Below are positions 1 to 64,000 of a stretch of 64,000 bases of DNA, in pieces. The stretch covers positions 13,392 through 77,391 of the forward strand of contig CAZENT010000004.1 of assembly GCA_964513845.1 (NCBI GenBank), given 5' to 3'. The stretch's first letter is position 1, and each line of letters starts with the position of its first letter. The translations under genes were made by a program, and so were the position numbers. Below the pieces are notes generated by a model, which worked only from the letters and a program-made list of their open reading frames with translations, did no database searches and was not told where the DNA came from. The DNA comes from an uncultured Pseudomonadales bacterium. GTDB lineage: Bacteria > Patescibacteriota > Microgenomatia > UBA1400 > MFAQ01.

Positions 1-642
1 TCTGGTTCTTTCGGCGATATCGGGTTCGTGAGTAACGATAAGAATGGTAATTCCTTCTTTGTTCAATTCACCAAAGAGAGCCATAATTTCATCACCTGTT
101 TTAGTATCTAAATTTCCTGTCGGTTCATCTGCCAATATTAATTTTGGATTCATAATTAAAGCGCGAGCAATTGCCACACGCTGTTGTTGTCCTCCAGAAA
201 TCCTATTAGGAAAAGAATCTCTTTTCTCATATATTCCGAATCTTTTCATCAGATAGTCGGCGCGCTCGTTAGGGTTATAGTCAAACTTTCTGCGAGCATA
301 TCCCACCGGTAATAAAATATTTTCTTTGATTGTCAGTTTGTTTATTAAATTAAACTGTTGAAAAACAAAGCCGACAAACTCTGAACGCAATGTTGAAATT
401 TGATCATCATTCAATTTTGAGATATCTTTTCCCTCGATCAATACCGTTCCGTCGGTTGGCTTATCCAATAATCCAATGATATGCATCAAAGTCGATTTTC
501 CCGATCCGGACTGACCAATGATTGCCGCATACTCTCCTTTATTTATCTCCAAATCAACATTGTTTAGGGCTGTAAAAATTGTTTCGTCACCCATCACATA
601 TCGCTTGGAAATATTCTTAAGACTAATTACTGTAGATGACAT
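1..642 (-). CDS. ABC transporter ATP-binding protein, MacB/LolD-like (5' part; gene continues beyond window start, probably ATPase-permease fusion)
   Basis: Minus-strand translation from ATG at 640-642 gives [21 protein letters not shown]... with Walker [13 protein letters not shown] signature [14 protein letters not shown] and Walker B ILADEPT. No stop before position 1. Overlaps adaptor gene by 20 nt. Confidence 0.8.
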
Positions 643-1657
643 CTTTTTCGTTTAGTCCGGAGATCACTTCTGTGTTTCCATCAATAGTGTCGCCGGTTTT
701 TATCTCTTGTTTCTCTTTGTTTTTATTTCGCAATATAAATACGTACCTCGTGCCATTTTCTGTTTTTACGTAGCTTGCAGGAACGACCAATACGTCCTTA
801 ACTGTTTTAAAAACAAAATTAATATCTCCGGTCATTCCCATTCTGATGTCATACTCCAAGTTAACAAAATCCAAAGCTATTTTTAGTTCATAAACAGTAC
901 CGCTTTCTCCGGCTTTGGGGGTGAAAGAAATTGCTTCCACAACTCCATCAAAAGTTTTATCCTCAAATGCGTCCAGAGTAATAATGCCTTTTTGACCAAC
1001 TTTAAATTTTGTTACTTCTGTTTGGTCCGCTGTTGCCGAAAGGAAAATTGTATTTGGATTTACGACCTCAAAAGTTGCAGTTGCTGGTGTGATATTTTGT
1101 CCGGCTACGGGAGAGTCAACCTTAGTTACCAAACCCTCGATTGGTGTCCACAAATTTGCATACTTGAGAGCGAGAGCTTGAGACTCAACAGAGAGAACTG
1201 AATTGTTTAAATCAAACTGATATTTATCCAAAGTTCTCTTTACGGTAGTTCTTGCTTCATCTGTCATTCCATCAGTCTGCCAGTTTTTATTATCGTCTTG
1301 AGCTTGTTCAAAATCCCATCTAGTTTTGGAATAAGAATTAAGTAACTTACTCATACTGTTTTGCAAATCACGTTTGTCCAAAGATGCCAACACTTGGTAT
1401 TTTTTTACTGAGTCTCCCTCTTTTACACCCACCCAAGTCAAGAGTCCGGAAGTCTGGAAACGAAGTGATACTTTTTCGGATGCGTCAATCTCACCAGAAA
1501 GGGAAAGGCTATCAATCAAATCCTGTCTTTGTACTGTATGGGTTTTTATTTTTGGGTCAACTTTAGGTTTACTTGCACTCCAAACAATCAGTCCACCGAC
1601 AATAAAGCCAATTAAAAAAAGCCACCAAAATTTTTTGAGAATATTTTTGAATTTCAT
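623..1657 (-). CDS. Efflux periplasmic adaptor subunit (HlyD/MacA-like membrane fusion protein)
   Basis: 344 aa, N-terminal TM (WWLFLIGFIVGGLIVW), coiled-coil-rich middle, beta-barrel-like C-terminus. Immediately upstream of, and overlapping, the MacB-like ABC gene. Confidence 0.7.
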   Translation of the reverse strand: MKFKNILKKFWWLFLIGFIVGGLIVWSASKPKVDPKIKTHTVQRQDLIDSLSLSGEIDASEKVSLRFQTSGLLTWVGVKEGDSVKKYQVLASLDKRDLQNSMSKLLNSYSKTRWDFEQAQDDNKNWQTDGMTDEARTTVKRTLDKYQFDLNNSVLSVESQALALKYANLWTPIEGLVTKVDSPVAGQNITPATATFEVVNPNTIFLSATADQTEVTKFKVGQKGIITLDAFEDKTFDGVVEAISFTPKAGESGTVYELKIALDFVNLEYDIRMGMTGDINFVFKTVKDVLVVPASYVKTENGTRYVFILRNKNKEKQEIKTGDTIDGNTEVISGLNEKDVIYSN

Positions 1658-1732
1658 TTAAATATATTTATTGAACAACCGTCAGATTATATACCTTAAG
1701 TATATATCTATCTAAAGCTGTAAAATACAAGG

Positions 1733-2842
1733 ATGATATCTGAATCCCAATTAAATCTGACTGATCTCAAGCGTCGCATCGATGATCTTCGTTCCAAATT
1801 TGATTTGGTCAAACTAGAAGAAGAAAAACAAAAACTCGAGTTCCAGTCTACTGAGCCATCTCTTTGGCAAGATGAAGACAATGCCAAAAGAGTCATGTCC
1901 AGTCTGGCTGAGATTCGTGACATGATTGGCTCCATTGACGGCCTCACCACTGAGTTAAAAAATCTCGATGAACTTCTCGCTCTAGCAACGGAAAACAATG
2001 ACGACTCCATGGATAGTGAAATTATGATTCTGAAGGATACTTTAGAAAAGCATGTGGACAAAGTCGAGCTTGTTACTTTTCTTTCCGGCAAATACGATGT
2101 TTCAGAAGCCATTCTCACTATCAGAGCCGGACAAGGAGGTACCGAAGCAATGGATTGGGCCAGTATGCTTTCTCGTATGTACACTCGATTTTTTGAAAAA
2201 CGCGGCTGGAGTTACGAAACAGTTGAGTACTCACCTGGGGAAGAGGCAGGCCTTAAATCCGTTACTTACATGATTCACGGCCGTTTCGCTTTTGGTTTTT
2301 TAAAAAATGAAAAAGGCACCCATCGTTTGGTTCGTCAATCTCCCTTCAATGCCGACAAGCTTCGTCAAACCTCTTTTGCCGGTGTCGAAGTTACTCCCAT
2401 TCTTCCCGAAGATGCCGATATTGAAATTAGAGATGAAGACATTGAGTTTGAAGCTAGCCGTTCCGGAGGAGCCGGTGGTCAAAACGTCAACAAGGTTAGT
2501 ACTGCCGTTCGCATCAAACATATCCCAACCGGCATTGTAGTTGAGTGTCAAACACAACGCTATCAAGTTCAAAACCGAAAAATCGCCATGGACATGCTCA
2601 GATCGAAGCTTTGGGAAATTCAAGAAGCCAAGCGTCAGGAAGAGCTCAGTCGTATCAAAGGTGTTCAAACTCAGGCTAGTTGGGGAACCCAAATCCGATC
2701 GTACGTTCTTCATCCCTACAAACTGGTCAAAGATACACGCACTGAATACGAATCATCCAATCCCGACTCAGTTCTCGATGGCAATCTCGACGAGTTTATT
2801 GAGGCGGAGCTAAAGTTCTTCGCCCCAACGCGTCAAATTTGA
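1733..2842 (+). CDS. prfB: Peptide chain release factor 2 (continuous ORF, no programmed +1 frameshift)
   Basis: 369 aa with GGQ motif (RAGQGGTEA) and the RF2-specific SPF tripeptide ([14 protein letters not shown]). N-terminus aligns to RF2 across the usual frameshift site without interruption. Confidence 0.9.
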
Positions 2843-2853
2843 TAAACTAAAAT

Positions 2854-3399
2854 ATGGATATAAAAATGATTGATCTCGACAAGTCCCCAGAATCGGCCTC
2901 AGTTATCAAAAAGGAGTCTACTCCTCCAGCCTCATTTGTTACCGAAAAAGCACCCAAAATGAAAAACAAATCTCTCGTTCCCGTTATCATCGTTTTTATA
3001 CTCGTTGCCCTTGGTGGCTTTTATAGCGGAGCCTGGCTCAAGGCCAAAAACTCAGGCAAAATTGTTTCTGCTGAGCTATCCAGCATTCAGGCTGACATTC
3101 CCACAACTGGCATCAAGGTTGGCGACATTTTTGGCTCTGCAGATGAAAAAATTTTCAAAGATCCGGCCACAGGCGTCCTCGACAAGGGTGGTTTTAATGG
3201 CGAAGGTACCCACAAACTAGTTCGTGCTGGAGGCGTTTCTCAAACTGTCTATCTCACCAGTTCCACCATTGATCTAGACGCTCTGGTCGGCCATCAAGTC
3301 ACCATCTGGGGTGAAACATTTAAAGGCCAAAAAGTTGGCTGGTTAATGGATGTTGGTCGTGCCAAGGTCGAAGCTTTAAACGCGCCATTACCAAAATGA
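2854..3399 (+). CDS. Hypothetical membrane-anchored protein
   Basis: 181 aa, single TM (LVPVIIVFILVALGGFYSGAWL), no recognisable catalytic motif. Same strand and tight spacing in the prfB-ftsE block. Confidence 0.5.
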   Translation: MDIKMIDLDKSPESASVIKKESTPPASFVTEKAPKMKNKSLVPVIIVFILVALGGFYSGAWLKAKNSGKIVSAELSSIQADIPTTGIKVGDIFGSADEKIFKDPATGVLDKGGFNGEGTHKLVRAGGVSQTVYLTSSTIDLDALVGHQVTIWGETFKGQKVGWLMDVGRAKVEALNAPLPK

Positions 3400-3404
3400 T
3401 GTAC

Positions 3405-3438
3405 TCGTCATCCTCGCGCATGCGGGGATCGATATAAA
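3405..3438 (+). repeat. Conserved intergenic hairpin + TATATAAA motif, copy 1 (TCGTCATCCTCGCG-cat-GCGGGGATC-GATATAAA)
   Basis: Stem ATCCTCGCG / CGCGGGGAT (8 bp including one G-T wobble), loop variable between copies. Located between stop of 2854..3399 and ftsE ATG (3449). Confidence 0.6.
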
Positions 3439-3448
3439 TTGATAAAAA

Positions 3449-4168
3449 ATGATTGATTTTATTCACGTTTCGAAAAGCTACCCCAATGGAGATGTGGTGC
3501 TAGACGACATCGATTTTTCAATCTCACCAGGTGAGTTTGTCATCATTACTGGTAAATCTGGCGCCGGCAAAACCACCATTGGCCGCCTCCTGATTCGTGA
3601 TTTGGTTCCCGACAAAGGCAAAATCATTGTTGAGGGTATTGATCTCACCAAAATTAAGCCCCAAAGTATTCCTCTTCTTCGTCGCAAGATTGGCTTCGCT
3701 TTCCAGGACTTCCGAGTCATTCCGGATAAAACAGTCGGGGAAAACATTACGGTTGCTCTCGAGATTGCCGGTTATGATCCGAAAAAAATTACTGAAAAAA
3801 TTAATCACACTTTATCAATGGTTGGGCTCGCCGGAAAAGAAAATCTTTTTCCCGGTCAGCTTTCCGGAGGTGAGCTTCAAAGAGCGTCCATAGCCAGAGC
3901 CATCGCCGCAGAGCCCCCCGTTCTTTTTGCAGACGAGCCTACAGGCAATTTAGACAAAGAAACCTCTCTCGAAATCTTCAAACTTCTCCAGAAAATCAAC
4001 GACGAAGGCACCACCGTTATTATTGCCACCCACGACATCTCCATCATTAATCTCAACTTTGGCAGTCACATCCACCTTGAAAAAGGTAAGATAGTAAAGA
4101 TAGAAAAACGTAAAGAAGACAAAGAAGATAAGTCAGAAAAAGAAGAAAAAAAGAAGGAGAAAGACTAA
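3449..4168 (+). CDS. ftsE: Cell division ATP-binding protein FtsE with Lys/Glu-rich C-terminal tail
   Basis: Walker A GKSGAGKTT, signature LSGGELQRASIARA, Walker [12 protein letters not shown]. Immediately followed by ftsX. Unusual tail KIEKRKEDKEDKSEKEEKKKEKD. Confidence 0.85.
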   Translation: MIDFIHVSKSYPNGDVVLDDIDFSISPGEFVIITGKSGAGKTTIGRLLIRDLVPDKGKIIVEGIDLTKIKPQSIPLLRRKIGFAFQDFRVIPDKTVGENITVALEIAGYDPKKITEKINHTLSMVGLAGKENLFPGQLSGGELQRASIARAIAAEPPVLFADEPTGNLDKETSLEIFKLLQKINDEGTTVIIATHDISIINLNFGSHIHLEKGKIVKIEKRKEDKEDKSEKEEKKKEKD

Positions 4169-4169
4169 T

Positions 4170-5075
4170 ATGAGTACCGCACTAAAAAACATTCGTCGCT
4201 CACCATATCAGGCAATGTCGGCCATCTTTATCGTGAGTCTAACCATGTTTATCGTCGGCATCTTCGCCCTGGTCACCTTTGCTTCCCAAGAAATTCTCAA
4301 CAACTTCGAAACCAAGCCGCAAATTATTGCTTATCTCAAAGACGGTCACACCACCGATCAAGTTGGTGGTCTATTGGGCTCGCTAAACTCCACTCCCGGA
4401 GTCAAAAAAGCTCTTTACATAAGTAAAGAAGATGCCTTAGAGCTCTACAAAAAGAGTGTTGGCAACGACCCGGTTCTTCTGGGGACTGTTACCGATTGGG
4501 GCATTGTCACCGCCGATATTCTTCCAGCCAGTGTCGAGATCACCGCCCAAAATCCTGAATCTTTCAAAAATATTGCCGCCACCCTAGAAAAAAGTGACAT
4601 TGTCAGTGTCACTCCCTCCGGTAAAAAAGAAATCGACTATCCTCAAGACGTCATCTCCGAGCTTACCAAGTGGACCAATGCCATTCGTATTGGCGGTTTA
4701 GTTTTAGTCATTGCTCTTACTCTAGTTGCCATTCTCACCATCATGACCATCATCTCCATGAAGATTTCTTCCAGAAGATTTGAGATCAGCACTTTCAAGC
4801 TCATGGGCGCCAAAAATTTCTACATCATTAAGCCATATCTTCAAGAATCGGTATTTTACGGTGTTATTGGCGCTTTCATCGGCTGGCTCGGTTGCTTTGT
4901 TACTCTTTTATACTCCACCCCATTCCTAGCTCCGAGAATTGGCTCCATTATTTCGTTCCCCATTTCATATTTGGTCTACCTCATTCTCTTTGGAGTCCTT
5001 ATCATCTTCGGTCTGATTATCTCTTTCCTTTCGAGCCTTTTCGCCGCCAATAGATTCGTCAATCGTTCCAAATGA
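4170..5075 (+). CDS. ftsX: Cell division permease FtsX
   Basis: 301 aa, N-terminal TM, large periplasmic loop, three C-terminal TMs. Position directly after ftsE. Confidence 0.8.
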   Translation: MSTALKNIRRSPYQAMSAIFIVSLTMFIVGIFALVTFASQEILNNFETKPQIIAYLKDGHTTDQVGGLLGSLNSTPGVKKALYISKEDALELYKKSVGNDPVLLGTVTDWGIVTADILPASVEITAQNPESFKNIAATLEKSDIVSVTPSGKKEIDYPQDVISELTKWTNAIRIGGLVLVIALTLVAILTIMTIISMKISSRRFEISTFKLMGAKNFYIIKPYLQESVFYGVIGAFIGWLGCFVTLLYSTPFLAPRIGSIISFPISYLVYLILFGVLIIFGLIISFLSSLFAANRFVNRSK

Positions 5076-6277
5076 AAAAACTATTTTTAGTTTTTGCCAT
5101 TTTGTTTCTTTTTCTATGGATAAAGCCTGTTGTGGCAGTTGAGTGCGACGGGAATCCTCCCTCGGGTGCCGACAAGGTCAATGAAATTCAAGAATACATT
5201 GATAAATGTAATCAAAAAATTACCTCGCTCAAAGGCCAACAGCTCACTCTCCAGCAAACCATCACCACGCTAACTTCCAAAATCAACCTTGCGCAAGGTC
5301 AAATCAATCAAACTCAAGCTCAGATAAATTTACTCGAGAAAGAAGTTAATGTTCTTGATGGGGTTTTGGAAACAGTCAACGATTCCATGGATCAGTTGGG
5401 GGTGATTTACACCGCTCGAGTCCGCGAAAGTTACCGACGCTCTCGAGCCACCCCGGTTGATTTAATCTTTTCGACCACTTCGATAGGAGATTATTTTTCA
5501 AAATTAAAATATCTCAATACCGTCAAAACCAAAGATCAGCTAATTCTCGCTGAGTTGGAAAAATCCAGACTCGATTACGATCAAAGAAAAACAGATAAAG
5601 TTACCAAACAAAAAGAGGTTGAGGCGCTCAAGTCCAAACTGGTCGCCCAAAGAAAAACTTTAGATGCTCAGCAAAAAGAAAAACAAATTCTCTTGGCTCA
5701 AACTCAAAATGACGAAAAGAAATTCCAGTCACTTCTGTCCAAAGCCAGAGCCGAGTTAGAAGCTATCGAAGCTGTTATCGCCGGAAAGGGAACTGAAACG
5801 GAAGTGAGAGAGGTTAAGTCAGGGGACAAAATTGCAAACGTAATTCAAGGGGCTTCGTGTAACTCCAGCGGCTCCCATCTCCATTTCATCGTTGGTCAGG
5901 ATCACGCGGTCAAAAACCCTTTCAATTATCTCAAACCGGTCGATTATGAAAATTGTTCCGGTTCGAGTTGTGGAAGCGGAGATGGTGACACTTTCAACCC
6001 AACGGGTTCTTGGGACTGGCCTCTAAATCCTCGAATTTCACTATATCAGGGATTTGGACTAACCTGGGCCATCAATCACACTTGGGTTAGAAATATTTAT
6101 AGTTCCCATAATGGCATTGATATCAAAAGTGATAGCACTGAAGTTAAGGCTGTTCAGGGTGGTAAACTTTTCCGGGGAAGTTACTCCGGTTCCAATGGCT
6201 GTGCTCTTAAATATGTTCGTGTTGCACACTCAGATGGTGGTCTAGACACCTACTATCTTCACGTAAATTACTACTAG
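5072..6277 (+). CDS. Coiled-coil M23-family peptidase (EnvC-like activator/hydrolase), secreted
   Basis: Signal peptide, long Q/L-rich coiled coil, C-terminal LytM/M23-like region with HxH (SGSHLHFIVGQDH). Classic ftsE-ftsX-envC synteny. 4-nt overlap with ftsX. Confidence 0.65.
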   Translation: MKKLFLVFAILFLFLWIKPVVAVECDGNPPSGADKVNEIQEYIDKCNQKITSLKGQQLTLQQTITTLTSKINLAQGQINQTQAQINLLEKEVNVLDGVLETVNDSMDQLGVIYTARVRESYRRSRATPVDLIFSTTSIGDYFSKLKYLNTVKTKDQLILAELEKSRLDYDQRKTDKVTKQKEVEALKSKLVAQRKTLDAQQKEKQILLAQTQNDEKKFQSLLSKARAELEAIEAVIAGKGTETEVREVKSGDKIANVIQGASCNSSGSHLHFIVGQDHAVKNPFNYLKPVDYENCSGSSCGSGDGDTFNPTGSWDWPLNPRISLYQGFGLTWAINHTWVRNIYSSHNGIDIKSDSTEVKAVQGGKLFRGSYSGSNGCALKYVRVAHSDGGLDTYYLHVNYY

Positions 6278-6324
6278 GTTTTCTTAAGGTAATTTTTCTT
6301 CCAAACTGCTATATTTAGTAAGTA

Positions 6325-7470
6325 ATGAAACAAATCCTGCCCGTGTTGTTTCTTTTAATTTTTTGCTTTTTCCCGAAATCCATTTTTGCCCAAATTTTCA
6401 TCAACGAAGTTAGTCCCATCTCCAGTCCGGAATGGGTAGAGTTATACAACGACTCGGAGGATAATGTCGATATTTCAGGCTGGAAACTAATAGATCTTGC
6501 CAATAATTCAAAAACAATTCCTTCAGTCGTCATCAATGCTCGAGGGTTTTTCGTATACGAAAACAGCAGCGGCTGGCTAAATAACAGCGGTCAGGAATCA
6601 CTTGTTCTAAAAAATTCTGCTAACGAAACAATAGATACTCTTTCATACGGAACGGACGGGATCGTTGGCATACCCTCATCCGATAAAAGCATTGGCAGAT
6701 CTTCAGATGGATCATCATCTTGGGTAAACAATTTAGACTGGACCAAAGGCAGTACCAACTATTTAATTACGACTATCCCTAGCCCTACTGAAACCCCAAC
6801 AGCGACAGAGACTCCAACCTCAAGTCCTACTCCATCCAAATCCATATACAAGATAAACAAACCCAAAGATGAAAATGGCCAAGAACTTTCTAGTGTCGAG
6901 ATCTACGTGGATTCTATTTACACCCATCACAAGGATAACGAAATATTGGAATTTTGTAATGGTTGTTTCTGTGACTCGGGCAAAGCAATTTCTTGCGGGT
7001 ACGGGCAGCACACAATCAAGCTGACAAAGTCTGGCTACTCAGACTGGTCCGAGATACGCAATTTCACTGAGGGTTCAAATCACGAAATCACTCCGATTCT
7101 TACAAAAATCTCCACCCCCACCTCAACAACGTCTACGCAAACTCCAACCTCATCTCCTTCTCCAACTCCTTCCAAAACACTCACGACTGTCATTGCGAGG
7201 AGTACTCCGACGAAGCAATCCCCGACACCAACGACAGTACGGGACTCGATTGTCCTAGGAAGCTCCACCGATTCTGGCACAGTCATTGCGACTCAGTCCG
7301 CTCTTAGCGGAAGCGATAGTGCGGCAATCATAAATAATGAATTAACTCCTTTTCCCGAAATCGAAATCAAAAAGAAAAAACCCATAAATTACAAAAACCC
7401 CTTCTTTATTGGGTTGTTTCTTGCCGCCTCGTCGGGTGGCTTACTATATTTTCGCCATCGAAAAGATTAA
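6325..7470 (+). CDS. Secreted surface protein with N-terminal lamin-tail (LTD)-like domain, Thr/Pro-rich linkers and C-terminal TM anchor
   Basis: Signal peptide. IFINEVSPISSPEWVELYN...ISGWKLID pattern typical of LTD domains. TETPTATETPTSSPTPS and TSTQTPTSSPSPTPS low-complexity linkers. C-terminal hydrophobic segment + RHRKD. Confidence 0.55.
   Translation: MKQILPVLFLLIFCFFPKSIFAQIFINEVSPISSPEWVELYNDSEDNVDISGWKLIDLANNSKTIPSVVINARGFFVYENSSGWLNNSGQESLVLKNSANETIDTLSYGTDGIVGIPSSDKSIGRSSDGSSSWVNNLDWTKGSTNYLITTIPSPTETPTATETPTSSPTPSKSIYKINKPKDENGQELSSVEIYVDSIYTHHKDNEILEFCNGCFCDSGKAISCGYGQHTIKLTKSGYSDWSEIRNFTEGSNHEITPILTKISTPTSTTSTQTPTSSPSPTPSKTLTTVIARSTPTKQSPTPTTVRDSIVLGSSTDSGTVIATQSALSGSDSAAIINNELTPFPEIEIKKKKPINYKNPFFIGLFLAASSGGLLYFRHRKD
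7189..7221 (+). repeat. GTCATTGCGAG-n10-CGAAGCAATC mini-repeat, copy inside the CDS
   Basis: Shares both 10-11-nt end blocks with the intergenic copy at 8305-8340. Internal ATTGC/GCAAT inverted repeat. Confidence 0.35.
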
Positions 7471-7480
7471 AATACAAAAG

Positions 7481-7870
7481 ATGGCTCGAAAATTCGTTAA
7501 ATACACACCGGTTATTATTTGGATGGTTCTCATTTTTTGGATCTCCTCAGTTCCCGATCTACCCTCAAACAAGGTCGATATCCTCGATTTCTTTTTCAAA
7601 AAGACAGCCCATTTCTTGGAGTATGCGATTCTTTTCCTCCTCTGGTACAGAGCACTTGGTCGCAAAAATCCATTTTTAGCCATTGTCTTATCGTTAGTTT
7701 ACGCTTTCTCTGATGAAATGCATCAGCTTTTTGTTCCTGGTCGCACAGGCAGTCTTCGCGATGTGGGTATCGATTTCGGTGGCATACTCCTCTCATCTTT
7801 TTTAATAGTAAAATTTGATTTATGGAAACTACTTTTGTCTCCACATCCTACGAAGAAACTCGCGAAATAG
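7481..7870 (+). CDS. VanZ-family membrane protein
   Basis: MARKFVKYTPVIIWMVLIFWISS... four TM segments, conserved acidic/His stretch FSDEMHQLFVPGRTGSLRD typical of VanZ-like proteins. Start at 7481 preferred over upstream 7409 (which overlaps previous gene). Confidence 0.6.
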   Translation: MARKFVKYTPVIIWMVLIFWISSVPDLPSNKVDILDFFFKKTAHFLEYAILFLLWYRALGRKNPFLAIVLSLVYAFSDEMHQLFVPGRTGSLRDVGIDFGGILLSSFLIVKFDLWKLLLSPHPTKKLAK

Positions 7871-8259
7871 CCGAGAAATTTGCTGGTGATTTCGAGAAAG
7901 GCACTACCATTTGTTTGTATGGTGAGCTCGCTGCCGGCAAAACAACTTTTACTCAAGGAATAGGCAAAGCTTTTGGCATCGAGCGTCTTGTTTCACCCAC
8001 CTTTCTCATCATGCGTCAGTATCCAGTCACCAATCACCCGGTCATAAAAACTCTTTATCACCTAGATTTATACCGTCTGGAATCAGTCGAAGATATCAAG
8101 GCTTTCGATGTAGAAGAGATATGGTCGAGTCCAGAAAATCTTCTGGTTATCGAGTGGCCGGAAAAATTCAAAGACTATTTACCAAAAAACCGCTATGATA
8201 TTTTTTTCAAGGCCAATGGCGAAAACGAAAGAGAAATTAGAATTCAAGAACACAAATAA
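7822..8259 (+). CDS. tsaE: tRNA threonylcarbamoyladenosine biosynthesis protein TsaE (YjeE ATPase)
   Basis: 145 aa. P-loop GELAAGKTTFTQGI, conserved SPTF and HLDLYRL motifs of the YjeE family. Confidence 0.8.
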   Translation: METTFVSTSYEETREIAEKFAGDFEKGTTICLYGELAAGKTTFTQGIGKAFGIERLVSPTFLIMRQYPVTNHPVIKTLYHLDLYRLESVEDIKAFDVEEIWSSPENLLVIEWPEKFKDYLPKNRYDIFFKANGENEREIRIQEHK

Positions 8260-8260
8260 T

Positions 8261-8294
8261 TTGTCATCCTCGCGAATGCGGGGATCTATATAAA
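8261..8294 (+). repeat. Conserved intergenic hairpin + TATATAAA motif, copy 2
   Basis: TTGTCATCCTCGCGaatGCGGGGATCTATATAAA directly after tsaE stop. Same stem as copies 1 and 3, different loop. Confidence 0.6.
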
Positions 8295-8304
8295 CCACCC
8301 CAAT

Positions 8305-8340
8305 CGTCATTGCGAGTTTTGCACTCAAACCGAAGCAATC
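8305..8340 (+). repeat. GTCATTGCGAG-n15-CGAAGCAATC mini-repeat, intergenic copy
   Basis: Shares end blocks with 7189-7221. Lies between hairpin copy 2 and tsaB start. Confidence 0.35.
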
Positions 8341-8361
8341 TCTTATACAATTGTAAATATT

Positions 8362-8688
8362 ATGCGAATATACATCGACTCGACCGACAACACCAAAGCC
8401 ATCATCAGAATTGACGACAAGGAATTCACTCGGCACGTCGAAAGTCCTCGCGATCAAGACGTTTTAGGTTTTCTTTTGCATTGTTTGTCGGAGCAAAACA
8501 TCAAGCCGGAAGACATAGACGAAATAGAAGTAAATCCTGGTCCTGGTTCTTTTACGGGCACACGCGTCGGTGTTGCCATTGCCAATATGCTTTCCTATGC
8601 CCTAGACATTAAGGTAAACGGCTCAATGACGCCTGTAGAGCCAATCTATTCCGCACCTCCCTCAATCACGAAAAAGAAAGATACTTGA
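8362..8688 (+). CDS. tsaB: TsaB/YeaZ-like protein, N-terminal domain only (108 aa)
   Basis: Conserved VNPGPGSFTGTRVGVAIANML motif of the inactive Kae1/TsaD paralogue. ORF stops after ~100 aa, whereas full TsaB is ~230 aa. Confidence 0.6.
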   Translation: MRIYIDSTDNTKAIIRIDDKEFTRHVESPRDQDVLGFLLHCLSEQNIKPEDIDEIEVNPGPGSFTGTRVGVAIANMLSYALDIKVNGSMTPVEPIYSAPPSITKKKDT

Positions 8689-8732
8689 CATTGCTGAGGC
8701 TCATAGTAAAATACGTCCTAGAAGGCATTGAT

Positions 8733-8768
8733 ATATAACCTCCATTTGGTCACTTTGGTTATATGGAG
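8733..8768 (+). promoter_or_regulatory. Hairpin in 5' region of giant adhesin gene (ATATAACC...GGTTATAT / CTCCAT...ATGGAG)
   Basis: Two overlapping inverted repeats (8 bp and 6 bp stems) 60 nt upstream of the 8828 start. Confidence 0.25.
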
Positions 8769-8827
8769 CTAATAGTGAAACCGATCTAAAAAAAATTAGA
8801 ACGGCTAAACTGTAAAACCAATAATCA

Positions 8828-11800
8828 ATGAAATCTAGAAACATAAGAAAAATAATTTCGTTTATTTCTTCCTTTAACCTTCTTCTTCAATCTTTCCTCC
8901 CGCTAGCTATTGCAATGCCTGTTTATGCCGAAGATGCTTCTCCTGCAGCCATTGTCGAAGTCTCTCCAACTCCCGAAGTCACCCCGGAAATCACTCCCGA
9001 AGCCACTCCCACACCCGAGATCTCTGTAACTCCAGAACCAACTCCATCTGTGGAAATTACTCCGGAGCCATCAATTTCTCCAACTCCCGAAGTCACCCCC
9101 GAAATCACCCCAGAAATCACTCCAGAGCCAACAGCTGAGATCACCCCAGCCGAACAACAAAATAATGAAGAACAAAAAAACAACTCTCCACCCGCCGAAC
9201 AAAATAATATTCCTGCTGCCACTCCAACCCCCGAACCAACCATTGTCCTTCCCCAACCTCTCTCCGTAATTTCCCAACTCGAACAAGAAGCTCCAATTAT
9301 TTCTCCAACTCTATCAACTGACAAACCAGATTATTTTCCAACCGACACCGTCCACATCACCGGCACCGGCTTTTTAGCCAACACCACTTACACACTACAC
9401 ATATATTCTTCAGACAATCCAATTTTTAGTATTCGTCCAGAAGTATTGTCGGATGAATATGGCAATATTTCTCTATCATTCAGACTTGATGGAAACTACA
9501 GACCAAATTACATCGTCGATGCTATCGACAACAACGATCAAGTTGTTTTATCGTATTCGTTCTTAGATAGCCGCACATTCGTTTCTGTCACAGTAAACGG
9601 AGGATCAACTTCAACTGTGTTACCATCAGGTTCTGTCTCAGTAGACATTGATATTGATACCGATGGTACCGGAGAAGGAAGCGATTGGGAGTCGACAAAG
9701 TACACTATCGAGGGCCAATCTGCGATTTGTGACAACTCCCCCGACTATACATATGGTAGTAGTAGCGGTGCGACATCCACATATTCACTCACCGCTCCTG
9801 CAAATAATGGTACATATGATCTCGCTGTAGTTGCTTACAGTAACAATGGATGCTCAGGGCAAAGTAATACAACAACCCTGACAGACGCAATTACCGTTTC
9901 TTCTTCATTATTACAACCAGTTCTTCCTAATAATCCCTCCGATGATTATGCTCTCACATCAGTATCTGGAGTATGGACCAATGTCACAGGAGGCAGCAAC
10001 ATAACTGGAATTAATACAGAAGAAATTAGATGGGGTGTTCCCTCAGGAAGTCAAAAGAGTGGACTCCGTTTTGATGGAAGTGGTGTTCAAACGTTTAACT
10101 CAGGTAATAGTTTCTATCTTGGCGCTCTCACTCATATGAACTGGGGGACATTATCTGGTGCAGCCTCAGGAGCAAAATTAAACATTACTCTTAGTTTTTC
10201 AAAACCCACACTCTCACCAAACCCAGATTTTAGCTTTGATTTTTCAATCGAAGAAACATCGAATTCGTATGGTCACTGTCCTTCGTGGCAATCATCATTA
10301 ACACCCTGTGATGACAGAATTTCTTTTCCTGTAAGCTATGGCTCAAGAAGTTTTACCATTGGTGACAAACTATTTACCTTGAGAATCGATGGTTTTGTAA
10401 ATCAATATCCAAGTGGATCAACAGTTTCCCAATTTATTACGGAAGAACAAAAAAATAACGTTGCTTATCTTGTTGGATCATTATCATCAGTGTTGGTATC
10501 TTCTCCCCAAATATCTTTAGTTACAAAAGCCGTTGAAGGAGAGGACGCTGATTCAACTCCTGGCCAAAATTTATATGTTGGTGATACCGCCCACTTTACC
10601 TATGTTGTCCAAAACACCGGTAATGTTGATATGACTAGTGTTTCAGTAATTGATGACAGAGGTGTAGTAGTAACATGCCCTCAAACAACCTTAATCTCTG
10701 GTGCTTCGATGACCTGTACTGGTTCGAGTACTGTTGTTGTTGGTCAATACACTAACACCGCTCATGTTCACGGAACATACAACGGCACTGTGTATCAAAG
10801 TAACAATGAATCAGCCAACTATTTCGGAGTTGTTAGAAATGTATGTGGCGATGGCAACAAATCCTCATCCGAAGATTGTGATAATGGCGCAAATAATGGC
10901 ACAGTATGTACTCCTACTTACAATAATACTTGCACTTATTGTTCAGTCTCTTGTGAAATTCAAACAGTTGTTGGTCCAAAATGTGGAGACTACAACGTTG
11001 ACGCTGGAGAAACATGTGATGATGGCAATATTGTCAACGGTGATCACTGTAGTTCAACTTGTCAAACAGAAACTTGGTGTGGCGATGGAGTAAAAAATGG
11101 TTCCGAAGCCTGCGATGGTACAGATCTCGGTGGCTTATCTTCATCAACTTTTTCTTGTAACAAATGTTCACTCGAGTTAGTTGAGCCAAAAGTCACTATC
11201 TGTCACTCAACTAGCAGTCAAAGTAATCCTTATAATGTCCAAAATCCCGCCAAAACTGCCGATGTTTCTGGTCACGATGGTCATGATGGAGTAGTTTGGT
11301 ATCCTGGTATCACTGTCGCTTGGGGAGATATTATTCCTCCCTTCGCCTATATCGGCGGAACATATTCTGGTCAAAACTGGACCACTGAAGGCCAAGCAAT
11401 TTTCAACAATGGATGTAACATTCCCAATTACTGTGGAGATGGTGTAAAAGCCGGTTCCGAAGCTTGTGATGACGGCAACTCTGTCAACACAGATGCCTGT
11501 ACCAATGCTTGTACAGTATCTGTTTGTGGAGACACTATTGTTAATCCCGCAACCGAAGCTTGTGATGACGGCAACTCTGTCAACACAGATGCTTGTACCA
11601 ATGCCTGTACACTTCCTGTTTGTGGCGATAGTTTTGTCCAATCCGGCGAAGTCTGTGACGACGGTAATCGTGTAGACACCGACGCCTGTCGCAACAACTG
11701 CACTTTGCCCGTTTGTGGTGATGGAGTACTCTCCATGTCCGAAGATTGTGATGAAGGTGCTGAAAACGACACCACATGTACACCCGCCTATGGTGGTTCT

Positions 11801-14779
11801 TGTACCTACTGTCATGCTACCGAATGTAAAAACTACACCATCGACGGTCCATACTGTGGTGATGAAACCAAAAATGGTGAGGAACAATGTGATGGTACTG
11901 ATGGCGTCGGTACTCATCAGGTCTGTAATAGCGACTGTATCTTAGAAACTTTGTCATATTGTGGAGACGGAATCAAAGACACCGGTGAAGAATGCGATGG
12001 CACAGCCGGAGTAACAGCAGATAGTAATTTCTGTTCCACCTCTTGTCACTTAGTTCCCATCTACACTGGAAATAACGTTTGTAGTAATGGTAACGTCAAA
12101 GGAACCAAGCTAGCCAGCCAGACTATTTCTTCATCCTCCAAAACAGGTGAGGTTTTGAGTTTAGCTGCAGACAAAGAATATTTATTTGAAGTTAATGGAA
12201 CCTTTATTCCAACATCGGCCCTCGGATATCTCTCAGATGCCGCTCGTACATGGATCAATGGCAGTTTGTCTCCTCTCTATGGTATAAACGCAGCCGCCCC
12301 CGGTTTGGGTGCTCACTCACTGCTGGGTGATCTAGGCGATGGCGTTGGTATCATCAAATGGAACAATGTTTCTGATCATTTATATTCCTTCGCTTACACT
12401 CCAACCAACGACAACCAACAATTTGTTATCGGTGATCGTTATGGAGACTGGTTTAATACCGCCTGGCAAAATCAGGCCGGTATCAACGACAACAGAGGAG
12501 ATCTGACTCTGGATGTTTACGACTGTGTCAATCCAACAGGCAAAATAACTGTCATTAAAAATGTCGATACCAATGCTGACAGAGTTATCGAAATTGAAAA
12601 CTCTACAGATTGGACCTGGGATATTAATGATGGCGAACAAAACATCTCTACTGGTCAATCTAGAACATTAGGAATTGGTAATTACTCCATTTCTGAAGAT
12701 CAACAAGACGGATACACTCTTGTCAGTTGGTCATGTACAGATGGTACTTATGGCACGACAAATTCCATTCCTGTCGCTTTCAATAAGAATGGCGACGATA
12801 TAACTTGTACATTGACCAATGTCCGCGATACTGGTTCAATCGTTGTCAATAAATATATCGATGCTGATGGAGATATCAACACTACTTCCGATCAAACCTT
12901 AAGCGCCAACTGGCAGTTTGATGTAGATGGTCTAGATCTCGACACTACCGATGCTTTGGCTCAGTACACCGGCAGCACCGGTTCGGCCACTTTCGCCGAT
13001 CTCAAAACCGGAGGTTACACTGTAATCGAGACAAAGCAAACAGGTTTCGATCTGGTTTCAGCCAACTGTGGCGTTGAAAACGGCTCGTTTGACGGAACTG
13101 ACTCCGTTGACAACGTCCAGGTCGTCAAGGGTGAAGCAACCACCTGTACCTTCTACAACACACCAAACAGTACTATTCACGGATATAAATGGAGCGACGT
13201 TGATGGTGACGGACAGAAAGATTCTGAAGAGACTCTTCTCTCCGGTTGGACAATAAATCTCTATAAATCCGACGGTGAAGTCTTTGGTACAACACCAATA
13301 GCTACAATGAACACCAGTGAAGGGCAACATACTGGTTGGTACTGGTTCGAAAACCTCCTTCCTGGTCAATACAAGGTTTGCGAAACATTAAAAACTGGTT
13401 GGAGCCAAACATATCCTCAGAATACTGATAAAGACACCTGTCATTATGTCTCACTTCCTGATGGTTCATCGGGTACTCTCTTTGAGGACTCGGCAAGTGG
13501 CAACACTTACAACTTTGGTAACATCCAGTTAGGAAAGATCAACGTCACTAAATATAACGATTTAGATGGCGATGGTTCTCAAGACGAAAATGAAAGAGTC
13601 CTTGGCGGTTGGACAATTTCCCTATCTGATAACGAGAATCAAGTCACTGGTGAAAATGGTAAAGTCTCTTACAACGATCTCAATCCAAACAGAAGTTACA
13701 CTCTAAGTGAAAACATACAAGGAGGTTGGATTCAAACCAACATCTCTTGTACTGTCAATAACTCTGGTGAAGGAGTCAAAATCACTGCTCAGGGAGAAGC
13801 CTACGGACATCACGGTAATTGTGGTGGCTGGAATGGTTGTGGCGATGCTGCTACATGTGCCCAATGGGCCTGTCAAGCAAAAGGCTACGCCAACCTAGTC
13901 TCCTATGGCGAGTCCAAACCCTGTACTCAGTTCAGTAACTGTAATCTATTCAACAGCGGTGCCAATAATGGCGTTGATTACAACTGGGGTAACTGGTGTG
14001 AAGTAGCTGGTGTCACCGACATTGTTTGTAGCAATTCCACCGGGGACTCGTACTCAGGTGAACGTTTACCTCTCTATGCTGGTAACGATCCCGAGAACTC
14101 CAGAAACCTCAATGTAAATGCTGGAGATATTATCAACTGTTCCATCGGCAATCATCGTGTCGAACCCAAGCTCAAAATTAGTCGTTCAAACAATGCCACC
14201 TCATCTCTCACTCCAGGTGGAAGTGTTGAACATACGATTACTATTAAAGTCGAGGATAACAACATTAGTAACCTTAAACTTACCGATCTTCTTCCCAACG
14301 GTTTCAAATTCAGAGCCGGTTCATACTCAGTGATGAAAAACGGAACCGATGTTGTAACCCTGGCTCACGATCCAGAGTATCACTCTCCAGGTGTTTGGGA
14401 GCTCGGAAACTTTAATAAAAATGATGTAATAACTATCAAATACCTTGCTGATATTAGCGGAGACGTCGAACCTGGAACATATCCCGATCTCGCTTCCGCC
14501 ATAGCTAACGATGCATATGAGCAAGGGCTAAGTTTCCTCGCAATCGGAGAAAACTCCAAATATGTTGATGAAAACTTCGTCGGCACCGACGTTGAGATAG
14601 TCAAGAGTCAAACTCGTGACGACTCATACAATGTCGAAAAAGAAGAAATAATTAAAGGCGAAGTTCTCGGTACTTCCACCAGCTTACCCGCAACTGGCGC
14701 TTCTCCGATGTGGCTCATGCTTGCCTTCATCAGTCTTGTCTATGGAATCAGATTAATAAAGTCGAGTAACAAAAAGTAA
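8828..14779 (+). CDS. Giant (1983 aa) sortase-anchored surface protein / putative adhesin
   Basis: Signal peptide; PEVTPEITPE low-complexity tract; ~9 Cys-rich CGDGxxxxxExCDDGNxxxxDxC repeats (Myxococcus-type Cys-rich repeat); several SdrD-B/Cna-B-like DxDGDG...GW modules; DUF11-like C-terminal domain; LPATG followed by hydrophobic span and KK tail. Confidence 0.85.
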   Translation: MKSRNIRKIISFISSFNLLLQSFLPLAIAMPVYAEDASPAAIVEVSPTPEVTPEITPEATPTPEISVTPEPTPSVEITPEPSISPTPEVTPEITPEITPEPTAEITPAEQQNNEEQKNNSPPAEQNNIPAATPTPEPTIVLPQPLSVISQLEQEAPIISPTLSTDKPDYFPTDTVHITGTGFLANTTYTLHIYSSDNPIFSIRPEVLSDEYGNISLSFRLDGNYRPNYIVDAIDNNDQVVLSYSFLDSRTFVSVTVNGGSTSTVLPSGSVSVDIDIDTDGTGEGSDWESTKYTIEGQSAICDNSPDYTYGSSSGATSTYSLTAPANNGTYDLAVVAYSNNGCSGQSNTTTLTDAITVSSSLLQPVLPNNPSDDYALTSVSGVWTNVTGGSNITGINTEEIRWGVPSGSQKSGLRFDGSGVQTFNSGNSFYLGALTHMNWGTLSGAASGAKLNITLSFSKPTLSPNPDFSFDFSIEETSNSYGHCPSWQSSLTPCDDRISFPVSYGSRSFTIGDKLFTLRIDGFVNQYPSGSTVSQFITEEQKNNVAYLVGSLSSVLVSSPQISLVTKAVEGEDADSTPGQNLYVGDTAHFTYVVQNTGNVDMTSVSVIDDRGVVVTCPQTTLISGASMTCTGSSTVVVGQYTNTAHVHGTYNGTVYQSNNESANYFGVVRNVCGDGNKSSSEDCDNGANNGTVCTPTYNNTCTYCSVSCEIQTVVGPKCGDYNVDAGETCDDGNIVNGDHCSSTCQTETWCGDGVKNGSEACDGTDLGGLSSSTFSCNKCSLELVEPKVTICHSTSSQSNPYNVQNPAKTADVSGHDGHDGVVWYPGITVAWGDIIPPFAYIGGTYSGQNWTTEGQAIFNNGCNIPNYCGDGVKAGSEACDDGNSVNTDACTNACTVSVCGDTIVNPATEACDDGNSVNTDACTNACTLPVCGDSFVQSGEVCDDGNRVDTDACRNNCTLPVCGDGVLSMSEDCDEGAENDTTCTPAYGGSCTYCHATECKNYTIDGPYCGDETKNGEEQCDGTDGVGTHQVCNSDCILETLSYCGDGIKDTGEECDGTAGVTADSNFCSTSCHLVPIYTGNNVCSNGNVKGTKLASQTISSSSKTGEVLSLAADKEYLFEVNGTFIPTSALGYLSDAARTWINGSLSPLYGINAAAPGLGAHSLLGDLGDGVGIIKWNNVSDHLYSFAYTPTNDNQQFVIGDRYGDWFNTAWQNQAGINDNRGDLTLDVYDCVNPTGKITVIKNVDTNADRVIEIENSTDWTWDINDGEQNISTGQSRTLGIGNYSISEDQQDGYTLVSWSCTDGTYGTTNSIPVAFNKNGDDITCTLTNVRDTGSIVVNKYIDADGDINTTSDQTLSANWQFDVDGLDLDTTDALAQYTGSTGSATFADLKTGGYTVIETKQTGFDLVSANCGVENGSFDGTDSVDNVQVVKGEATTCTFYNTPNSTIHGYKWSDVDGDGQKDSEETLLSGWTINLYKSDGEVFGTTPIATMNTSEGQHTGWYWFENLLPGQYKVCETLKTGWSQTYPQNTDKDTCHYVSLPDGSSGTLFEDSASGNTYNFGNIQLGKINVTKYNDLDGDGSQDENERVLGGWTISLSDNENQVTGENGKVSYNDLNPNRSYTLSENIQGGWIQTNISCTVNNSGEGVKITAQGEAYGHHGNCGGWNGCGDAATCAQWACQAKGYANLVSYGESKPCTQFSNCNLFNSGANNGVDYNWGNWCEVAGVTDIVCSNSTGDSYSGERLPLYAGNDPENSRNLNVNAGDIINCSIGNHRVEPKLKISRSNNATSSLTPGGSVEHTITIKVEDNNISNLKLTDLLPNGFKFRAGSYSVMKNGTDVVTLAHDPEYHSPGVWELGNFNKNDVITIKYLADISGDVEPGTYPDLASAIANDAYEQGLSFLAIGENSKYVDENFVGTDVEIVKSQTRDDSYNVEKEEIIKGEVLGTSTSLPATGASPMWLMLAFISLVYGIRLIKSSNKK
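11455..11740 (+). repeat. Three tandem 96-nt (32-codon) Cys-repeat units; first two ~97% identical over the ~59-nt compared stretch
   Basis: ccgaagcttgtgatgacggcaactctgtcaacacagatgcYtgtaccaatgcYtgtaca occurs at 11455 and again 96 nt later at 11551. Third unit diverged. Confidence 0.7.
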
Positions 14780-15751
14780 ATGAAATTAAAACTATTCCTT
14801 CTCACTGTCCTCAGTGTCGCCGGACTGATGCTTCCTGGTCTTTCTTTTGCATCGGTGAGTCCTTTGACAGTTAATCTTGGCCAGCCCAAGTCACCCACCA
14901 GACTAGACAATTTAAAACTCACCTTTGTTGTTCTCCAAATTGGTGGAACAGAAAATATTGCAGTCAGTTGTTACAAAAAGTCACCCTCAGACAGTGCTTA
15001 CGTCAAGTTTCAAGACATTTCTTTGATCCCTGGCGGCAACACCGATTTCTGCAACGTTACCAGCAGTATTCTCAACACCCCAGGCACCTACAAATTTAAA
15101 GTCCAAGCCAATGGAGTCAAAGACAGTAATGAAATTACTGTCGACTACAACAACAACGCCCCCAGTACCCCAGGTTCATACTCCAAAGAGAGGCTTAATG
15201 ATTGTGATTACAAGATCAAATTCAAAACTGCCGACGATGGTCGTACTACCAAGGTGGAGCTCTATAGATCAGACACTACTTCAATATCTATTGACTCGAG
15301 TCATCTGGTGGGTACTCAAAACATAAATCCAAACACCGAAGGTAGTATCACCAACAGCATTCCAGTTTGTGGCAAAGAGTATTTCTACGCCATCAGAGCC
15401 GTTGACAACTCAGAAAATGTTTCGGGAATTACCGGTGATAATCAAACAAAATTCATCACCGACTCAACCACAACGACTACAACTACCACAACCGGAACAT
15501 CCACAACAGGTACAACTCAAGGCGCTTTAGTCACAGGAGATGGTTCTCAGGTCACAGTCGAAGGAACAATAACTCCTGGAGCAGAAGCCACCATTACTCC
15601 CGCAGAAGGAACAGGCACAGACTCACCTCAACCAGGAACACCGGAAGTCTTAGGTACCCAAACATCCAAATGGACAAATCTCAAATGGCTTTCGATTCCT
15701 CTGGTTCTTGTTGCTTTCTACTTCTTCCGCAAGTCCAGAAAACGCGCATAA
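14780..15751 (+). CDS. Secreted surface protein with two Ig/FN3-like domains, poly-Thr linker and C-terminal TM anchor
   Basis: Signal peptide; beta-rich repeats (TYKFKVQANG..., YFYAIRAVDNSENVSG resembling FN3 C-terminal strands); TTTTTTTTTTGTSTTGTT linker; C-terminal LSIPLVLVAFYFF+RKSRKRA. No LPXTG. Confidence 0.55.
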   Translation: MKLKLFLLTVLSVAGLMLPGLSFASVSPLTVNLGQPKSPTRLDNLKLTFVVLQIGGTENIAVSCYKKSPSDSAYVKFQDISLIPGGNTDFCNVTSSILNTPGTYKFKVQANGVKDSNEITVDYNNNAPSTPGSYSKERLNDCDYKIKFKTADDGRTTKVELYRSDTTSISIDSSHLVGTQNINPNTEGSITNSIPVCGKEYFYAIRAVDNSENVSGITGDNQTKFITDSTTTTTTTTTGTSTTGTTQGALVTGDGSQVTVEGTITPGAEATITPAEGTGTDSPQPGTPEVLGTQTSKWTNLKWLSIPLVLVAFYFFRKSRKRA

Positions 15752-15760
15752 TTGACTAAG

Positions 15761-16324
15761 ATGAAGCGCATAGCCGGAATCATTTTAATTGCGATTGCTC
15801 TGTTGGTAATTTTTGCGACTTTTTTTCCTCTAGCCAAAAACGAAGTCACCTATCAATATTATCGGATTAAAGGAGGCTCATCAGAAATCACCCAACCTCT
15901 CTCGCCAGATTTTGGCATTGTGATTCCAACTCTGGGCATCAACGCCAAAGTGATCAAAAATGTTAATCCCTATGACGCCAACATCTATCAAAAAGCCCTG
16001 ACACGGGGAGTGGCTCACGCCGAAGGCACTGCACTTCCGGATGGAACAGGTAATATATTTATTTTTTCTCACTCCTCCGAAAATTTTTACGAAGCCGTTC
16101 GTTACAACTCCGTTTTTTATCTTCTTCCCAAATTGGAAATAGGGGACACCATTTCCTTGTATTACAACTCAATAAAATACGACTATCATGTTTCAGAAAA
16201 AAAGATTGTTGACCCAGCCAACACTCAATATCTCACCAAAAAATCCGACAAACCCCAGCTCACCTTAATGACCTGCTATCCTCCAGGAACAAACTTCAAA
16301 CGTTTCATCATTGTCGCAAACTAG
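15761..16324 (+). CDS. Sortase (transpeptidase) with N-terminal TM anchor
   Basis: TLMTC active-site cysteine motif, upstream His (IFIFSHSS), C-terminal Arg in KRFIIVAN. Directly downstream of the LPATG protein. Alternative TTG start at 15752. Confidence 0.75.
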   Translation: MKRIAGIILIAIALLVIFATFFPLAKNEVTYQYYRIKGGSSEITQPLSPDFGIVIPTLGINAKVIKNVNPYDANIYQKALTRGVAHAEGTALPDGTGNIFIFSHSSENFYEAVRYNSVFYLLPKLEIGDTISLYYNSIKYDYHVSEKKIVDPANTQYLTKKSDKPQLTLMTCYPPGTNFKRFIIVAN

Positions 16325-16349
16325 ACCCTGTGGCATAATGAAATAAGTT

Positions 16350-17198
16350 ATGGCTCATCCATTTATTACTCTTTTCGCACCTCATCCTCACAACAACCAC
16401 AAGGCGAAAATCCTCTGGCCTCGATCTATCGTTATTCTCATCGGTCTTTTTGTCATGGGCCGATCGATTGTTGATATTTCTGTTGGTCTTCAGCCGGGAG
16501 TTTTGGGTTTTGCTTCCCAGATTAGCCCCACCAAAGTCATTGAGCTCACCAACGCCGAGCGCTTAAACGCCGGTGTTTCCATCGTCAAAGAAAACTCAGA
16601 GTTAAATCAAGCCGCTCTCGCCAAAGCCGCAGACATGTTTGAAAACAATTACTGGGCTCACATCTCACCCACAGGCACTGAGCCTTGGTACTTCGTCACT
16701 CAGTCAGGCTACAAATATCAACACGCTGGAGAAAACCTCGCCCGCGACTTTAGCAATCCCAAGGATGTTGTGGCCGCCTGGATGGCCTCTCCAACCCATC
16801 GTCAGAATCTTCTCGACGATCGTTACAAAGATATTGGTATTGCCGTTACGGACGGGTACATAAATGGTGTAGAAACTACTTTGGTCGTTCAAATGTTTGG
16901 CACAACCAAAACTTCCGTCGCTAAGATAGCCTCATCCAAAGTAACCAACACTACCGCCTATGCCGAGGAAGTTCTTCCCGAGAAGCTCATCCCCAGCTCC
17001 GGCATGTCTCCCATGGATCTTTCTCGAGCCTGGTCACTTGCTTTCGTTGTTTTAATTCTATTAGCTCTTAGTCTCGACTGGATCTTTGTCCTCCGATACA
17101 ACATCGTTCGTATCTCCGGCAAAACCTGGGCTCATCTTACTTACTTCGTCGGTCTGGCCATTATTCTTCTTATTATTCGTCAAGGAATTGTCCTATGA
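16350..17198 (+). CDS. CAP/SCP/PR-1 (YkwD-like) domain protein with membrane anchors
   Basis: LTNAERLNAG...NYWAHISPTG...HAGENLA...AWMASPTHRQNLLDDRYKDIGIAV matches the CAP-domain consensus blocks. N- and C-terminal TM segments. Confidence 0.65.
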   Translation: MAHPFITLFAPHPHNNHKAKILWPRSIVILIGLFVMGRSIVDISVGLQPGVLGFASQISPTKVIELTNAERLNAGVSIVKENSELNQAALAKAADMFENNYWAHISPTGTEPWYFVTQSGYKYQHAGENLARDFSNPKDVVAAWMASPTHRQNLLDDRYKDIGIAVTDGYINGVETTLVVQMFGTTKTSVAKIASSKVTNTTAYAEEVLPEKLIPSSGMSPMDLSRAWSLAFVVLILLALSLDWIFVLRYNIVRISGKTWAHLTYFVGLAIILLIIRQGIVL

Positions 17199-17449
17199 AA
17201 AAACCAATTCGCAGCCTCTTCGACTATCTCATTCTTTCCTTGATCGTTTCCATTGCTATTATTCTCATTCTTTACTTCAATGGCAGCAAATTTTATCAAG
17301 AAATCATTATTATCGGACTTTCTATACTATATATAGTATGGGGTATTTTCCATCACGCCAAAGAGAAAACCTTGCAGGCACGAGTGATTCTCGAATACGT
17401 GCTCTTCGGGCTTCTTGGTTCAGTGATAGTTATCGGCCTATTAAAGTAG
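17195..17449 (+). CDS. Small membrane protein (84 aa, 3 TM)
   Basis: ATGA overlap with upstream gene, strongly hydrophobic. No homology assigned. Confidence 0.4.
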   Translation: MKKPIRSLFDYLILSLIVSIAIILILYFNGSKFYQEIIIIGLSILYIVWGIFHHAKEKTLQARVILEYVLFGLLGSVIVIGLLK

Positions 17450-17471
17450 TCGGTTTGTACAAGCTGTATAA

Positions 17472-18212
17472 TTGCAAAATATGAAAGGAATTATTCTAGC
17501 CGGTGGTCGTGCGACCAGACTTAGGCCTCTCACTTGGGTAATCAGCAAGCAGCTTCTTCCCGTTTACAACAAACCGATGATCTTCTACCCGATTGAAACC
17601 CTGGTCAAGGCGGGGATTAAAGATATTCTAATTATTCTCGCTCCCGAAAACGCCGGTCTTTTTCTAAATCTTCTCGGCACTGGTGAAGAATTTGGAGTTC
17701 ATTTTAGTTATGTTATTCAGAAGGAACCTCGTGGTTTGGCTGAGGCTTTTATCTTAGCCGAAGATTTCCTAGATCACGATGATGTGACGATGATTTTAGG
17801 CGACAATATTTTTGAACACGACTTTAGTAAAGAAATTCAATCTTTCAAAAAAGGCGGTCAAATTTACATCAAAAAACTAGACAACATCGATGATGTCAAA
17901 AGGTTGGGTGTTGTCGAGCTAGACGAAAAAGGCCAGATCAAATCAATTGAGGAAAAACCGGAAAAGCCCAAGTCTATGTTTGTTTCGGTTGGTATTTATA
18001 CATTTGATAATCGAGTGGTTGAAATAGCCAAAAATCTTCCTCTTTCCAAACGTGGTGAGCTGGAGATTAGTGGCAATCCAAGTATCAACAACACCTATTT
18101 GGAGATGGGGGAGTTGGTCGCTTGTGAATTCGACACATACTGGCAAGATGCTGGCACCTTCGACAGTCTATTAGAAGCCGGAAATTACATGTCCAAAAAA
18201 GCGTTACCTTAA
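17472..18212 (+). CDS. rmlA: Sugar-1-phosphate nucleotidyltransferase, short-form glucose-1-phosphate thymidylyltransferase-like
   Basis: GIILAGGRATRLRPLT...K(Q)LLPV...KPMI(F)YP nucleotide-binding signature. Followed by rmlB and rmlD. Start could also be 17481. Confidence 0.7.
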   Translation: MQNMKGIILAGGRATRLRPLTWVISKQLLPVYNKPMIFYPIETLVKAGIKDILIILAPENAGLFLNLLGTGEEFGVHFSYVIQKEPRGLAEAFILAEDFLDHDDVTMILGDNIFEHDFSKEIQSFKKGGQIYIKKLDNIDDVKRLGVVELDEKGQIKSIEEKPEKPKSMFVSVGIYTFDNRVVEIAKNLPLSKRGELEISGNPSINNTYLEMGELVACEFDTYWQDAGTFDSLLEAGNYMSKKALP

Positions 18213-18215
18213 AAT

Positions 18216-19214
18216 ATGAAAATACTAGTTACTGGCGGTGCAGGCTTTATCGGTTCCAACTTTATTCATTACTGGTTAGAAAATCATCCGGCAGACGAGA
18301 TCATCAATTTTGATCTTCTTACCTATGCCGGTCATCTCAAGTCGCTAGAATCCATCAAAGATAATTCTCATTACTCTTTCATCAAAGGAGACATTACCGA
18401 CAGTCTGGCAGTAGAATCAGCCGTATCCCAAGTTGATGCTATTATTCACTTCGCAGCTGAAAGTCACGTCGACAGATCAATTCTTGATCCTTTGATTTTC
18501 ACTAAAACCAATATCATGGGAACTCAAGTCCTTCTTGAAGCCGCCAAAAAATACGGCATTAAGAAATTCCATCATGTTTCCACCGACGAAGTTTTTGGCG
18601 CCCTTCCCCTAGACAGCAACACTAAGTTCAGCGAGCAAACACCTTACAATCCACACAGCCCCTACGCCGCTTCCAAAGCCGCCTCGGATCACCTAGTCAG
18701 GGCATATTTCGACACTTTCAATGTTCCGGTGACAATCACCAACTGCAGTAATAATTTTGGCCCATATCAAGACCCCGAAAAATTTCTACCTCGCATGATC
18801 ACCAATCTTCTTTCAGGGGAAAAAGTTAAAGTCTACGGCGATGGCAAGTATGTCCGCGACTGGCTTCATGTGCTTGATCACTGTCGAGCAATCGACATGG
18901 TTTTCACCAAAGCCGCTTCCGGTAGTACCTACTGTGTTGGTTGGATGACCAGAGACGTGAATAATCTGGAAGTCGCTCAAAAAGTCATTAAGCTTTTGGG
19001 AATGGAACCCGACGAAAAAATCGAGTTTGTCACCGACCGTCCTGGTCACGATCGTCGCTACGCCGTCGACTGGACAAAGATAAACAAAGATCTCGGTTGG
19101 GAACCTTTATATGACTTTGATTCCTGGTTAGAGAAAACAGTCGCCTGGTACAAAGACAACGAAGCCTGGTGGAAGCCTCTCAAAGAAAAATCAGAATCCA
19201 TTTATAAAAAATAA
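18216..19214 (+). CDS. rmlB: dTDP-glucose 4,6-dehydratase
   Basis: GGAGFIGSN Rossmann motif, catalytic YAASKAASD (YxxxK). 332 aa, typical RmlB length and motifs. Confidence 0.85.
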   Translation: MKILVTGGAGFIGSNFIHYWLENHPADEIINFDLLTYAGHLKSLESIKDNSHYSFIKGDITDSLAVESAVSQVDAIIHFAAESHVDRSILDPLIFTKTNIMGTQVLLEAAKKYGIKKFHHVSTDEVFGALPLDSNTKFSEQTPYNPHSPYAASKAASDHLVRAYFDTFNVPVTITNCSNNFGPYQDPEKFLPRMITNLLSGEKVKVYGDGKYVRDWLHVLDHCRAIDMVFTKAASGSTYCVGWMTRDVNNLEVAQKVIKLLGMEPDEKIEFVTDRPGHDRRYAVDWTKINKDLGWEPLYDFDSWLEKTVAWYKDNEAWWKPLKEKSESIYKK

Positions 19215-20107
19215 TGTCAAAAGAAAAAATATTAGTCACGGGTGCTTCAGGATTAGTCGGCTCACGCTTTGTTGAGCTCTCAAAAAATTACAATTTTTTC
19301 ACTCCTGAGTATCCCGAGTTCGATCTTACCAATATTGATTCTGTAAAAATAGCCATCGAAAAATACTATCCGGAATGGATAGTTAACTTCGCCGCTTTTA
19401 CCGATGTCAATGCCGCCGAAGCTCAGACAAGGGACGAGTCCGGCACGGCGTGGAAAGTCAATGTTGATGGTGTAAACAATCTAGTTAGCTGTTTCCCCTC
19501 AGAAAAAATTATCCATATTTCGACCGACATGGTTTTCCCAGGTGATGTCGACAATCCCGGCCCATATTCCGAGTCCGACAAAACTCCAGACTCACCCAAA
19601 ACGCTAACCTGGTATGGTTGGACCAAAAATCGTGCCGAAAAGATCATTCTTGCTCATGGTGGCTCAGTTCTCCGTATTATTTATCCGGTGAGAGCTCACT
19701 ACGACGCCAAGCTCGACTACATTCGTGGCGCTCTCAAAAAATACTCCGACGGCAAGATGTATCCTCTTTTCAATGATCAGCAAATCAGTATTTCTTTCAT
19801 CGATGAAGTGGCTGAAACTCTTCAAAAAATTATCGATACCGAAAGCTCAGGCATATTTCACTGTAGCTCCGACACCACCACCCCATACGAGCTCATTACC
19901 TTTACTGTTGACCAGCTCGGGGGAGATGCTTCGACCATCAAGTCAGCCTCCATCAATAAATTCTTGGAAACACAGGCAAATAAAAATCGCTATCCCATCT
20001 GGGGCGGTTTAAAAACAGTCAAAACTGAAGAAAAGCTTGATCTCCATTTTTCCACTTGGCAGACTGTAGTTGAAAAACTCATTGGTCAGGGGTTATCCTT
20101 AAAGTAA
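19214..20107 (+). CDS. rmlD: dTDP-4-dehydrorhamnose reductase-like NAD(P)-dependent epimerase/reductase
   Basis: TGASGLVGSRF Rossmann motif. 297 aa, position after rmlB. No rmlC seen in window. Confidence 0.6.
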   Translation: MSKEKILVTGASGLVGSRFVELSKNYNFFTPEYPEFDLTNIDSVKIAIEKYYPEWIVNFAAFTDVNAAEAQTRDESGTAWKVNVDGVNNLVSCFPSEKIIHISTDMVFPGDVDNPGPYSESDKTPDSPKTLTWYGWTKNRAEKIILAHGGSVLRIIYPVRAHYDAKLDYIRGALKKYSDGKMYPLFNDQQISISFIDEVAETLQKIIDTESSGIFHCSSDTTTPYELITFTVDQLGGDASTIKSASINKFLETQANKNRYPIWGGLKTVKTEEKLDLHFSTWQTVVEKLIGQGLSLK

Positions 20108-20883
20108 TGAAGCTTTTTACAAGCCTCTTATTAATCACGTCTTTTCTTCCGATTTTCTTTACGTCTTCTACGACTGTCTTTGCTGATGCCAAATCGGATT
20201 ACGAATATCAATACAGTCAGTATCGTCAAAATTACATCGAATACACCGTTCTTAAAAAAGATTACTTAGAGAATCCCACCCTCGACAATCAGCAAAAAGC
20301 CGTTCTCGCCGCCAAACAAACTCTATCCTCAAGAGATCTGGCCAAAGCTTACTTCGCCGCTTACCTTCTTGATCTTTGTCAGCCAAAACAAACCAATTAC
20401 TCAACCTTAGATCCAATTCTCAACTCTTTAAACGCTGCTGGCAAATATTTTTTAAACGAGGCCGAAAAATCAAAAACAATCGTTACTCCGGCCAACTTAG
20501 TTTCGTATACTCAAGAATACAAAATCTCATCCGTTGAACATAATCGCAGTTTTAGAACCGGTGTCACCGCTTGTAAAATTTCTCAGCTAGTTCGCATTCA
20601 AACTCAATCAAAAAACGCTTTAGATGTCATTCTCCCCAAGCTTTCAACTCCGCTATCCACTCCAATTCAAGCCAGAATAGACGATCTTCAAGCACAGGGC
20701 AATAAAATTAATGAGGCAATAAATACTCTCACAGAAAAACTCTTCAGCGATGAAGAAATCAGCAATATCGACAATGATTATTACTTTACCAACAAAAACG
20801 AAGCTATCAGAAAAATCAAAGCTCTCCAATTAAAATGGATCGATAGTCTTATCGATATAGACGTAAACTATGCCCATTCCTAA
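20107..20883 (+). CDS. Hypothetical secreted protein
   Basis: Signal peptide (LLLITSFLPIFFTSSTTVFA), Q/Y-rich. No motif recognised. Confidence 0.4.
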   Translation: MKLFTSLLLITSFLPIFFTSSTTVFADAKSDYEYQYSQYRQNYIEYTVLKKDYLENPTLDNQQKAVLAAKQTLSSRDLAKAYFAAYLLDLCQPKQTNYSTLDPILNSLNAAGKYFLNEAEKSKTIVTPANLVSYTQEYKISSVEHNRSFRTGVTACKISQLVRIQTQSKNALDVILPKLSTPLSTPIQARIDDLQAQGNKINEAINTLTEKLFSDEEISNIDNDYYFTNKNEAIRKIKALQLKWIDSLIDIDVNYAHS

Positions 20884-21235
20884 ACTCGAAATCACCAACC
20901 CAGAAGCTATCGAGCTCATCAACAAATTCAAATCCGGTGAAGTTTTCGCGCCACTCAAAGCTTGGCTTAACAAATACAAATGGTATCTCGTTTCCGCTCT
21001 AATCGTCATTGTTCTCATAATCGCCATTGCCATTGGTAAAAAACTTTCGGAAAAAAATGCCGTTCCTGTATTTACTCCTCCAGACATCGAAAGCATTAGT
21101 CCCACCGAAACATCCACTATCAAATCAGATTTTTCTGGGCTTAAAGAAGAAATCCAAAATATCAACACGGATCTGCCCGATCCCTTTATTCCCACGTTTG
21201 ACAACGACATAAATCTTGAAGAAAAGACTAACTAA
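20870..21235 (+). CDS. Hypothetical single-pass membrane protein
   Basis: 121 aa with central TM (WYLVSALIVIVLIIAIAIG). Preferred over antisense ORF 20830..21210 on strand-consistency grounds. Confidence 0.35.
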   Translation: MPIPKLEITNPEAIELINKFKSGEVFAPLKAWLNKYKWYLVSALIVIVLIIAIAIGKKLSEKNAVPVFTPPDIESISPTETSTIKSDFSGLKEEIQNINTDLPDPFIPTFDNDINLEEKTN

Positions 21236-21262
21236 AATCATTAATGTGATAACATAAAAATC

Positions 21263-21991
21263 ATGGCCAAAGATACACCCAAAAAAACAATTAAAAAAAT
21301 AACAACCACTATGCCAAAGACCAGTACAAAAACAAAAAAGGCTGTCAAGGTTATCAAAACAATGAGAACTCTTCCAGATCAAGAGGTTTCAGTTTCCACC
21401 AAAAAGTTTAACCCCATTTTTCTGGTCAAAGTCCTTCTCGTAATCGCTATCGGCGTTGTTGTCTTCTTATTAGTTCAAAAAAACAGATCCCTGTTTGTTG
21501 TCGGCACAGTCAACAAATCTCCTGTCACACGCTGGGAATTAAATTCCAAAATGGCCGAGAAATATGCCACCCAAACATTTGAAGAAATTATTTCCGAAAA
21601 ACTTTTAAACGAAAATCTTAAGAAAAATAAGATTGTCGTAACTGATCAAGAGGTTCAAGATGAGCTCGCCAAAATCAAAGTTCAGTATGGTGGAGAAGAG
21701 CAATTCAAGGCCGCCATCGCTCAATTTGGTATGACCGAAGCTAAAGCACTTCAGTCAATTGAACAGAGTATTGGTCTTAAAAAACTCATCGAAGCTTCAA
21801 ACAAAATCGAAATCACCGACGAAGCCGTTTCTAAGTATTTCACTGAGAACAAAGCCAACTACGCCGACAAGAAGCTTGAAGATGTTGCTGCAGAGATTAA
21901 AGACTCGTTATATCAGCAAGAAATCTATACCAAATCACAAGAATGGTATTCTCAGATTAGAAAAGACGCTAAAGTCAGTAATTACCTCTAA
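21263..21991 (+). CDS. SurA/PpiD N-terminal-domain-like membrane-anchored chaperone (no PPIase domain)
   Basis: Basic N-terminus, one TM, then domain resembling the SurA N-terminal chaperone module (NKSPVTRWELNSKMAEKYATQ...TDQEVQDELAKIK). Confidence 0.45.
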   Translation: MAKDTPKKTIKKITTTMPKTSTKTKKAVKVIKTMRTLPDQEVSVSTKKFNPIFLVKVLLVIAIGVVVFLLVQKNRSLFVVGTVNKSPVTRWELNSKMAEKYATQTFEEIISEKLLNENLKKNKIVVTDQEVQDELAKIKVQYGGEEQFKAAIAQFGMTEAKALQSIEQSIGLKKLIEASNKIEITDEAVSKYFTENKANYADKKLEDVAAEIKDSLYQQEIYTKSQEWYSQIRKDAKVSNYL

Positions 21992-22006
21992 ATCCATCAC
22001 TGCCCT

Positions 22007-22822
22007 GTGAAAAAAAAGAAGAAGCTTGCGCCAAAGGTTGCACCCAAAATATCAATAAAAAGAGCAAGGGAGTTTGCCATCAAATGGTCGACTCCTTTGC
22101 TTACGTCAGTGATCGTCATCGCTCTCACAGCCATTTCGTTTGTTATTAGTCACAACGAAAAAAAAGAACAAGTCCAAACAGGATCAGAAGTAGTTCAATT
22201 GGTTCTTCCGGCTGACTCTATTGCCCTTCCTCTTCCCGACTATCGCAGTAGTAACTCTATTGAATTAGTTCTAAAAAACAGAAAATCAAGACTCGACTTT
22301 ACCGACGCTCCACTTTCTCTCAAACAAATTTCACAGCTTCTCTGGTCCGCCCAAGGAGTCAATGTTGACTGGGGTGATCGCACTGCTCCCTCGTCCAAAT
22401 CCACCTATCCACTTACGATTTACTTGATTGCCAACAATATTACTGGGCTTGATGCCGGTGAGTATCAATACATTCCCGGAGACAGAACCATGCTTCATCA
22501 GTTAAAGCCCATCAAAAAAGTTGAGATGGGGGAGGCTCTTTTTAATCTTCTCAATCAAAGCTCGTTCAAAAAAATCCCCGCAGTCTTCGTCATTACAGGG
22601 AACATGAATAAAATGGCCGAAGCGTATGGTGGTATCCCTCACAACAAAGAGGTTTTTCTCGAAGCCGGCTACGCCGCGCAAAATGTTGCTCTGGCTGTAG
22701 AAAGCCTCAAGCTGGGGACAACAGTCAACACCAACTTTGATGAGCTCAAGTTGCGAGAGCTAATTACTGTGCTAAGCTCAGATACTATTATCGCCCTAAT
22801 GCCCATTGGCAATCCAAAATAA
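22007..22822 (+). CDS. SagB-type / nitroreductase-family protein, membrane anchored
   Basis: GTG start. Nitroreductase-fold blocks: LKNRKSRLDFT, SKSTYPLTIYL (cf. SagB PSAGxxYP), C-terminal GY..QN..LA.ESL.LG. Confidence 0.5.
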   Translation: MKKKKKLAPKVAPKISIKRAREFAIKWSTPLLTSVIVIALTAISFVISHNEKKEQVQTGSEVVQLVLPADSIALPLPDYRSSNSIELVLKNRKSRLDFTDAPLSLKQISQLLWSAQGVNVDWGDRTAPSSKSTYPLTIYLIANNITGLDAGEYQYIPGDRTMLHQLKPIKKVEMGEALFNLLNQSSFKKIPAVFVITGNMNKMAEAYGGIPHNKEVFLEAGYAAQNVALAVESLKLGTTVNTNFDELKLRELITVLSSDTIIALMPIGNPK

Positions 22823-22827
22823 TAACC

Positions 22828-23070
22828 ATGGAAGAATACAAACAATCTAGCATGTTAACCTCCGATGGTACCAAGCCAGACAGTAGTATTGTTAGTCGAA
22901 ACATGGATAATGAAGCAGATCTGATTTTTCAAACAGAAGAACAAAAGAAAATTGCTCTTGATCTTATTAAAGAAGGAGAAGCAACAGATCTTCGTGATGC
23001 TTGGACAAAAATGAGAGCTGACGCTATAAATGATCCGGTAAACCAGGTCCATGTAAGAATAAAGAAATAA
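22828..23070 (+). CDS. Small hypothetical protein (80 aa)
   Basis: ORF only. Acidic. Convergent with trmD. Confidence 0.3.
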   Translation: MEEYKQSSMLTSDGTKPDSSIVSRNMDNEADLIFQTEEQKKIALDLIKEGEATDLRDAWTKMRADAINDPVNQVHVRIKK

Positions 23071-23076
23071 GTAGAA

Positions 23077-23709
23077 TTACTTACTCTTTCTCCACTCCGC
23101 AATTTTCTTATGATCCCCCGAAAGTAGTATCTCTGGCACATTCCAACCCTTGTAATCGGCCGGTCGGGTGTACTGAGGATACTCAGTCTCAAACTCTTCC
23201 GAGTAAGACTCTTCTTCAAGTGATTTAGGATTTCCCAAGGCTCCGGGAAGCAATCGAACGATTGAGTCTACCATTACCATCACCGGCAGCTCTCCGCCAG
23301 ACAAAACATAAGGTCCAATAGAATACACTTCGTCAACCAAGTTATCGTGAACTCGATGATCAATGCCTTCAAAATGGGGGGCTATCATGATCAAATGTTC
23401 TTCACTTTTTAGTGTTTCAGCCACTTTTTGGCTATACATTTTACCCTTTGTATCGAGCAATATTACTTTGCTTCCGGGTTTTTTCAGATCAGCCAGGGCT
23501 CGGTCAATTACGTCCACTCTCATCACCATACCGGCTCCGCCCCCAAAAGGACGATCGTCCACACTTTTGTAATTATCATCGCTCCAGTCACGCAGATTAT
23601 GCACTTTAATCTCCACCACACCCGTCCCCGTGGCTCTGCCAATGATAGATGTCCCAAAAACTTTATCAAACATCTCCGGAAATATCGTCAAAATATCGAT
23701 TTTCATCAA
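23077..23709 (-). CDS. trmD: tRNA (guanine37-N1)-methyltransferase
   Basis: MKIDILTIFPEMF... and GYEGIDHRV/SIGPYVLSGGELP blocks characteristic of TrmD (SPOUT fold). 210 aa. Confidence 0.9.
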   Translation of the reverse strand: MMKIDILTIFPEMFDKVFGTSIIGRATGTGVVEIKVHNLRDWSDDNYKSVDDRPFGGGAGMVMRVDVIDRALADLKKPGSKVILLDTKGKMYSQKVAETLKSEEHLIMIAPHFEGIDHRVHDNLVDEVYSIGPYVLSGGELPVMVMVDSIVRLLPGALGNPKSLEEESYSEEFETEYPQYTRPADYKGWNVPEILLSGDHKKIAEWRKSK

Positions 23710-23880
23710 GCTATATTATACCAACCCCATAATGACGTAGTAATTATGGGTGTTTCAGTATAAGAGGAAGCGCAAGATTTTTCAGATACATAACGAAGTT
23801 ATGATGAAAAATCGAGCAAGCTCTTATATCAAGCTCAAATCATTTTCGAACAAATGGTATATATTTCACCTTCCGTTTGG

Positions 23881-24025
23881 CATTTAGTATTTTTGACAAT
23901 AAGTCGCACGTCCGTACATTTTCTTGATTTTCAGACTACTGTCTGCGAGCCTACGCGACGAGCGGGCGAGAATCAAGAAAATAGGAACCGACGGGCACCG
24001 AAGGTGACGTCATAAAATACTAAAT
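23881..24025. ncRNA. Candidate structured RNA / nested imperfect palindrome (6S-RNA-like topology) in trmD-CDGSH intergenic region
   Basis: Outer arms catttagtatttttgac (23881-23897) and gtcataaaatactaaatg (24008-24025) are reverse complements with one indel. Inner arms attttcttgatt (23918-23929) and aatcaagaaaat (23970-23981) are a perfect 12-bp stem. ~20x22-nt internal loop and 36-nt GC-richer apical region. Strand unknown. Confidence 0.3.
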
Positions 24026-24122
24026 GACAAAAGAGGAAGGGGGATATTCTAATTAATTCTGAAAAAGCACACGCTCGGTCCTCAGAAAGATAAGTACGAG
24101 AGGAATCAAGAACTCAAATAGT

Positions 24123-24398
24123 TTGATATATAATCAACCTATGCCAAGACTAGTCAAAAAAACAGCTCACGGTCCGGTTATGGTTGGGGATAAAGCCATC
24201 TGTATGTGCGGTCTGAGTAAAAATCAGCCTTTTTGCGATGGTTCTCACGTCAAAACAATTGACGAAGACGAGAAAAAACTCTACTGGTACGACGACGATG
24301 GAAAACAGACTATCGTTGAAACAGATGAGGGTTGCGAAGAAGAGTGTTGTGGTAAATGTTCCAGTGACTGTTGTAAAGAAGATAAAAAAGCTAAATAA
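24123..24398 (+). CDS. CDGSH-type iron-sulfur domain protein with Cys-rich C-terminal tail
   Basis: CMCGLSKNQPFCDGSH matches the CDGSH [2Fe-2S] signature. Tail CEEECCGKCSSDCC. Start may be 24141. Confidence 0.7.
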   Translation: MIYNQPMPRLVKKTAHGPVMVGDKAICMCGLSKNQPFCDGSHVKTIDEDEKKLYWYDDDGKQTIVETDEGCEEECCGKCSSDCCKEDKKAK

Positions 24399-24400
24399 CT

Positions 24401-25582
24401 ATGGAAAAACTTCCCATCGCTGTTGTTGTCATCCCTACTTACAACGAGGCCGAGACGATAGGAGAAATGATCGACACTCTTTGTGCCAAAGTTTTTCCTA
24501 AAATCAAAGACTACCAGTGCAAACTTTTGGTAGTGGACGACACTTCTCCAGACGGCACTTACAAAATTGTTCAAGCCAAGCAGAAAAAATACTCAAATCT
24601 TGAGCTTTATTTGAATCCCACCAAAGCCGGAATCGGCGGAGCGTATGTCAAAGGCTTCAGACATGCCATGTCCGCTCTCAAGGCCGATGTCTTGATCGAA
24701 TTCGATGCAGATTTTCAACATCCACCCAAAGACATTCCGGTTTTACTCAAAGAAATTTCCAATGGTTATGACTATGTTTTAGGATCACGCAAAATTAAAG
24801 GTGGTAGTAATCCCAAAGGCTGGGGTTTCAAACGAGTCTTTTTTAGTGAAGCCGGCGGTATGGTCGCCAGACTAGTTCTTTTCTTCCCTTCCAAAATGTT
24901 CTTCAAGATTACCGACCCTACCACGGGCCTCAAAGCTTCTCGGGTCAAAGGCTTTGTTGATACTATGGACATGGATCATTTGTATTCCAGAAGTTTTGGC
25001 TACAAGCTTGAGTTTCTTTACAAAATGGTTCAGCTTGGAGCCAAGGTCAAAGAAATTCCACTCAAGTTCGGACTTCGCACCAAAGGCGAGTCCAAGATCG
25101 AGCCCAAAACAGCTAAGGATGTATTTCGTTCCGTCTTTCTTCTTAGATGGTCAGATCCTACCACCAAGAAATTTATCAAATTCGGCTGCATCGGTCTTTT
25201 TGGCTTTGTCATCAACAAAGTCGGTTTAGATGTTTTTGCCAAAGGACTCCAAAATTTGATCAATACCGTTGGTGTCAGAAACTTTGTGGCCAATGCTCTC
25301 GCCGCCGAAGTATCTATCATCAGCAACTTTATTCTTAACAATCTTTGGACTTTCAAAAACGAGAAACTTATCTGGGGCAAAAAACTCATTCAAAAATTTG
25401 CCACCTTCAATCTCAGCTCTGTTATTTCCGGCATCATTATTCCTAGTATCATTATCGGAGCCGGTACCCAAATTTTTGGAGATCAATATCGCTTCCTCTT
25501 CCTCGTCATTGCCGTGTTCTTCTTCACTGTTCCCCTCAACTGGTTCATCTACAACCTCATCATCTGGAAGAAAAAGAAATAA
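24401..25582 (+). CDS. Polyprenol-phosphate glycosyltransferase (GT2, DPM1/ArnC/GtrB-like) fused to GtrA-like C-terminal membrane domain
   Basis: N-terminal VVIPTYNE...VVDDTSPDGT...DADFQHPP GT2 signature. C-terminal 4-TM GtrA-like region (KFIKFGCIGLFGFVINKVGLDVF...). Confidence 0.8.
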   Translation: MEKLPIAVVVIPTYNEAETIGEMIDTLCAKVFPKIKDYQCKLLVVDDTSPDGTYKIVQAKQKKYSNLELYLNPTKAGIGGAYVKGFRHAMSALKADVLIEFDADFQHPPKDIPVLLKEISNGYDYVLGSRKIKGGSNPKGWGFKRVFFSEAGGMVARLVLFFPSKMFFKITDPTTGLKASRVKGFVDTMDMDHLYSRSFGYKLEFLYKMVQLGAKVKEIPLKFGLRTKGESKIEPKTAKDVFRSVFLLRWSDPTTKKFIKFGCIGLFGFVINKVGLDVFAKGLQNLINTVGVRNFVANALAAEVSIISNFILNNLWTFKNEKLIWGKKLIQKFATFNLSSVISGIIIPSIIIGAGTQIFGDQYRFLFLVIAVFFFTVPLNWFIYNLIIWKKKK

Positions 25583-25619
25583 CTTTATATTCGGGTAATC
25601 TATGGTATATACTTGATTA

Positions 25620-26300
25620 ATGTCATGGATATTTTTGGATGAAAGTGGCCAATTTTTCAAAAATGAAAAACAAAAATATTTTGTAGTTGGGTCTTTTACA
25701 ACTGGTAATCCAAATAGAACTAAAAAAGGATTTAAATCTTGGCAAACTCAAAAATTTCCCAAAAAACAAAAAGGTCAGTCAGAAATAAAGTTTTCAGACA
25801 TAAAAATTGATGATAAATTAAGAATCAAAACCCTGAATCATTTGTCTGGTCTTGATATCAGAATCATGTATGTTTTTCTATTAACAGACAATATTCCAAG
25901 CGAATATCGTAAAAAAAATAAAGTTGTTGACACTGGGTTGCTTTATGTAAATGTAATAGGTGAACTGTTAGAGATGTATCTTCCTTGTACAGACAAAGAG
26001 TTTAGAATTTTTTGTGACAAGCGTCACCTTAAAGGTATTACAACCTCTGAATTTAAAAAGTTGTTAACAAACAGACTTTCTCCTCAATTACCATCATCAA
26101 CAATTGTTCAAATTGAAATGATTGATTCAACTACAAATCCAAATATTCAAATTGCTGATTGGATTTCAAGTGCTTTAGGTAGATCGTTTAATGGAGGAGA
26201 AATGGGGAGTGAATGCAAATTATCTCTTAAAAACAATATTGTTTCAGAAAAAGAATTATTTAAAGATTATTGGGCAAAAAAACAAAAAACTCGAACTTAA
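25620..26300 (+). CDS. DUF3800-family protein
   Basis: N-terminal IFLDESG and C-terminal QIADWISSAL blocks match the DUF3800 signature. Markedly AT-rich codon usage relative to neighbours. Followed by its own terminator. Confidence 0.6.
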   Translation: MSWIFLDESGQFFKNEKQKYFVVGSFTTGNPNRTKKGFKSWQTQKFPKKQKGQSEIKFSDIKIDDKLRIKTLNHLSGLDIRIMYVFLLTDNIPSEYRKKNKVVDTGLLYVNVIGELLEMYLPCTDKEFRIFCDKRHLKGITTSEFKKLLTNRLSPQLPSSTIVQIEMIDSTTNPNIQIADWISSALGRSFNGGEMGSECKLSLKNNIVSEKELFKDYWAKKQKTRT

Positions 26301-26314
26301 TCGAGTGTTTTGTT
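26290..26314 (+). terminator. Rho-independent terminator-like hairpin (CTCGA-acttaa-TCGAG + TGTTTTGTT)
   Basis: 5-bp GC-containing stem overlapping the DUF3800 stop, followed by T-rich run. Sits at a convergent gene junction. Confidence 0.4.
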
Positions 26315-26471
26315 AGAAGCAGCGTCTTTCAAAGTGGTTTTCTTCGACTTTTGTTCCGGATTCTCCGGAGGAACACCAAAGCACTTAGAAAGTTATTATT
26401 GCTAGCCTCTGTCAACATAATATGACAAGGTAAGGTGAATGTCAAGTCACAGGCACAAAAAGATGCAAAAA

Positions 26472-27587
26472 TTACAAATACGGAGCCCAGTCGGCAATTG
26501 GAGCCAGATTATTCAATAAGAAGTTCCAGCTAAATAAAAGTATCGGGATGGTCAAGATTGCCATCACAATCTTGAACTCTTTTTTCTGAATCAAGCTATC
26601 CCAGCCAATTAGAACAAATGGCGCGATAGGTAGTATGTAGCGGCTTATATCACGGTGTGCCACAGTCAGAGTAGCCAGGAAAAACAATCCAGAAAAATAC
26701 ATCTCGATATTCATTTTTTTCTCCTTCAGTTTGGCGATCCCCAAGCCAAAGATTAGCCATGTCCAGATCACGTCTTCCAGCCAGAAGTTACCCACCCAGA
26801 ACTGACCCTTTGGGGCAAAGATCGAGAACGGTGGCCAAAAAAGATGAATATTGTCCCCACTATTAAAGTAAGCCCAAAAGTCACCCGTTCGTATTCCAAA
26901 AAAACCAAACAAACCAAAGATAGCCAAAAACTGAATCATCAAGGGAGCATATTTAAACTGAATTTTCTTAAGTTTGATAGACTCCACCAAGGCGAATAAT
27001 CCGTAAGCACCAAGCAAAATAATCGCCGGACTCTTAGTCAATTGGGCGAGGGCTCCAAACAATCCCGCCAGCCAAAATTTTTCTTTACGAAAGTAAAAAA
27101 TACTGGCAATTATAAAAAGCAAAAACCAGGGTTCAGGAGAGCCAATACTGCGCACCGCCACCCAGCGAGCCGGCAAGATCAAGAAAACCAAACATAGCCA
27201 AAGTGGATTTTTACTGAAGCCAAACTCTTTTAGATACCTAAAAAGCATCAAGAAACACAAAACCGATCCCAGTAGTGTAGCCAAAAGCATCGCCGTAGGT
27301 CCCTTTAGTACCGAGTCAAATACGGAGATAATGGCAGGATATAAAGGGAAATGCGCCGGGTAATACTCAGCCGGTAGGGGACTAGAAAATTTACTCTTTA
27401 TTGCTTCGATGTTGTACCAAGTTTTTTCGACGATCAAGTAATTCGGTCCATCATAATTTTGCCATAGAATTTTTGATCCAACCGAAAAATCCATACCCCA
27501 TCCAGGTAGTTGTATCTTGGTGATAAAGGGCAACCAAACAACAAGGGAAAATAGGATAACGGCGATAGCTAAATATAGGCGTTTCAT
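26472..27587 (-). CDS. Polytopic membrane protein, putative GT-C-fold glycosyltransferase (GT87/DUF2029-like)
   Basis: >=9 predicted TM segments. Start placed at MKRLYLAIAVILF (27587) rather than the upstream extension to 27671. Minus strand within a plus-strand array. Confidence 0.5.
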   Translation of the reverse strand: MKRLYLAIAVILFSLVVWLPFITKIQLPGWGMDFSVGSKILWQNYDGPNYLIVEKTWYNIEAIKSKFSSPLPAEYYPAHFPLYPAIISVFDSVLKGPTAMLLATLLGSVLCFLMLFRYLKEFGFSKNPLWLCLVFLILPARWVAVRSIGSPEPWFLLFIIASIFYFRKEKFWLAGLFGALAQLTKSPAIILLGAYGLFALVESIKLKKIQFKYAPLMIQFLAIFGLFGFFGIRTGDFWAYFNSGDNIHLFWPPFSIFAPKGQFWVGNFWLEDVIWTWLIFGLGIAKLKEKKMNIEMYFSGLFFLATLTVAHRDISRYILPIAPFVLIGWDSLIQKKEFKIVMAILTIPILLFSWNFLLNNLAPIADWAPYL

Positions 27588-27607
27588 GTACCTATTAGTA
27601 TATACTT

Positions 27608-28324
27608 GTGAGTATGACGAGACAAATAGAAAAATTGTCCGTGTTTTTGCCGGCATACAACGAAGAGGCAAACTTACAACGGACAGTCAAAAACGTAATC
27701 GAAAATCTCCAAAAAAACGTTTCCGAATGGGAAATAGTTATCGTTGATGATGGTTCAAAAGACAAAACCGGTGCCATTGCCGATTTGCTTGCCAAAGAAA
27801 ACAAAAAAATCTCCGTCATTCATCATTCTCCCAACAGAGGTTATGGTGCCGCCTTCAAAAGCGGCCTTTATGGCTGTAAATATCCTTGGATTTCTTTTAT
27901 CGACTCCGACGGCCAGTTCAATTTCAAAGAAATTGGTAGGTTCATCGACACCCAAGAAAAAACCCAAGCCGACATGGTCATTGGTTACTATCTCAAACGA
28001 AAAGTCCCTTTTACTCGCATTCTAAACTCCAAAACCTGGCAGTTCATCGTTTATCTTCTTTTTGGTCTTAACGTTCGCGATATTGACTGTGGTTTCAAAC
28101 TAATCTCCAAAAAAGTAGTTGACACTATTCCCAAGCTCGAAAGCGAAAGGGGAGCCTTTATTAGCTCCGAATTCCTGATCAAAGCCAAAAAAGCCGGTTT
28201 CAAGATTGTCGAGATTGGCGTTCAGCACTATCCTCGCAAATTTGGAGAAGCCACCGGTGCCAAGCTAAACGTTATTGTCCAAAGCTTTATTGACCTGTTT
28301 ACACTTTGGCGAAAAATAAAATAA
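27608..28324 (+). CDS. GT2 glycosyltransferase (polyprenol-phosphate sugar transferase-like)
   Basis: SVFLPAYNEE...IVIVDDGSKDKT...DSDGQF DxD-type GT2 motifs. 238 aa, no TM domain. Confidence 0.8.
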   Translation: MSMTRQIEKLSVFLPAYNEEANLQRTVKNVIENLQKNVSEWEIVIVDDGSKDKTGAIADLLAKENKKISVIHHSPNRGYGAAFKSGLYGCKYPWISFIDSDGQFNFKEIGRFIDTQEKTQADMVIGYYLKRKVPFTRILNSKTWQFIVYLLFGLNVRDIDCGFKLISKKVVDTIPKLESERGAFISSEFLIKAKKAGFKIVEIGVQHYPRKFGEATGAKLNVIVQSFIDLFTLWRKIK

Positions 28325-28328
28325 TGTA

Positions 28329-28364
28329 TTCGTCATCCTTGCGAAAGCGGGGATCTATATAAAA
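28329..28364 (+). repeat. Conserved intergenic hairpin + TATATAAA motif, copy 3 (loop GAAA)
   Basis: TTCGTCATCCTTGCGaaaGCGGGGATCTATATAAAA. ATG of next gene follows immediately at 28365. Confidence 0.6.
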
Positions 28365-29840
28365 ATGTTAAATTTCATCAAAAAAAATAAGCGCGAGTTT
28401 GTTTTTTTACTGGCAATTTTATTGTTGGCTCTCTTTCTTCGGCTGTTCAGAATTGAAGGTTTTATGACCTTCTTGGGTGATGAGGGTCGTGATGTTCGTA
28501 TTGTTCGCGATCTTATTACCGAAGGCAATCTAGTATTTATCGGACCCCAAACCAGTGTAGGCAACATGTATCTCGGCCCCCTCTATTACTACATGATGGC
28601 CCCTCCTCTCTTTCTTTCCGGTCTAAATCCAGTCGGTCCGGCAATCATGATCGCCTTACTAAGTGTACTTACCGTCTGGCTCACCTGGTATGTTGCAAGA
28701 AAATGGTTTGGCAGAGAAGCCGCAATTATTGCCGCTCTTTTATATGCCGTGTCACCCGTTGCCATCATCTATGGCCGAACTTCCTGGAACCCAAACCCTA
28801 TGCCTCTGTTTTCTCTTCTCTGTATCTGGGGAATTTACGAGGTTTGGCAGAACAAAAAATATTATTGGTTGCCATTAATTGGTATTTTTTACGCTTTCGC
28901 CATTCAGATGCACTATCTTGCCCTTCTTCTTTTACCAACTCTTGGCTTGTTTTGGTTTCTCACTTTCCAAAAATTACGAAAAGAAAAATTACCTATCAAT
29001 AGCTTCTATAAAAATTCTTTATTCGCTCTAATTGGATTTCTCTTACTCATGTCTCCTTTGGTTCTTTTTGATATCAAACATCAAGGATTAAATTTCAAAG
29101 CCTTTAGCTCTCTCGTCTCCGCCAAGTCTGGAGTTTTCAATCTTAGTCATCTTCTTTTCAAACCATTTTCCGTTTTATCACTTGTTTTCTCATCTCTTTT
29201 GTTTGGTGACGAAAAACCAAAAGTTTTTCTTTCAATCTTTCTTTGTCTGATTCCCGCTATTTTTCTTGTCAGCAATAGAACACAAAAACACATCAAGCTC
29301 ATCGCCTCTTGGGTACTTTTTACTCTTCTTGGATTAAGTCTATACAATCAGTCAATTTACATCCACTATTTGGGAATAATTTACCCTGCCGTTTTTATGC
29401 TCTCAGGAGCGATCATTTCTCAAATATTAAAAAAAGGATCGTTTCTTAAATATCTATCTCTCGTCTTACTAACAGTAATCGTTGTGAACGATCTAAGACT
29501 TAGTCCCACTTTTGGCAATCCCAATCGTCAGCTCCAGCGTACCGAACAGGTTGCTGATCTCATAATCAAAGAGTCAAAAGGGGAGCCGTTTAACTTAGGG
29601 CTTATCTCCAAACAAAACTACGACGAGTCATATCGCTACTTCCTGGAAAACAAAAAAGCCTCTCTCGAAAAAGATCAAAATAAAATTACGGACCAACTCT
29701 TCGTTATCTGCGAAGATGGAGATGAGTGCAAACCTCAAGGGCACTCTCAGTATCAAATAGCCGTTTTTGGCATTGCCCATATCGATAAAGTGTGGCAAGT
29801 AGGTTACATCAAAATTTATCGACTAATACACACAAAATGA
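28365..29840 (+). CDS. GT-C membrane glycosyltransferase, ArnT/PMT_2-like (subfamily A1)
   Basis: First-loop acidic motif FLGDEGRD, GP.TS.GN..LGPLYYY, GRTSWNPNPMPL block shared with 47912, 54651(-) and 63214 paralogues. 11+ TM. Confidence 0.7.
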   Translation: MLNFIKKNKREFVFLLAILLLALFLRLFRIEGFMTFLGDEGRDVRIVRDLITEGNLVFIGPQTSVGNMYLGPLYYYMMAPPLFLSGLNPVGPAIMIALLSVLTVWLTWYVARKWFGREAAIIAALLYAVSPVAIIYGRTSWNPNPMPLFSLLCIWGIYEVWQNKKYYWLPLIGIFYAFAIQMHYLALLLLPTLGLFWFLTFQKLRKEKLPINSFYKNSLFALIGFLLLMSPLVLFDIKHQGLNFKAFSSLVSAKSGVFNLSHLLFKPFSVLSLVFSSLLFGDEKPKVFLSIFLCLIPAIFLVSNRTQKHIKLIASWVLFTLLGLSLYNQSIYIHYLGIIYPAVFMLSGAIISQILKKGSFLKYLSLVLLTVIVVNDLRLSPTFGNPNRQLQRTEQVADLIIKESKGEPFNLGLISKQNYDESYRYFLENKKASLEKDQNKITDQLFVICEDGDECKPQGHSQYQIAVFGIAHIDKVWQVGYIKIYRLIHTK

Positions 29841-30376
29841 GCTTCACTAACGGAAAATTAATTTGGATTGATCTCGAAATGACTGGCTTAGATCCCGATA
29901 AAGACAAGATAGTTGAGATAGCAACTATCATTACCGACGCCAATCTCAATGTCCTCGCCGAAGGCCCTGATCTGGTTGTTAATCAACCGTCGGAAGTAAT
30001 CAGCAACATGATTCCTTGGAATCAAGAACATTTTGCCGAGTCAGGATTGCTCAATGAGATTCACGACTCAAAAATTTCTCTTGCCGAAGCCGAAGAACAA
30101 ACGCTAGCATTTTTAAGACAACACAGCCCATCAAACACCGCCATTTTTGCCGGCAACTCTGTCTACATTGATCGTGAGTTCATTCGCATCCACATGCCCA
30201 AGTTGGCCGCCTTTGTCCATTATCGAATCATTGATGTCAACACTGTTAGGGAGCTAGCACTTCGCTGGTATCCCAGCTTACCGCCTTTCCACAAAGAAGA
30301 AGCCCATCGATCTCATGATGACATTCTCGAGTCCATAGATGAGTTAAAATATTACAAGGAAAAGGTCTTCAAATAA
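29837..30376 (+). CDS. orn: Oligoribonuclease (DEDDh 3'-5' exonuclease)
   Basis: LIWIDLEMTGLDP (Exo I), FAGNSVYIDREF (Exo II), HRSHDDILESI (Exo III, catalytic H). ATGA overlap with upstream gene. Confidence 0.85.
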   Translation: MSFTNGKLIWIDLEMTGLDPDKDKIVEIATIITDANLNVLAEGPDLVVNQPSEVISNMIPWNQEHFAESGLLNEIHDSKISLAEAEEQTLAFLRQHSPSNTAIFAGNSVYIDREFIRIHMPKLAAFVHYRIIDVNTVRELALRWYPSLPPFHKEEAHRSHDDILESIDELKYYKEKVFK

Positions 30377-30379
30377 TTT

Positions 30380-31141
30380 ATGTCAGAAATAAAACTATCG
30401 ATTGTCATCCCCAACTTTAACGAAAAAGAAAATCTGGATCGAGGAGTTCTGGAAGAGGTTTACGACTATTTAAAAAAAGTTAAATACGATTATGAAGTCA
30501 TCATTAGCGATGATGGTTCCACTGATGGTAGTCGTGAAATTGCCGAAAAATTTGCTCGTGCCCATCAGGGTTTTAGAGTTTTACCCAATCCTCATGGTGG
30601 TAAAGCCAAGGCTGTTTTTGCCGGGATAAAAGCGGCCAAGGGTGGAATTGTTCTTTTTACCGACATGGATCAGTCAACTCCACTTGTTGAAGTAGAGAAA
30701 CTTCTTCCCTGGTTTGACAAAGGTTATAACGTTGTTTTTGGTTCCCGCGGTAAGGCTAGAGCCAACTTCCCCTGGTACCGCCAGCTAACCTCTTGGGGTT
30801 TTCGTGTAGTTCGTGGCCTTTTTCTTCTTCGCGATGTTATTGATACTCAGTGCGGTTTCAAAGCTTTCAAGCTCGACATTGCCAAAAAGATTTTTCCCTT
30901 ACTCTCAGTTTTGAGAGATCAAAAACAATCCACCGGTTGGTCAGTCTCTGCTTTCGATGTTGAGCTTCTATTCTTGGCTGAAAAATATGGCAGCAAACTC
31001 AAAGAAGTCGATGTAGCTTGGAAAGACGAAGATGTTGCCACCAACAAAGACAAAAGATTTATTAAAGAGTCCTCCGATATGTTGAAGCAGATTCTTAAAG
31101 TCAAGAAAAACGACTTGCAAGGAAAATATGATCAAAAATAA
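30380..31141 (+). CDS. GT2 glycosyltransferase (DPM1-like)
   Basis: LSIVIPNFNE...VIISDDGSTDGS...TDMDQS GT2 motifs. Confidence 0.8.
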   Translation: MSEIKLSIVIPNFNEKENLDRGVLEEVYDYLKKVKYDYEVIISDDGSTDGSREIAEKFARAHQGFRVLPNPHGGKAKAVFAGIKAAKGGIVLFTDMDQSTPLVEVEKLLPWFDKGYNVVFGSRGKARANFPWYRQLTSWGFRVVRGLFLLRDVIDTQCGFKAFKLDIAKKIFPLLSVLRDQKQSTGWSVSAFDVELLFLAEKYGSKLKEVDVAWKDEDVATNKDKRFIKESSDMLKQILKVKKNDLQGKYDQK

Positions 31142-32627
31142 AAAGCTTTGGATAATTATTGTTTCTATTTTGGCGGTCGCCGCCTTCTTTTTCTTTCGTT
31201 TTTCGAAGCTAAATAACATTCCAGTATTTGTTGATGAAGCTATTTATGTCCGCTGGTCTCAAGTCATGAAAGCAGAATCAAGTCTTAGATTTTTACCGCA
31301 AACAGATGGCAAACAGCCTCTTTTTATGTGGACAACCATTCCATTCTTCAAAATTAGCCCCGATCCTTTAGTCGCCGGTCGGCTTGTCTCGGTCGCTTCC
31401 GGGTTCGGTTCGTTTCTTGGTATTGGCTTTTTAGTTTGGCTAATTTTTGGCGATCTCCTTGTTGTTTCTTTATCTATGCTTGTCTACGCTATTCTTCCAT
31501 TTTCGGTATTTTTCGACCGTATGGCCCTCGCCGACTCCATGCTTGCAATGTTTGGCATTTGGTCCCTGGCTTTTTCCATTCTATTTGCCAAAACTCGCAA
31601 GCTCGATCATGCCATGCTTCTTGGTTTTGCAATCGGAGGAGGACTGCTCACCAAATCCCCGGCAATCATTTTCTATGTTTGGCTTGCCCTGTCTCTTCTA
31701 TTTTTTAGTAAGCCCAAAGAATCAAAAATTCACTCGTTTGGAAATCTTATAATTTGTCTTTTTGCCGTTGTCGTTATTTCCCAGATGATGTATGGCATTC
31801 TTCGTCTTGGCCCTGCCTTCAATATGATTGGTGCTCGAAACCAAGACTACCTTTTTACCTGGAAAGAAGTTTTATCTCACCCGTTTAATCCGCTGATTGG
31901 AAATCTCAAAACCACTCTCAACTGGCTCTGGTTGTTGTTTTCACCTACCTTACTTCTTTCACTCGTCTTTGGCTTTATTCCCAAAAAATCTCGAATGTTT
32001 TCCTTATTTTTGATTCTTATTTCACTCATTCCTTTGGTTGCTCAAGCTTCCATAGCCAAGGTATATACCAGTCGTTACATTCTTTTTGCAGTTCTCCCTC
32101 TCATTCCGGTTATCGGGTTCGGCCTAAACTGGTTAGTTACGCGCAAGGGTATACTCATAAAACTATCGTCGATAATTCTCCTAATCATTCCTCTCATTTT
32201 TTCTCTTCTTTGTGTATTTTCTCCTGCCAAAGCGCCACTTTCTTTTGATATGCACAACGGTTATCTCGAAGAATGGACTGCTGGCTGGGGTCAAAAAGAA
32301 ATCGCCAATTATCTCATCGACCAAGAGTCAAAAGGGGAGAGAGTCGTAGCATTTACTGAAGGATATTTTGGCACTTTGCCCGATGGTCTTCAAATCTATA
32401 TCGAAGGACATAAAAATATCACCATCGTCGGTTCCAGTCCCAAAGTAAATAATCTTCCCGATGGATTAGTAAACACTTCACCTGAGAATAAAAGATATTT
32501 AATCATAAACAAATCAAGAAATTTTCTTCAGCCTTCTAGTTTAGAAAAGTTAACGCTAATTAAGGAGTACCCCAAACCGGCAAGACTCGACGGTACCCAA
32601 GAGGTACTACAGTTTTATGAGTTTTAA
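31128..32627 (+). CDS. GT-C membrane glycosyltransferase, ArnT/PMT-like (subfamily A2)
   Basis: N-terminal TM then VFVDEAIY acidic loop motif. 12+ TM segments followed by C-terminal soluble domain. Confidence 0.65.
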   Translation: MIKNKKLWIIIVSILAVAAFFFFRFSKLNNIPVFVDEAIYVRWSQVMKAESSLRFLPQTDGKQPLFMWTTIPFFKISPDPLVAGRLVSVASGFGSFLGIGFLVWLIFGDLLVVSLSMLVYAILPFSVFFDRMALADSMLAMFGIWSLAFSILFAKTRKLDHAMLLGFAIGGGLLTKSPAIIFYVWLALSLLFFSKPKESKIHSFGNLIICLFAVVVISQMMYGILRLGPAFNMIGARNQDYLFTWKEVLSHPFNPLIGNLKTTLNWLWLLFSPTLLLSLVFGFIPKKSRMFSLFLILISLIPLVAQASIAKVYTSRYILFAVLPLIPVIGFGLNWLVTRKGILIKLSSIILLIIPLIFSLLCVFSPAKAPLSFDMHNGYLEEWTAGWGQKEIANYLIDQESKGERVVAFTEGYFGTLPDGLQIYIEGHKNITIVGSSPKVNNLPDGLVNTSPENKRYLIINKSRNFLQPSSLEKLTLIKEYPKPARLDGTQEVLQFYEF

Positions 32628-34344
32628 GCTATCAAGTTTTACATCATCGGTAATCAATCGTTTTGTCATGGTCAAAGGAACTCTGGTGTGGTTGGCTGTC
32701 GTGATTCTTCTTTCACTTCCTACAGTTACATCCCTCTTTAAGCCAGGACTTTTTGCCATGCATGATGATATGCAAGCTATGCGTGTTAGTGAAATGGTCA
32801 AATGTTTCAACGATGGTCAAATTCCCTGTCGCTGGGTTCCCAATATGGGTTATGGTTATGGTTATCCTCAGTTTAATTACTACGGACCCTTGCCATACTA
32901 CGTCATGAGTCTCACCAACCTAATGGGTTTAAACGTTTTTGACTCAGTCAAGTTGGGCTTCATTTTATCTCTCATGCTCGGAAACATTGCCATGTTCTTA
33001 CTGGGAAGCAAACTGTGGGGAAAATGGGGCGGACTATTATCGGCGCTTATTTATGCTTATGCTCCTTATCGGGCTTCAGATCTTTACTCTCGTGGTGCCA
33101 TGGGGGAATCGTGGGCTTTCGTTTTTATCCCGCTAATTATTCTTAGCGCTTATAATTTTGCCAAAGCATATTCTCTAAAAAATTCTGCCACACTCGCCTT
33201 ATTTTTCGGACTTCTGATCTGTACTCACAATATTAGTACGCTAATTTTTACTCCCGCTCTCGTAATTTTATTTTTAGTTTTTCTGTACCAAAATGACAAA
33301 TTAAAAATAAATAAGGACTCATTAATTCAAATATTTAGATTTGGTTTATCCCTTTTGTGGGGAGGATTAATTGCTGGATTCTTTTTTCTGCCTGTGCTTT
33401 TGGAAAAACAATTTGCCCACACCGAAACCATGATAGGGGGCTATTTTGACTATCGTGCCCATTTTGTCACCATTTATCAGTTGTTCACTTCAACTTTCTG
33501 GGGAGTGGGTTCATCTGTTCTTGGTCCTCATGACGATCTTTCTTTTTTCTTTGGTCCGATTATGATTCTTATCACTCTTGCTGCCTTAATCATTACTATC
33601 GTCAGATTTATAAAGAAGCCACAAAAAAACTCAATACTTGTAATTACCCTGTTTGTTCTTGGTCTATTTGCCGCTTTTATGACCCATGAAAAATCCTCAT
33701 TTATTTGGACAATTGTCAAACCCTTAATATATCTTCAATTTCCATGGCGCTTTTTAGTTCTGGGAAATATACTTTTCTCTTTAGTAGCCGGTTCTGTGTT
33801 ACTGGGTCAAAAAACTCATCGTTCTGCGATATTAATCACAGTTGTTTTATCTTTCCTCGTTCTTTTCAATCTTTCTTTTTTTGCTCCATCAAAATGGTTT
33901 GACATTACACCGAAGGAAAAATTTTCCGGTCCAAGTTGGGACAAACAGCTAACCATCAGTATTTACGATTATTTGCCCATATTTGCCTCACATCCACCCA
34001 CTGCACCTGCTCCATATCTTCCCGAGGTATCCCGTGGTCAGGCTGATTTTCTAAATGTAAAAAAGGGCACCGACTGGATTCAATTCAACATCGAAGCCAG
34101 CGAAAATGCGACAGTAAAGCTTCCTCTTCTCTATTTTCCAGGGTGGATAGTCAAAGTTGATAATAAAAAAGTTATCATTGATTATCAAAATGAGCTAGGA
34201 TTAATTACCTTTGATGTTTCTGCTGGTAATCACTTAGTCTATGCTAAGCTCACAAACTCTCCGGTTAGATTTATCGGAAATATTTTAACTTTAATTTTTC
34301 TTCCAATGTCACTTTACTTCATCATCAAATCCAAACATGAATAA
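32617..34344 (+). CDS. Polytopic membrane protein, paralogue 1 of tandem trio (HDD...DGQIPCRW family, putative GT-C glycosyltransferase)
   Basis: Shared N-terminal block MHDDMQAMRVSEMVKCFNDGQIPCRWVPNMGYGYGYPQFNYYGPLPYY with the two downstream paralogues. ~12 TM plus C-terminal beta-rich domain. Confidence 0.6.
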   Translation: MSFKLSSFTSSVINRFVMVKGTLVWLAVVILLSLPTVTSLFKPGLFAMHDDMQAMRVSEMVKCFNDGQIPCRWVPNMGYGYGYPQFNYYGPLPYYVMSLTNLMGLNVFDSVKLGFILSLMLGNIAMFLLGSKLWGKWGGLLSALIYAYAPYRASDLYSRGAMGESWAFVFIPLIILSAYNFAKAYSLKNSATLALFFGLLICTHNISTLIFTPALVILFLVFLYQNDKLKINKDSLIQIFRFGLSLLWGGLIAGFFFLPVLLEKQFAHTETMIGGYFDYRAHFVTIYQLFTSTFWGVGSSVLGPHDDLSFFFGPIMILITLAALIITIVRFIKKPQKNSILVITLFVLGLFAAFMTHEKSSFIWTIVKPLIYLQFPWRFLVLGNILFSLVAGSVLLGQKTHRSAILITVVLSFLVLFNLSFFAPSKWFDITPKEKFSGPSWDKQLTISIYDYLPIFASHPPTAPAPYLPEVSRGQADFLNVKKGTDWIQFNIEASENATVKLPLLYFPGWIVKVDNKKVIIDYQNELGLITFDVSAGNHLVYAKLTNSPVRFIGNILTLIFLPMSLYFIIKSKHE

Positions 34345-36022
34345 AAGGATTCTCGCGATAGTTGGTCTGTTCATTACTTCATTAATTGTGTCGTGGAATC
34401 TTCTAAAACCTGGATTTTATTCCATGCACGACGATCTACATGTCATGCGTCTTTACGAGATGAAACAGTGTATCGGCGATGGTCAAATCCCTTGTCGTTG
34501 GTCAAGTGACTTGGGAGCAGGCTTTGGTCAGCCCATGTTCAACTATTACTCGGCAACCCCATATTATCTTGGCGCCATTTTTAATACTCTTGGTTTTTCT
34601 TACATCGACTCAGTTAAATTACTGATATTCATCTCGATATTTTTAGCCGGGATTGCCATGTTCTTATTTCTCTCCGAGTTTCTCCCGGCTCTTCCTGCCT
34701 TTGTTGGAGCTACGGCATACATCCTGGTTCCCTTTAGAGCTTTAGAAGTATTTGTCAGGGGAGCTTTGGCCGAAAACTTTGCCCTCGCGCTTTTACCATT
34801 AGTTCTTTATGGTATTATCAGGCTCATAAAAAGGCAAGATAAAACCAGTTTCATTTTACTGTCACTTTTTTCCGGATTATTCTTGGCTTCCCACAACATC
34901 ACCTCACTAGTTTCTTCTTTACTCATAGTATCTTTTTCTATTGTCGTCATATTTCAAAATAAAAATAAATTAAAGAGTTCGCTTCTGCTTTTATTGTCTG
35001 CCTTATTAGGTGTTGGAACTGTCGCGTTTTTTCTATTTCCGGTCATCTTCGAAAGAAATCTAATTGATACCAGTTTTCTTACTTCAGGCTATTTCAATTT
35101 TCGCGCTCATTTCGTCACACTCAATCAGCTTTTTATCAATCAAAGTTGGGGATACGGTGCCAGTGAGTTTGGTCCAAACGACAAACTTTCCTTTGCTGTT
35201 GGAATTATCCAATCGCTCGCCTTTATCGCTACACCCTTAATTATATTTTTCAAAAGAAAAACTCTCCAAAGTAATCACAAGATCTTACTTGGCTTGTTTT
35301 GGCTTATGGGAATAATTTATTTATTCTTAACCACCAGCAGATCGGTAGGAATTTGGGAGATAGTTTCCCAATTATCTTTTGTTCAGTTCCCTTGGAGGCT
35401 TTTGGGAGTAGTGGCCATTTCTTCATCAGTAATTATCGGAATAATTGTTGGATCTCTCGGGAACAAGACTCAAAAATCAATTTCAGCAGCTGTCTTTATC
35501 GTTTTATTGCTACTCAACTTTCGATATTTTAAATTCGAAAAAACATTTGATTCGGCTACAGATAGCACCTTTTTGTCAGGTCAAGGTTTCACCAATCAAC
35601 AGCTTTCCGCCATTCTTGATTACAGACCAATATCGATGAAAAGTATTCCGGAAAATATCGCTCCTCTAGAACCCCAAGTTATTTCTGGTCAAGTTGAGGT
35701 CAGTAACTTTCAAAAAAGGTCCAATTATTTCTCCGCCGATGTGTATGTTTTAAGTGGTGAAGGAGAAGTAGTATTTCCAATTTCCGATTTTCCAAACTGG
35801 ACCGTATATCTGAATAACGGTCTTTCAGCCACACAGTATAGAACAAGTGATTATTTTGGAGAGATTACGGTAACTTTTAAAAAGGGTCACAACTTAATTC
35901 AAGGCTATTTTGAGAATACTCCAATCAGATCAATTTCCAACATTGTTTCCTTCATTTCTCTATTATTAGTTTTGCTTATCGTTTTAGTTCCAAATGATAG
36001 AAAAAATACTCAAAAAGCTTAA
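34337..36022 (+). CDS. Polytopic membrane protein, paralogue 2 of tandem trio
   Basis: MHDDLHVMRLYEMKQCIGDGQIPCRWSSDLGAGFGQPMFNYYSATPYY. 8-nt overlap with paralogue 1. Confidence 0.6.
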   Translation: MNKRILAIVGLFITSLIVSWNLLKPGFYSMHDDLHVMRLYEMKQCIGDGQIPCRWSSDLGAGFGQPMFNYYSATPYYLGAIFNTLGFSYIDSVKLLIFISIFLAGIAMFLFLSEFLPALPAFVGATAYILVPFRALEVFVRGALAENFALALLPLVLYGIIRLIKRQDKTSFILLSLFSGLFLASHNITSLVSSLLIVSFSIVVIFQNKNKLKSSLLLLLSALLGVGTVAFFLFPVIFERNLIDTSFLTSGYFNFRAHFVTLNQLFINQSWGYGASEFGPNDKLSFAVGIIQSLAFIATPLIIFFKRKTLQSNHKILLGLFWLMGIIYLFLTTSRSVGIWEIVSQLSFVQFPWRLLGVVAISSSVIIGIIVGSLGNKTQKSISAAVFIVLLLLNFRYFKFEKTFDSATDSTFLSGQGFTNQQLSAILDYRPISMKSIPENIAPLEPQVISGQVEVSNFQKRSNYFSADVYVLSGEGEVVFPISDFPNWTVYLNNGLSATQYRTSDYFGEITVTFKKGHNLIQGYFENTPIRSISNIVSFISLLLVLLIVLVPNDRKNTQKA

Positions 36023-37700
36023 CTATCTTTTACCCCTTTTCCTAATTTTGGCAGTAATTCCGGCTGTATTTAATCTTCTGGCGCCGAAAAGTTTCTCCTT
36101 TCATGATGAGACCCAAATTGCCAATCTTCATCAGTTCATCCAAACCATTAACCTTGGTCAATTTCCTCCTCGTTGGGCCGTTGATATGCATTTTACGTAT
36201 GGTTCTCCGTATCCGGAATTCAATTATCAACTTCCGTACTATATTGGATTTCTCTTTAACAAAATTGGCTTTTCAATCTTTGATTCTTACAGACTTTGTC
36301 TTGCTCTATCTCTATTTGTTGGAGCGGTTGGGATGTATTATTTTGCCAAAAAAAATACTACCCCTTTTGTCTCTTTTGCCGCCGCCATTCTTTATACATA
36401 CACTCCATACAGGGCAGTAGACGTTTTTGTGAGGGGTACAGTAGGGGAGTCTTTTGCTCTCGCCATTTTTCCCTGGATTTTATATAGTCTGGTTAGGCTC
36501 AAAGAAACTCAAAATCTTAAAAATATTTTATTAGTGGCAATATCTGTTACCTCGCTAATTTTGTCACATCAGCCATCTGCTGCTTTTGGTTTACCCATCA
36601 TCATAGGTGCATTCTTCCTAGCGGAATTATTTAAAAAAAATATAAAATTTATTGTGGGGCTGGGTATAAGTCTTGTTTCCTCATTATTGCTCAGCGCCTA
36701 TTATCTTCTTCCGGTATTTTTTGAAAAAGGATTTATCATAGAAGTGCTTCCCTTTAACTTTTATGATCACTTTCCTTTTATCAAACAATTAATCTTCTCA
36801 CCTTGGGGATACGGTGCTTCAAACTGGGGTCCCTACGATGATATGTCGTTTCAGATTGGCATTGTCAATCTAGTTGTTATTGTTGGAGCTATTCTCTTTT
36901 TGTTTCTGAAAACAAAATCCACAAAGAAACCAGAAAAAACTTATCTACTTGCTTTCCTTGTTGCTTTTTTTCTGGTGATTTTTTTGATGAACATCCGATC
37001 ATCTTTTATCTGGAACATCAATCCCTTCACTAATGCTATTCAATTTCCCTGGAGATTGCTTTCCCTAACCACAATCCTCACCGCCACCCTATTTGTTTAT
37101 GCATCCAAATTTATTCCAGGTAAATATCTAAAACTCGTCTCTTTGATTGTTGCTCTTTCAGCCTTCTCGCTCACAATTTCATATTTCCGCCCTGGAGAAA
37201 TCACCAACAACACGGACGATTATTTTCTTAGACGTTATTTACCCAATAAAGTACTGTTAGCTGGAGAACGAGTGTCCAAAGAGTACCTAAACTATACTGA
37301 AAATTATCTTCCCTTACCAATCAACGCGGTCAGGCCTGAGGCTGTTCCTGATACAAAATTTACCTCTGTTCTCTCAGATACTAAGATAATTATTTCTGAA
37401 TCAAACCCGTTTGCCATCAAGGCAAATATAATCGCCCCTGGGGATGAAATTATTACCGTCAACACTTTTTTCTATCCAGGCTGGAACATTGCCATCGATA
37501 ATCAATCGACAGATATTACTCTGGATAAAAATGGTGCCATGATGATATTCGTTCCTAAAGGGACACATAGTCTAGATATTAAGTTCCTCGATACCCCTAT
37601 TCGTCGAATATCCAATATAATTTCTTTAGTCTCTTGGCTAATCGTCATTTATCTTTTAACAAAACAAGCTAAACTTTTTAATCGTGGAAAACGTCGCTGA
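35994..37700 (+). CDS. Polytopic membrane protein, paralogue 3 of tandem trio
   Basis: FHDETQIANLHQFIQTINLGQFPPRWAVDMHFTYGSPYPEFNYQLPYY. 29-nt overlap with paralogue 2. Confidence 0.6.
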   Translation: MIEKILKKLNYLLPLFLILAVIPAVFNLLAPKSFSFHDETQIANLHQFIQTINLGQFPPRWAVDMHFTYGSPYPEFNYQLPYYIGFLFNKIGFSIFDSYRLCLALSLFVGAVGMYYFAKKNTTPFVSFAAAILYTYTPYRAVDVFVRGTVGESFALAIFPWILYSLVRLKETQNLKNILLVAISVTSLILSHQPSAAFGLPIIIGAFFLAELFKKNIKFIVGLGISLVSSLLLSAYYLLPVFFEKGFIIEVLPFNFYDHFPFIKQLIFSPWGYGASNWGPYDDMSFQIGIVNLVVIVGAILFLFLKTKSTKKPEKTYLLAFLVAFFLVIFLMNIRSSFIWNINPFTNAIQFPWRLLSLTTILTATLFVYASKFIPGKYLKLVSLIVALSAFSLTISYFRPGEITNNTDDYFLRRYLPNKVLLAGERVSKEYLNYTENYLPLPINAVRPEAVPDTKFTSVLSDTKIIISESNPFAIKANIIAPGDEIITVNTFFYPGWNIAIDNQSTDITLDKNGAMMIFVPKGTHSLDIKFLDTPIRRISNIISLVSWLIVIYLLTKQAKLFNRGKRR

Positions 37701-39156
37701 ACCTGAAGTCGCCATTGAAATAAACGAAATAAAACGTCGATCCGTTTCTGGTGTGTTGGCCTTAATATCACGAACCTTTATCGTTCAGATAATCTCTTTT
37801 GTTGCAACACTAGCTCTTACCATCTTCCTCGATCCTAATATCTACGGTATCTTCTATCTTGTTTCTTCCGTTGTAAACTTCTTAGCATATTTTTCCGATG
37901 TCGGATTAGCCGCCGCGCTGATTCAAAAAAAAGAAGCTATCACCAAAAAAGATCTTGCCACCACTTTTACCATTCAACAAATCTTGGTCTTTATTCTTCT
38001 CTTGGTTCTATTTTTAGTTAGACCGCTAATCCGTACTCAGTACAACATCGATCAATCTGGTATGTATCTTCTTTACGCCATGGGTGTTTCTCTATTCCTC
38101 AGCTCTCTCAAAACAATTCCTTCCATCATGTTAGAACGGGAAATAAAATTCAACAAACTTATTCTTCCTCAAATTCTCGAAACCTTGGCCTTTAACTTTG
38201 TTGCTGTTTTCTTTGCTTGGAAGGGCTTCGGGGTCACTGCTTTTACCTATGCAGTTTTGGCTAGAGGAGTTGTTGGTTTAGCTACTATGTACATTGTTTA
38301 TCCTTGGAAACCATCACTAGGAATCTACCGAGACTCACTCAGGTCACTTCTTCGCTTTGGTCTCCCATATCAAGCCAATACATTTTTAGCCGTTCTTAAA
38401 GACGATGGTATGACCATCATTCTTACCAAAATTATTGGCACGACAGGACTAGGCTACATCGGTTGGGCCAGTCGCTGGGCAGGGCTTCCTTTGAGGATTG
38501 TCATGGACAATCTCACCAAGGTTTCTTTTCCAACCTTCGCTCGTCTTCAACATGACAAAGAAAGATTGACTAGAGCGGTCGAGGTGAGTCTAAAATATAT
38601 GTGTCTGACTGCTTTCCCAATTCTAGTCGGTATGGGTTTCTTTGCTCTTCCTCTTGTTCAGTTAATTCCCAAATACGCCAAATGGCTTCCGGCCTTGATT
38701 CCTCTCTATATCTATTTGTACAACTCGGCTTGGGCCAGTATTTCTACTAGTCTTACCAATCTTCTCAATGCCACGGGGCATATAAAGACCACCTTTAAGC
38801 TGATGTTGATGTGGACAGGATTAACTTGGCTTTTAATGCCATTTCTATCAATAAAATTTGGATATCTTGGAGTTTCCTACGCCGTGGCCATTATCGCCAC
38901 CTCATCATTCGTCACTATAATTTTAGCCCGAAAGTACGTTCACTTCAATTTATTAAACATTCTCAAAACGCCATTAGCCGCAACTTTTCTCATGGCATCA
39001 TTTCTAACTTTTACTATTCAATATGCTCACTCATTTACTAGTCTAATAGTCATCGGTTTATCGTCTGCCATAATCTATTTTGGCACAATTATTCTTATCG
39101 AAGGCAAATCATTTTTCAAAGAAACGCTTAATTACTTCAGATTGAAACATGTTTAA
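37684..39156 (+). CDS. Oligosaccharide flippase (Wzx / MOP-superfamily polysaccharide biosynthesis protein)
   Basis: ~14 TM. Polysacc_synt-like N-terminal block (ISRTFIVQIISFVATLALTIFLDPNIYGIF...SDVGLAAALIQ). GTG start at 37684 assumed. Confidence 0.6.
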   Translation: MENVAEPEVAIEINEIKRRSVSGVLALISRTFIVQIISFVATLALTIFLDPNIYGIFYLVSSVVNFLAYFSDVGLAAALIQKKEAITKKDLATTFTIQQILVFILLLVLFLVRPLIRTQYNIDQSGMYLLYAMGVSLFLSSLKTIPSIMLEREIKFNKLILPQILETLAFNFVAVFFAWKGFGVTAFTYAVLARGVVGLATMYIVYPWKPSLGIYRDSLRSLLRFGLPYQANTFLAVLKDDGMTIILTKIIGTTGLGYIGWASRWAGLPLRIVMDNLTKVSFPTFARLQHDKERLTRAVEVSLKYMCLTAFPILVGMGFFALPLVQLIPKYAKWLPALIPLYIYLYNSAWASISTSLTNLLNATGHIKTTFKLMLMWTGLTWLLMPFLSIKFGYLGVSYAVAIIATSSFVTIILARKYVHFNLLNILKTPLAATFLMASFLTFTIQYAHSFTSLIVIGLSSAIIYFGTIILIEGKSFFKETLNYFRLKHV

Positions 39157-42100
39157 AAAACTTCTTTACTCTCTATTTATTCTTATATTTTTTCTAATTC
39201 CTGGAAAGTCATTCGCTTTTAACTACGATACCTTCATTACTATTACTAGTCCAGTAAGAGGTTTGGAAAACTGGAACAATATTCTTCAAGATCCATTGGA
39301 TATTCCCATCTTCCTTTATGAAGAATCATCCATGTCTGGTCTTCCCTCAAACTGGCTTTTTCGTTATGATGCTGTGGAAGACGCGAGTATTTCAGCTTTT
39401 TTCAAAAACATAATTCGATCCGACAAACAAGTTTCGCTTGGTGGTTTGTTGGAAATTACTCCGAGTCTTACTCAAAAAGCGGGCGTCAGATACCCAAACG
39501 GGAACACCAACAGAAATTTTCTATCCGGTTATAGTCAGACAGATAGAAAAATTTTGATTGATGAATTCATGGGGACTTTCAAAAAGCGCTTTGGATTTTA
39601 TCCAAAGTCAGTTGGAGCGGGGTACATCGATAGCTATTCTTTAGAATATCTTCAATCAAAGTATTCTGTGACAGTTGCTATGATCAGCGACGATCAGTTC
39701 CAAAAAGACGCTGTTCGTGTTTGGGGTGGATATTTAGGAAGCCCTTATTTCCCGGACAAAAACAACTCTCTTGTCCCTGCTCAGAGTTTACAGAATCGAG
39801 TAAATATTTCCATCGTACGCTGGAATCAAAAAGATTTATTTAATTTCATCAGCTCTGGTGGACAGTCAGGTTACTCGGTTCAGCCAAATGAATATCTAAT
39901 TATGGGGCTAAAAACAAATTATTTTAACAATTTACTCTCACAATATAGTCAAAAAGATTTTAATAAATTTACTTATCTCAATATCGGTTTAGAAAACACC
40001 CAGGAATTAAAAGACTATCGTCAAGAAATAAAAAATATCTTTGCTCTCCTAAAGTTAAATGAAAAAAATTATCGTTTAAATATTACCAGTCTCGAAACCT
40101 TTGGTGATTGGATGCGATCTATGTATCCGGAAAGCAGCCCTGTCTATTTTTATCGATCAACTGATCCATTAGGAAAACAATCAGGAGAGTCCTTTTGGTA
40201 TCAATCTCCCTTTTATCGAATAGGGCTAAAAACTGTCGATGGTCAAACAAAAATCATCGATTTTCGAGTTTACAATCGAGAAATCTATGAAGACAATTTT
40301 GTAATTCAAAATCAAAATTACACCGTCATTCAAGATATTCCTGCTTTGATAGATACAGTCAAATTCCCCGGCACCGAAATAATTCTTAATACTGATTTAG
40401 AAAAATACAAAACAGTCTACTCGGACAAAGACGAAATTTGGAAAATTACCCTTCAAGACGGTGATAAGAAAATAGTTTTTTATCCAGACTCAATTAAGTT
40501 TTCCGGGTTTATAGTTCCAGAAATTAATTTTGCTGACTTAAAAGTCACTCAATCAAATCACAATACAGATTGGAAAATAAATCCCCAAACTCCTTTCAAA
40601 GACACTCATGCTTTTTCTTGGATATTTTGGATAACTTTATTTTCTATCATCGTTTTCATCATCAAAAAATATCGCCAGCAAAAGCCATTAAAATTTTCTC
40701 CACCAATTATTGTTGGATTGTTATGTCTCATCCTAATCAGTCTGACTGTTATAAAAAGTGGCTTGGTTTTTCCTTTTGGTCTTGGTTTATGGGGACCAAA
40801 TGGTCATGATGCTGTTTTCCATTTATCACTAATTGAAAAGTTCGCTCAGAATCCTTTTAATCTAAATCATCCCCAATATGCCGGTGCAAAGCTCACCAAT
40901 TATCACTTTGTTTTTGACTATTTATCAGGAATATTAGTTAGAATTTTTGGAATCTCATCTGTCACCTTATTCTTTCGTTTTGTCCCCATTTTACTAGGTC
41001 TAATTTTGCTCCACCTTCTAAACAAACTCATGGACAAGTGGAAATACTCTTCATGGGAAAAATCAGTTTCTTATGTTTTAGTTTTTCTTGGTGGCTCTTT
41101 GGGTTTTATCCCCAAACTAATCACGGGTCAAGATGTTTTTTCAGGAGAGTCTGCTTTTTGGGTCAATCAATCAGCCTCTCTCTTTCTTAATCCACCGTTC
41201 GCTCTTTCTCTTGTATTTTTACTGATATTTTTACTGAACATTCCCAATGAAGACAAAATAAAACTTCGCTCTCTTCTAAAATTGATATTCTTCGGTGCCC
41301 TACTTTCTCAGACAAAAATTTATGCTTTTGTCTTGCTCGCCGCGGCTTTATTCTTTAGTCGCAAAGTAAAAATTCTCTCTGGAGTAGTTTTCTTGGGTGC
41401 CCTCTTCACCCTTCCGTTCTCCTCGTTTTCCGGATCACCCTTTGTTTTTGATCCGCTCTGGTTCAGTCGCAGTTTATTCGCCTCATATGATCGATTTTAC
41501 TGGGCACGTCTTTCTGGAGCCTGGCAGTCATATGAAGCTGTTGGCAACTTCCCCAAACTTATTGCAGTCAACATTTTTGCCACAGTAGTCTTTTTGATCG
41601 GCAATTTAGGAGTAAGAATTATTGGTCTTGTAGATCTGTTCAAAAATAATTCAAATGATATTTCCCAAAAGCTAGTCAAATGGATAATTATTGTCGGTCT
41701 GCTTTTACCCTTGCTCATCGTTCAGAAAATAAATCCTTGGAACACAATTCAATTTTCATATTATTCAATCTTCTTTTTGGGAATAATTTCTGGTCCTGTT
41801 ATTTTACGTCTCATAAAATCGATTAAATTAGCAGTATTAAGGTATTTCGTTATTATTTTTCTAATCTTTTTGGGTACGGCTACTAGTGTGGGAACCCTAA
41901 GAGACTACACCGGTTTTCTATCTGCTTCTGCAGTAGGTTTCAGTGAAATTGTCGGTCTTCAAACTCTAAGAGATCATCCCAAAGGCGTTGTCGTCTCTCC
42001 GCTTTTTATTCGCTCAAATACAGATGCCTCACCCAAGCCACTTTATAACTATGTCTCAACTGCATATATTTCCGCCTTTTCCGGGCAGCCAGAATTTCTG

Positions 42101-42331
42101 TCAGATACTATCAATCTCGACATTACTGGTTTTGATTATCAAACACGATCCAAACAGGTTCAACGTTTTTACAATACTCAAGACAAAAGCTGGGCACAGA
42201 GATTTTTGAAAGACAATGACATAAGATATATATACGAGACACCCATTCAATCTATCAAAATTAGCCCTTCTGATTTATCGCTAACAATAATCTATAACTC
42301 AGGTGGATTTAAAATCTACAAAACATACTAA
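39149..42331 (+). CDS. Large (1060 aa) membrane protein: N-terminal ~480-aa extracytoplasmic domain fused to multi-TM domain of the GHDxxxHLSL family
   Basis: Signal peptide, soluble domain of unknown fold, then TM domain with GLWGPNGHDAVFHLSLIEKF...KLTNYHFVFDYL block shared with 45213 and 56249 proteins. Confidence 0.6.
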   Translation: MFKKLLYSLFILIFFLIPGKSFAFNYDTFITITSPVRGLENWNNILQDPLDIPIFLYEESSMSGLPSNWLFRYDAVEDASISAFFKNIIRSDKQVSLGGLLEITPSLTQKAGVRYPNGNTNRNFLSGYSQTDRKILIDEFMGTFKKRFGFYPKSVGAGYIDSYSLEYLQSKYSVTVAMISDDQFQKDAVRVWGGYLGSPYFPDKNNSLVPAQSLQNRVNISIVRWNQKDLFNFISSGGQSGYSVQPNEYLIMGLKTNYFNNLLSQYSQKDFNKFTYLNIGLENTQELKDYRQEIKNIFALLKLNEKNYRLNITSLETFGDWMRSMYPESSPVYFYRSTDPLGKQSGESFWYQSPFYRIGLKTVDGQTKIIDFRVYNREIYEDNFVIQNQNYTVIQDIPALIDTVKFPGTEIILNTDLEKYKTVYSDKDEIWKITLQDGDKKIVFYPDSIKFSGFIVPEINFADLKVTQSNHNTDWKINPQTPFKDTHAFSWIFWITLFSIIVFIIKKYRQQKPLKFSPPIIVGLLCLILISLTVIKSGLVFPFGLGLWGPNGHDAVFHLSLIEKFAQNPFNLNHPQYAGAKLTNYHFVFDYLSGILVRIFGISSVTLFFRFVPILLGLILLHLLNKLMDKWKYSSWEKSVSYVLVFLGGSLGFIPKLITGQDVFSGESAFWVNQSASLFLNPPFALSLVFLLIFLLNIPNEDKIKLRSLLKLIFFGALLSQTKIYAFVLLAAALFFSRKVKILSGVVFLGALFTLPFSSFSGSPFVFDPLWFSRSLFASYDRFYWARLSGAWQSYEAVGNFPKLIAVNIFATVVFLIGNLGVRIIGLVDLFKNNSNDISQKLVKWIIIVGLLLPLLIVQKINPWNTIQFSYYSIFFLGIISGPVILRLIKSIKLAVLRYFVIIFLIFLGTATSVGTLRDYTGFLSASAVGFSEIVGLQTLRDHPKGVVVSPLFIRSNTDASPKPLYNYVSTAYISAFSGQPEFLSDTINLDITGFDYQTRSKQVQRFYNTQDKSWAQRFLKDNDIRYIYETPIQSIKISPSDLSLTIIYNSGGFKIYKTY

Positions 42332-42332
42332 T

Positions 42333-43250
42333 ATGTCCAAAATAAATATCTCAGCAGTTGTCAACACTAGAAACGAAGAAAAAAATATTGAAGACTGTCT
42401 TCGGTCTTTAGAGTTTGCAGATGAAATCATCGTCGTTGATATGGAGTCGACAGATGACACGAAGCAAATCGCCAAAAAATACACCGACAAAGTTTTTGAT
42501 ACAAAAATGGTTGGCTATGTTGAGCCAGCCAGAAACTTTGCCATCAGTAAAGCTGTTGGCGACTGGGTTTTGATTGTTGATGCTGATGAGCGTATTCCCA
42601 AAACTCTTGCCAAGAAGCTCATCGAGATCACCGAAGGCCAGGATGTTGATTTTGTGAGAATCCCCAGAAAAAATCTAATTTTTGGTCAATGGACTCAGCA
42701 CTCCCGTTGGTGGCCGGACTTCAACATCCGCTTTTTTAAAAAGGATGCCGTCGAGTGGCAAAACGAAATCCACTCCATTCCGGTGACAACAGGTATTGGA
42801 ATCAATCTCGATACTGAAGAGTCCCTTGCCATCGAACATCACCACTACAACAATGTTGATGAATACTTCGAACGAGCTCTTCGCTACTCATCTCAGCAAG
42901 CCAAAGAGCTAATAAATTCCGGATACAAATTCGACGCCAAAGACTTCATCGTTAAACCCATTAGTGAATTCATAAGTCGATTCTTCGCCGGCGAAGGATA
43001 CAAAGATGGTCTTCATGGATTGATTCTGGCCTTCCTTCAAATGTTTTCCGTCATGCTTATTTATCTGAAAGTCTGGCAAGCAGAAGGTCAAGAGCCCAAA
43101 AAAGCCGGCTTCTTTACCCCCATCTGGCAAAAGCTTTTCCTTGAGAAGTTCAAAGAACTTCGTTACTGGTATCTCACCGTGCTCATCCAAAGCCAACCCT
43201 CCAAAACCAAGCGCTTTCTCCTAAAGCTCACCCGCAAGCTAAGTAAATAA
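42333..43250 (+). CDS. GT2 glycosyltransferase
   Basis: ISAVVNTRNEE...IIVVDMESTDDT...VDADE GT2 motifs. Start at 42333 directly after stop of previous gene. Confidence 0.75.
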   Translation: MSKINISAVVNTRNEEKNIEDCLRSLEFADEIIVVDMESTDDTKQIAKKYTDKVFDTKMVGYVEPARNFAISKAVGDWVLIVDADERIPKTLAKKLIEITEGQDVDFVRIPRKNLIFGQWTQHSRWWPDFNIRFFKKDAVEWQNEIHSIPVTTGIGINLDTEESLAIEHHHYNNVDEYFERALRYSSQQAKELINSGYKFDAKDFIVKPISEFISRFFAGEGYKDGLHGLILAFLQMFSVMLIYLKVWQAEGQEPKKAGFFTPIWQKLFLEKFKELRYWYLTVLIQSQPSKTKRFLLKLTRKLSK

Positions 43251-43498
43251 TATTTTTCTAAAAACCATAAAACCATCCATTTCGAACGAGTTGCTTCGCA
43301 TGCGCGTCGTAGGATTCTTTCGAATTCTTATAAAAAGTGGCGAGATAGGCACGCTTGACGACTGCCTAGATTGAGACCACATAATATGAGAAAGAAGACT
43401 ACAGCGACCGATGCATTAGTGAGAAATGTGGTGGTGAGTGGTTTAGGGAAATATTATTTATCTGATAAGTCAGCTTTGATATACACTATAATTAATCA

Positions 43499-44410
43499 AT
43501 GAAACTAGGCTTTATCTCCGTCAGCTTTCACAGCACAGAAGACACTCTGAATGTCGTAAAACAGCTTGAAAAAAACGCCCTTCCTTTGGCAGTAACTTCT
43601 ACAGTTTACGTTGTCGACAACAGCCGATCCTCAGAGCTCAAAGAAAAGCTCGCCAAACACCCCCAAGCAGTTTATATCGAGAGTCCAGGAAACATCGGCT
43701 TTGCCGCCGGCAACAACTTAGGCTTAAAAAGAGCCATAGATGATGGAGTTGATATTGTTGTCATGATAAACAACGATACTATTGTTCCCGAAGATCTTAT
43801 CCTCAATATTCTTGCTTCTCCCATAGTCGAAAAATCCACCGGTGCCGTAGGCGGCCTAATTTATTTTGCCAAGGGTTTTGAGTTTGAAGATAAATACAAA
43901 AAAGAAGATTTAGGGAAAGTCGTTTGGTATGCAGGCGGGGAGTATGACTGGAACAATGTTTACGCCTCCCATATCGGTGTAAACGAAGTAGATCAGGGTC
44001 AGTTCGATGATGTTCGTGAAACAGATTTTATTACTGGCTGTTTATTTATCACCAAAGCTGAAGTGCTTAAGAAGGTTGGTTTGTTTGACGAGCGTTACTG
44101 TTTATATTTCGAAGACTCCAATCTCGGTATGAGAATCAAAAAGGCCGGCTATAAGCTAATCTTTGATCCCAATATCAAGTTGTGGCACAAGGTTGCTCAG
44201 AGTTCCGGTATTGGTTCTCCACTTAATGACTATTTCCTAACCAGAAATCGTTTACTTTTCGGTATGGACTACGCCAAAACCAGAACAAAGCTAGCACTCT
44301 TAAGAGAAGCCATTAAAAAATTATTTATTGGTACCAAAGCCCAGAAGCAAGCCGTACGTGACTTTTTTACTCGTAATCTGGGTGGCGGATCTTGGATAAA
44401 AAAACCATGA
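43499..44410 (+). CDS. GT2 glycosyltransferase (rhamnosyltransferase/WbbL-like)
   Basis: VYVVDNSRSS...GNIGFAAGNN...NNDT and YFEDSNL blocks typical of GT2 rhamnosyl/galactosyl transferases. Confidence 0.7.
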   Translation: MKLGFISVSFHSTEDTLNVVKQLEKNALPLAVTSTVYVVDNSRSSELKEKLAKHPQAVYIESPGNIGFAAGNNLGLKRAIDDGVDIVVMINNDTIVPEDLILNILASPIVEKSTGAVGGLIYFAKGFEFEDKYKKEDLGKVVWYAGGEYDWNNVYASHIGVNEVDQGQFDDVRETDFITGCLFITKAEVLKKVGLFDERYCLYFEDSNLGMRIKKAGYKLIFDPNIKLWHKVAQSSGIGSPLNDYFLTRNRLLFGMDYAKTRTKLALLREAIKKLFIGTKAQKQAVRDFFTRNLGGGSWIKKP

Positions 44411-45216
44411 AAAAACTATCTGTCATCATTCTCGCCAAAAACGTTGCCGACGAAATTATTCCCGCAATCAAGACCTCACAGTTCGCCTCAGAAGTCATTG
44501 TCGTAGACACTGGCTCAACCGACAACACAGTTGAGGTGTGTCGCAAATTGGGTGCCAAGATAGTACACGACACTGGTGATAGTTTTTCGAAATGGCGCAA
44601 CAGCGGCGCCAAAGAAGCCAAAGGTGAATGGCTGCTCTATCTCGACTCGGATGAGCGCATCACCGTGAAGCTTGCTAGAGAGATTCTCTCCACTATTGAG
44701 GAGCCTCAGTTTGAGGCTTACACCATCAGTCGCTACGAAATTTTCTTAGGCAAACATCTCAATCACTGGGGCGATCCTCGTGTTCTGCGATTAATGAAAA
44801 AAGACGCTCTCAAACGTTGGGAGGGTAAGCTTCACGAACAGCCAAAAATCAATGGAAAAATAGGGGACCTTCGTCATCAAATGGTACATCTCTCTCATAA
44901 AAACATCGATGAAAAGGTTATAAACACTCTGAAATGGTCAAAGTTAGAAGCTCAAATGCTAGTCGATATCAATCACCCTCCGATGAAAGGTTGGCGTTTC
45001 ATTAGGATTATGCTTACGGAATTTTGGTCAAGAGCAGTCAGGCAACGCCTTTGGAAAGATGGTACAGAGGGCTGGATCGAAATTATTTATCAGATGTTCA
45101 GCAAATTCATGACTTACGAAAGGCTTTGGGAAGCTCAGAGAAAGCCGTCTCTCTCCGAAACTTACAAAAAAGTCGATCAAGATCTAATGAAAGAATGGCA
45201 GCAAGAAAATAAATGA
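44407..45216 (+). CDS. GT2 glycosyltransferase
   Basis: LSVIILAKNV...VIVVDTGSTDNT...LDSDE GT2 motifs. ATGA overlap with upstream gene. Confidence 0.7.
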   Translation: MKKLSVIILAKNVADEIIPAIKTSQFASEVIVVDTGSTDNTVEVCRKLGAKIVHDTGDSFSKWRNSGAKEAKGEWLLYLDSDERITVKLAREILSTIEEPQFEAYTISRYEIFLGKHLNHWGDPRVLRLMKKDALKRWEGKLHEQPKINGKIGDLRHQMVHLSHKNIDEKVINTLKWSKLEAQMLVDINHPPMKGWRFIRIMLTEFWSRAVRQRLWKDGTEGWIEIIYQMFSKFMTYERLWEAQRKPSLSETYKKVDQDLMKEWQQENK

Positions 45217-46820
45217 AAAAAATATTTCTTCTTGTTTTAGCGTTAATTTTAGCGTCACCCTTGTTAGTCAGTGTTCTTCGTTCAGATGGCTCAATGTTGA
45301 TAAATGGCAGTGGCGACAATTTATGGCACCTAAGTTTGGCAATTGAAACTCAAAAACAAATTCCACCCACATTTCCTGGTATGAACGGTGTTCCTTTAAA
45401 AAATTATCACTATTTCAGCGATTTAGTTTGGGGGACACTTAGTAAAATTACGAACATCAGTATTTCCACCATGTATTTTCAAATCGGTGCCGTAATTGTT
45501 TGTTTCTTACTGGTTTATCTGGTTTATAAGTTGGCCTTTTACTACTCAAAAAATACCAACTGGTCAATAGTTTGCGTAATCACGACTCTTTTTGTAGGTT
45601 CGGCCGCTTTTGTAAAGCCATTATTTATCAAAGATGCTGTTTGGAGTGGCAATAACTTCATGCTTGATCAGCCTTATGACCAGCTAATAAATTTACACAC
45701 AGGCATTGGCTATATTTTAATCATTCTGGGCACGATATTGGTGTTCAAGTGGCTCCGAACCGGCAATCTAAAATATAGTTTTTATGCTGCGCTGGTGTTT
45801 TCAACTCTTTTTGGCATAAAAATCTTTTTTGCGATCCCCATAGCTATTGCCTTCGGCATTATTTGCCTAGTACAAATCAAAGACACCAAGTTCAAAAGTA
45901 TCTTGCCCGCATTTTTATTATTTGTTTTATCTATCCTCATTTATTATCTAATTAGCGACAAGTCCAGCCTAAACCACAACTCACCAATTACACTCAGACC
46001 GGGTTGGTTGCTGACAAAAATGATAGAAGATCCAGACAGATTTAAATTAGATGGTTATTACCTAAAACAATTACATTACGAATCAAAAAATAACTGGCTG
46101 AGACTTACGCAAATGGAAATTGAGAAGATATTTATGTATCTTCTTGGTAATTTTTGGATCAAACTTCTTGGAGTAGTTTATTTAATTAAATCATTCAAAA
46201 AGTATCCGAAAGAAAACATCTTTTTATCGCTTTGTATTATTATTTCTCTAATTCTTCCTCTTCTGGTTACACCAGAGCCTGATCCATTCAACACAATTCA
46301 GTTTGGCCAAGTCGCCATCATATTTTTAGGTCTATTGCTCGGATTATTTGCCTCACAGTCCAAAAAAAACACTATCATTCTGGCGCTATTTACTCCGATA
46401 ATTATTTTTTCTTTTTATACAAGTTTTTTCAACCCCAAAAAATTTAATGAATATATCATTCCCAAGGAAGAAATTTCTGCTCTCCAATATCTGAAAAATA
46501 ACTCCGAAACAAACGCCGTCGTTATGGTTGATCCTTTATTTGATAATAAAAAAATGAAAGTGACAGCCTTCGCAGAAAGAAGAACTTTCTATACTGGAGA
46601 TAATATTTCTTGGCTTTTTAATATTGTTGATGACGGTCGTAGTAAAACCCAAACCTCGTTTTTTTCTCCGGACACTGATGACAAATTTATCAGGGAAACC
46701 ATCAAGGATTACTCGATAGGTTACATCTATTCTTCATCACCATTGAGCTTTGAAAAACAAGGTTACTCATTAGTTTATTCAAATCCTCAAGTGTACATTT
46801 TTAAAACAAAACTCAACTAA
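45213..46820 (+). CDS. Polytopic membrane protein of GHDxxxHLSL family (putative GT-C glycosyltransferase)
   Basis: NGSGDNLWHLSLAIETQ...PLKNYHYFSDLVWG block paralogous to 39149 and 56249 proteins. Confidence 0.55.
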   Translation: MKKIFLLVLALILASPLLVSVLRSDGSMLINGSGDNLWHLSLAIETQKQIPPTFPGMNGVPLKNYHYFSDLVWGTLSKITNISISTMYFQIGAVIVCFLLVYLVYKLAFYYSKNTNWSIVCVITTLFVGSAAFVKPLFIKDAVWSGNNFMLDQPYDQLINLHTGIGYILIILGTILVFKWLRTGNLKYSFYAALVFSTLFGIKIFFAIPIAIAFGIICLVQIKDTKFKSILPAFLLFVLSILIYYLISDKSSLNHNSPITLRPGWLLTKMIEDPDRFKLDGYYLKQLHYESKNNWLRLTQMEIEKIFMYLLGNFWIKLLGVVYLIKSFKKYPKENIFLSLCIIISLILPLLVTPEPDPFNTIQFGQVAIIFLGLLLGLFASQSKKNTIILALFTPIIIFSFYTSFFNPKKFNEYIIPKEEISALQYLKNNSETNAVVMVDPLFDNKKMKVTAFAERRTFYTGDNISWLFNIVDDGRSKTQTSFFSPDTDDKFIRETIKDYSIGYIYSSSPLSFEKQGYSLVYSNPQVYIFKTKLN

Positions 46821-46850
46821 ACTGCATAATTAGAATAGAATAGTAACTAC

Positions 46851-47915
46851 ATGAAAAAAGCTCTAATATTTGATCCGTATTTAGACACTCTAGGAGGAGG
46901 GGAGCGCTACTGTCTTACCTTTGCTACCGCTTTGATTTCTCTTGGCTACTCTGTTGAACTCGCCTGGAACTCACCGGAAACACTAAAGGCAGCTGAAAAT
47001 CGTTTTGGTCTTGATTTGTCAAAAATAAAAGTCAATAAGAAAGCTTACGAGATGTGTACCGGAAAATCATCTTTTTTTAAAAAGATTATTTTTACAATGC
47101 GATTCGGCTTAATTTTTTGGATTAGTGATGGCAGCTTACCCTTTCTCTTTTCCAAAAATAATCTAATTCATTTACAAGTTCCTTTTAAAACACTAGGAGG
47201 AAACTCATTTGTAAACAAAATAAAAACTCTTTTTGTCCACAAATTTGTCTACAACTCTCGATTTACTGCCAATGTCCACGAAACTCATTTACCCAAAAAC
47301 AAAAGTTTCATTCTTTATCCCCCTATCGATGTAGAAAGTTTCCATCCAGAAAAAAAAGAAGATATTATTTTGTCTGTTGCCCGTTTCGATTCTCCCAGCC
47401 ACTCCAAACGTCAGGATGTTCTCATTGACGCCTTCAAAATATTAAACAAGTCTTATCCGGATTACCAGCTGTTTTTAGCAGGAGGTAGTTTTGGCACGTC
47501 AGATACTCTCGAGAAGTTAAAAGCCCAAGCTGGTTCTCTACCTGTCAAGTTTTTAGTTAATCCAGACTTTGAAAAGCTGAAAAACCTCTACGCCAAATCA
47601 AAATTTTTCTGGCATGCTGCCGGCTACGAAATAGACGACAAACAAAATCCTGAAAAGGTAGAACATTTTGGTATGACCACAGTTGAGTCTATGTCAGCTG
47701 GTTGTATTCCGGTCGTAATGGCGAGAGGTGGTCAAAAAGAAATTATCTCTGATGGTAACGGAGTTCTTTTTGAAACCATTCAAGATTTAGCCAAACAAAC
47801 CGAAAAATTAATCAAGAATAGTGTTTTGGCAGAAAGTTATTCCAAGTCAGCCATAAAAACATCAGAAAAGTACTCTACAAAACACTTCATTGAGAAAATT
47901 AGTTCCTTATTATGA
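46851..47915 (+). CDS. GT4 glycosyltransferase (retaining, GT-B fold)
   Basis: C-terminal EHFGMTTVESMSAGCIPVV (E-x7-E motif), N-terminal GGGERY region. Confidence 0.75.
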   Translation: MKKALIFDPYLDTLGGGERYCLTFATALISLGYSVELAWNSPETLKAAENRFGLDLSKIKVNKKAYEMCTGKSSFFKKIIFTMRFGLIFWISDGSLPFLFSKNNLIHLQVPFKTLGGNSFVNKIKTLFVHKFVYNSRFTANVHETHLPKNKSFILYPPIDVESFHPEKKEDIILSVARFDSPSHSKRQDVLIDAFKILNKSYPDYQLFLAGGSFGTSDTLEKLKAQAGSLPVKFLVNPDFEKLKNLYAKSKFFWHAAGYEIDDKQNPEKVEHFGMTTVESMSAGCIPVVMARGGQKEIISDGNGVLFETIQDLAKQTEKLIKNSVLAESYSKSAIKTSEKYSTKHFIEKISSLL

Positions 47916-49468
47916 AGAAATTTGGTTTAATCATTCTCTTTTTAGTTTTTCTGGTTTCAACCACCATTAAAATTATTTCCGTGAGTGGCAACAATTTTCC
48001 TTTCACCATGGATCAAGGCAGAGACATGGTGGACATTCGTCAAATGGTCGTTAGCCACACCCCAAGGCTCGTTGGTCCAACAACAAGTATCAACGGAGTT
48101 CTTCTAGGCCCTTTTTGGTACTACTTTCTTCTTCCCCCCTTTTTAGTTTCAGGAGGCAGTCCTCAAGTCGTCATGTACTGGCAAATTATTTGGTATCAGT
48201 TATCTGTTTTATTCCTTTGGTGGGTATTAAAAAAACTCAACAAAAACATTGCCTTTATTGCTGCTTTTTTACTACTACTATCTCCGACGGGATTTTATAC
48301 CGGCCGCTACTTCTGGAACGCAAACGCGATGCCATTGATGACCGCCTTTTACTTTGGTGTGCTACTTCTCACTATCAAAAAACCCTCAACCCTCAACCTA
48401 ATTCTTACTGGTTTGGTGGCCGGCTTATCAATGCAAATCGAAGCCGCCTTTGGTATTTTATTTTTCCCCTTTGCCTTTCTATATTTGGGAATATTAAATA
48501 AAAAGCTAAGATTTCTACTTCATCTCACATTCGGTTTTGTTATTACTCTCATTCCACAAGCCCTTTTTGAGTTAAGACATCAATTTATAATGACCAAAGT
48601 TTTCGTTTCGGAATTTTCCGGTAAAGCAGCCATTCTTGGTGAAAAAATGACGCTCGATAAAAGGCTTACAGAACGATGGGAGTCGTTAGTTGATCAAATC
48701 AAAAACCTAAGTCACATTCCTCAAAACTACATTTATTTAATTTTCTTTTTGAGTATATCTTTAATAATTTTTCAAATTATAAAAAGCAATAAAAAGACAA
48801 TTGGCGATAATGCTAGTTTTGTCTCAATTCTTTTTTTCGTTTTTTCTGCCATTTTCTACATTGTTTTTCCTCAACAGCTAAAACAATGGTACGTCCTTGG
48901 AATTTCAATTCCTCTCACTCTTATACTGGCCGGAGCCTTTGCCTATCTTTGGGAAACAAAAAATAAAATTAACAAAGTCATTGTCATCGGCATTTTGATA
49001 TTTCATTTTACAAATGCCATTTTTGCTCAAACAGATCACATCAAAAATAACGTTTTAAAACCTTCAAACGATCCAAGCAATCTTCGTAACTTGATCACCG
49101 TCATCGACACCGTGTACAAAGAAGCAAATGGAGGCGCTTTTAGAGCCTTCAACTATGTTCCTTCGGTATATGATTACTCGCTAAACTATCTTTACTGGTG
49201 GTACGGAACAAAAACCTATGGATATCAGCCATCTGAGGTGGCCTATCTGCCCAATCAGCCGGAGTATATACCCGGTACCAAACTGCACTGGACTAAAACA
49301 AAAAAAGCCTCAAACACAGATCCAACCATGTTAATTATCGAGACTGATAAAGGAAATCCCGCCAGAGAACAAGCTTGGTTGGGGAATTTCTCTAAACTTT
49401 GTTTAACTAAAGAGGTGAAATTTCCCTGGAACTCGGAGTTTAAGGTTCTTGGACTGTGTAAAAAATAA
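47912..49468 (+). CDS. GT-C membrane glycosyltransferase, ArnT/PMT_2-like (subfamily A1)
   Basis: TMDQGRDM, GPTTSINGVLLGPFWYY, GRYFWNANAMPL blocks colinear with the 28365 protein. Confidence 0.65.
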   Translation: MKKFGLIILFLVFLVSTTIKIISVSGNNFPFTMDQGRDMVDIRQMVVSHTPRLVGPTTSINGVLLGPFWYYFLLPPFLVSGGSPQVVMYWQIIWYQLSVLFLWWVLKKLNKNIAFIAAFLLLLSPTGFYTGRYFWNANAMPLMTAFYFGVLLLTIKKPSTLNLILTGLVAGLSMQIEAAFGILFFPFAFLYLGILNKKLRFLLHLTFGFVITLIPQALFELRHQFIMTKVFVSEFSGKAAILGEKMTLDKRLTERWESLVDQIKNLSHIPQNYIYLIFFLSISLIIFQIIKSNKKTIGDNASFVSILFFVFSAIFYIVFPQQLKQWYVLGISIPLTLILAGAFAYLWETKNKINKVIVIGILIFHFTNAIFAQTDHIKNNVLKPSNDPSNLRNLITVIDTVYKEANGGAFRAFNYVPSVYDYSLNYLYWWYGTKTYGYQPSEVAYLPNQPEYIPGTKLHWTKTKKASNTDPTMLIIETDKGNPAREQAWLGNFSKLCLTKEVKFPWNSEFKVLGLCKK

Positions 49469-49469
49469 T

Positions 49470-51737
49470 CTAAATTGCAGATTTATTTCGACCTCGCTTT
49501 TCGAAGACGAAGACACCTATCCACGCAATCAAACTTACGATACTGATCCACAATCCAACTCTAAACGAATTTGGCTTATATTCAAACACAACTTCACCTG
49601 TTTTTATTCCTCGAATATCCACAGTTCTGAACGGTTTGATATCTGACCCGATCTTAGTTTGTTTTCCGTTGATAGTTGCTATCCAGCCAGGATAATATGT
49701 GTCGGCCAAAAGTAATTTATCTCCATTAACATTATTAAACGACACAACCACTCTATTGTTTTCGTAATTTGTTATTGTTGCATTTCCCTCAGTATCATTT
49801 CCATCGATTTTTAATATTCTGGCTCTCTCTTTGTATTTTGAATTTAGCAGTACTGCAACTGCTGGGGTTTGAAATACCCGACTCCACTCTTTGTCATTAA
49901 TTTTGTAATTTATTAAATCTCCGGGAATTTTAGCTTCCTTGTCTCTTTTAATTACTAGTAAATACTTCACATTGTAATTTCCCAAAGCATCTGCGTCATA
50001 ATGGGATACTTCTGAATATCTAGATATTCCGGGATTTTTTTCTTGATTTAAATCCCGATTAAAAGATCTAACATAATCAGCCACCGCCATCGGATCATAG
50101 CCTGATGCACTTTGTAAACCATATGCTGCCCAAGTATTCGGTGGCAATATTTCCGCCCTTTCTCTTTCCACTCTATAAACAGACTTATCGTTTCTCAGAT
50201 ACTCAGTTGTACTTGTTTGTGGGTAAACAAACTCCGGTGAAGTAAGCGTAGTGTATTTCCAGCCAAATCTAAAAAGTTCTCCAACGGTAAGTAAAAGCAA
50301 CAGCCATTTGGTAAATGAATACTTTCTAAACAACAATAAAAATACAAATGCGCTCAAAGTCACGACAGGCAAGGCCATGTTTCTCATTCCCACAAACATA
50401 TCTATCGCATTGCTTGAGAGTTGTGAGATGTATTGTTCTTTCATAAATAGATATCTTGATCCAAATAAAATAAATCCAAAGATGACCAGTAGTGATATGC
50501 AGAATGCAAATGATTTAAAGAGTGCTTTTCTATCAAGCTTGTCCATCTCATTTACAAAATGTCCAGCCAAAACAGAAACTGCCAATGCATACACTAATCC
50601 TATTCTTCCGGCCACACTCGTTGATAATCCTGGGAAATGAAAAATATAAATTGATTTACCGATTGGTGTATCAAAACCGATTAATAAAGCCAAAATAGCC
50701 ATTACCAAAAAGAATTTTTCAAAACCCATTCTCTTCCAATTAAAAGAAAAATATACCAGAGCAATAAGTGACAAAATACCGGAGTAGTAAATGACATTTT
50801 CGTAATTAAAAGAACCCCAGTAATTATTTGTAATTGGATTACCAAAGAAGTCGGGCGCCAGTAAGGTTATAAATTGTTGAACTGGAGCCAGTCCGTAGTT
50901 AAAGGCTTGGATGTAGTTTTCACCAAATCTTATTCCTTGTGCTGTTAGCTCAATTGTTGGTAATAGCTGTATCGCACTTATTCCAAGACTCAGAACACCA
51001 GCAAAAGCAAATTTCGAAAAGTATTTTCGTAAATTATTTTTATGACGAAAAAAGAAATAACAAACGGCGATAATTGCCGTATAAAGTAATGCTTGAAAAT
51101 GTCCAGCTCCCACAATAAACAAAAACAAAATTGGCATCCAATAAAAATTCGCACTTTCAATTACCAGTATTACCAAAGGAATCCAAACCATCGCCTGTCC
51201 AACTGTGGCATACTCCATCCAGACAATAGGGAAACCTCCATAAGCATAGATTACAGCTCCGGTCAAACAAGCAATTGTTGAATATTTGTAGTGTTTGAGC
51301 AAGGCAAACATTGTCAAACTAGATCCGATTATTTGAGCCCACATCATTAATCCCCATCCTTTTACCATTCCAAAAATTAACGGAAAAATGTTTAATACAT
51401 TCAAAAAACCACTCTGAAAGTTCGCTAACAAAGGGTATCCTGAGTACATTGTTGGATTCCACAAAGGCCATTCAAAATTAGAAATTGCGCTCACCACCAT
51501 ACTTTTCCATATATATAGTTGTGAATAAACATCAGAAATAAGGGGATTTTTTACCGGCACTCCTACCACATAGCCCCATTTACTCTCCAGCCAAGGGTAA
51601 TATGCTCCAACTAACAAGTCTCCAGGGAAAGGAATTAATCCTTTAAGAAAAAACTTCCATAAAAAACTCAAGGAAATCGCCACCAAAACGATTATGGGGA
51701 GAACATTAATTATTTTATTTTTCACTCTAACCACCAT
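49470..51737 (-). CDS. YfhO-family membrane protein (GT-C glycosyltransferase)
   Basis: ~750 aa. N-terminal PGDLLVGAYYPWLESKWGY...NPLISDVYSQLYIWK and PLWNPTMYSGYPLLANFQSG blocks typical of YfhO. Start at MVVRVKNK (51737) preferred over upstream 51815, which would overlap the divergent GT2 gene. Confidence 0.65.
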   Translation of the reverse strand: MVVRVKNKIINVLPIIVLVAISLSFLWKFFLKGLIPFPGDLLVGAYYPWLESKWGYVVGVPVKNPLISDVYSQLYIWKSMVVSAISNFEWPLWNPTMYSGYPLLANFQSGFLNVLNIFPLIFGMVKGWGLMMWAQIIGSSLTMFALLKHYKYSTIACLTGAVIYAYGGFPIVWMEYATVGQAMVWIPLVILVIESANFYWMPILFLFIVGAGHFQALLYTAIIAVCYFFFRHKNNLRKYFSKFAFAGVLSLGISAIQLLPTIELTAQGIRFGENYIQAFNYGLAPVQQFITLLAPDFFGNPITNNYWGSFNYENVIYYSGILSLIALVYFSFNWKRMGFEKFFLVMAILALLIGFDTPIGKSIYIFHFPGLSTSVAGRIGLVYALAVSVLAGHFVNEMDKLDRKALFKSFAFCISLLVIFGFILFGSRYLFMKEQYISQLSSNAIDMFVGMRNMALPVVTLSAFVFLLLFRKYSFTKWLLLLLTVGELFRFGWKYTTLTSPEFVYPQTSTTEYLRNDKSVYRVERERAEILPPNTWAAYGLQSASGYDPMAVADYVRSFNRDLNQEKNPGISRYSEVSHYDADALGNYNVKYLLVIKRDKEAKIPGDLINYKINDKEWSRVFQTPAVAVLLNSKYKERARILKIDGNDTEGNATITNYENNRVVVSFNNVNGDKLLLADTYYPGWIATINGKQTKIGSDIKPFRTVDIRGIKTGEVVFEYKPNSFRVGLWISIVSLIAWIGVFVFEKRGRNKSAI

Positions 51738-51767
51738 TCTAACATTAAGATTGATATACTTAGAAAG

Positions 51768-52637
51768 ATGGACAAAAAGATTGATATCATCATTCCCAGC
51801 TTCAATGGCAAGCATTTGTTGGAAAAAAATCTTCCTGAAGTCTTTAGAAATTCTGATTTTTTAAACAAAGTTATTGTTATCGACAATGGCAGTACTGATG
51901 GCACTATTGCTTGGTTAGAAAAAACATACCCCGAAATCATCATTGTCAAAAATGACACCAATCTTGGTTTTACCAAACCAGTCAATCAGGGGGTTGCCCA
52001 ATCCAGTTCTGAATATATAGTTTTGCTGAATAACGACGTGCGTCCTGCCAAAGACTACCTCAAAAACACTCTTCAATATTTTGAAGACGAAAAGGTTTTT
52101 GCTGTTTCCTTCAATGAAAATGAATCTTCTTGGCCATTAGTAAAGTGGAACGGAAAAATCCAGTTCACTAGGGGAGAAGATAAAAGCGGCTCACGTCTCA
52201 CTGCTTGGGCTTCTGGAGGAAGCGCCATCTTTAAAAGAAAGATATGGGACAAGCTAGGTGGTTTCAACGAAATTTATGCCCCCTTTTACTGGGAAGATAT
52301 CGACATAGGATTCAGAGCGTGGAAGTCCGGATACAAGATCATTTGGGGCAAAGAATCTCAGGTGATTCATGATCACGAATCAACCGCCAAAAAAATTAAT
52401 CCTGCATATTTAAGCCTTATCAAGCAAAGAAACGAACTTCTTTTCAACTGGATAAACGTCACCGACTCGGATTTGGTTAAGCAACATCGTAATTTTTTAT
52501 TCCAGCACACCATTAAGCATCCTGGGTATTTCAAAGTTATTCTAGCTGCCTTTTTCCGTTCATTTTCAAACAAGCAAAAAACCAATTTTGTCAGAACCGA
52601 CGAAGAGGTTTTATCGTTGGTCAACCAAAAATTATGA
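51768..52637 (+). CDS. GT2 glycosyltransferase
   Basis: IDIIIPSFNG...VIVIDNGSTDGT...LLNNDV GT2 motifs. Confidence 0.75.
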   Translation: MDKKIDIIIPSFNGKHLLEKNLPEVFRNSDFLNKVIVIDNGSTDGTIAWLEKTYPEIIIVKNDTNLGFTKPVNQGVAQSSSEYIVLLNNDVRPAKDYLKNTLQYFEDEKVFAVSFNENESSWPLVKWNGKIQFTRGEDKSGSRLTAWASGGSAIFKRKIWDKLGGFNEIYAPFYWEDIDIGFRAWKSGYKIIWGKESQVIHDHESTAKKINPAYLSLIKQRNELLFNWINVTDSDLVKQHRNFLFQHTIKHPGYFKVILAAFFRSFSNKQKTNFVRTDEEVLSLVNQKL

Positions 52638-53458
52638 AACCAATTGATCTTTCAATCATCACTGTTGGCTATCGCTCCGAAGACACCATTGTTCCTTTTT
52701 TAGACTCCATTCAAAAATCAAAAGATGGTTTGTCCAAAGAAATCATCGTCGTCGACAACTATCCTTCAGATCGCAGTGCTCAGTTGGCTCGCAAACACCC
52801 TCTCAAGCCAAAAGTACTGGTCAACACTGAAAATGTTGGTTTTTCCAAGGCCATCAACTGGGGGATAAAGGAGTCAAAAGGCAAACAAATTCTTATCATC
52901 AACCCCGACACCAAGATCAAGGGGCTTGCCCTCAAGTATCTTTTTGATTTTGCCGAGGCGCATCCCGTACTCGGTGCGGTTGCGCCAAAGCTTCTATTTG
53001 ATAATGGTAAGGTTCAGCCTTCTGTTTTTAAGTTCCCCAATACCATCAATGCCATCAAACACTACTTTTTTGGCTGCAAAAAATGCTTTAACAAATACTA
53101 TCCCGGCAACAAAACTACCAAAGTTGATGTGGCCGTTATGGCTGTTTTTATGGTTCCTCGTGCCACCATTAATCAAGTCGGTGGTCTAGACGAACGTTTT
53201 TTCCTTTACTACGAAGATGTCGAGTACTGTCGTCGCCTTCATCAGTATCATCTTCCCGTTTATTACTATCCCAAAGCCGTTGTCATGCACGTTCACGGAG
53301 CAAGTGGTAGTTTCACCTCACACCTTAATAGTCCGCTTGCCAAGTCCGCCAAAATTTATCACGGTGTTCTAGGGTCAAATATTCTAAACTTTGTTCTCTG
53401 GGTCGGTCAAAAATGGCAAAAAATCATTCATAGAAAAAAAATAATAAATTTAAAATGA
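52634..53458 (+). CDS. GT2 glycosyltransferase
   Basis: LSIITVGYRS...IIVVDNYPSD...INPDT and YYEDVEY blocks. Confidence 0.75.
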   Translation: MKPIDLSIITVGYRSEDTIVPFLDSIQKSKDGLSKEIIVVDNYPSDRSAQLARKHPLKPKVLVNTENVGFSKAINWGIKESKGKQILIINPDTKIKGLALKYLFDFAEAHPVLGAVAPKLLFDNGKVQPSVFKFPNTINAIKHYFFGCKKCFNKYYPGNKTTKVDVAVMAVFMVPRATINQVGGLDERFFLYYEDVEYCRRLHQYHLPVYYYPKAVVMHVHGASGSFTSHLNSPLAKSAKIYHGVLGSNILNFVLWVGQKWQKIIHRKKIINLK

Positions 53459-54654
53459 AAAGTAAACTTTTTGGAATATTAATTGCTATCGCCTTATTTA
53501 TTAGGCTTCTCCTTAGTGTTACTACATATCATTCTGATCTTGGTGCCTTTGCTCTTGCCGGAAAATACATTGTTGGAGAAGGTAAGTGGCTTACTTTTTA
53601 TAATCAAATTGCCTCCAAAGATGAAGCGGGAAATTTAGTTGTTCATCGCAAGGATATGGTCTTTAATTATCAGCCCTTGGCTTACTTAATTCCATCATTT
53701 GTGTATTTACCTTTTTCTAGTGTTGTCAACAAAACAGGGGATTTATTGCTGAATCGCAATTGGGTTGCCTCGAATCCTTCTCCCATCAACCTTTCGTTGC
53801 TTCTGTACAAACTACCAATGATTCTTGCTGATATCTTTATTCTTTTCTTAATTCGTAAATTCTTTAAAAAAGAAAATCATAAAAAAATATCGATGCTTCT
53901 TTGGGCGTTTAATCCAGTCGCCATTTATGTCAGTTCAGTTATGGGACAGGTCGATATTATTATTGCCTTATTTATTCTTCTTGGTTTGTTTTATCTAAAA
54001 AACAACCAGCCTTTTCGTGCAATTATTTTTGTCGCTTTATCAGCATTAATAAAACCAGTTGGTCTGATTCTCATACCCATAATTGCTCTTGGTTATTTTT
54101 CAGAAACAAAGAAAATAATTAGCTCACTTTTATTAATTATTACAGGAGTCGGCGTTTATCTTTTTGGCATTATTCCGTACATTTTTTCTGCTTCTTATCG
54201 ACACTTTGCTCTCTTTGCAGAGCAGATTAATAAAAGTACATACGCATCAATTTCAATTGCCTCAGGGCACGACATTCCTTATTTCTTTATTCTGCTAGCG
54301 ATCGTCGCTTTGCTGGTATGGAAAAAAGAGATTTCTATTTTCGTCGGGATGGGGGTTGCTCTTTTGGCCAGTTTGGTTTTTACTCATTTTCATCCACAAT
54401 GGTTAGTTTGGATTATGCCCTGGTTAATAATCGAGTCGATAAAAAAGAATGATTACCTTGTGTATCTTGCTACCATTCTTTGCTGGTTTGGAGTTCTTTT
54501 TTCCTTTGATGAAACGCTTCACATCCAAACTTTCATTCATTCAAAACTAATTATTACCGACACAATCAAGAAATCGAGCTTCTATAAAGAAATAATTCAG
54601 ATATCAAGAGCCGGTCTTATCGGTATCTCGTTAATCTCCTTAAGAAAGCACTAA
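53455..54654 (+). CDS. Polytopic membrane protein, putative GT-C mannosyltransferase-like (GT87/DUF2029/PIG-M-like)
   Basis: ~10 TM. FNPVAIYVSSVMGQVDIIIALF and LIKPVGLILIP blocks reminiscent of DUF2029/GPI-mannosyltransferase families. Confidence 0.5.
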   Translation: MKSKLFGILIAIALFIRLLLSVTTYHSDLGAFALAGKYIVGEGKWLTFYNQIASKDEAGNLVVHRKDMVFNYQPLAYLIPSFVYLPFSSVVNKTGDLLLNRNWVASNPSPINLSLLLYKLPMILADIFILFLIRKFFKKENHKKISMLLWAFNPVAIYVSSVMGQVDIIIALFILLGLFYLKNNQPFRAIIFVALSALIKPVGLILIPIIALGYFSETKKIISSLLLIITGVGVYLFGIIPYIFSASYRHFALFAEQINKSTYASISIASGHDIPYFFILLAIVALLVWKKEISIFVGMGVALLASLVFTHFHPQWLVWIMPWLIIESIKKNDYLVYLATILCWFGVLFSFDETLHIQTFIHSKLIITDTIKKSSFYKEIIQISRAGLIGISLISLRKH

Positions 54655-56219
54655 GGTTTGTTGTCGTGACACACCTTGTCTGTTGAAACTCGATACTCGA
54701 GCAAGAAGTTGCCAAATTCTTTTGTATCTGTCACTTTCGAGAATACGTTTTCTTCCTTTTTATCCCCTTCGATTAGATTCCCCGGAAGGCCTCTTGTGGG
54801 TTCTCTCAATAAGAAACGAAGACAAGTAGTGCCGCTTTTGGGTACGGGCAGCTCTCCCGGGAAACCAAGGGCGTTTCCGTTTTCCCAGTATGGCAAGTAT
54901 CCGTATTTAGGTAGAGCATACTGATTAAGCAAATATGCCCAGACAGTTTGTATTTTGTATGGAACTCCGGTAAGTCTCACAGTAAAACCTCTACCATTTG
55001 CAGTTAAGTACATCGCATCAATTACTGCGTATTCATCAGATAATTTCATTCCGGTTTGAGTTATCATCTCAGCGATTAAACTATTTGGAGCTTGAAATTT
55101 AACCCTTTCTCCGTTTATTGCAAGGCAAAATGCTAACACTGCCACAACAATAATTTTTCCGACAATCCCTCTAATAGAGCAGATCATCGCCCCTACTGCA
55201 ATTATTAATCCCATGCCAATTCCGGCATTGGTGTAGTAGCCGGTATGGCCGCCAATCATCATTAAGAATATCCATGAAAAAATCCATACTGCCAACACTC
55301 TAAAATAATTATTTTTTATCGCCTTGTATAAAACCCATGACGAAACCAGCACTGCCACCACAGTGATTACAGTGTAGTTATTAAACAAACCAAAGAAATT
55401 ATCCTTATACATCGTCACGTATTTATCCCAATAAAGTTGGTACTTTGACTGCCCGGGGCTCATCACTCCAAAGCCTTCACTAAGCAAACGAAACACGGTT
55501 TTGATTTCACGAAAATCATATTTAATTTCTGCAATGACATAGCTTGAGAGCAATACTGCTCCGGTGCCAATTCCCAGAATCCAACTATTCTTGGATAATC
55601 TCTCGAGATTCTTTTTAAGAATCAAGAGCAAAGAGATCACAACTGCAAAATTGTATGCATACATCAGATTTAGCTGGGTCGCTGCGGCAGCTCCGCCAAA
55701 CATTAACACCAATGGCCAATTTTTATGCTTGGTATTTTTTGCCAGCATCAATCCGCCCAAATATATCAAAGGAATGAATATTGTTGCCAGTGATGGGTTC
55801 CCGACATACAGAGAGTACTGAGTCTCTTCATAAGAAACAGCATACAAAAAAGCCGCCACCAAACCCGTCTTCCCATTCACTATCAAACTTCCGATGGCAA
55901 ACACCAAAAATACTCCTAATGCATTGGCCACTCTAAAGAAAGCAGATACACCGTAGGGATCGCCATGAAATGCCAGATACACCGGCCCGGTCAAATACCA
56001 ATGAAGTGGTCCATGGAAAATTCCCATGTTTCCCGTTGCTGGCAATCCCTGAATCTTGATATTTCTATTCAAGTAAATATCTTGTGACTCGAAAGCATCT
56101 TTCGCTTGATCATATCCAAAATAAGCGCTTTCTCTAAAGGAATAAAATCGAAAAACCAGTGCCAGAATAAAAATCAATATCAACAAGAATATATTTAGCT
56201 TCTTCATCACCATAATCAT
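54651..56219 (-). CDS. GT-C membrane glycosyltransferase, ArnT/PMT_2-like (subfamily A1), minus strand
   Basis: FGYDQAKD acidic loop, GNMGIFHGPLHWYL, YVGNPS block colinear with the 28365/47912 proteins. Start may be a few codons downstream (MKKLNIF). Confidence 0.6.
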   Translation of the reverse strand: MIMVMKKLNIFLLILIFILALVFRFYSFRESAYFGYDQAKDAFESQDIYLNRNIKIQGLPATGNMGIFHGPLHWYLTGPVYLAFHGDPYGVSAFFRVANALGVFLVFAIGSLIVNGKTGLVAAFLYAVSYEETQYSLYVGNPSLATIFIPLIYLGGLMLAKNTKHKNWPLVLMFGGAAAATQLNLMYAYNFAVVISLLLILKKNLERLSKNSWILGIGTGAVLLSSYVIAEIKYDFREIKTVFRLLSEGFGVMSPGQSKYQLYWDKYVTMYKDNFFGLFNNYTVITVVAVLVSSWVLYKAIKNNYFRVLAVWIFSWIFLMMIGGHTGYYTNAGIGMGLIIAVGAMICSIRGIVGKIIVVAVLAFCLAINGERVKFQAPNSLIAEMITQTGMKLSDEYAVIDAMYLTANGRGFTVRLTGVPYKIQTVWAYLLNQYALPKYGYLPYWENGNALGFPGELPVPKSGTTCLRFLLREPTRGLPGNLIEGDKKEENVFSKVTDTKEFGNFLLEYRVSTDKVCHDNKP

Positions 56220-56248
56220 AACAAAAATGTATACAATAACACTATACT

Positions 56249-58243
56249 ATGATTATGTTCTTAATTAACTTAATTATTTTTCTTCTCATTGCTTTTCCGG
56301 GGCTCTATTTTATTGGGAGGCTGATAATTTCCAAAATCTCCTCACAAATTTCTCCTTTGGAAAAATTATTTCTCTCAATTATTTTTGGCATCGCCTTTGT
56401 TATTTTAGAAACCATCGTCACTGGTTTTTTAAAGATTCGTTTTTTAAGTCTTCCCTTAATTATTTCTCTTGTCTTAATCGGAATAATTAAATATCGTCAA
56501 GATTTTACTTCTTCAATATCAGCTCTTCTTAAATCCAAATCTCTTGTCTTCATGATTTTGTTAAGCATTGTCATCCTTGGCATGATGAACTTTCCTTCAG
56601 GAATTAAATCGTCCAATGGTCTAAATTTCTTCAGTTCTCAGGGTCACGATGGTCTGTGGCATGTCTCTTTGATGGAAGAGATCAAAGTCGCCTTTCCTCC
56701 CGCCCAGCCTCTTTATGCCGGTCATCCACTAAAAAACTATCACTTTATCAGTGATATTTTTATGGGTGAGTTTTACCGACTGGTTCCCTTTCTAAGCGCT
56801 CTCGATTTATACTTCCGTTTTTACCCAATACTGTTTGCGTTTTTAATTAGTCTTGGGGTTTATTGCTTTGTCTTCCGATTAAAGAACCATCAAGCAGCCC
56901 TCTGGGCCATGTTCTTTACTTCTTTTTGTGGCAGTTTTGGTTATGTCTACGCCATAATCAAGCATCAATTTATTTTTTCCGGTGAAACCACCTTTTGGGC
57001 CTCTCAGGGGAATACTATTCTTGGAAATCCACCTCACGCTTTGGGAATAATTTTACTAACAACAGTACTGCTTCTATTAACTCTCTTTCAAAAATTTAAA
57101 AACAAAAACTTCTTATATCTTTTATTGCTAATCTCCTTTTCTATGGCCGGTGTAAAAGCATCGTCCGGAGTCATCTGCGTTGCTGGTTTACTGGCAGTCG
57201 GTTTTCTAAGATTTGTTTTGGAAAAGAAAAAAGACCTTGGAATTATTGGTGTTCTTGTTGCAGCTGGGAATTTTTTGACCTTAAAAATTATCAGCCCAAC
57301 GGCCGAGTCATTTATTGTCTTCAATCCATTGTGGTTCCCTCACACCATGATGGTAGTCAGGTTGGATAACGTTGACTGGGAGCTCAGAAGACAGCACTAT
57401 GTTTCACTACATAACTTTAAGGCCTTTATTCATCTGATTCTTCACGAAGCTTACGCCATCCTAATTTTTATTGTTGGCAACACCGGTATGCGCCTTATTG
57501 GTTTGTATGAAGCAGTCAAGTTAAATTTCAAAAAAATATCCTACCCCTACATTTTTATGCAAACTGGAATTTTGGCTTCGCTCACCATAGTCTTGCTCTT
57601 TGTTCAAAATGGAATAACTTACAACCATATTCAATACATCCAAATTTATCTTCACTTCATGGGTATTTTTGCCGGAATAACTATGGCCATTATTATCGAA
57701 AAGTTTAAAAATGTTCGGACAAAAATAATATTTGCTGTTATCGTTATTGCTCTCGCAACCCCCACGGTAATTGGTAATCAATTTGATTTTTATGGTCCAG
57801 GGAAAAAGCCTCTTTCGTATGTCTCAAATCAAGAGTTGGATGCTCTAAATTGGATAAAAAATAACACCGACAAAGATGCCGTCATCTTTACCAAACCTTT
57901 TGATAAAAATGCACACTATGGTTTCACCAGCCACCCCTTACCCATCTCAGCCTGGTACTCCACCATGTATGTTCACAGCATTTCCACAAGAAGAACTTAT
58001 CTCACCGCAGAAGAACAGTTAGGTATCACTGGCTACAAGATTGAGGAAGACGTCAAAAACATGAAAAAATTTATGATGCAAGATGATATCGAGTATGACA
58101 AAAACTATTTAATCCAAAATAATATCGATTACCTATATTTTAGAAAAGATGAGCTCAAAAATCCCATTCTAGTTGACCAAATCGGCCTTTCAAGAGTTTA
58201 TGAAAATCAAGAGGTAATAATTTACAAAAATGAAAATAACTAA
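56249..58243 (+). CDS. Polytopic membrane protein of GHDxxxHLSL family (putative GT-C glycosyltransferase)
   Basis: QGHDGLWHVSLMEEIKVAFPP...PLKNYHFISDIFMGEF block. ~14 TM plus C-terminal soluble domain. Confidence 0.55.
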   Translation: MIMFLINLIIFLLIAFPGLYFIGRLIISKISSQISPLEKLFLSIIFGIAFVILETIVTGFLKIRFLSLPLIISLVLIGIIKYRQDFTSSISALLKSKSLVFMILLSIVILGMMNFPSGIKSSNGLNFFSSQGHDGLWHVSLMEEIKVAFPPAQPLYAGHPLKNYHFISDIFMGEFYRLVPFLSALDLYFRFYPILFAFLISLGVYCFVFRLKNHQAALWAMFFTSFCGSFGYVYAIIKHQFIFSGETTFWASQGNTILGNPPHALGIILLTTVLLLLTLFQKFKNKNFLYLLLLISFSMAGVKASSGVICVAGLLAVGFLRFVLEKKKDLGIIGVLVAAGNFLTLKIISPTAESFIVFNPLWFPHTMMVVRLDNVDWELRRQHYVSLHNFKAFIHLILHEAYAILIFIVGNTGMRLIGLYEAVKLNFKKISYPYIFMQTGILASLTIVLLFVQNGITYNHIQYIQIYLHFMGIFAGITMAIIIEKFKNVRTKIIFAVIVIALATPTVIGNQFDFYGPGKKPLSYVSNQELDALNWIKNNTDKDAVIFTKPFDKNAHYGFTSHPLPISAWYSTMYVHSISTRRTYLTAEEQLGITGYKIEEDVKNMKKFMMQDDIEYDKNYLIQNNIDYLYFRKDELKNPILVDQIGLSRVYENQEVIIYKNENN

Positions 58244-59891
58244 ACAGACATTTTTACTTGTTTTGGTTTTGTTGCTAGCTTTGTTTTTAAGGCTTTATCA
58301 GCTAGACAAAATACCCGCATCGCTTTTTGGCGACGAAATGGATGTTAGTTATCAAGCCTGGTCACTGGGAACCACGGGTAGAGACTACATGGGCAATCTC
58401 TTACCAACCTTTCTTCATAGTTTTTCAGAATGGCGCACTCCATTGCTCTCATATATCCTTTCTCCCCTTATGGCCATCTTTGGCCCTTCAACTCTTTCTG
58501 TTCGTATTCCGACCGCTCTCCTGGGAGTCTTGAATATTTATCTAATCTATCTTTTTTTTCAAAAGTTATTACCCAAATACAAGCAGTTCTCAATTCTCGC
58601 CGCTTTTATTCTTTGTATTTCCCCCTGGCATATTCATTTTTCCAGGATTGCCTTCGACTCAACTCTTCTCTTAAATCTCTATTTGCTCGGGACGATCTTA
58701 CTTCTTGATGGCAAATTCGCTCTTTCTTTGCCCGTATTAATTCTGACTTTATACACCTACCCAACTGCCAATATTTTTACTCCACTATTAATTGTTGCTT
58801 CATATTTAATTTTCCGTCCAGCCATAAATTTTAAAAAGCATTTATTTGTCTATCTTTTATCTTTTGCGTTAATCATTCCCATTTCGGTCAATATTTTCAC
58901 TGGCTCAGCCTCAGGTAGATTTAGTGGCATTAGTATTTTTGCAGATACCAAATTAACCGACTCAATCGTCACCGCTCGTACCGAATCTTGGGTAGTGGGA
59001 AACAAAATAGAGCCAATTTTCCACAACAAGCCGATTGCATATCTAAACACCTTCGTCAACCAGTATGTCTCCGCTTTTTCTACAAACTTCTTGTTTGTTA
59101 GTGGTGATCCAAATTTTAGACACTCAATAGGGGAGTTCGGAGAGTTCTATATATTCTTTGCTCCATTGTTATTTATTGGTTTTTTCTCTTTATTATCTCG
59201 GCTAGGTGACCCCAAGGCACGTTTCATATTAGCGTGGCTGATACTTGCTCCGGTTCCATCTGCCCTTACTCAAGGAGGGGGATCACACGCCATCAGATTA
59301 ATTATTTTGCTTCCAGCGCTGGTTACTCTTTTTACCCTAGCACTGGTCGATATCACTGACTTCCTAAAAAAATCCAATTATAAAAAAATATTTATTCTTT
59401 CCTTCATATTTTTGTCATTACTGGCCACAACATTTTACTGGCATCGCTACTCCAGTCACTATCGCTATTTATCACAAAGACACTGGCAATATGGCTATGA
59501 AACAGTCATGACCAACCTTCCCAGAATGGAAGAAACAAACAGGTTGTTTATCAACAATACATACGAACCATCACTATTAAAATATTTGTACTATTCCAAG
59601 TTTCCTCCCAAAGAGTTCCAAAAAATATTTGTTGACGACATAACTAAAACTTCGATAGTTCCAGGTTTTGATGGTTTTCGCTTGGGCGACAATATCTTCT
59701 TTGGCTCAATTCAGCCAGGTGTGTATTTAGACACCCTGCTTCAATCAGGAGATATGTATATTGCTTCTCAAAGAAAAGAAATTCCAGGAGATCAAGACTG
59801 GTCAAAGAATCCACCGTTGACCATTAGTGTTGTAAGTATTTCATACGATACTTATGGTGTGCCTTTGTTCACCGTTATCAAGCGGAAATGA
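58230..59891 (+). CDS. GT-C membrane glycosyltransferase, ArnT/PMT-like (subfamily A2), tandem copy 1
   Basis: FGDEMDVSYQAWSLGTTGRD...EWRTPLLSY first-loop motif of ArnT/PMT family. Confidence 0.7.
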   Translation: MKITKQTFLLVLVLLLALFLRLYQLDKIPASLFGDEMDVSYQAWSLGTTGRDYMGNLLPTFLHSFSEWRTPLLSYILSPLMAIFGPSTLSVRIPTALLGVLNIYLIYLFFQKLLPKYKQFSILAAFILCISPWHIHFSRIAFDSTLLLNLYLLGTILLLDGKFALSLPVLILTLYTYPTANIFTPLLIVASYLIFRPAINFKKHLFVYLLSFALIIPISVNIFTGSASGRFSGISIFADTKLTDSIVTARTESWVVGNKIEPIFHNKPIAYLNTFVNQYVSAFSTNFLFVSGDPNFRHSIGEFGEFYIFFAPLLFIGFFSLLSRLGDPKARFILAWLILAPVPSALTQGGGSHAIRLIILLPALVTLFTLALVDITDFLKKSNYKKIFILSFIFLSLLATTFYWHRYSSHYRYLSQRHWQYGYETVMTNLPRMEETNRLFINNTYEPSLLKYLYYSKFPPKEFQKIFVDDITKTSIVPGFDGFRLGDNIFFGSIQPGVYLDTLLQSGDMYIASQRKEIPGDQDWSKNPPLTISVVSISYDTYGVPLFTVIKRK

Positions 59892-59914
59892 ATAACTAAC
59901 ATATAATTATCTCA

Positions 59915-61567
59915 ATGCGTAAGTGGCTACCTCTCATTCTCATCACTCTACTCGCCGGAATTCTCCGATTTACTGCTTTGGGAACAATGCCTCCTTCTCC
60001 CAACTGGGATGAAGTAAGTCATGGCTACAATGCCTACTCAGTTCTCCAAACTGGCAAGGATGAATGGGGCAAAAGCTTTCCTATTATTTTCAGGGCGTTT
60101 GGAGACTACAAGCTGCCTCTCTATATTTATCTTTCCACCATCCCTGTCGCCATCTTTGGTCTGAGTGTTTTTTCTGTCCGCTTTATTTCTGCTCTTGCTG
60201 GCACTCTAGCTATTCCCGGTATTTATTTTCTCATTTCTGTTCTTTTCCCCGGGAAACATCTCACCATCAAAAACAAAAAAATTGGTTTAGGACTACTCGC
60301 CGCTCTGTTTCTCGCCATCCTTCCTTGGCATTTCTTTTTAAGTCGTCCGGCACTAGAGGCCAATCTGGCTCTCACTCTCATAATTTTTGGCTCATATTAT
60401 TTAATCAAATTAAGATATCTGCCAGCATCAATTCTTTTTAGTTTGTCTTTACACACTTACAATACCGAAAGAGTTTTTGTCCCAGCGATACTACTATTTT
60501 TCTTTTTAATCTTCCGCCCCAAGATTATTTTCAAATTAACTACCCTGATCGCAACTATATTTCTTTCTCTCTCGGTAATCCTTGTGGGCTTCGAAGTTCT
60601 AACAGGTGTCGGAACCGCTCGTTATGACAAGCTAAAAATCTTGTCTCCCAGTGTCGTCTTCCAGATAGGGCAGAAGCGAACACTAAGCACTCTTCCCAAA
60701 CCCCTTCCAACACTTCTTTATAATCGCCCTCTTTATTTTGTAAAAAATATTTTTGTTAATTATTTAGAATATTTCTCACCCAAGTTTATTCTTCAACAAA
60801 AAGGTTCACACTCTCAGTTTGCAATTCCCAATCACAATTTATTTACTTGGCCGATACTGATTCTCGCCATTTTTGGGATAGGGTACTGTGTCCTTCACCT
60901 AAAAGAAAAAGGTTCTCAGTTTCTCTTGGCCTGGCTCTTTTTATCCCCCCTTGCCGCTTCACTTACCACCGATCCTCCTCAAGCCATCAGGCCGAACCCC
61001 ATGATTCCAGCCATTGTTTGTTTGTCTGTTTTAGGGTTTTTCTACCTCACCAATAAGTACTCAAAATTCGTTCTTCATTTATGTTTATTATTTATCGGCG
61101 CCATTATTATCTCTTTTGGTTTATATCAAAAAGATTATTACACCACCTATGCCAAAGAATACTCCGCTTCATGGCAGTATGGTTACGAACAAGTTTTTCA
61201 ATACATAAAAGAAAATCAAAATAAATATAAAAATATTTTCATCACCAAAAAGTATGGCGAACCCCACATTTTTTACGCTTTCTTTAATAAATTAAATCCG
61301 GCCTTAGTCCAACCGGGGGACAATAATATCCGTTTTAATCAATCTGATTGGTTTTGGACAGACAAAATTGCAAATGTCTATTTCGTTAACGACTGGGATA
61401 TCCCGGACACGGATGTATATCAGTTAAAACTTGAAAGTGGTTCGACGATTTCCACCACCAATGGTCTTTTGATCAGCTCAGATCACGCTCCCAAAAACGC
61501 CAACGTTCAGAAAACGATATTCTTCCTAGACGGAAAAACAGCTTTTACAATAATCGCGCTACCATGA
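59915..61567 (+). CDS. GT-C membrane glycosyltransferase, ArnT/PMT-like (subfamily A2), tandem copy 2
   Basis: NWDEVSHGYNAYSVLQTGKDEWG...FGDYKLPLYIY. Confidence 0.7.
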   Translation: MRKWLPLILITLLAGILRFTALGTMPPSPNWDEVSHGYNAYSVLQTGKDEWGKSFPIIFRAFGDYKLPLYIYLSTIPVAIFGLSVFSVRFISALAGTLAIPGIYFLISVLFPGKHLTIKNKKIGLGLLAALFLAILPWHFFLSRPALEANLALTLIIFGSYYLIKLRYLPASILFSLSLHTYNTERVFVPAILLFFFLIFRPKIIFKLTTLIATIFLSLSVILVGFEVLTGVGTARYDKLKILSPSVVFQIGQKRTLSTLPKPLPTLLYNRPLYFVKNIFVNYLEYFSPKFILQQKGSHSQFAIPNHNLFTWPILILAIFGIGYCVLHLKEKGSQFLLAWLFLSPLAASLTTDPPQAIRPNPMIPAIVCLSVLGFFYLTNKYSKFVLHLCLLFIGAIIISFGLYQKDYYTTYAKEYSASWQYGYEQVFQYIKENQNKYKNIFITKKYGEPHIFYAFFNKLNPALVQPGDNNIRFNQSDWFWTDKIANVYFVNDWDIPDTDVYQLKLESGSTISTTNGLLISSDHAPKNANVQKTIFFLDGKTAFTIIALP

Positions 61568-63213
61568 AAAAATACTGGATATTAATCAGCATTCTATTAC
61601 TCGCCACCTTTTTAAGATTTTACTCACTAGATAAATTTCCCATCGGGCTAAATGCAGACGAAGCCGCTCTTGGATACAATGCTTACTCGCTTTTAGAAAC
61701 CGGCAAAGATGAACATGGTGTGGCTTGGCCATTAGTTTTTCGCTCTTTCGACGATTACAAGCCTCCGCTTTATGTCTATCTCGCCATTCCGTTTGTCAAA
61801 GTACTTGGCTTAAATGTTTGGGCTGTTCGTCTTCCTTCAGCTATTGCAGGAGTGCTCACTGTTCTCCTTGTCTATCCTTTAGTCAATGCTCTAAAAATCT
61901 TTACGGAAAAGAAAAAAAATAAAACGTTGGCTCTTGTTTCTGCCTTTTTACTCGCTGTATCTCCTTGGCATCTTCATTTTTCCAGGGGCGCATGGGAAGT
62001 AAATGTCAGCACGTTTTTACTTGTCTTAGGAGTTTATGGCTTTGTCCTCGGGTTAAAAAACTCAAAGTTCTATTCTCTTTTTAGTATATCTTTTGCTTTA
62101 AGTCTATTTACCTATCACTCAGCTCGCATTATTGCGCCATTACTGGTTGTTGCCCTGGTGCTAATTTATCGCCGTACACTATTTAATAAAGAAAATCTCA
62201 AAGGTTTTATTATTGCCTCGATTTTAGGTCTTGCTCTTTCTCTTCCAGTTGTTCTTCAACTTACCTCCAAAGAAGGTCAGTCAAGATTTTCCGGAGTGTC
62301 CATTTTTGCCGATACCGGCCCATTGTCTTACGTACTGGAACAACGTCGTATCGATCCTCATCCTGATTCTTTGATAACCAAAATCAAATTCAATCGTTAC
62401 ACTGCCTATGCTGGTTATTACGCTAGAAATTATTTATCTCATTTCAGCCCCAACTTTCTCTTTATCTCAGGAGACGTCATCGATCGAAGTCGTGTTCCGG
62501 GATTTGGTCAAACCTACTCAGTTCTTTCTCTCTTTTTAATTATCGGCTTCGTTGCGTTATTGGTCAAAAGTTCTTTAGGTGGAAAAGTTGTTCTAGCCTG
62601 GTTTCTTTTGGCACCTGCCGCCGCCGCTCTTACTTTCCAGTCTCCTCACGCCCTTCGTTCTCAGAACGAAGTCATTTCGCTTAGCATTATTTCTGCTTAT
62701 GGCCTAATTCTGGTCGCAACCGTATTTTATAAATTAAAAAACAGAATCTTGCCCTCGATATTATTGTTTGGTTACATTTTTGTTTTTGCTTTTCAAATCA
62801 AAAACTATCTTCACTCATATTATCTGACTTACCCGAACGAACTCCCCATTGCTTGGCAGTACGGGTTCGACCAAATCGCCAGTTACACCAAAAACAATTA
62901 CAGCAAATATGACTACATCATTATTTCTGATCGCTACGATCAGCCTTACATTCTCATCGCCTTTTTCCAAAAATATCCACCCCAATCTTTGCAAAAAGAG
63001 CTTGTCATGGGTCCAATCGATAACTTTGGTTTTTCAACAGGGAGAAAATTAGGCAAATACCAGTTTAGAAAAATTATTTACGACAAAGACAAAAAACTTC
63101 CCAACACCCTTCTTATTTCAGCAGACGAAAAAGTAGACGACACCAAGGTGATCAAAACCATCGCGTCTCCCGACGGTACTATCCTTTTCAAATTTATCTA
63201 TACAAATAAATAA
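61564..63213 (+). CDS. GT-C membrane glycosyltransferase, ArnT/PMT-like (subfamily A2), tandem copy 3
   Basis: NADEAALGYNAYSLLETGKDEHG...FDDYKPPLYVY. Colinear with the two upstream copies. Confidence 0.7.
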   Translation: MKKYWILISILLLATFLRFYSLDKFPIGLNADEAALGYNAYSLLETGKDEHGVAWPLVFRSFDDYKPPLYVYLAIPFVKVLGLNVWAVRLPSAIAGVLTVLLVYPLVNALKIFTEKKKNKTLALVSAFLLAVSPWHLHFSRGAWEVNVSTFLLVLGVYGFVLGLKNSKFYSLFSISFALSLFTYHSARIIAPLLVVALVLIYRRTLFNKENLKGFIIASILGLALSLPVVLQLTSKEGQSRFSGVSIFADTGPLSYVLEQRRIDPHPDSLITKIKFNRYTAYAGYYARNYLSHFSPNFLFISGDVIDRSRVPGFGQTYSVLSLFLIIGFVALLVKSSLGGKVVLAWFLLAPAAAALTFQSPHALRSQNEVISLSIISAYGLILVATVFYKLKNRILPSILLFGYIFVFAFQIKNYLHSYYLTYPNELPIAWQYGFDQIASYTKNNYSKYDYIIISDRYDQPYILIAFFQKYPPQSLQKELVMGPIDNFGFSTGRKLGKYQFRKIIYDKDKKLPNTLLISADEKVDDTKVIKTIASPDGTILFKFIYTNK

Positions 63214-64000
63214 ATGACTCGATTTTTTGCCAATAAAACCGTTCGAATTATTCTTGCCATTACCTTAGTTTCCGTTTTCTTTTATTTATTTCGGCTCCAA
63301 GATACCCAGCTATTTATCAACGACACTTCAAGGGACACTCTGCGAGCCCTGCGCATCTGGCAGGGGAGAGAAACCACTCTAATTGGAGCCTCTGCTTCTT
63401 TTAGTGAAAAAACGATTAAAGAAATTTATTTCGGCTCCCTTTATCTTTACACTGCGATTGCTGGTATGTTTTTCTCAGAGTTCAGTCCGCTCGGTGCAGT
63501 CTACCCGAACACTATTTTTTACACTCTCTCGATTCCTGTTTTCTATCTTCTTGCTCAGCGTTACTCAAACAAAAAATTCTTTACCATCTTTTCCACGCTT
63601 CTCTACGCTCTTTCACCGATTACGGTTACCCACGCTCGATTTTTCTGGAATCCAAATTTACTCATTCCGCTATCTGTCTTTTTTTGGTACCTAGCTCTTT
63701 CACCAGCCAATTCGAAACATTTTTCACTTAAGTTATTATCTTCCGGAATTCTAGCGGGAATAATGTTTAATTTTCATTATTTTTCTATTATTCCGGTCGC
63801 TTTTTTCTGCCTATATTTGCTCTTATCCAAAAAATTTGATCACTTACTTTATCTCGCTTTTGGCTTTTTCCTTGGCAGTTTCCCCTTAATTCTTTTTGAA
63901 CTAAAAAACAACTTTTATCTCTCAAGTGCCTTTATCTACAATTTCAGTCAGGGAATTAAAGGAATTTCTCACCCGTTCATTTTCTATGTTGATTCATTTT
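63214..64000 (+). CDS. GT-C membrane glycosyltransferase, ArnT/PMT_2-like (subfamily A1), 5' partial (runs off window end)
   Basis: ATG at 63214 directly after previous stop. TSRDTLRALRI, ARFFWNPNLLIPL block matches the 28365/47912 proteins. No stop before 64000. Confidence 0.6.
   Translation, partial: MTRFFANKTVRIILAITLVSVFFYLFRLQDTQLFINDTSRDTLRALRIWQGRETTLIGASASFSEKTIKEIYFGSLYLYTAIAGMFFSEFSPLGAVYPNTIFYTLSIPVFYLLAQRYSNKKFFTIFSTLLYALSPITVTHARFFWNPNLLIPLSVFFWYLALSPANSKHFSLKLLSSGILAGIMFNFHYFSIIPVAFFCLYLLLSKKFDHLLYLAFGFFLGSFPLILFELKNNFYLSSAFIYNFSQGIKGISHPFIFYVDSF

Follow-up and report, generated by a model that had tools for sequence, protein, structure and literature searches.

Three hairpin repeats at gene junctions of a Patescibacteria genome are probable copies of the Ssn-related motif

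Introduction

Enterobacterial REP and BIME sequences are the classical hairpin repeats of operons; they are intercistronic, are tolerated where the genes on both sides are co-transcribed, and can stabilise the mRNA upstream of them. Another class of short, oriented repeats, the Ssn-related motif (SRM), consists of an imperfect palindrome with a non-palindromic GTC leader before it and a C immediately behind (PMC11893778). The hairpin forms from the + strand of the SRM when that strand is single-stranded and is bound by Ssn, a GIY-YIG nuclease that is small and has a single domain; binding depends critically on the C that follows the palindrome. Cleavage takes place a few nucleotides upstream of the hairpin, and here the GTC (the three nucleotides before the palindrome) is critical; the enzyme does not bind RNA (PMC11893778). 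In Neisseria, where the repeat is known as the Neisseria Transformation Sequence (NTS), a target of SsnA-family nucleases, the Ssn-SRM system modulates the integration of incoming single-stranded DNA (PMC11893778). The literature gives no account of how SRMs spread, and Patescibacteria go unmentioned in the main text of the SRM paper. The Neisseria dRS3 repeat has been assigned to a Group 2 RAYT (bioRxiv 10.1101/2021.07.10.451892). Here we compare with these systems a hairpin element that recurs in a window of 64,000 nucleotides (the whole stretch of DNA analysed) from a genome of the Woesebacteria-like Patescibacteria.

Results

Three sense-oriented copies lie between stop and start codons

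The initial annotation of this DNA described a recurrent hairpin followed by TATATAAA, and the element is real: the window holds three + strand copies where chance predicts about none. A search for the core with up to three mismatches found three matches in the window and 0.00 in 100 shuffles; a search with the 3' half plus tail found the same number, against 0.24 in shuffles. The 24-nt core common to the elements is GTCATCCYYGCG-N3-GCGGGGATC. In the present lineage the unit also carries a 5' flank, CGTA(C/G)TC, and an AT-rich 3' tail, (T)ATAWAAA; this tail is what had been read as a TATA box. Copies 1 and 3 have about 12 further upstream nucleotides in common (AAAATRATGTAYTC).

All three copies are intergenic, single and in sense orientation at stop/start junctions. 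As had been proposed, they begin just after a stop codon, 1–5 nt past TGA 3397–3399, TAA 8257–8259 and TAA 28322–28324, and precede same-strand starts at 3449, 8362 and 28365. The core of copy 1, GTCATCCTCGCGCATGCGGGGATC (3407–3430), reads GTC + ATCCTCGC, loop GCAT, GCGGGGAT + C, an SRM-type hairpin, and its tail GATATAAA (3431–3438) ends 10 nt before the ATG of an ftsE-like ABC ATPase gene (3449–4168, +). Upstream lies a gene for a 181-aa protein without a Pfam family (2854–3399, +), and an ftsX-like gene (4170–5075) comes next after the ftsE-like gene; both fts-like genes were identified by family search. Copy 2, located by the core search (GTCATCCTCGCGAATGCGGGGATC, 8263–8286), follows tsaE (7822–8259, +; family search), and its tail TATATAAA (8287–8294) is succeeded by another repeat unit and not by a gene start; a short gene of the tsaB/TsaD family (8362–8688, +) lies downstream of both. 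Copy 3 (GTCATCCTTGCGAAAGCGGGGATC, 28332–28355) is a CCTTGCG variant located after a family-2 glycosyltransferase gene (27608–28324, +), and its tail TATATAAAA (28356–28364) abuts the ATG of a PMT_2/GT39-type glycosyltransferase gene (28365–29840, +). The genes downstream of the three copies, ftsE, tsaB and a PMT_2-type glycosyltransferase, are unrelated in function.

The hairpin is more stable on the motif strand

The 8-bp stem of the initial annotation (ATCCTYGC/GCGGGGAT) stands, with one T.G pair in copies 1 and 2 and two in copy 3, whereas the loop is of 4 nt rather than 3 (GCAT, GAAT and GAAA in copies 1, 2 and 3). Folded as DNA, the + strands of copies 1, 2 and 3 yield -7.7, -6.4 and -4.1 kcal/mol and the - strands a weaker -6.0, -4.6 and -3.0 kcal/mol, a difference due to the T.G pairs. 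The corresponding RNA hairpins reach -11 to -15 kcal/mol (z -2.3 to -3.0). The pattern that had been called covariation-like amounts, within the window, to loop variation and one C-to-T change that keeps a G.T pair; the sole true compensatory change (G-C to A-T) occurs outside the window, in a relative (locus L139). To argue from the stem to a functional structure is still reasonable, but the published function of the class acts on single-stranded DNA, not on transcription.

The core is widespread and has the layout of an SRM

Among the earlier suggestions, a small dispersed repeat family was the right one, although the family is far wider than supposed and belongs to the SRM/NTS class. In stretches of GTDB species representatives we found at least 139 occurrences of the exact core in at least 120 stretches, covering many phyla from Proteobacteria to Planctomycetes, where an estimated one match or so would be expected by chance; 110 viral-contig stretches contain it as well. 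The matches include Povalibacter, Devosia and Sphingomonas, genera named as SRM-rich (PMC11893778). The published search pattern, HGTCWYN(0-2)YYVSBRHN(0-5)WNVSBRGN(0-2)RNCYNB (PMC11893778), matches exactly in copy 2 with its flanks (8262–8289) and in copy 3 (28331–28358), against 0.1 matches per window in shuffles; copy 1 departs from it once, with a G in place of Y after the post-palindrome C. The leader HGTC-W-Y directly 5' of the palindrome is (C/T)GTCAT in 3/3 copies, the imperfect palindrome has an 8-bp stem, a variable 4-nt loop and a hairpin on the motif strand (DNA folding), and a C directly follows it in 3/3 copies (3430, 8286 and 28355). Like SRMs, the element is multi-copy and mostly extragenic, with three intergenic copies against 0 expected. 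Family-wide, the flanks are YY before GTCAT and C/T-A-G/T after ATC, which the TC/TT and TAT of the window fit.

A second stem class (GTCATTGCGAG...GCAATC), laid out as the main units are, occurs in 14 copies in total, 12 in the fetched loci and two in the window. The window unit at 8306–8340 (+; GTC + ATTGC...GCAAT + C) is degenerate, folds weakly and stands in tandem after copy 2. The other, GTCATTGCGAGGAGTACTCCGACGAAGCAATC at 7189–7220 (+), is the one of the two that falls inside an ORF: by computation from the coordinates, it lies in frame within the ORF at 6325–7470, which encodes a Lamin-tail-domain protein. Close to this unit there is also a repeated sequence of Thr/Pro/Ser type.

The junctions are empty in close relatives

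In close relatives, likewise Woesebacteria-like Patescibacteria, all three junctions are empty and the genes overlap (ATGA) or abut. Junction 1 is empty in loci L123–L126, L129–L131, L137, L144 and L148 and is an ATGA overlap in L141 and L142 (...ccaaaATGAttgat, with stop and start overlapping); the empty orthologous junctions lack the tail of copy 1. At junction 2 the two genes overlap by ATGA in six relatives, and at junction 3 they overlap or abut, free of the element, in L314, L315 and L317. Other relatives carry, at these junctions, GTCAT hairpins of different stem classes with the same flank and tail. Because close relatives have empty junctions and other relatives have differing units, the three copies are, as judged by sequence comparison, secondary insertions inside operons, placed where the stop of one gene meets the start of the next on the same strand.

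Copy 1 is flanked by an 8-nt direct repeat, AAAATGAT, whose left arm (3393–3400, +) holds the TGA stop of the 181-aa gene and whose right arm (3446–3453, +) holds the ftsE ATG. A repeat of this length was equalled in 16/2000 shuffles, and the target-duplication signal is significant at copy 1 only. In one relative (L316), AAATGA is found on either side of the insert.

Ssn-type nuclease genes adjoin the core elsewhere

GIY-YIG ranked first among the Pfam families when 150 ORFs adjoining the core were scanned without bias. Ssn-type ORFs of ~95 aa adjoin the exact core in L039, L041 and 10/110 viral-contig loci; all Ssn-type GIY-YIG genes in the fetched loci (12/12) are within 0–76 nt of an exact core, and four of these ORFs have one on both sides. 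Searches of the 64-kb window, and of ~420 kb of DNA of close relatives, revealed neither a GIY-YIG gene, Ssn-type or other, nor a transposase or integrase, and the best named homologues of the Ssn query include none from Patescibacteria. The two GIY-YIG ORFs near the core in other Patescibacteria (L004 and L051) reach only 27–35 bits against the Ssn profile and resemble the UPF0213/YhbQ type.

Discussion

We consider the three elements probable copies of the SRM, the hairpin repeat of NTS/dRS3 type, present as intergenic insertions; they are not conserved promoter, terminator or regulator sites. Their core layout equals that of the NTS sequence CGTCATTCCCGCGMAVGCGGGAATCYRG: a CGTCAT leader, an imperfect palindrome with a short variable loop, a C and then Y-N-B. 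The window repeat is extragenic and multi-copy, and the strand asymmetry of its hairpin agrees with one strand being recognised. It differs from NTS in its stem, ATCCTCGC/GCGGGGAT with a T.G pair rather than ATTCCCGCG/CGCGGGAAT, in the CGTAsTC flank and TATAWAAA tail added in the present lineage, in the placement of every copy, single and sense-oriented, exactly at a stop/start junction, and in that the sequence examined (the window and the ~420 kb of relatives) yielded no ssn gene. Core copies in other phyla are often paired as inverted doublets, 20–40 nt apart, whereas the window copies are single and in sense orientation, so the biology here may differ. The window copies could be targets or relics of an enzyme that acts on single-stranded DNA and whose gene lies elsewhere in the genome. 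Duplication of the junction would retain both a stop and a start codon, which would be why insertions are tolerated there, and effects as promoter, mRNA stabiliser or translation spacer, if any, would be a by-product.

Among the readings offered in the initial annotation was expression control, in which the hairpin would terminate the upstream gene and TATATAAA, as a -10 element, would restart transcription into leaderless or short-leader mRNAs. The position of the elements between same-strand genes, their sense orientation and their stable RNA hairpins would suit such a compact cassette, as would the operon-first genes of the window, which lack Shine-Dalgarno sequences and often have a TATA-like hexamer a few nucleotides before the ATG. 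The tail moves together with the unit in this lineage and could therefore restore expression downstream of an insertion. However, C(T/G)ATATAAA takes the place of a T-tract after the stem, and no -35 box stands at 16–18 nt spacing; TTGTCA/TCGTCA is read 20–22 nt upstream of TATAAA, itself only -10-like, without the final T of a sigma-70 box. Terminator and promoter consensus scans over 1–20000 called neither copy 1 nor copy 2 (copy 3 lies beyond that range). A TATA-like sequence near the ATG does exist, but at distances that vary (1, 10 and 67 nt): a start 5–9 nt past the TATAAA of copy 3 would land within the ORF, and what follows the tail of copy 2 is a repeat unit, not a gene. The TAT is, moreover, part of the cross-phylum 3' consensus (C-Y-A-K). 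In relatives these gene pairs are joined without a spacer, either overlapping by ATGA or abutting, so that the junctions there require no terminator and no promoter. A terminator-promoter insulator finds no support as the element's origin or main role, and the reading as a whole is unlikely; the AT-rich tail may have a secondary role as promoter, leader or translation spacer.

Mobilisation as a REP/REPIN-type element by a RAYT (a Y1 HUH transposase of IS200/IS605 type), in place of targeting by Ssn, is quite improbable. It has been proposed for the dRS3 repeats of Neisseria, whose core ATTCCCGCGCAGGCGGGAATC (ATTCCC-N8-GGGAAT) is related to that found here, and the inverted core doublets of other phyla are REPIN-like, as is a short palindromic extragenic repeat whose presence varies among relatives. 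The window, in contrast, has single copies or direct tandems on one strand instead of inverted doublets, no RAYT gene was found and no transposase-like family occurs among the window ORFs scanned, and the conserved leader reads GTCAT where classical REPs have GTAG. Across phyla, the scan of ORFs adjoining the core gave GIY-YIG as the only recurrent family apart from phage structural families, and Y1 transposases are absent from its top 25 families. With enterobacterial REP/BIME the element shares its nature as a hairpin repeat between cistrons of an operon, but not its sequence family. Sense orientation of every copy inside operons, together with G.U pairs tolerated on the transcribed strand only, would agree with a hairpin acting in the operon mRNA as a shield against 3' exonucleases, a processing site or a small RNA. 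The Francisella sRNA FtrB (RF02748; PMC3091763) has an SRM-type hairpin (probe reverse complement GTCATTCCCGCGTAGGCGGGAATC) and is the sole Rfam match to the copy 2 region. This match, at 20.1 bits (E = 0.35), is far below the gathering score of 66 bits and its similarity is confined to the common hairpin, so the window element is not an FtrB member. The core occurs in either orientation relative to genes in other phyla, the published Ssn enzyme lacks RNA binding, and the relatives' junctions function without the element, which leaves an RNA-level role very improbable. Hardly credible is the further proposal, an operator for a dimeric global regulator on the inverted repeat ATCCYCGC-N4-GCGGGGAT. 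The sequence is palindromic and upstream of gene starts, but the genes downstream share no function, the sites are missing from close relatives, the conserved flanks are asymmetric and oriented, and a lineage-specific regulon does not match the spread of an identical 24-mer over at least 120 species from many phyla.

Returning to the SRM assignment, we tentatively raise the possibility, which we hold to be less probable than not, that the units of Microgenomates-type Patescibacteria form a self-contained gene-junction cassette, [AAATGA]-CGTAsTC-GTCAT-hairpin-C-TATAWAAA-[AAATGA]. If so, the mobilising enzyme might be other than an Ssn-type nuclease. Insertion would be specific for overlapping stop/start junctions (ATGA or TAATG) and would duplicate the junction; both reading frames would survive while translational coupling would be broken, and from the AT-rich tail would come either a new -10 box or a leader that is unstructured and Shine-Dalgarno-free.

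Three hairpin elements lie at gene junctions

The three hairpin elements described in the initial annotation at 3405-3438, 8261-8294, and 28329-28364 are real and lie where it placed them: the window holds three matches to the 24-nt core at up to three mismatches, all on the + strand, against 0.00 in shuffled sequences. The cores are GTCATCCTCGCGCATGCGGGGATC (copy 1, 3407-3430, + strand), GTCATCCTCGCGAATGCGGGGATC (copy 2, 8263-8286, + strand), and GTCATCCTTGCGAAAGCGGGGATC (copy 3, 28332-28355, + strand), and (G/T)ATATAAA follows directly 3′ of each. Copies 1 and 3 also have in common the ~12 nt 5′ of the core, AAAATRATGTAYTC (family D5 of the repeat finder). Each hairpin comprises an 8-bp stem and a 4-nt loop, with a single T.G pair in copies 1 and 2 and two such pairs in copy 3; because of these pairs, the hairpin of the + strand is stabler than that of the - strand. 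The covariation-like pattern noted earlier did not hold up, as the copies in the window show loop variation and one C-to-T change that keeps a wobble pair, and no true covariation. A relaxed hairpin finder (one mismatch, long loops) returned mostly false positives within genes and was left out of the counts.

The window is gene-dense, with nearly all genes on the + strand. Copy 1 lies between the gene for a 181-aa protein and ftsE/ftsX, copy 2 between tsaE and a short tsaB-like gene, and copy 3 between the genes for a family-2 glycosyltransferase and a PMT_2/GT39-type glycosyltransferase; the other genes of the window are cell-envelope and housekeeping genes. Among named homologues, those nearest to the RF2 protein belong to Candidatus Woesebacteria (85% identity), followed by Collierbacteria and 'Patescibacteria group'. 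Genes that stand first in their operons in the window have no Shine-Dalgarno sequence, and a TATA-like hexamer is often found near their ATG. A repeat unit (GTCAT-hairpin-C) of a second stem class, GTCATTGCGAGGAGTACTCCGACGAAGCAATC, sits at 7189-7220 in frame within a Lamin-tail-domain ORF (6325-7470), where its predicted translation is VIARSTPTKQS; the repeat therefore seems to be tolerated within a coding region.

The elements belong to a cross-phylum repeat family

A full-text search for strings of the core type led to a study of Ssn, a small single-domain GIY-YIG nuclease (PMC11893778). Its target motifs are the Neisseria Transformation Sequence (NTS), CGTCATTCCCGCGMAVGCGGGAATCYRG, which takes in the old dRS3 repeat, and the Ssn-related motif (SRM), a degenerate cross-phylum pattern, HGTCWYN(0-2)YYVSBRHN(0-5)WNVSBRGN(0-2)RNCYNB (PMC11893778). 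SsnA, 94 aa long and with a single GIY-YIG domain, binds and cuts the motif as single-stranded DNA only, and on one strand only; binding depends critically on the C that follows the palindrome and cleavage on the three bases that precede it, and the loop sequence is unimportant (PMC11893778). Run on the window, the published SRM pattern matches copies 2 and 3 exactly and is off at one position in copy 1, with 0.1 matches per window in shuffles. The three elements are SRM/NTS hairpin repeats, present in a Woesebacteria-like genome as a lineage-specific version with an AT-rich tail.

The exact core, GTCATCCYYGCGNNNGCGGGGATC, was found in at least 120 stretches in a scan of one genome per species, a collection for which about one chance match is estimated. 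The matches listed come from Alpha-, Beta-, Gamma-, and Deltaproteobacteria, Planctomycetes, Bacteroidota, Fibrobacter, Gemmatimonadota, Chlorobi, Omnitrophota, and at least eight Patescibacteria lineages, and they include Povalibacter, Devosia, and Sphingomonas, all SRM-rich (PMC11893778). With the exact core in so many phyla and the SRM pattern matched, the proposal of a small dispersed repeat family proved right. Among the cross-phylum copies listed, the two bases 5′ of GTCAT are pyrimidines, and the three bases 3′ of ATC are C/T in 97%, A in 82%, and G/T in 80%. Because C/T-A-G/T is conserved after ATC, the 'TAT' of the TATA box originally described belongs to the family consensus; only 'ATAAA' is local to this lineage. 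In other phyla, a second similar hairpin, inverted, often lies 20-40 nt downstream of the core.

The core occurs six times in a Rhodopseudomonas pentothenatexigens locus (L015, 5848-7310), where five copies are ~310 nt apart in an apparent tandem array; the final interval is 195 nt, and a run of N in the assembly lies between two copies. Across genome and viral loci, 30 of the 297 cross-phylum core copies (~10%; L002, L007, L008, L019, L021, L032, L050, L088, L099, L111, and others) are preceded, at a distance of at most 45 nt, by an incomplete copy of the motif's 5′ half. The period is 16-22 nt in about 20 of the 30, and in roughly 15 the 9-nt flank is doubled too, so that flank and left arm, as far as the loop, together form the repeat unit. 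These partial duplications, which go unmentioned in the Ssn paper (PMC11893778), may have been left behind by cleavage and repair or by slippage at the hairpin.

The elements are insertions inside operons

We compared orthologous junctions in 80 ftsE loci and, for the boundary that holds copy 3 (junction 3), through orthologues of the PMT_2 protein. Junction 1, between the 181-aa gene and ftsE, is empty in L123-L125, L129, L131, and L148 (...ccaaaaTAAttattgcctGTG), has short element-free spacers in L126, L130, L137, and L144, and is an ATGA overlap in L141 and L142; in the window and in L127, L128, L132, L135/L136, L138, L139, L140, and L143 it is filled by GTCAT-hairpin units of various stem classes, one to three per locus. 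At junction 2 (tsaE/tsaB), six relatives have an ATGA overlap without a spacer, and one to three units are present in the window, L132, and L138. Junction 3 is an ATGA overlap in L314 and L317 and a TAG-ATG abutment in L315; L313, a 95% relative, carries an identical element, and in L316 the unit belongs to a different stem class and shares its 5′ flank (ATGAcgtagtc) and kind of tail (atataaataaa) with the window copy. The CGTAsTC flank and the (T)ATAWAAA tail thus travel with the units, accompanying different stems at different junctions.

Copy 1 is flanked on both sides by AAAATGAT (16 of 2000 shuffles) and the L316 unit by AAATGA, and in each case the duplicated piece holds the ancestral overlapping stop and start. 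As a sign of target-site duplication, the flanking repeat is significant at copy 1 alone; at copies 2 and 3 such repeats are not above shuffles. The L139 stem has a compensatory G-C to A-T change, and several close relatives have no unit in about 20 kb. Of two near-complete relatives, Ga0265292_1000006 (841 kb) has many units; Ga0209717_1000001 (905 kb) shows none in 20.7 kb of its sequence. The three copies are insertions at stop/start junctions inside operons, not ancestral signals.

Candidate partner genes and regulatory alternatives

Ssn-like ORFs of ~95 aa adjoin the exact core in loci L039 and L041. At E ≤ 1e-5, 1674 homologues of the L041 protein were found; the best 120 all contain PF01541 and are mostly about 95-100 aa long, and a profile built from these 120 gave strong matches in L039 and L041 only among the genome-derived and syntenic loci. 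Another set, independent of the first, comprises 110 viral-contig stretches with the core, 10 of which contain a strong Ssn-type ORF (E ≤ 1e-35); the core lies 0-76 nt from the ORF in all 10 and on both sides of the gene in four. GIY-YIG was the top family in a Pfam scan of 150 random ORFs at most 120 nt from a core, which otherwise returned only singletons and phage structural families, the latter explained by sampling. An Ssn structure search gave weak UPF0213 matches only. The contigs with Ssn-type genes are very short, often < 2 kb, in most of the best 120 homologues (P0001-P0120), as expected if flanking repeats break metagenome assemblies, which would bias against finding ssn in MAGs.

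In the window, no GIY-YIG gene was detected by regular expression, tblastn, the 120-sequence Ssn profile run with --max, or Pfam scans of the larger ORFs, and the Pfam scans revealed no transposase or integrase. The Ssn profile has no match in ~327 kb of ftsE-syntenic and ~92 kb of PMT_2-syntenic loci of relatives, and about 420 kb from close relatives contain no Ssn-type gene, other GIY-YIG gene, transposase, or integrase. Patescibacteria are absent among the taxa named in the best 120 of the 1674 L041 homologues; in two loci from other Patescibacteria (L004 and L051), GIY-YIG ORFs that are only distant from Ssn lie near core copies. A RAYT transposase, as proposed for the Neisseria repeat, would be a less likely partner; the Pfam scan of neighboring ORFs lends it no support.

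The initial annotation also considered a terminator-promoter insulator or a binding site for a global regulator. The RNA hairpins are stable (-11 to -15 kcal/mol) and in sense orientation, so a side effect at the mRNA level is possible, and the AT-rich tail could, in this organism that lacks Shine-Dalgarno sequences, have a secondary role as a weak -10 box or unstructured leader. Consensus scans of positions 1-20000 for canonical promoters and terminators call neither copy 1 nor copy 2, and promoter-like sites there are no commoner than in shuffles (35 vs 37). The distance from tail to ATG is 1, 10, or 67 nt across the copies, and the tail of copy 2 is followed by another repeat unit, not by a gene. 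Since these gene pairs overlap in relatives, no separate signal is required at the junctions. The elements show neither a T-tract after the stem nor a -35 hexamer at 16-18 nt. Neither regulatory reading finds support as the main explanation. Rfam has no match to the elements at the gathering threshold; in a permissive search the only hit on the copy 2 region was the Francisella sRNA FtrB, which contains an SRM-type hairpin, and its score is far under the threshold.

Other features of the window

A c-di-GMP-II riboswitch (8712-8795, + strand; 65 bits against a gathering score of 53.5) immediately precedes the gene for a 1983-aa surface protein (8828-14779) with SpaA/prealbumin-like, SdrD_B, and DUF4215 domains, which is followed by a 323-aa ORF and a sortase gene; the locus also takes in 15752-16324. 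The arrangement resembles a Patescibacteria adhesin or pilus locus under c-di-GMP control. A DUF3800 gene (25620-26300, + strand) neighbors a DUF3800-V RNA (26315-26410, - strand; 74.7 bits), and the region 25620-26410 looks like an insertion; the gene, the only part compared, is missing at the syntenic position in L315, L316, and L317. The 413-nt spacer between trmD (- strand) and a zf-CDGSH gene (+ strand) at 23710-24122, which measures 24-56 nt in relatives, has no Rfam match at E ≤ 1 and no sizeable ORF.

At 30380-63213, paralogues of membrane glycosyltransferase-like type (PMT_2, PTPS_related, YfhO, several GT2) follow one another in a long series with internal DNA similarity, e.g. between 32740-32835 and 34406-34501. 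An otherwise tightly packed glycosyltransferase cluster contains a 248-nt intergenic region (43251-43498); the TATAAT at its end, 6 nt from the ATG at 43499, would fit leaderless transcription. GC skew is negative over the full + strand (cumulative -3.6) despite nearly all genes lying on it; the usual leading-strand pattern has the opposite sign.

Discussion

Patescibacteria have tiny, gene-dense genomes, and DNA uptake has been reported for several members. The SRM/Ssn system, described only recently, is now placed, at least as regards its DNA half, in this group, which goes unnamed in the main text of the Ssn paper (PMC11893778). Recognition of the repeat also averts a mis-annotation, since a 'hairpin + TATA box' between housekeeping genes is easily mistaken for a promoter, terminator, or regulator site. 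We found no follow-up literature on SRM mobility. The comparisons of filled and empty sites at three junctions provide unusually clean insertion footprints; combined with the partial duplications that recur in other phyla, these could shed light on the spread of the repeat, which the literature has left open.

Follow-up and report, generated by a model that had tools for sequence, protein, structure and literature searches.

What does the three-gene surface-protein locus in this DNA build, and what controls it? The original prediction, made for the locus within the 64-kb stretch analysed here (the window), was a giant LPATG-anchored protein, an FN3-like surface protein and a dedicated sortase. 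Our analysis supports that overall reading and found it incomplete rather than wrong: it had missed a c-di-GMP-II riboswitch, the coupling of the giant and FN3 proteins, and a choice-of-anchor K domain. We consider it reasonably likely that the locus is an operon under c-di-GMP-riboswitch control, building one sortase-anchored, adhesin-like fibre in a Collierbacteria-like bacterium of the candidate phyla radiation (CPR). We place the organism there, as an ultra-small and probably host-dependent bacterium, because the best named homologues come from Collierbacteria, with full synteny across the locus. Given this placement, the earlier description of a small-genome, probably host-associated organism is reasonable.

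The three predicted open reading frames are present (8828-14779, 14780-15751 and 15752-16324), and gene callers place the start of the sortase gene at ATG 15761, the likely start. The genes are tightly packed: TAAATG joins the giant and FN3 genes, and a 9-nt gap precedes the sortase gene (Table 1). A CAP/YkwD gene begins 25 nt 3' of the sortase gene. It may be carried on the same transcript and is an uncertain member of the module; it adjoins the sortase gene in the Collierbacteria-type loci whose gene tables we read, with one extra gene in between in L093 and L215. A terminator search from 16324 to about 21000 returned no convincing candidate. The giant protein may be a glycosylation substrate, as the original prediction has it, and a very large glycosyltransferase cluster lies downstream of the module.

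Table 1. Features of the locus, by window position (nt) or by residue of the giant protein (aa).
Feature	Position	Strand	Details
Sigma-70-type promoter	8685-8712	+	TTGACA, 16 nt, TAAAAT; matches 11/12 positions
c-di-GMP-II riboswitch aptamer	8712-8795	+	Rfam RF01786, 65.0 bits, E = 2.9e-12 (whole window)
Alternative hairpin (CCGATCTAA, loop, TTAGAACGG)	8781-8804	+	-8.6 kcal/mol, one mismatch in window (folding)
Giant secreted LPATG protein gene	8828-14779	+	1983 aa
Cell-wall sorting signal	14684-14776	+	LPATG 14684-14698, hydrophobic 14699-14758, basic tail 14759-14776
Tandem-FN3 membrane protein gene	14780-15751	+	323 aa
Sortase gene	15761-16324	+	187 aa; ORF open from TTG 15752
Sortase catalytic residues	His104 16070-16072; Cys172 in TLMTC 16274-16276; Arg181 16301-16303	+	predicted
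CAP/YkwD-family secreted protein gene	16350-17198	+	C-terminal membrane segment; Pfam CAP E = 7e-19
Ig-like region	giant protein aa 161-375
Choice-of-anchor K domain	giant protein aa 378-548		91.5 bits
DUF7507/DUF11	giant protein aa 560-653
Cys repeats, three	giant protein aa 673-782
Unannotated CH..NPY..GDIIP module	giant protein aa 783-868
Cys repeats, six	giant protein aa 869-1085
Unannotated beta-rich domain	giant protein aa 1086-1232
Four SpaA/SdrD_B modules (SpaA_2, SpaA_4, SdrD_B)	giant protein aa 1239-1650
Cys-rich domain	giant protein aa 1655-1775
Second DUF11-like domain	giant protein aa ~1791-1891		22.2 bits vs threshold 24.6, just below

We analysed the domain content of the giant protein. 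Its N terminus (MKSRNIRK, a hydrophobic stretch, then PVYA before ED) reads as a signal peptide of residues 1-34, by sequence and hydropathy scan. Residues 35-160 form a low-complexity tract (23% Pro, 17% Glu and 13% Thr) with 12-nt TPE(I/V) repeats. The Pro/Thr/Glu-rich stalk of the original prediction thus exists as a tract but not in a position next to the anchor: it sits at the distal, N-terminal end, and no Pro/Thr-rich wall-spanning tract precedes LPATG in this protein. The Cys repeats, predicted to be about nine, number exactly nine in a pattern search (CGD...C(D/E)...C...C), with scores above cut-off for TIGR02232 (103 bits, cut-off 20.8) and DUF4215 (53.6 bits, cut-off 27). The SdrD-B/Cna-B-type modules and the DUF11-like domain were likewise recovered; two of the SpaA/SdrD_B modules carry a DxDxDG motif.

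The C terminus carries the predicted sorting signal. LPATG occupies residues 1953-1957, next come some 20 hydrophobic residues, and IRLIKSSNKK closes the protein at its extreme C terminus; a location inside a folded domain, which would have spoken against the prediction, does not apply, since only the hydrophobic segment and the basic tail follow the motif. Relatives share a ...VLG(A/T)(S/T)T.LPATGA signal with the hydrophobic segment and basic tail, and no other LPXTG sorting signal was found in the window. Syntenic orthologues share both ends of the giant protein (N-terminal ~190-360 aa, C-terminal ~200-250 aa) at about 36-70% identity, whereas its middle is a mosaic, varying among them in content and length, from 865 to about 2400 aa. 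By its domain content and mosaic evolution the giant protein is a putative adhesin; none of the domains recognised in it has a demonstrated ligand.

We wondered what kind of enzyme would anchor this protein. The adjacent gene product matches PF04203 (81.1 bits, cut-off 26.6; E = 7e-23) and TIGR01076 (55.7 bits, cut-off 39.35). The predicted TLxTC motif reads TLMTC, and the His/Cys/Arg triad, on which the prediction had staked the sortase assignment, is present and invariant (H104/C172/R181) in 28 homologues with 51-73% identity. An AlphaFold2 model (pLDDT 82.3) consists of an N-terminal helix, residues 2-36, as membrane anchor and a beta-barrel; its best Foldseek matches were the class D sortase 4d70 and the class C sortases 2xwg and 6ixz, which like many other sortases matched with probability 1.0. 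The NCBIfam class models all scored under their cut-offs (in brackets): class C 64.8 bits (160), SrtD 60.2 (140), class D 57.9 (165), class E 36.2 (160) and class F 16.8 (166). By inspection, the ~14 poorly conserved residues between the membrane helix and the first strand contain no DP(F/W/Y) of a class C lid. The enzyme is predicted to be a sortase of no assignable class.

The second protein of the module has a signal peptide, a C-terminal membrane helix and a basic tail, without LPXTG. Its structural model bears out the FN3-like folds and poly-Thr linker that had been proposed: it contains two FN3-like domains (aa ~27-124 and ~130-227), with the seven-strand beta-sandwich and with matches to FN3 structures, four invariant Cys, and a disordered, Thr-rich linker (aa 228-297) before the membrane helix. 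A check of related genomes for the same gene and sortase pairing was positive. The LPXTG giant, the FN3 homologue and the sortase occur in the same order in at least 64 of 76 related Microgenomates-group loci, and 27 of the module-bearing loci encode the giant and FN3 proteins in a single frame. To our knowledge, such a single frame is not a feature of known pilus loci. These in-frame fusions put the sorting signal directly against the signal peptide, which suggests that a polyprotein is processed by sortase and signal peptidase. In the closest relatives, the sortase and the FN3 protein keep ~59-73% identity, in contrast to the rearranged middle of the giant protein. As judged from gene order and fusion, the giant and FN3 proteins appear to be tightly coupled.

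Could the FN3 protein itself be the acceptor? The sortase might join the LPAT threonine to an amine of the FN3 protein (a lysine or the mature N terminus) and not to peptidoglycan, giving a covalent two-subunit fibre that is tethered to the membrane by the Thr-rich linker, like a minimal tip-plus-base pilus. The back-to-back genes and single frames are consistent with this because they imply 1:1 production. The ~70-residue linker, present in the FN3 protein when the giant protein has no comparable tract before LPATG, also fits, as does the presence of pilin-polymerising class C enzymes among the nearest relatives of the sortase in sequence and structure. Near its mature N terminus, moreover, the FN3 protein has a hydrophobic strand followed by a (Q/E)PK motif, reminiscent of the YPK pilin motif. 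However, none of its lysines is invariant across 66 homologues (K136 87%, K158 87%, K37 78%), the class C lid is not apparent, and every class-specific sortase model scores far under cut-off. We regard transfer to the FN3 protein as unlikely. We also considered a sortase-assembled pilus with a shaft pilin and rejected it: LPXTG is absent from 65 of 68 homologues of the FN3 protein, which is thus not polymerisable as a donor, and the best lysine reaches only 87%.

We then asked how the module is expressed. The best promoter-like site in a scan of 8300-17600 abuts a c-di-GMP-II aptamer that ends 32 nt before the ATG of the giant gene, a 5' leader position. The aptamer match spans model positions 1-84 of 84 and lies above the RF01786 gathering score of 53.5 bits. 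Transcription is predicted to start at about 8718-8720, where pairing within the aptamer begins. Position 8719 is the probable start of the functional core, in which UAGA pairs with UCUA at 8785-8788. The same element lies 5' of the giant gene in L004, L005, L084, L086, L088, L090, L216 and the WWE3 locus L058, with scores of 67, 63 and 55 bits in relatives, which also keep the -35 box, the spacing and a TAnAAT -10 box. Counted as distinct loci, eight have the riboswitch between tsaB and the giant gene: the window and seven further relatives, one of them WWE3.

Pairing is well preserved among these sequences. Five of the 8 pairs of the P3 helix are changed on both sides, with 98% of cells paired; in P2, 95% of cells are paired. 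For the whole aptamer structure, 0 of 500 shuffles attained the observed score, and slid-partner controls were 28-37% paired versus 75% observed, in an alignment that was fitted to the model and so somewhat favours the structure in these statistics. The P1 stem keeps the inner 4 of the model's 11 pairs (UAGA/UCUA; GAGA/UCUC in L058); the 7 outer positions, which fall at the predicted transcription start or upstream of it, are for the most part unpaired. UGGU (8747-8750) and ACCG (8780-8783), which we take to be the pseudoknot strands of the class (P3 loop and 3' tail), are complementary and invariant in all eight sequences, so that covariation speaks neither for nor against the pseudoknot. Taken together, the comparisons point to purifying selection on the aptamer in eight lineages, with compensatory changes.

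Most Microgenomates loci with the same three-gene module do not carry the riboswitch, which is thus a lineage-specific addition and not part of the core module. In L092 it has visibly decayed and the operon is intact. The giant protein might accordingly be seen as a constitutive, S-layer-like coat or envelope scaffold for cell integrity, with the riboswitch as a minor or decaying modulator. The near-universal presence of the module in the sampled Microgenomates-group loci, mostly without riboswitch, is in keeping with such a coat, and so are the operon kept in L092 as its aptamer is being lost, the position of the window's only LPXTG protein beside the sortase gene, and an expression platform in the window without a U-run (see below). 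Yet selection has maintained the aptamer across eight lineages with compensatory changes, and between close relatives the giant protein is reshuffled in its middle, which is usual for adhesins and surface proteins under diversifying selection but not for self-assembling lattice proteins. The SdrD_B, SpaA and DUF11 content is also typical of fibrillar surface proteins. A constitutive coat seems improbable to us, and we return to a regulated adhesin-like fibre as the favoured reading.

How would the aptamer act on the operon? The alternative hairpin that follows it is presumed to be the expression platform. The 5' arm of this hairpin overlaps the 3' end of the aptamer (the ACCG strand and the 3' strand of P1), and the two structures are mutually exclusive. 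In L090 and L058 the equivalent hairpin is followed by U6-U7 and constitutes a canonical terminator. In the window and the other Collierbacteria-type loci no U-run follows the hairpin, which is degenerate in L216; altogether, six of the eight distinct riboswitch-bearing loci, the window included, have a degenerate terminator or none. Given the mismatch and the missing U-run, the regulatory output and its direction at the window's locus are putative.

The aptamer might therefore be c-di-GMP-II-like with a changed ligand or mechanism: another dinucleotide, an OFF switch, or control of translation or RNA stability. P1 is shortened, and parts of the core differ from the consensus (UGGUCAC for UGGGCAC; GUGAAACCG for GUGCAACCG). 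The missing U-run in most Collierbacteria-type loci points the same way, as do the largely absent Shine-Dalgarno sequences of this organism and the variant families in the Rfam clan, one of which gave a lower-scoring overlapping match. In five of the eight distinct loci, CAUUGAU (8726-8732) is also complementary to AUCAAUG (8824-8830) over the start codon. This complementarity is, however, gone in L086, L216 and L058 and is expected by chance in ~4% of sequences, by a rough estimate. The canonical model scores best, above its gathering threshold, and the textbook terminators of L090 and L058 are laid out as in known ON switches. We think it doubtful that ligand or mechanism has changed, and a c-di-GMP ON switch remains part of the reading that we prefer.

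On that preferred reading, transcription would start at the strong promoter, with the initial ~77 nt of the RNA folding into the c-di-GMP-II aptamer. Without ligand, the 3' strand of the aptamer would pair with the next 9 nt to form the alternative hairpin, which in L090 and L058 has the form of a canonical terminator. Bound c-di-GMP would keep that strand in the aptamer and let the operon be expressed, probably making the element an ON switch. The 1983-aa protein would leave via Sec, its C terminus retained in the membrane by the LPATG signal. The adjacent sortase would cut between Thr and Gly and, as the sortase mechanism suggests, pass the giant protein to an envelope amine, most simply that of a peptidoglycan precursor. 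The FN3 protein, which shares the transcript and in many relatives also the polypeptide, would stay in the membrane on its long Thr-rich tether, where it may be a structural partner of the fibre in stoichiometric amounts. Contact with a host cell or substrate would fall to the mosaic, fast-changing middle of the giant protein (Cys repeats, choice-of-anchor K, DUF11, SpaA/SdrD_B and unannotated modules).

Where the ligand would come from is a separate matter. We found no GGDEF, EAL, HD-GYP or PilZ genes in the window, in ~8 kb beyond either end or in 1.48 Mb of the loci compared, mostly of the same syntenic neighbourhood. Diguanylate cyclase genes have been reported in ultra-small groundwater genomes and are commoner in sediment-attached populations (PMC9938205). 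If riboswitch-bearing genomes have no diguanylate cyclases, the signal would have to be host-derived.

A central question about ultra-small, host-dependent CPR bacteria is how they recognise partners, attach to them and let go again; work so far has centred on type IV pili. This locus points to a second, widely conserved Microgenomates surface system, made of a giant fast-evolving substrate, a dedicated sortase and a partner protein. In one lineage it offers a recognisable and testable input, c-di-GMP. The position of the riboswitch directly 5' of a conserved surface-protein operon suggests that attachment may be under second-messenger control; in the literature searched we found no paper linking c-di-GMP riboswitches to Patescibacteria. 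A bolder proposal combines these elements: c-di-GMP would gate CPR attachment through a riboswitch operon whose sortase joins the giant adhesin to an FN3 stalk and not to the wall, the two being made in many lineages as one polyprotein cut by sortase and signal peptidase. We hold this combination to be quite improbable. A native ligand-responsive leader would also aid inducible expression in candidate phyla radiation bacteria, as noted in a perspective (PMC11665869).

We compared the locus with four known systems. Like the staphylococcal Sdr/Cna-type MSCRAMM adhesins, which carry SdrD B repeats, the giant protein has tandem SdrD_B/SpaA prealbumin-like modules with DxDxDG calcium-type motifs before an LPXTG anchor. 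Unlike them, it is far larger and mosaic, has myxobacterial-type Cys repeats, choice-of-anchor K and several unannotated modules, and carries its low-complexity tract at the N terminus and not beside the wall anchor; nothing in it matched an MSCRAMM A-region ligand-binding domain. The locus also resembles the sortase-assembled pilus clusters of Gram-positive bacteria, such as the Corynebacterium diphtheriae spaABC-srtA type, in compactly combining a large adhesin-like LPXTG protein, a smaller Ig/FN3-type protein and a dedicated sortase, in its SpaA-type prealbumin-like modules, and in having class C pilin sortases among the nearest solved relatives of its sortase. It differs from them in the smaller protein, which lacks LPXTG in nearly all homologues and has no invariant pilin-type lysine, and in the sortase, with no class C lid seen and a class C score far below the cut-off.

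Riboswitch control of adhesins has closer parallels. The Bacillus thuringiensis c-di-GMP riboswitch Bc2 controls the collagen adhesion protein Cap (PMC4933901). There, as would be the case here, a c-di-GMP riboswitch in the 5' UTR of an adhesin gene links the second messenger to surface adhesion. Bc2 differs in belonging to class I (GEMM-I), which has a different aptamer fold, and in serving a single gene that is not known to come with its own sortase or partner protein. Clostridioides difficile has class II c-di-GMP riboswitches that act as transcriptional ON switches 5' of the sortase substrates CD2831, a collagen-binding protein, and CD3246 (PMC11477304). Here, in contrast, the organism is a CPR bacterium and not a Firmicute, its c-di-GMP synthesis is only putative, and no c-di-GMP-repressed releasing protease equivalent to PPEP-1 was seen; the riboswitch heads an operon that also codes for the sortase and a conserved FN3 membrane partner, and the window is without the terminator U-run. 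Both systems nevertheless place a c-di-GMP-II aptamer in the leader of an LPXTG-type, adhesin-like gene with Cna-B/SpaA-type modules, and in both the 5' arm of a terminator (here in L090 and L058) overlaps the 3' end of the aptamer. The expected logic would be shared as well: high c-di-GMP, more surface adhesin.

Three adjoining ORFs in the six-frame list match the giant protein, second protein and sortase of the original prediction, with no competing long ORF at 8828-16324. Gene calls on independent assemblies start the sortase at ATG 15761, giving 187 aa. Reading the giant protein directly, we counted nine CGD...C(D/E)...C..C repeats, split into one block of three and one of six, where about nine had been predicted. 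Domain searches recovered these repeats as well as the predicted SdrD_B-type modules and DUF11-like domain, and two DxDxDG motifs both lie within the SdrD_B modules. The predicted Pro/Thr/Glu-rich stretch was located as a Pro/Glu/Thr tract, part of which is made up of 12-nt repeats. The proposed LPATG sorting signal is followed only by ~20 hydrophobic residues and the basic tail IRLIKSSNKK, and is the only LPXTG-type C-terminal signal within the 64-kb window.

Features of the window and of the giant protein (nucleotide positions unless marked aa)
Feature	Position	Strand	Details
FtsE/FtsX, then coiled-coil M23 peptidase, then the Lamin-tail-domain protein of the next row	3449-7470		PcsB-like division hydrolase arrangement of FtsE/FtsX and the M23 peptidase
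Secreted Lamin-tail-domain protein	6325-7470		Pro/Thr/Ser linkers, C-terminal membrane anchor, no LPXTG
Promoter-like site	8685-8712		TTGACA-16-TAAAAT
c-di-GMP-II riboswitch	8712-8795	+	65 bits (gathering score 53.5), E = 2.9e-12
Giant-protein ORF	8828-14779	+	1983 aa, ATG start (six-frame ORF list)
Pro/Glu/Thr tract, giant protein	aa 35-160
Choice-of-anchor K domain, giant protein	aa 378-548		91.5 bits (Pfam/NCBIfam)
DUF7507/DUF11, giant protein	aa 560-653		Pfam/NCBIfam
~85-aa module, giant protein	11174-11431 (aa 783-868)
SpaA_2, SpaA_4 and two SdrD_B-type modules, giant protein	aa 1239-1650		Pfam/NCBIfam
Second DUF11, giant protein	aa ~1791-1891		Sub-threshold match
LPATG, giant protein	aa 1953
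Cysteine-rich repeats, giant protein			DUF4215 and TIGR02232 (Pfam, NCBIfam)
FN3-protein ORF	14780-15751	+	323 aa, ATG start (six-frame ORF list)
Sortase ORF	15752-16324	+	190 aa, TTG start (six-frame ORF list)
Surface-glycan region	17472-63213 and beyond
DUF3800 gene	25620-26300	+
DUF3800-V RNA (Rfam RF02964)	26410-26315	-	74.7 bits
Its near-consensus promoter	26445-26417	-	TTGACA-17-TATTAT
Its terminator-like hairpin and T-run	26306-26289	-

The giant protein also carries an ~85-aa module (K-V-T-I-C-H...NPY...GHDGH...GDIIPPF) for which Pfam gave nothing credible at E up to 1, beyond a chance-level match of 12.9 bits; no Pfam match covers the module in any of seven proteins that contain it. 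The module was matched by 2043 cluster representatives at E <= 1e-3 and by 691 at E <= 1e-10, with 1-5 copies per protein in host proteins of 140 to ~3000 aa. In small proteins it often lies immediately past the signal peptide. It looks like an undescribed extracellular domain, possibly metal-binding.

The sortase matched PF04203 (E = 7e-23), and the triad of the predicted TLxTC sortase, His104, Cys172 (TLMTC) and Arg181, is invariant across 28 aligned homologues (51-73% identity). A 132,676-bp NCBI contig carries an identical sortase, and the nearest named relative comes from Candidatus Collierbacteria bacterium GW2011_GWC2_45_15 (71% identity). The AlphaFold2 model (pLDDT 82) combines a membrane helix at the N-terminus with a beta-barrel; its best Foldseek matches were Clostridium perfringens SrtD, Actinomyces oris SrtC-1 and C. 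perfringens SrtC, each with probability 1.0, and a profile search of PDB sequences concurred. Sequence and fold lie between classes C and D, and every class-specific NCBIfam model scored far below its cut-off. Thus, the sortase belongs to no assignable class.

Neither Pfam nor NCBIfam matches the second protein, and none of its 81 homologues carries a name. Its AlphaFold2 model, built on a 43-sequence alignment, contains two confident beta-sandwich domains (pLDDT > 90), in agreement with the FN3-like folds predicted for it, followed by a disordered segment (aa 230-287) and a C-terminal helix (aa 299-322). Four cysteines, C64, C91, C142 and C197, are invariant in 66 homologues. The C-terminus reads ...PEVLGTQTS..., resembling ...GEVLGTSTSLPATG... 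of the giant protein, and continues into a hydrophobic segment and RKSRKRA without an LPXTG; an LPXTG-like motif is absent in 65 of 68 homologues. These features make the FN3 protein a type I membrane protein with a long, flexible tether and not a donor substrate of the sortase. We also considered whether Lys37 of a (Q/E)PK motif could serve as a pilin-like nucleophile throughout the family; its conservation is only 78%, and it is missing in WWE3, Moranbacteria and some Shapirobacteria.

When one genome per species was scanned, the sortase family turned up across the whole Microgenomates group and in neighbouring lineages (Collier-, Woese-, Gottesman-, Shapiro-, Davies-, Levy-, Roizman- and Moranbacteria, and WWE3). 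The predicted pairing of giant gene and sortase recurs in these relatives: at 76 loci with a readable sortase ORF, a separate giant LPXTG gene (700-2700 aa) and then an ~320-aa gene lie upstream of the sortase in 37, a single ORF holds both proteins in 27, and neither was found in 12, most of which are contig ends. Where one ORF encodes both proteins, an internal LPxTG, hydrophobic segment and basic tail lead into a signal-peptide-like segment and then an FN3-protein homologue (31-45% identity, E = 1e-29 to 1e-49). Such loci include L058 (4030-9954, a WWE3 bacterium), L009, L017, L028, L042, L044, L048, L051, L062, L063, L069, L074, L075, L080, L081, L083 and others. The sorting signal directly before a second signal-peptide-like segment implies a polyprotein that sortase and signal peptidase would both cleave. 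In the window, only TAA separates the giant and FN3 genes, the ATG following immediately. That the fusion recurs argues for joint action of the two proteins in equal amounts. The window, GW2011_GWC2_45_15 and other Collierbacteria-type contigs share one complete gene order: M23 or C39-type peptidase, VanZ, TsaE, TsaB, giant protein, ~310-aa protein, sortase, CAP protein, and RmlA/B/D onwards. This synteny and the named homologues assign the window to a Collierbacteria-like member of the candidate phyla radiation (Patescibacteria, Microgenomates group).

Among syntenic orthologues of the giant protein, an N-terminal part of ~190-360 aa and a C-terminal part of ~200-250 aa, comprising the DUF11-like domain and sorting signal, align at ~36-70% identity. 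The middle varies in domain content, total length ranges from 865 to ~2400 aa, and several modules of the window's protein have no counterpart in close relatives. In the same closest relatives the sortase and FN3 protein are ~59-73% identical. Conserved ends and a changing middle are the usual pattern of exposed, diversifying surface proteins, and such a mosaic would fit an attachment role. Domain searches identified no domain with a proven ligand in the giant protein; that it is an adhesin we hold with moderate confidence. The original prediction's interpretation of 8828-16324 is supported to the extent that sequence permits, and it withstood both of its own refuting conditions, a sortase lacking the catalytic triad and an LPATG inside a folded domain.

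An Rfam scan of the whole window gave two matches, one of them to a c-di-GMP-II riboswitch over its full length. This riboswitch lies 32 nt ahead of the giant gene ATG and directly after the best promoter-like site of the region. The outer P1 of the Rfam model is unpaired because the predicted transcription start coincides with the first paired bases. The riboswitch also occupies the spacer between tsaB and the giant gene in the related loci L004, L005, L084/85/87, L086, L088/89, L090 and L216, and a diverged copy (55 bits, Rfam) lies upstream of the equivalent ORF in L058. We scored covariation on an alignment of eight copies, of which seven are distinct (L216, found later, is not among them). 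In the P3 helix both sides changed in 5 of 8 pairs, with 98% of cells paired. None of 500 shuffles reached the observed covariation score, and slid-partner controls lowered the paired fraction from 75% to ~30%. This covariation indicates that the aptamer is under selection in these lineages. We are highly confident that the locus combines a secreted sortase substrate and its dedicated sortase with a genuine class II-type aptamer. The review PMC9495366 does not list the ligand-contacting nucleotides of this class.

The riboswitch is not universal among module-bearing lineages: Woesebacteria, Gottesmanbacteria and other Collierbacteria clades carry the module without it. In the related locus L092, P3 is deleted, and what remains is the promoter and ~17 nt at the aptamer's 5' end. 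This decayed riboswitch (L092 5540-5650) is followed by a short AU-rich hairpin and a T6 run, and the giant-FN3-sortase operon is otherwise intact.

A metagenome scan with an aptamer sub-pattern matched many unrelated, often high-GC organisms, the c-di-GMP-II elements lying mostly upstream of secreted proteins; we kept it out of the argument because it is not specific to the candidate phyla radiation. The same sequence subtype occurs on unrelated metagenome contigs (L105, L119, L121, L155, L163, L169 and L106, L120, L133, L136, L137, L151) upstream of two small protein types. One has ~55-170 aa (mostly ~55-70) and two CxxC pairs (K-C-x-x-C-G-x-x-Y-Y-G...); the other is a ~90-120-aa membrane protein (…R-Y-x-L-Y-V-L-F-G-x-I-V-A-D-G…).

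How might the aptamer act? Its 3' end is made up of ACCG, taken here as the pseudoknot strand, plus the P1 3' strand; the 9 nt that follow offer it an alternative partner (CCGAUCUAA pairing with UUAGAUCGG). In L090 and L058, U6-U7 follows this alternative hairpin, a predicted textbook intrinsic terminator; there, ligand binding would block the hairpin and so prevent termination. The window, L004, L005, L084, L086 and L088 keep the hairpin (-8.6 kcal/mol with one mismatch in the window) and lack the U-run; L216 has a degenerate hairpin. The arrangement in L090 and L058 agrees with the class II switches of C. difficile, for which transcriptional ON control is described (PMC11477304). From L090, L058 and the riboswitch class, rather than from the window's own copy, we infer with moderate confidence an ON switch at this locus.

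Control of translation would be another route. The aptamer's CAUUGAU forms a 7-nt pairing with AUCAAUG at the start codon in the predicted minimum-energy folds of 5 of 8 distinct loci; the pairing is lost in L086, L216 and L058 and may have arisen by chance, and we regard such control as a minor possibility only. Shine-Dalgarno-like matches, even of 3-4 purine-rich nt, precede only about a quarter of 31 gene starts inspected in the window, most starts having A/U-rich sequence upstream, a scarcity that bears on possible translational control. In the search for the operon's 3' end, no terminator exceeded shuffled expectation.

Motif scans for GGDEF, HD-GYP and PilZ in all frames of the window and 1.48 Mb of related loci, an EAL pattern scan of the window, and Pfam tables for c-di-GMP genes ~8 kb past each window end gave nothing credible. 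The lack of a c-di-GMP synthesis, breakdown or binding gene in the reachable sequence is the main gap of the argument. The search informs little on whole genomes because the loci mostly cover the same neighbourhood. Diguanylate cyclases have been reported from ultra-small groundwater genomes (PMC9938205).

Downstream of the module, dTDP-rhamnose genes (RmlA/B/D) precede a very large array of genes for GT2, GT1 and GT-C-type proteins (PMT_2, PTPS_related, YfhO), together with a flippase. From this neighbourhood, O-glycosylation of the Pro/Thr tracts is plausible. The surface-glycan region is exceptionally long for a small genome, extending at least 8 kb beyond the window end (locus L217). It holds at least nine GT2 genes, one GT1 gene, a Wzx-type flippase, ~10 paralogous GT-C-type membrane proteins (those at 56-63 kb taken from the L217 tables) and several unannotated ORFs of 500-1060 aa. 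The DUF3800-V RNA and the DUF3800 gene are convergent at the gene's 3' end, and the gene also matches the PADLOC candidate-defence models PDC-M04A and DUF3800_VII; the module's proteins match no PADLOC defence-system model.

Taken together, we lean towards a c-di-GMP-riboswitch operon for a sortase-anchored, adhesin-like fibre. The riboswitch, the breadth of three-gene module conservation and the giant-FN3 fusions extend the original prediction. Our literature search found no paper joining c-di-GMP, a riboswitch and Patescibacteria, and only passing mentions of Patescibacteria sortases. Gram-positive pilus islands have a similar gene layout, but two defining pilus features fail here: the locus has neither an LPXTG shaft subunit nor a class C lid. 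B. thuringiensis Bc2-Cap is a related case (PMC4933901). The closest known system is that of C. difficile, in which class II riboswitches lie upstream of the sortase substrates CD2831 and CD3246 (PMC11477304).

Follow-up and report, generated by a model that had tools for sequence, protein, structure and literature searches.

A structured, lineage-specific hairpin between trmD and a CDGSH gene in Collierbacteria DNA, at one of two sites where unrelated hairpins replace one another

The question raised by this locus is what kind of element occupies the spacer between two divergent genes, trmD (PF01746) and the gene of a CDGSH protein (PF09360). In the stretch of DNA analysed here (64,000 nucleotides, hereafter named the window) this spacer is a 413-bp gap, described earlier as unusually long, and is the longest non-coding gap of the window. 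It contains a hairpin (hereafter named W1; conserved core 23876-24031) that a preliminary description, made from the sequence, had proposed as a candidate 6S-like RNA or, alternatively, as a miniature inverted-repeat transposable element (MITE) or an operator.

The nested imperfect palindrome placed by that description at 23881-24025 is present, together with its arms, and is wider than claimed (23861-24047). Its left arm, catttagtatttttgac (23881-23897), pairs with gtcataaaatactaaatg (24008-24025) leaving one bulged base, and the inner stem formed by attttcttgatt (23918-23929) and aatcaagaaaat (23971-23982) extends to 15 bp with one mismatch. When the whole gap was folded, nested pairing spanned from about 23861/23870 to 24043/24047; the size of W1 is about 160-190 nt, and the portion 23876-24031 is the one kept in the relative L084. 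The predicted energy of the + strand RNA 23860-24040 is -64.2 kcal/mol, compared with -38.4 ± 4.0 kcal/mol for dinucleotide shuffles (z -6.4; 0 of 200 equal), and that of the - strand RNA is -62.9 kcal/mol (z -6.6; again 0 of 200 equal). In the comparison with shuffled controls that had been recommended, the fold is thus far more stable than the shuffles on both strands, at z values of about -6.4. There is no strand asymmetry between these two energies, and the copy of L084 folds slightly better on the - strand. Among the nine window gaps of at least 120 bp, strongly negative fold z-scores were obtained for two, the W1 gap and 43251-43498. W1 was also the top palindrome (61 bits; the next one scored 52) when the window and about 70 related loci, about 600 kb of Collierbacteria DNA, were compared with their own complement by BLAST. 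The GC-rich apical region described earlier is evident, with a GC content of 0.48-0.53 in the interior and 0.30-0.37 in the arms.

A consensus fold of the two haplotypes of W1, that of the window and that of L084, consists of a 22-bp closing stem, an asymmetric bubble and an 85-nt terminal arm. The 5' strand of the bubble has 11 nt free and the 3' strand, of 15 nt, holds a mini-hairpin; hence, the asymmetric internal loop and the closing-stem, bubble and terminal-stem shape of the original proposal persist in the consensus. Two nearly isoenergetic forms were predicted for the window sequence, a fully paired rod (-55.1 kcal/mol) and the bubble form (-54.5 kcal/mol), the rod being favoured by 0.6 kcal/mol. 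No terminator-like site was found on either strand between 23600 and 24300, and a U-tract after W1 is absent. A 53-aa ORF with no exact match on record lies inside W1; a coding role was dropped because L084 retains only 37 codons of it. The coordinates of these elements and of their neighbours are collected in Table 1.

Table 1. Features between 23704 and 24143 of the window, and copies of the hairpin families A and C
Feature	Position	Strand	Remarks
P1 closing stem, 5' strand	23876..23897	+	AT-rich; holds the left arm 23881-23897; pairs with 24009-24031 (consensus of window and L084)
P1 closing stem, 3' strand	24009..24031	+	Within the roughly 80%-identity patch 23995-24088; two pairing-neutral changes relative to L084
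Bubble, 5' strand AAUAAGUCGCA	23898..23908	+	Unpaired in the RNAalifold consensus; paired in the alternative rod of the window sequence
Terminal arm	23909..23993	+	P1b, 23909-15 with 23987-93; P2, 23917-32 with 23968-84
Two apical hairpins of the terminal arm	23933-44 (loop UACU), 23949-67	+	
P3 mini-hairpin, 3' bubble strand	23996..24006	+	CACC-GAA-GGUG; L084 has UCGCU-GCU-AGCGA
Candidate promoter of a + strand hairpin transcript TGGTATATATT	23855..23865	+	Inferred start near 23872
Sigma-70-like match inside W1: TTGACA, 16 nt, TACATT	23893..23920	+	Consensus scan, 10/12 positions
CDGSH promoter and start codon	24124..24143	+	TATAAT 24129-34, 6 nt, ATG at 24141
trmD start and -10 box	23704..23720	-	ATG 23706-23704; TATAAT 23720-23715
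Small hairpin CCCATAAT-N9-ATTATGGG	23726..23750	.	Adjoins the trmD -10 box; a similar hairpin adjoins the CDGSH -10 box in L039
Family C hairpin TATAAGAGCTTGCTC ... GCGCTTCCTCTTATA	23759..23828	-	Second repeated module in the W1 gap
Family A copies	L044:994-1147(-), L088:1042-1195(+), L006:2806-2961(-), L042:1113-1254(-), L099:1-104(+), L087:1-84(+)		
Family C copies	window 23759-23828 (-); L039:3891-3960; L062:2981-3054; L066:1811-1825 (partial)		

The sequence TGGTATATATT, located just upstream of W1, resembles the CDGSH promoter TGATATATAAT (24124-24134), and its -10-like box sits 7 nt ahead of the first paired bases of W1, so that it may be regarded as a putative promoter for a W1 transcript. 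A duplication of the CDGSH promoter ahead of W1 was considered and rejected, the local alignment being not significant (49 of 2000 shuffles score equally). A 269-bp tandem duplication, considered from two direct repeats, was rejected too, with unexceptional identity at that offset; the direct repeats at offset 269 are themselves not significant.

Close relatives were found by exact-protein look-ups of members of the cluster. L084, which is 95.7% identical to the window over 901 nt, carries the whole of W1, and L083 and L086 (99.7% identical to the window) start inside the hairpin. The divergence between the window and L084 is concentrated at 23995-24088, where identity falls to about 80%, the flanks being 96-100% identical. 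Of the differences within W1, three are double compensations, three are wobble-neutral and one is disruptive. Two changes fall in the P1 3' strand, one located in a bulge (24013) and the other, 24019 A>G, giving a U.G pair, and 23890 T>A in L084 breaks one P1 pair. In the apical pair 23950/23966 the C-G of the window is replaced by U-A in L084, a compensatory change, and in the P3 mini-hairpin, where 7 of the 11 bases have changed, the hairpin is kept, with two double compensations. Since most of the changes in L084 are compensatory or leave the pairing unaffected, it is the pairing itself that appears to be kept. This is suggestive, but not proof, of selection on the base pairing of W1, the covariation evidence being thin because the element is known from only two haplotypes.

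The window was assigned to Candidatus Collierbacteria, of the candidate phyla radiation, by a scan of species-representative genomes anchored on TrmD. The order trmD, CDGSH and GT2-GtrA is conserved across the relatives and the spacer is not. In 50 of the 62 related loci (genomes and metagenomes holding both genes) only 20-99 bp separate the two start codons, and others have different hairpins or inserted genes in the spacer. About 370 bp of the window (roughly 23730-24100) lack a counterpart in the short-spacer relatives, and no W1 homolog was found in relatives with TrmD proteins 85-94% identical. Because most relatives have no hairpin of any kind at this site, W1 is dispensable. Where the spacer is short, both genes are preceded by a TATAAT box that lies 6-8 nt from the ATG, and the arrangement of the CDGSH gene is conserved even where the whole spacer measures 20-25 nt. 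This short distance between TATAAT and ATG is the reason why the trmD and CDGSH mRNAs appear to be leaderless. In L007, L008, L010, L018, L019, L043 and others the trmD-CDGSH spacer of 20-25 nt is essentially one palindromic TATA box, which implies overlapping, back-to-back leaderless promoters. Other spacers (L014, L017, L020, L021 and L024) are filled with tandem 8-nt repeats (AACTCAAG / AATCAAG; compare window 24098-24121), whose CAAGAA core recurs inverted in W1 and in the apical hairpins of family A (see below); they might serve as a binding motif for a protein or represent a series of -35-like elements.

A long hairpin is present at the W1 site in L006 (=L047), L042, L044 (=L045), L088 (=L089) and L049. 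In four of these relatives (L044, L088, L006 and L042) it belongs to what we named family A, a three-way junction of about 155 nt. Comparison of L044 with L088 revealed eight double compensations in 49 pairs, none of them broken. Two covariance models, R1 and R2, were built from the four sequences; R1, for which only L044 and L088 were used, recovers L006 (41.6 bits) and L042 (26.8 bits) over their full length. In the four-sequence alignment 95.7% of the cells pair and 38 of the 49 pairs have changed on both sides, with a covariation score of 0.83 compared with 0.31 for shuffles and 0.09-0.15 for slid controls, although fitting the alignment to the model favours this score. The bulge GCYWGGW and the loop CGCWGG, both conserved, are mutually pairable and form a candidate pseudoknot, in which C-Y-W-G of the bulge can pair with C-W-G-G of the P3 loop, with one switch from A-U to U-A. 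All six copies of family A are co-oriented with a downstream glycosyltransferase gene. Family A looks like an undescribed structured RNA motif. Model R1 does not match W1 or its L084 counterpart at E<=10 with filters off, and R2 finds L099 and L087 but not W1. W1 is grouped with families A and B by position and general form only.

Family B is the hairpin present at the W1 site of L049, which is another species. Over 148 nt it shares 88.5% identity with the segment 43280-43426 of W2, a rod-like hairpin located at 43243-43461 (+) of the window, in the 248-bp gap between two GT2 genes, and three compensatory pairs separate the two copies. W2 folds at -82 kcal/mol on the + strand versus -64 kcal/mol on the - strand. 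In families A and B the fold of the sense strand is better by 3-18 kcal/mol, and the hairpins, which have the same orientation as the glycosyltransferase gene downstream, stop 15-40 nt short of a TATAAT-N6-7-ATG promoter; W1 ends further away than either of them, about 85-100 nt upstream of the CDGSH -10 box. No homology between W1 and W2 was found on comparison, and a shared TTTTCGAAC motif was discarded as a mark of common origin, since it is too short to weigh. None of the hairpins (W1, W2 and those of five related loci) has a match in Rfam 15.

Unrelated structured hairpins (W1, family A and family B) thus replace one another between strains at two hot spots, the trmD-CDGSH spacer and the site between two GT2 genes. 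L087, which is 98% identical to the window over 24101-24500, has family A in place of W1. L099, whose GT2 protein is 98% identical and whose sample also yielded a W1-bearing contig, has family A at the second site in place of the family B of the window. Families A and B each occur at both hot spots. At the second site, family B is absent from L100, L101 and L104; the two GT2 genes of L100 overlap without a spacer, and in the genomes of L049 and L006 a PMT gene is found, with a spacer of 68-72 nt.

The family C hairpin measures about 70 nt; its ends TATAAGAGCTTGCTC ... GCGCTTCCTCTTATA are conserved and its middle is variable. These ends are common to L039/L074, L062 and, in part, L066, where they occupy other positions and orientations. 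In the window and in L039 family C is followed by the CCCATAAT hairpin and a -10 box, an arrangement directed towards trmD in the window but towards CDGSH in L039. REP-like short units with the structure GATTGC-hairpin-GCAATGACGA were also observed at about 8304-8343 (-) of the window, in L013, in L017 and, in two copies, in L062; these units recur in Collierbacteria spacers, often right ahead of a TATAAT box.

Several Logan assemblies break inside W1: L025 ends at 23911, L026 and L027 start at 24009, L083 and L086 at 23920, and L085 at 23970. The contigs of L087 and L099 also start inside hairpins, and such breaks were seen at both hot spots in several runs. The breaks were rejected as a sign of repeats or inversion. 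They probably have a technical cause, namely loss of coverage over palindromes, because they also fall inside unrelated hairpins at the second site; mixed alleles or inversion would be the alternative.

The predicted resemblance of W1 to 6S RNA (RF00013) is one of form only. Both measure about 160-190 nt and, on the predicted folds of W1, would share a closing stem, a bubble, a terminal arm, a hairpin in the 3' strand and competing conformers. 6S RNA is a discrete transcript that binds the RNA polymerase holoenzyme and templates product RNA. W1 might be a trans-acting small RNA produced from its own promoter, for instance a 6S-like decoy of RNA polymerase in which the bubble would mimic an open promoter. 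Its dimensions would fit (a 22-bp stem, an 11-nt free 5' strand, an 85-nt arm and about 160 nt overall), as would the conserved mini-hairpin in the 3' bubble strand and the -10-like box placed 7 nt before the first paired bases. Two conformers belong to the release mechanism of 6S RNA, and W1 has two that are nearly isoenergetic. However, the comparison with Rfam proposed in the preliminary description (cmscan for RF00013 and others) gave no 6S match in 23650-24200 at E<=10, and none for the 177-nt hairpin alone at an effective threshold of about 11 bits (matches being listed down to 11.4). No 6S RNA reaches the gathering score anywhere in the window, and the weak Rfam matches to the lone hairpin are chance matches to microRNA-precursor hairpins. 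The conservation expected of a housekeeping 6S RNA was not found either, with a 20-99 bp spacer in 50 of the 62 related loci. A housekeeping identity does not fit W1, because the element is absent from most relatives and is swapped for non-homologous RNAs, as in the 98% identical L087, where an unrelated hairpin stands in its place. In addition, there is no terminator after W1, and the promoter similarity is not significant. Membership in the 6S family is therefore not supported, and we consider a trans-acting role of this kind improbable. Full-text searches revealed no paper on 6S RNA in the Candidate Phyla Radiation, and none on RNA motifs in Collierbacteria or of relevance to MITEs in Patescibacteria.

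Of the MITE alternative, the part that stood is that W1 is a lineage-specific insert in a hairpin hot spot, with filled and empty sites among the relatives, as would be expected for a MITE. W1 would then be selfish or neutral mobile palindromic DNA, or a remnant of it, in a permissive spacer, and its structure would reflect its inverted-repeat ends. The variation in presence at the orthologous site agrees with this, as do the occurrence of families A and B at two loci and the make-up of the gap, a mosaic of repeated palindromic modules; moreover, family B is 88.5% identical between two species with TrmD proteins 85% identical and trmD DNA about 75-78% identical. Nevertheless, W1 cannot be shown to be a MITE, because neither a further copy, nor a target-site duplication, nor a transposase in its neighbourhood was found. 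The search for further copies of the arms that had been suggested, done with mismatches allowed and by BLAST, revealed none in the 64-kb window or in about 440 kb of related loci, and two exact patterns of W1, searched for in IMG/VR and in plasmid and phage collections, matched only 18-mers that occur by chance in the coding sequence of viral contigs. The viral matches to motifs of families A and B were likewise discarded as chance. A target-site duplication is lacking because the flanks of W1 are complementary and not direct repeats (GTTTGG / ACAAAAG next to P1, CCTTCC / GGAAGG further out), and neither a transposase nor a recombinase was found among the ten odd-strand or unassigned ORFs of the window that were checked. 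Pairing extends through the whole element and not through its ends alone, the changes in L084 are compensatory, and the likeness of the inner arm to a motif native to the spacer points to a local origin. Taken together, a mobile or formerly mobile origin without function is possible but unlikely. The last of these observations leads to another reading, in which W1 would have arisen locally, as a quasi-palindrome without function, when the template was switched on repeats native to the spacer. A match to its 3' inner arm, GAATCAAGA..AAATAG, lies close to the promoter, in GAATCAAGAACTCAAATAG (24102-24121; 21 of 5000 shuffles equal), and related 8-nt repeats fill the five spacers mentioned above, all of which hints at an origin of W1 from the spacer motif. 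Only about 18 nt of W1 can be traced to that motif, however, and the compensatory changes in L084, together with the sparing of the P1 3' strand within the divergent patch, argue for selection on pairing, which leaves a purely local and functionless palindrome improbable. It is more doubtful still that W1 acts as DNA, either as a cruciform or operator between the divergent promoters or as an invertible promoter segment bounded by the P1 repeats. Its position between divergent promoters, the TTGACA-16-TACATT match in its interior and the CAAGAA/TTCTTG motifs that recur in the spacer across species are compatible with such a role, and so are the breaks of assemblies inside the hairpin and the location upstream of a surface-glycosylation cluster, where invertible promoters typically sit (as in the capsule loci of Bacteroides). 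Against it, all the assembled copies (window, L083, L084, L085 and L086) have one orientation, the whole interior is paired, which an invertible segment does not need, the breaks are probably technical, as they also occur in unrelated hairpins elsewhere, and no recombinase is present among the ORFs tested.

The reading that we favour, tentatively and with somewhat less than even confidence, is that W1 is a lineage-specific hairpin cassette selected for its structure, which would act as a sense (+) RNA at a transcript boundary in the manner of ERIC and REP elements. ERIC and REP elements act at transcript boundaries in enterobacteria. The structure of W1, its conservation and its lineage-specific presence are observed, as is the swapping of cassettes; we infer its transcription, its strand and its function. 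W1 lies in a hypervariable spacer between the divergent promoters of trmD and of the CDGSH-glycosyltransferase genes, both apparently leaderless. In the window 48 of the 55 ORFs are on the + strand, and trmD (23077-23709) is one of seven on the - strand, located 6 nt from the stop of a converging + strand gene (22828-23070). These 6 nt between converging stops leave no room for a terminator, and since trmD is a - strand island in a + strand array, + strand read-through from upstream would cross trmD in antisense and arrive at W1. There the stable fold-back might stop or cap it and so shield the downstream promoter. A read-through transcript of a leaderless gene is useless, because its start codon is buried without a ribosome-binding site, and this would be the fate of an unshielded CDGSH gene. 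The hairpin of the second site includes, in its outer stem, the stop codon of the gene upstream. A boundary role would also explain why unrelated stable hairpins substitute for each other.

Several observations weigh against this boundary role. W1 is followed neither by a U-tract nor by any other signature of an intrinsic terminator, it lacks strand asymmetry (and in L084 the - strand folds slightly better), and it lies 85-100 nt from the -10 box, further than families A and B. Most relatives manage without a hairpin, and the evidence for W1 comes from two haplotypes, with one change that breaks a pair. Furthermore, the conserved unpaired motifs of family A suggest a more specific partner, and W1 is not a member of family A according to the covariance model. 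A broader proposal, which we regard as rather unlikely, is that W1, A and B represent an undescribed class of exchangeable structured-RNA cassettes in candidate-phyla-radiation bacteria, moving between a few hot spots upstream of apparently leaderless surface-glycosylation promoters, where each would set transcript boundaries or promoter activity. If this were true, the swapping of cassettes would make strains differ in how they express the glycosylation cluster.

Taken by itself W1 is a modest finding, and the setting of cassette swapping is the more interesting part. In candidate-phyla-radiation bacteria little is known of regulatory RNA or of non-coding DNA that is mobile, and here two sites of a glycosylation cluster hold at least three unrelated, structure-maintained hairpins that are exchanged between nearly identical strains, one of them a covariation-rich three-way junction (family A) absent from Rfam. 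If these hairpins act on the transcription of surface-glycan genes, they would give organisms with few classical regulators a simple way to vary from strain to strain, and one that can be tested. Two known RNAs were also detected in the window. A c-di-GMP-II riboswitch at 8712-8795 (+; 65 bits, gathering score 53.5) is located just upstream of a 1983-aa ORF (8828-14779), and a DUF3800-V RNA at 26315-26410 (-; 74.7 bits), 2.3 kb from W1, adjoins a DUF3800 gene (25620-26300). The DUF3800 gene and its RNA are jointly missing at the same place in L001, L006 and others, and L083 and L087 have a different gene, of 210 aa, there.

Among known systems, eleven unrelated RNA structures have been associated with DUF3800 genes (Weinberg et al. 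2017, PMC5737381). Like the hairpins described here, these motifs are dissimilar structures that share one genomic setting in the same bacterial group; the hairpins do not track DUF3800, however, since L006 has family A without a DUF3800 gene at the locus. With 6S RNA the comparison fails on the lack of a covariance-model match, on conservation among close relatives and on the exchange of W1 for non-homologous hairpins. MITEs such as the Correia elements of Neisseria are, like W1, short non-coding inserts with inverted ends, located near promoters, variable between strains and able to carry promoter-like sequences; W1 differs from them in that no target-site duplication, repeated copies or parent transposon were found, and in being paired over its whole body. 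The ERIC and REP-BIME elements of enterobacteria share with W1 the form of an imperfect palindrome of 100-200 nt, an intergenic position in an array of co-directional genes, an occupancy that differs between close relatives, a mosaic arrangement with other small palindromic modules, pairing kept by compensatory change and, by analogy, a possible RNA-level role in transcript ends, stability or insulation. ERIC and REP are present in tens to hundreds of similar copies per genome, whereas W1 is single-copy in the DNA examined, families A, B and C being found at two or more loci across genomes. Unlike ERIC and REP, several unrelated families share the same two sites in these bacteria, and family A among them forms a three-way junction that has a candidate pseudoknot.
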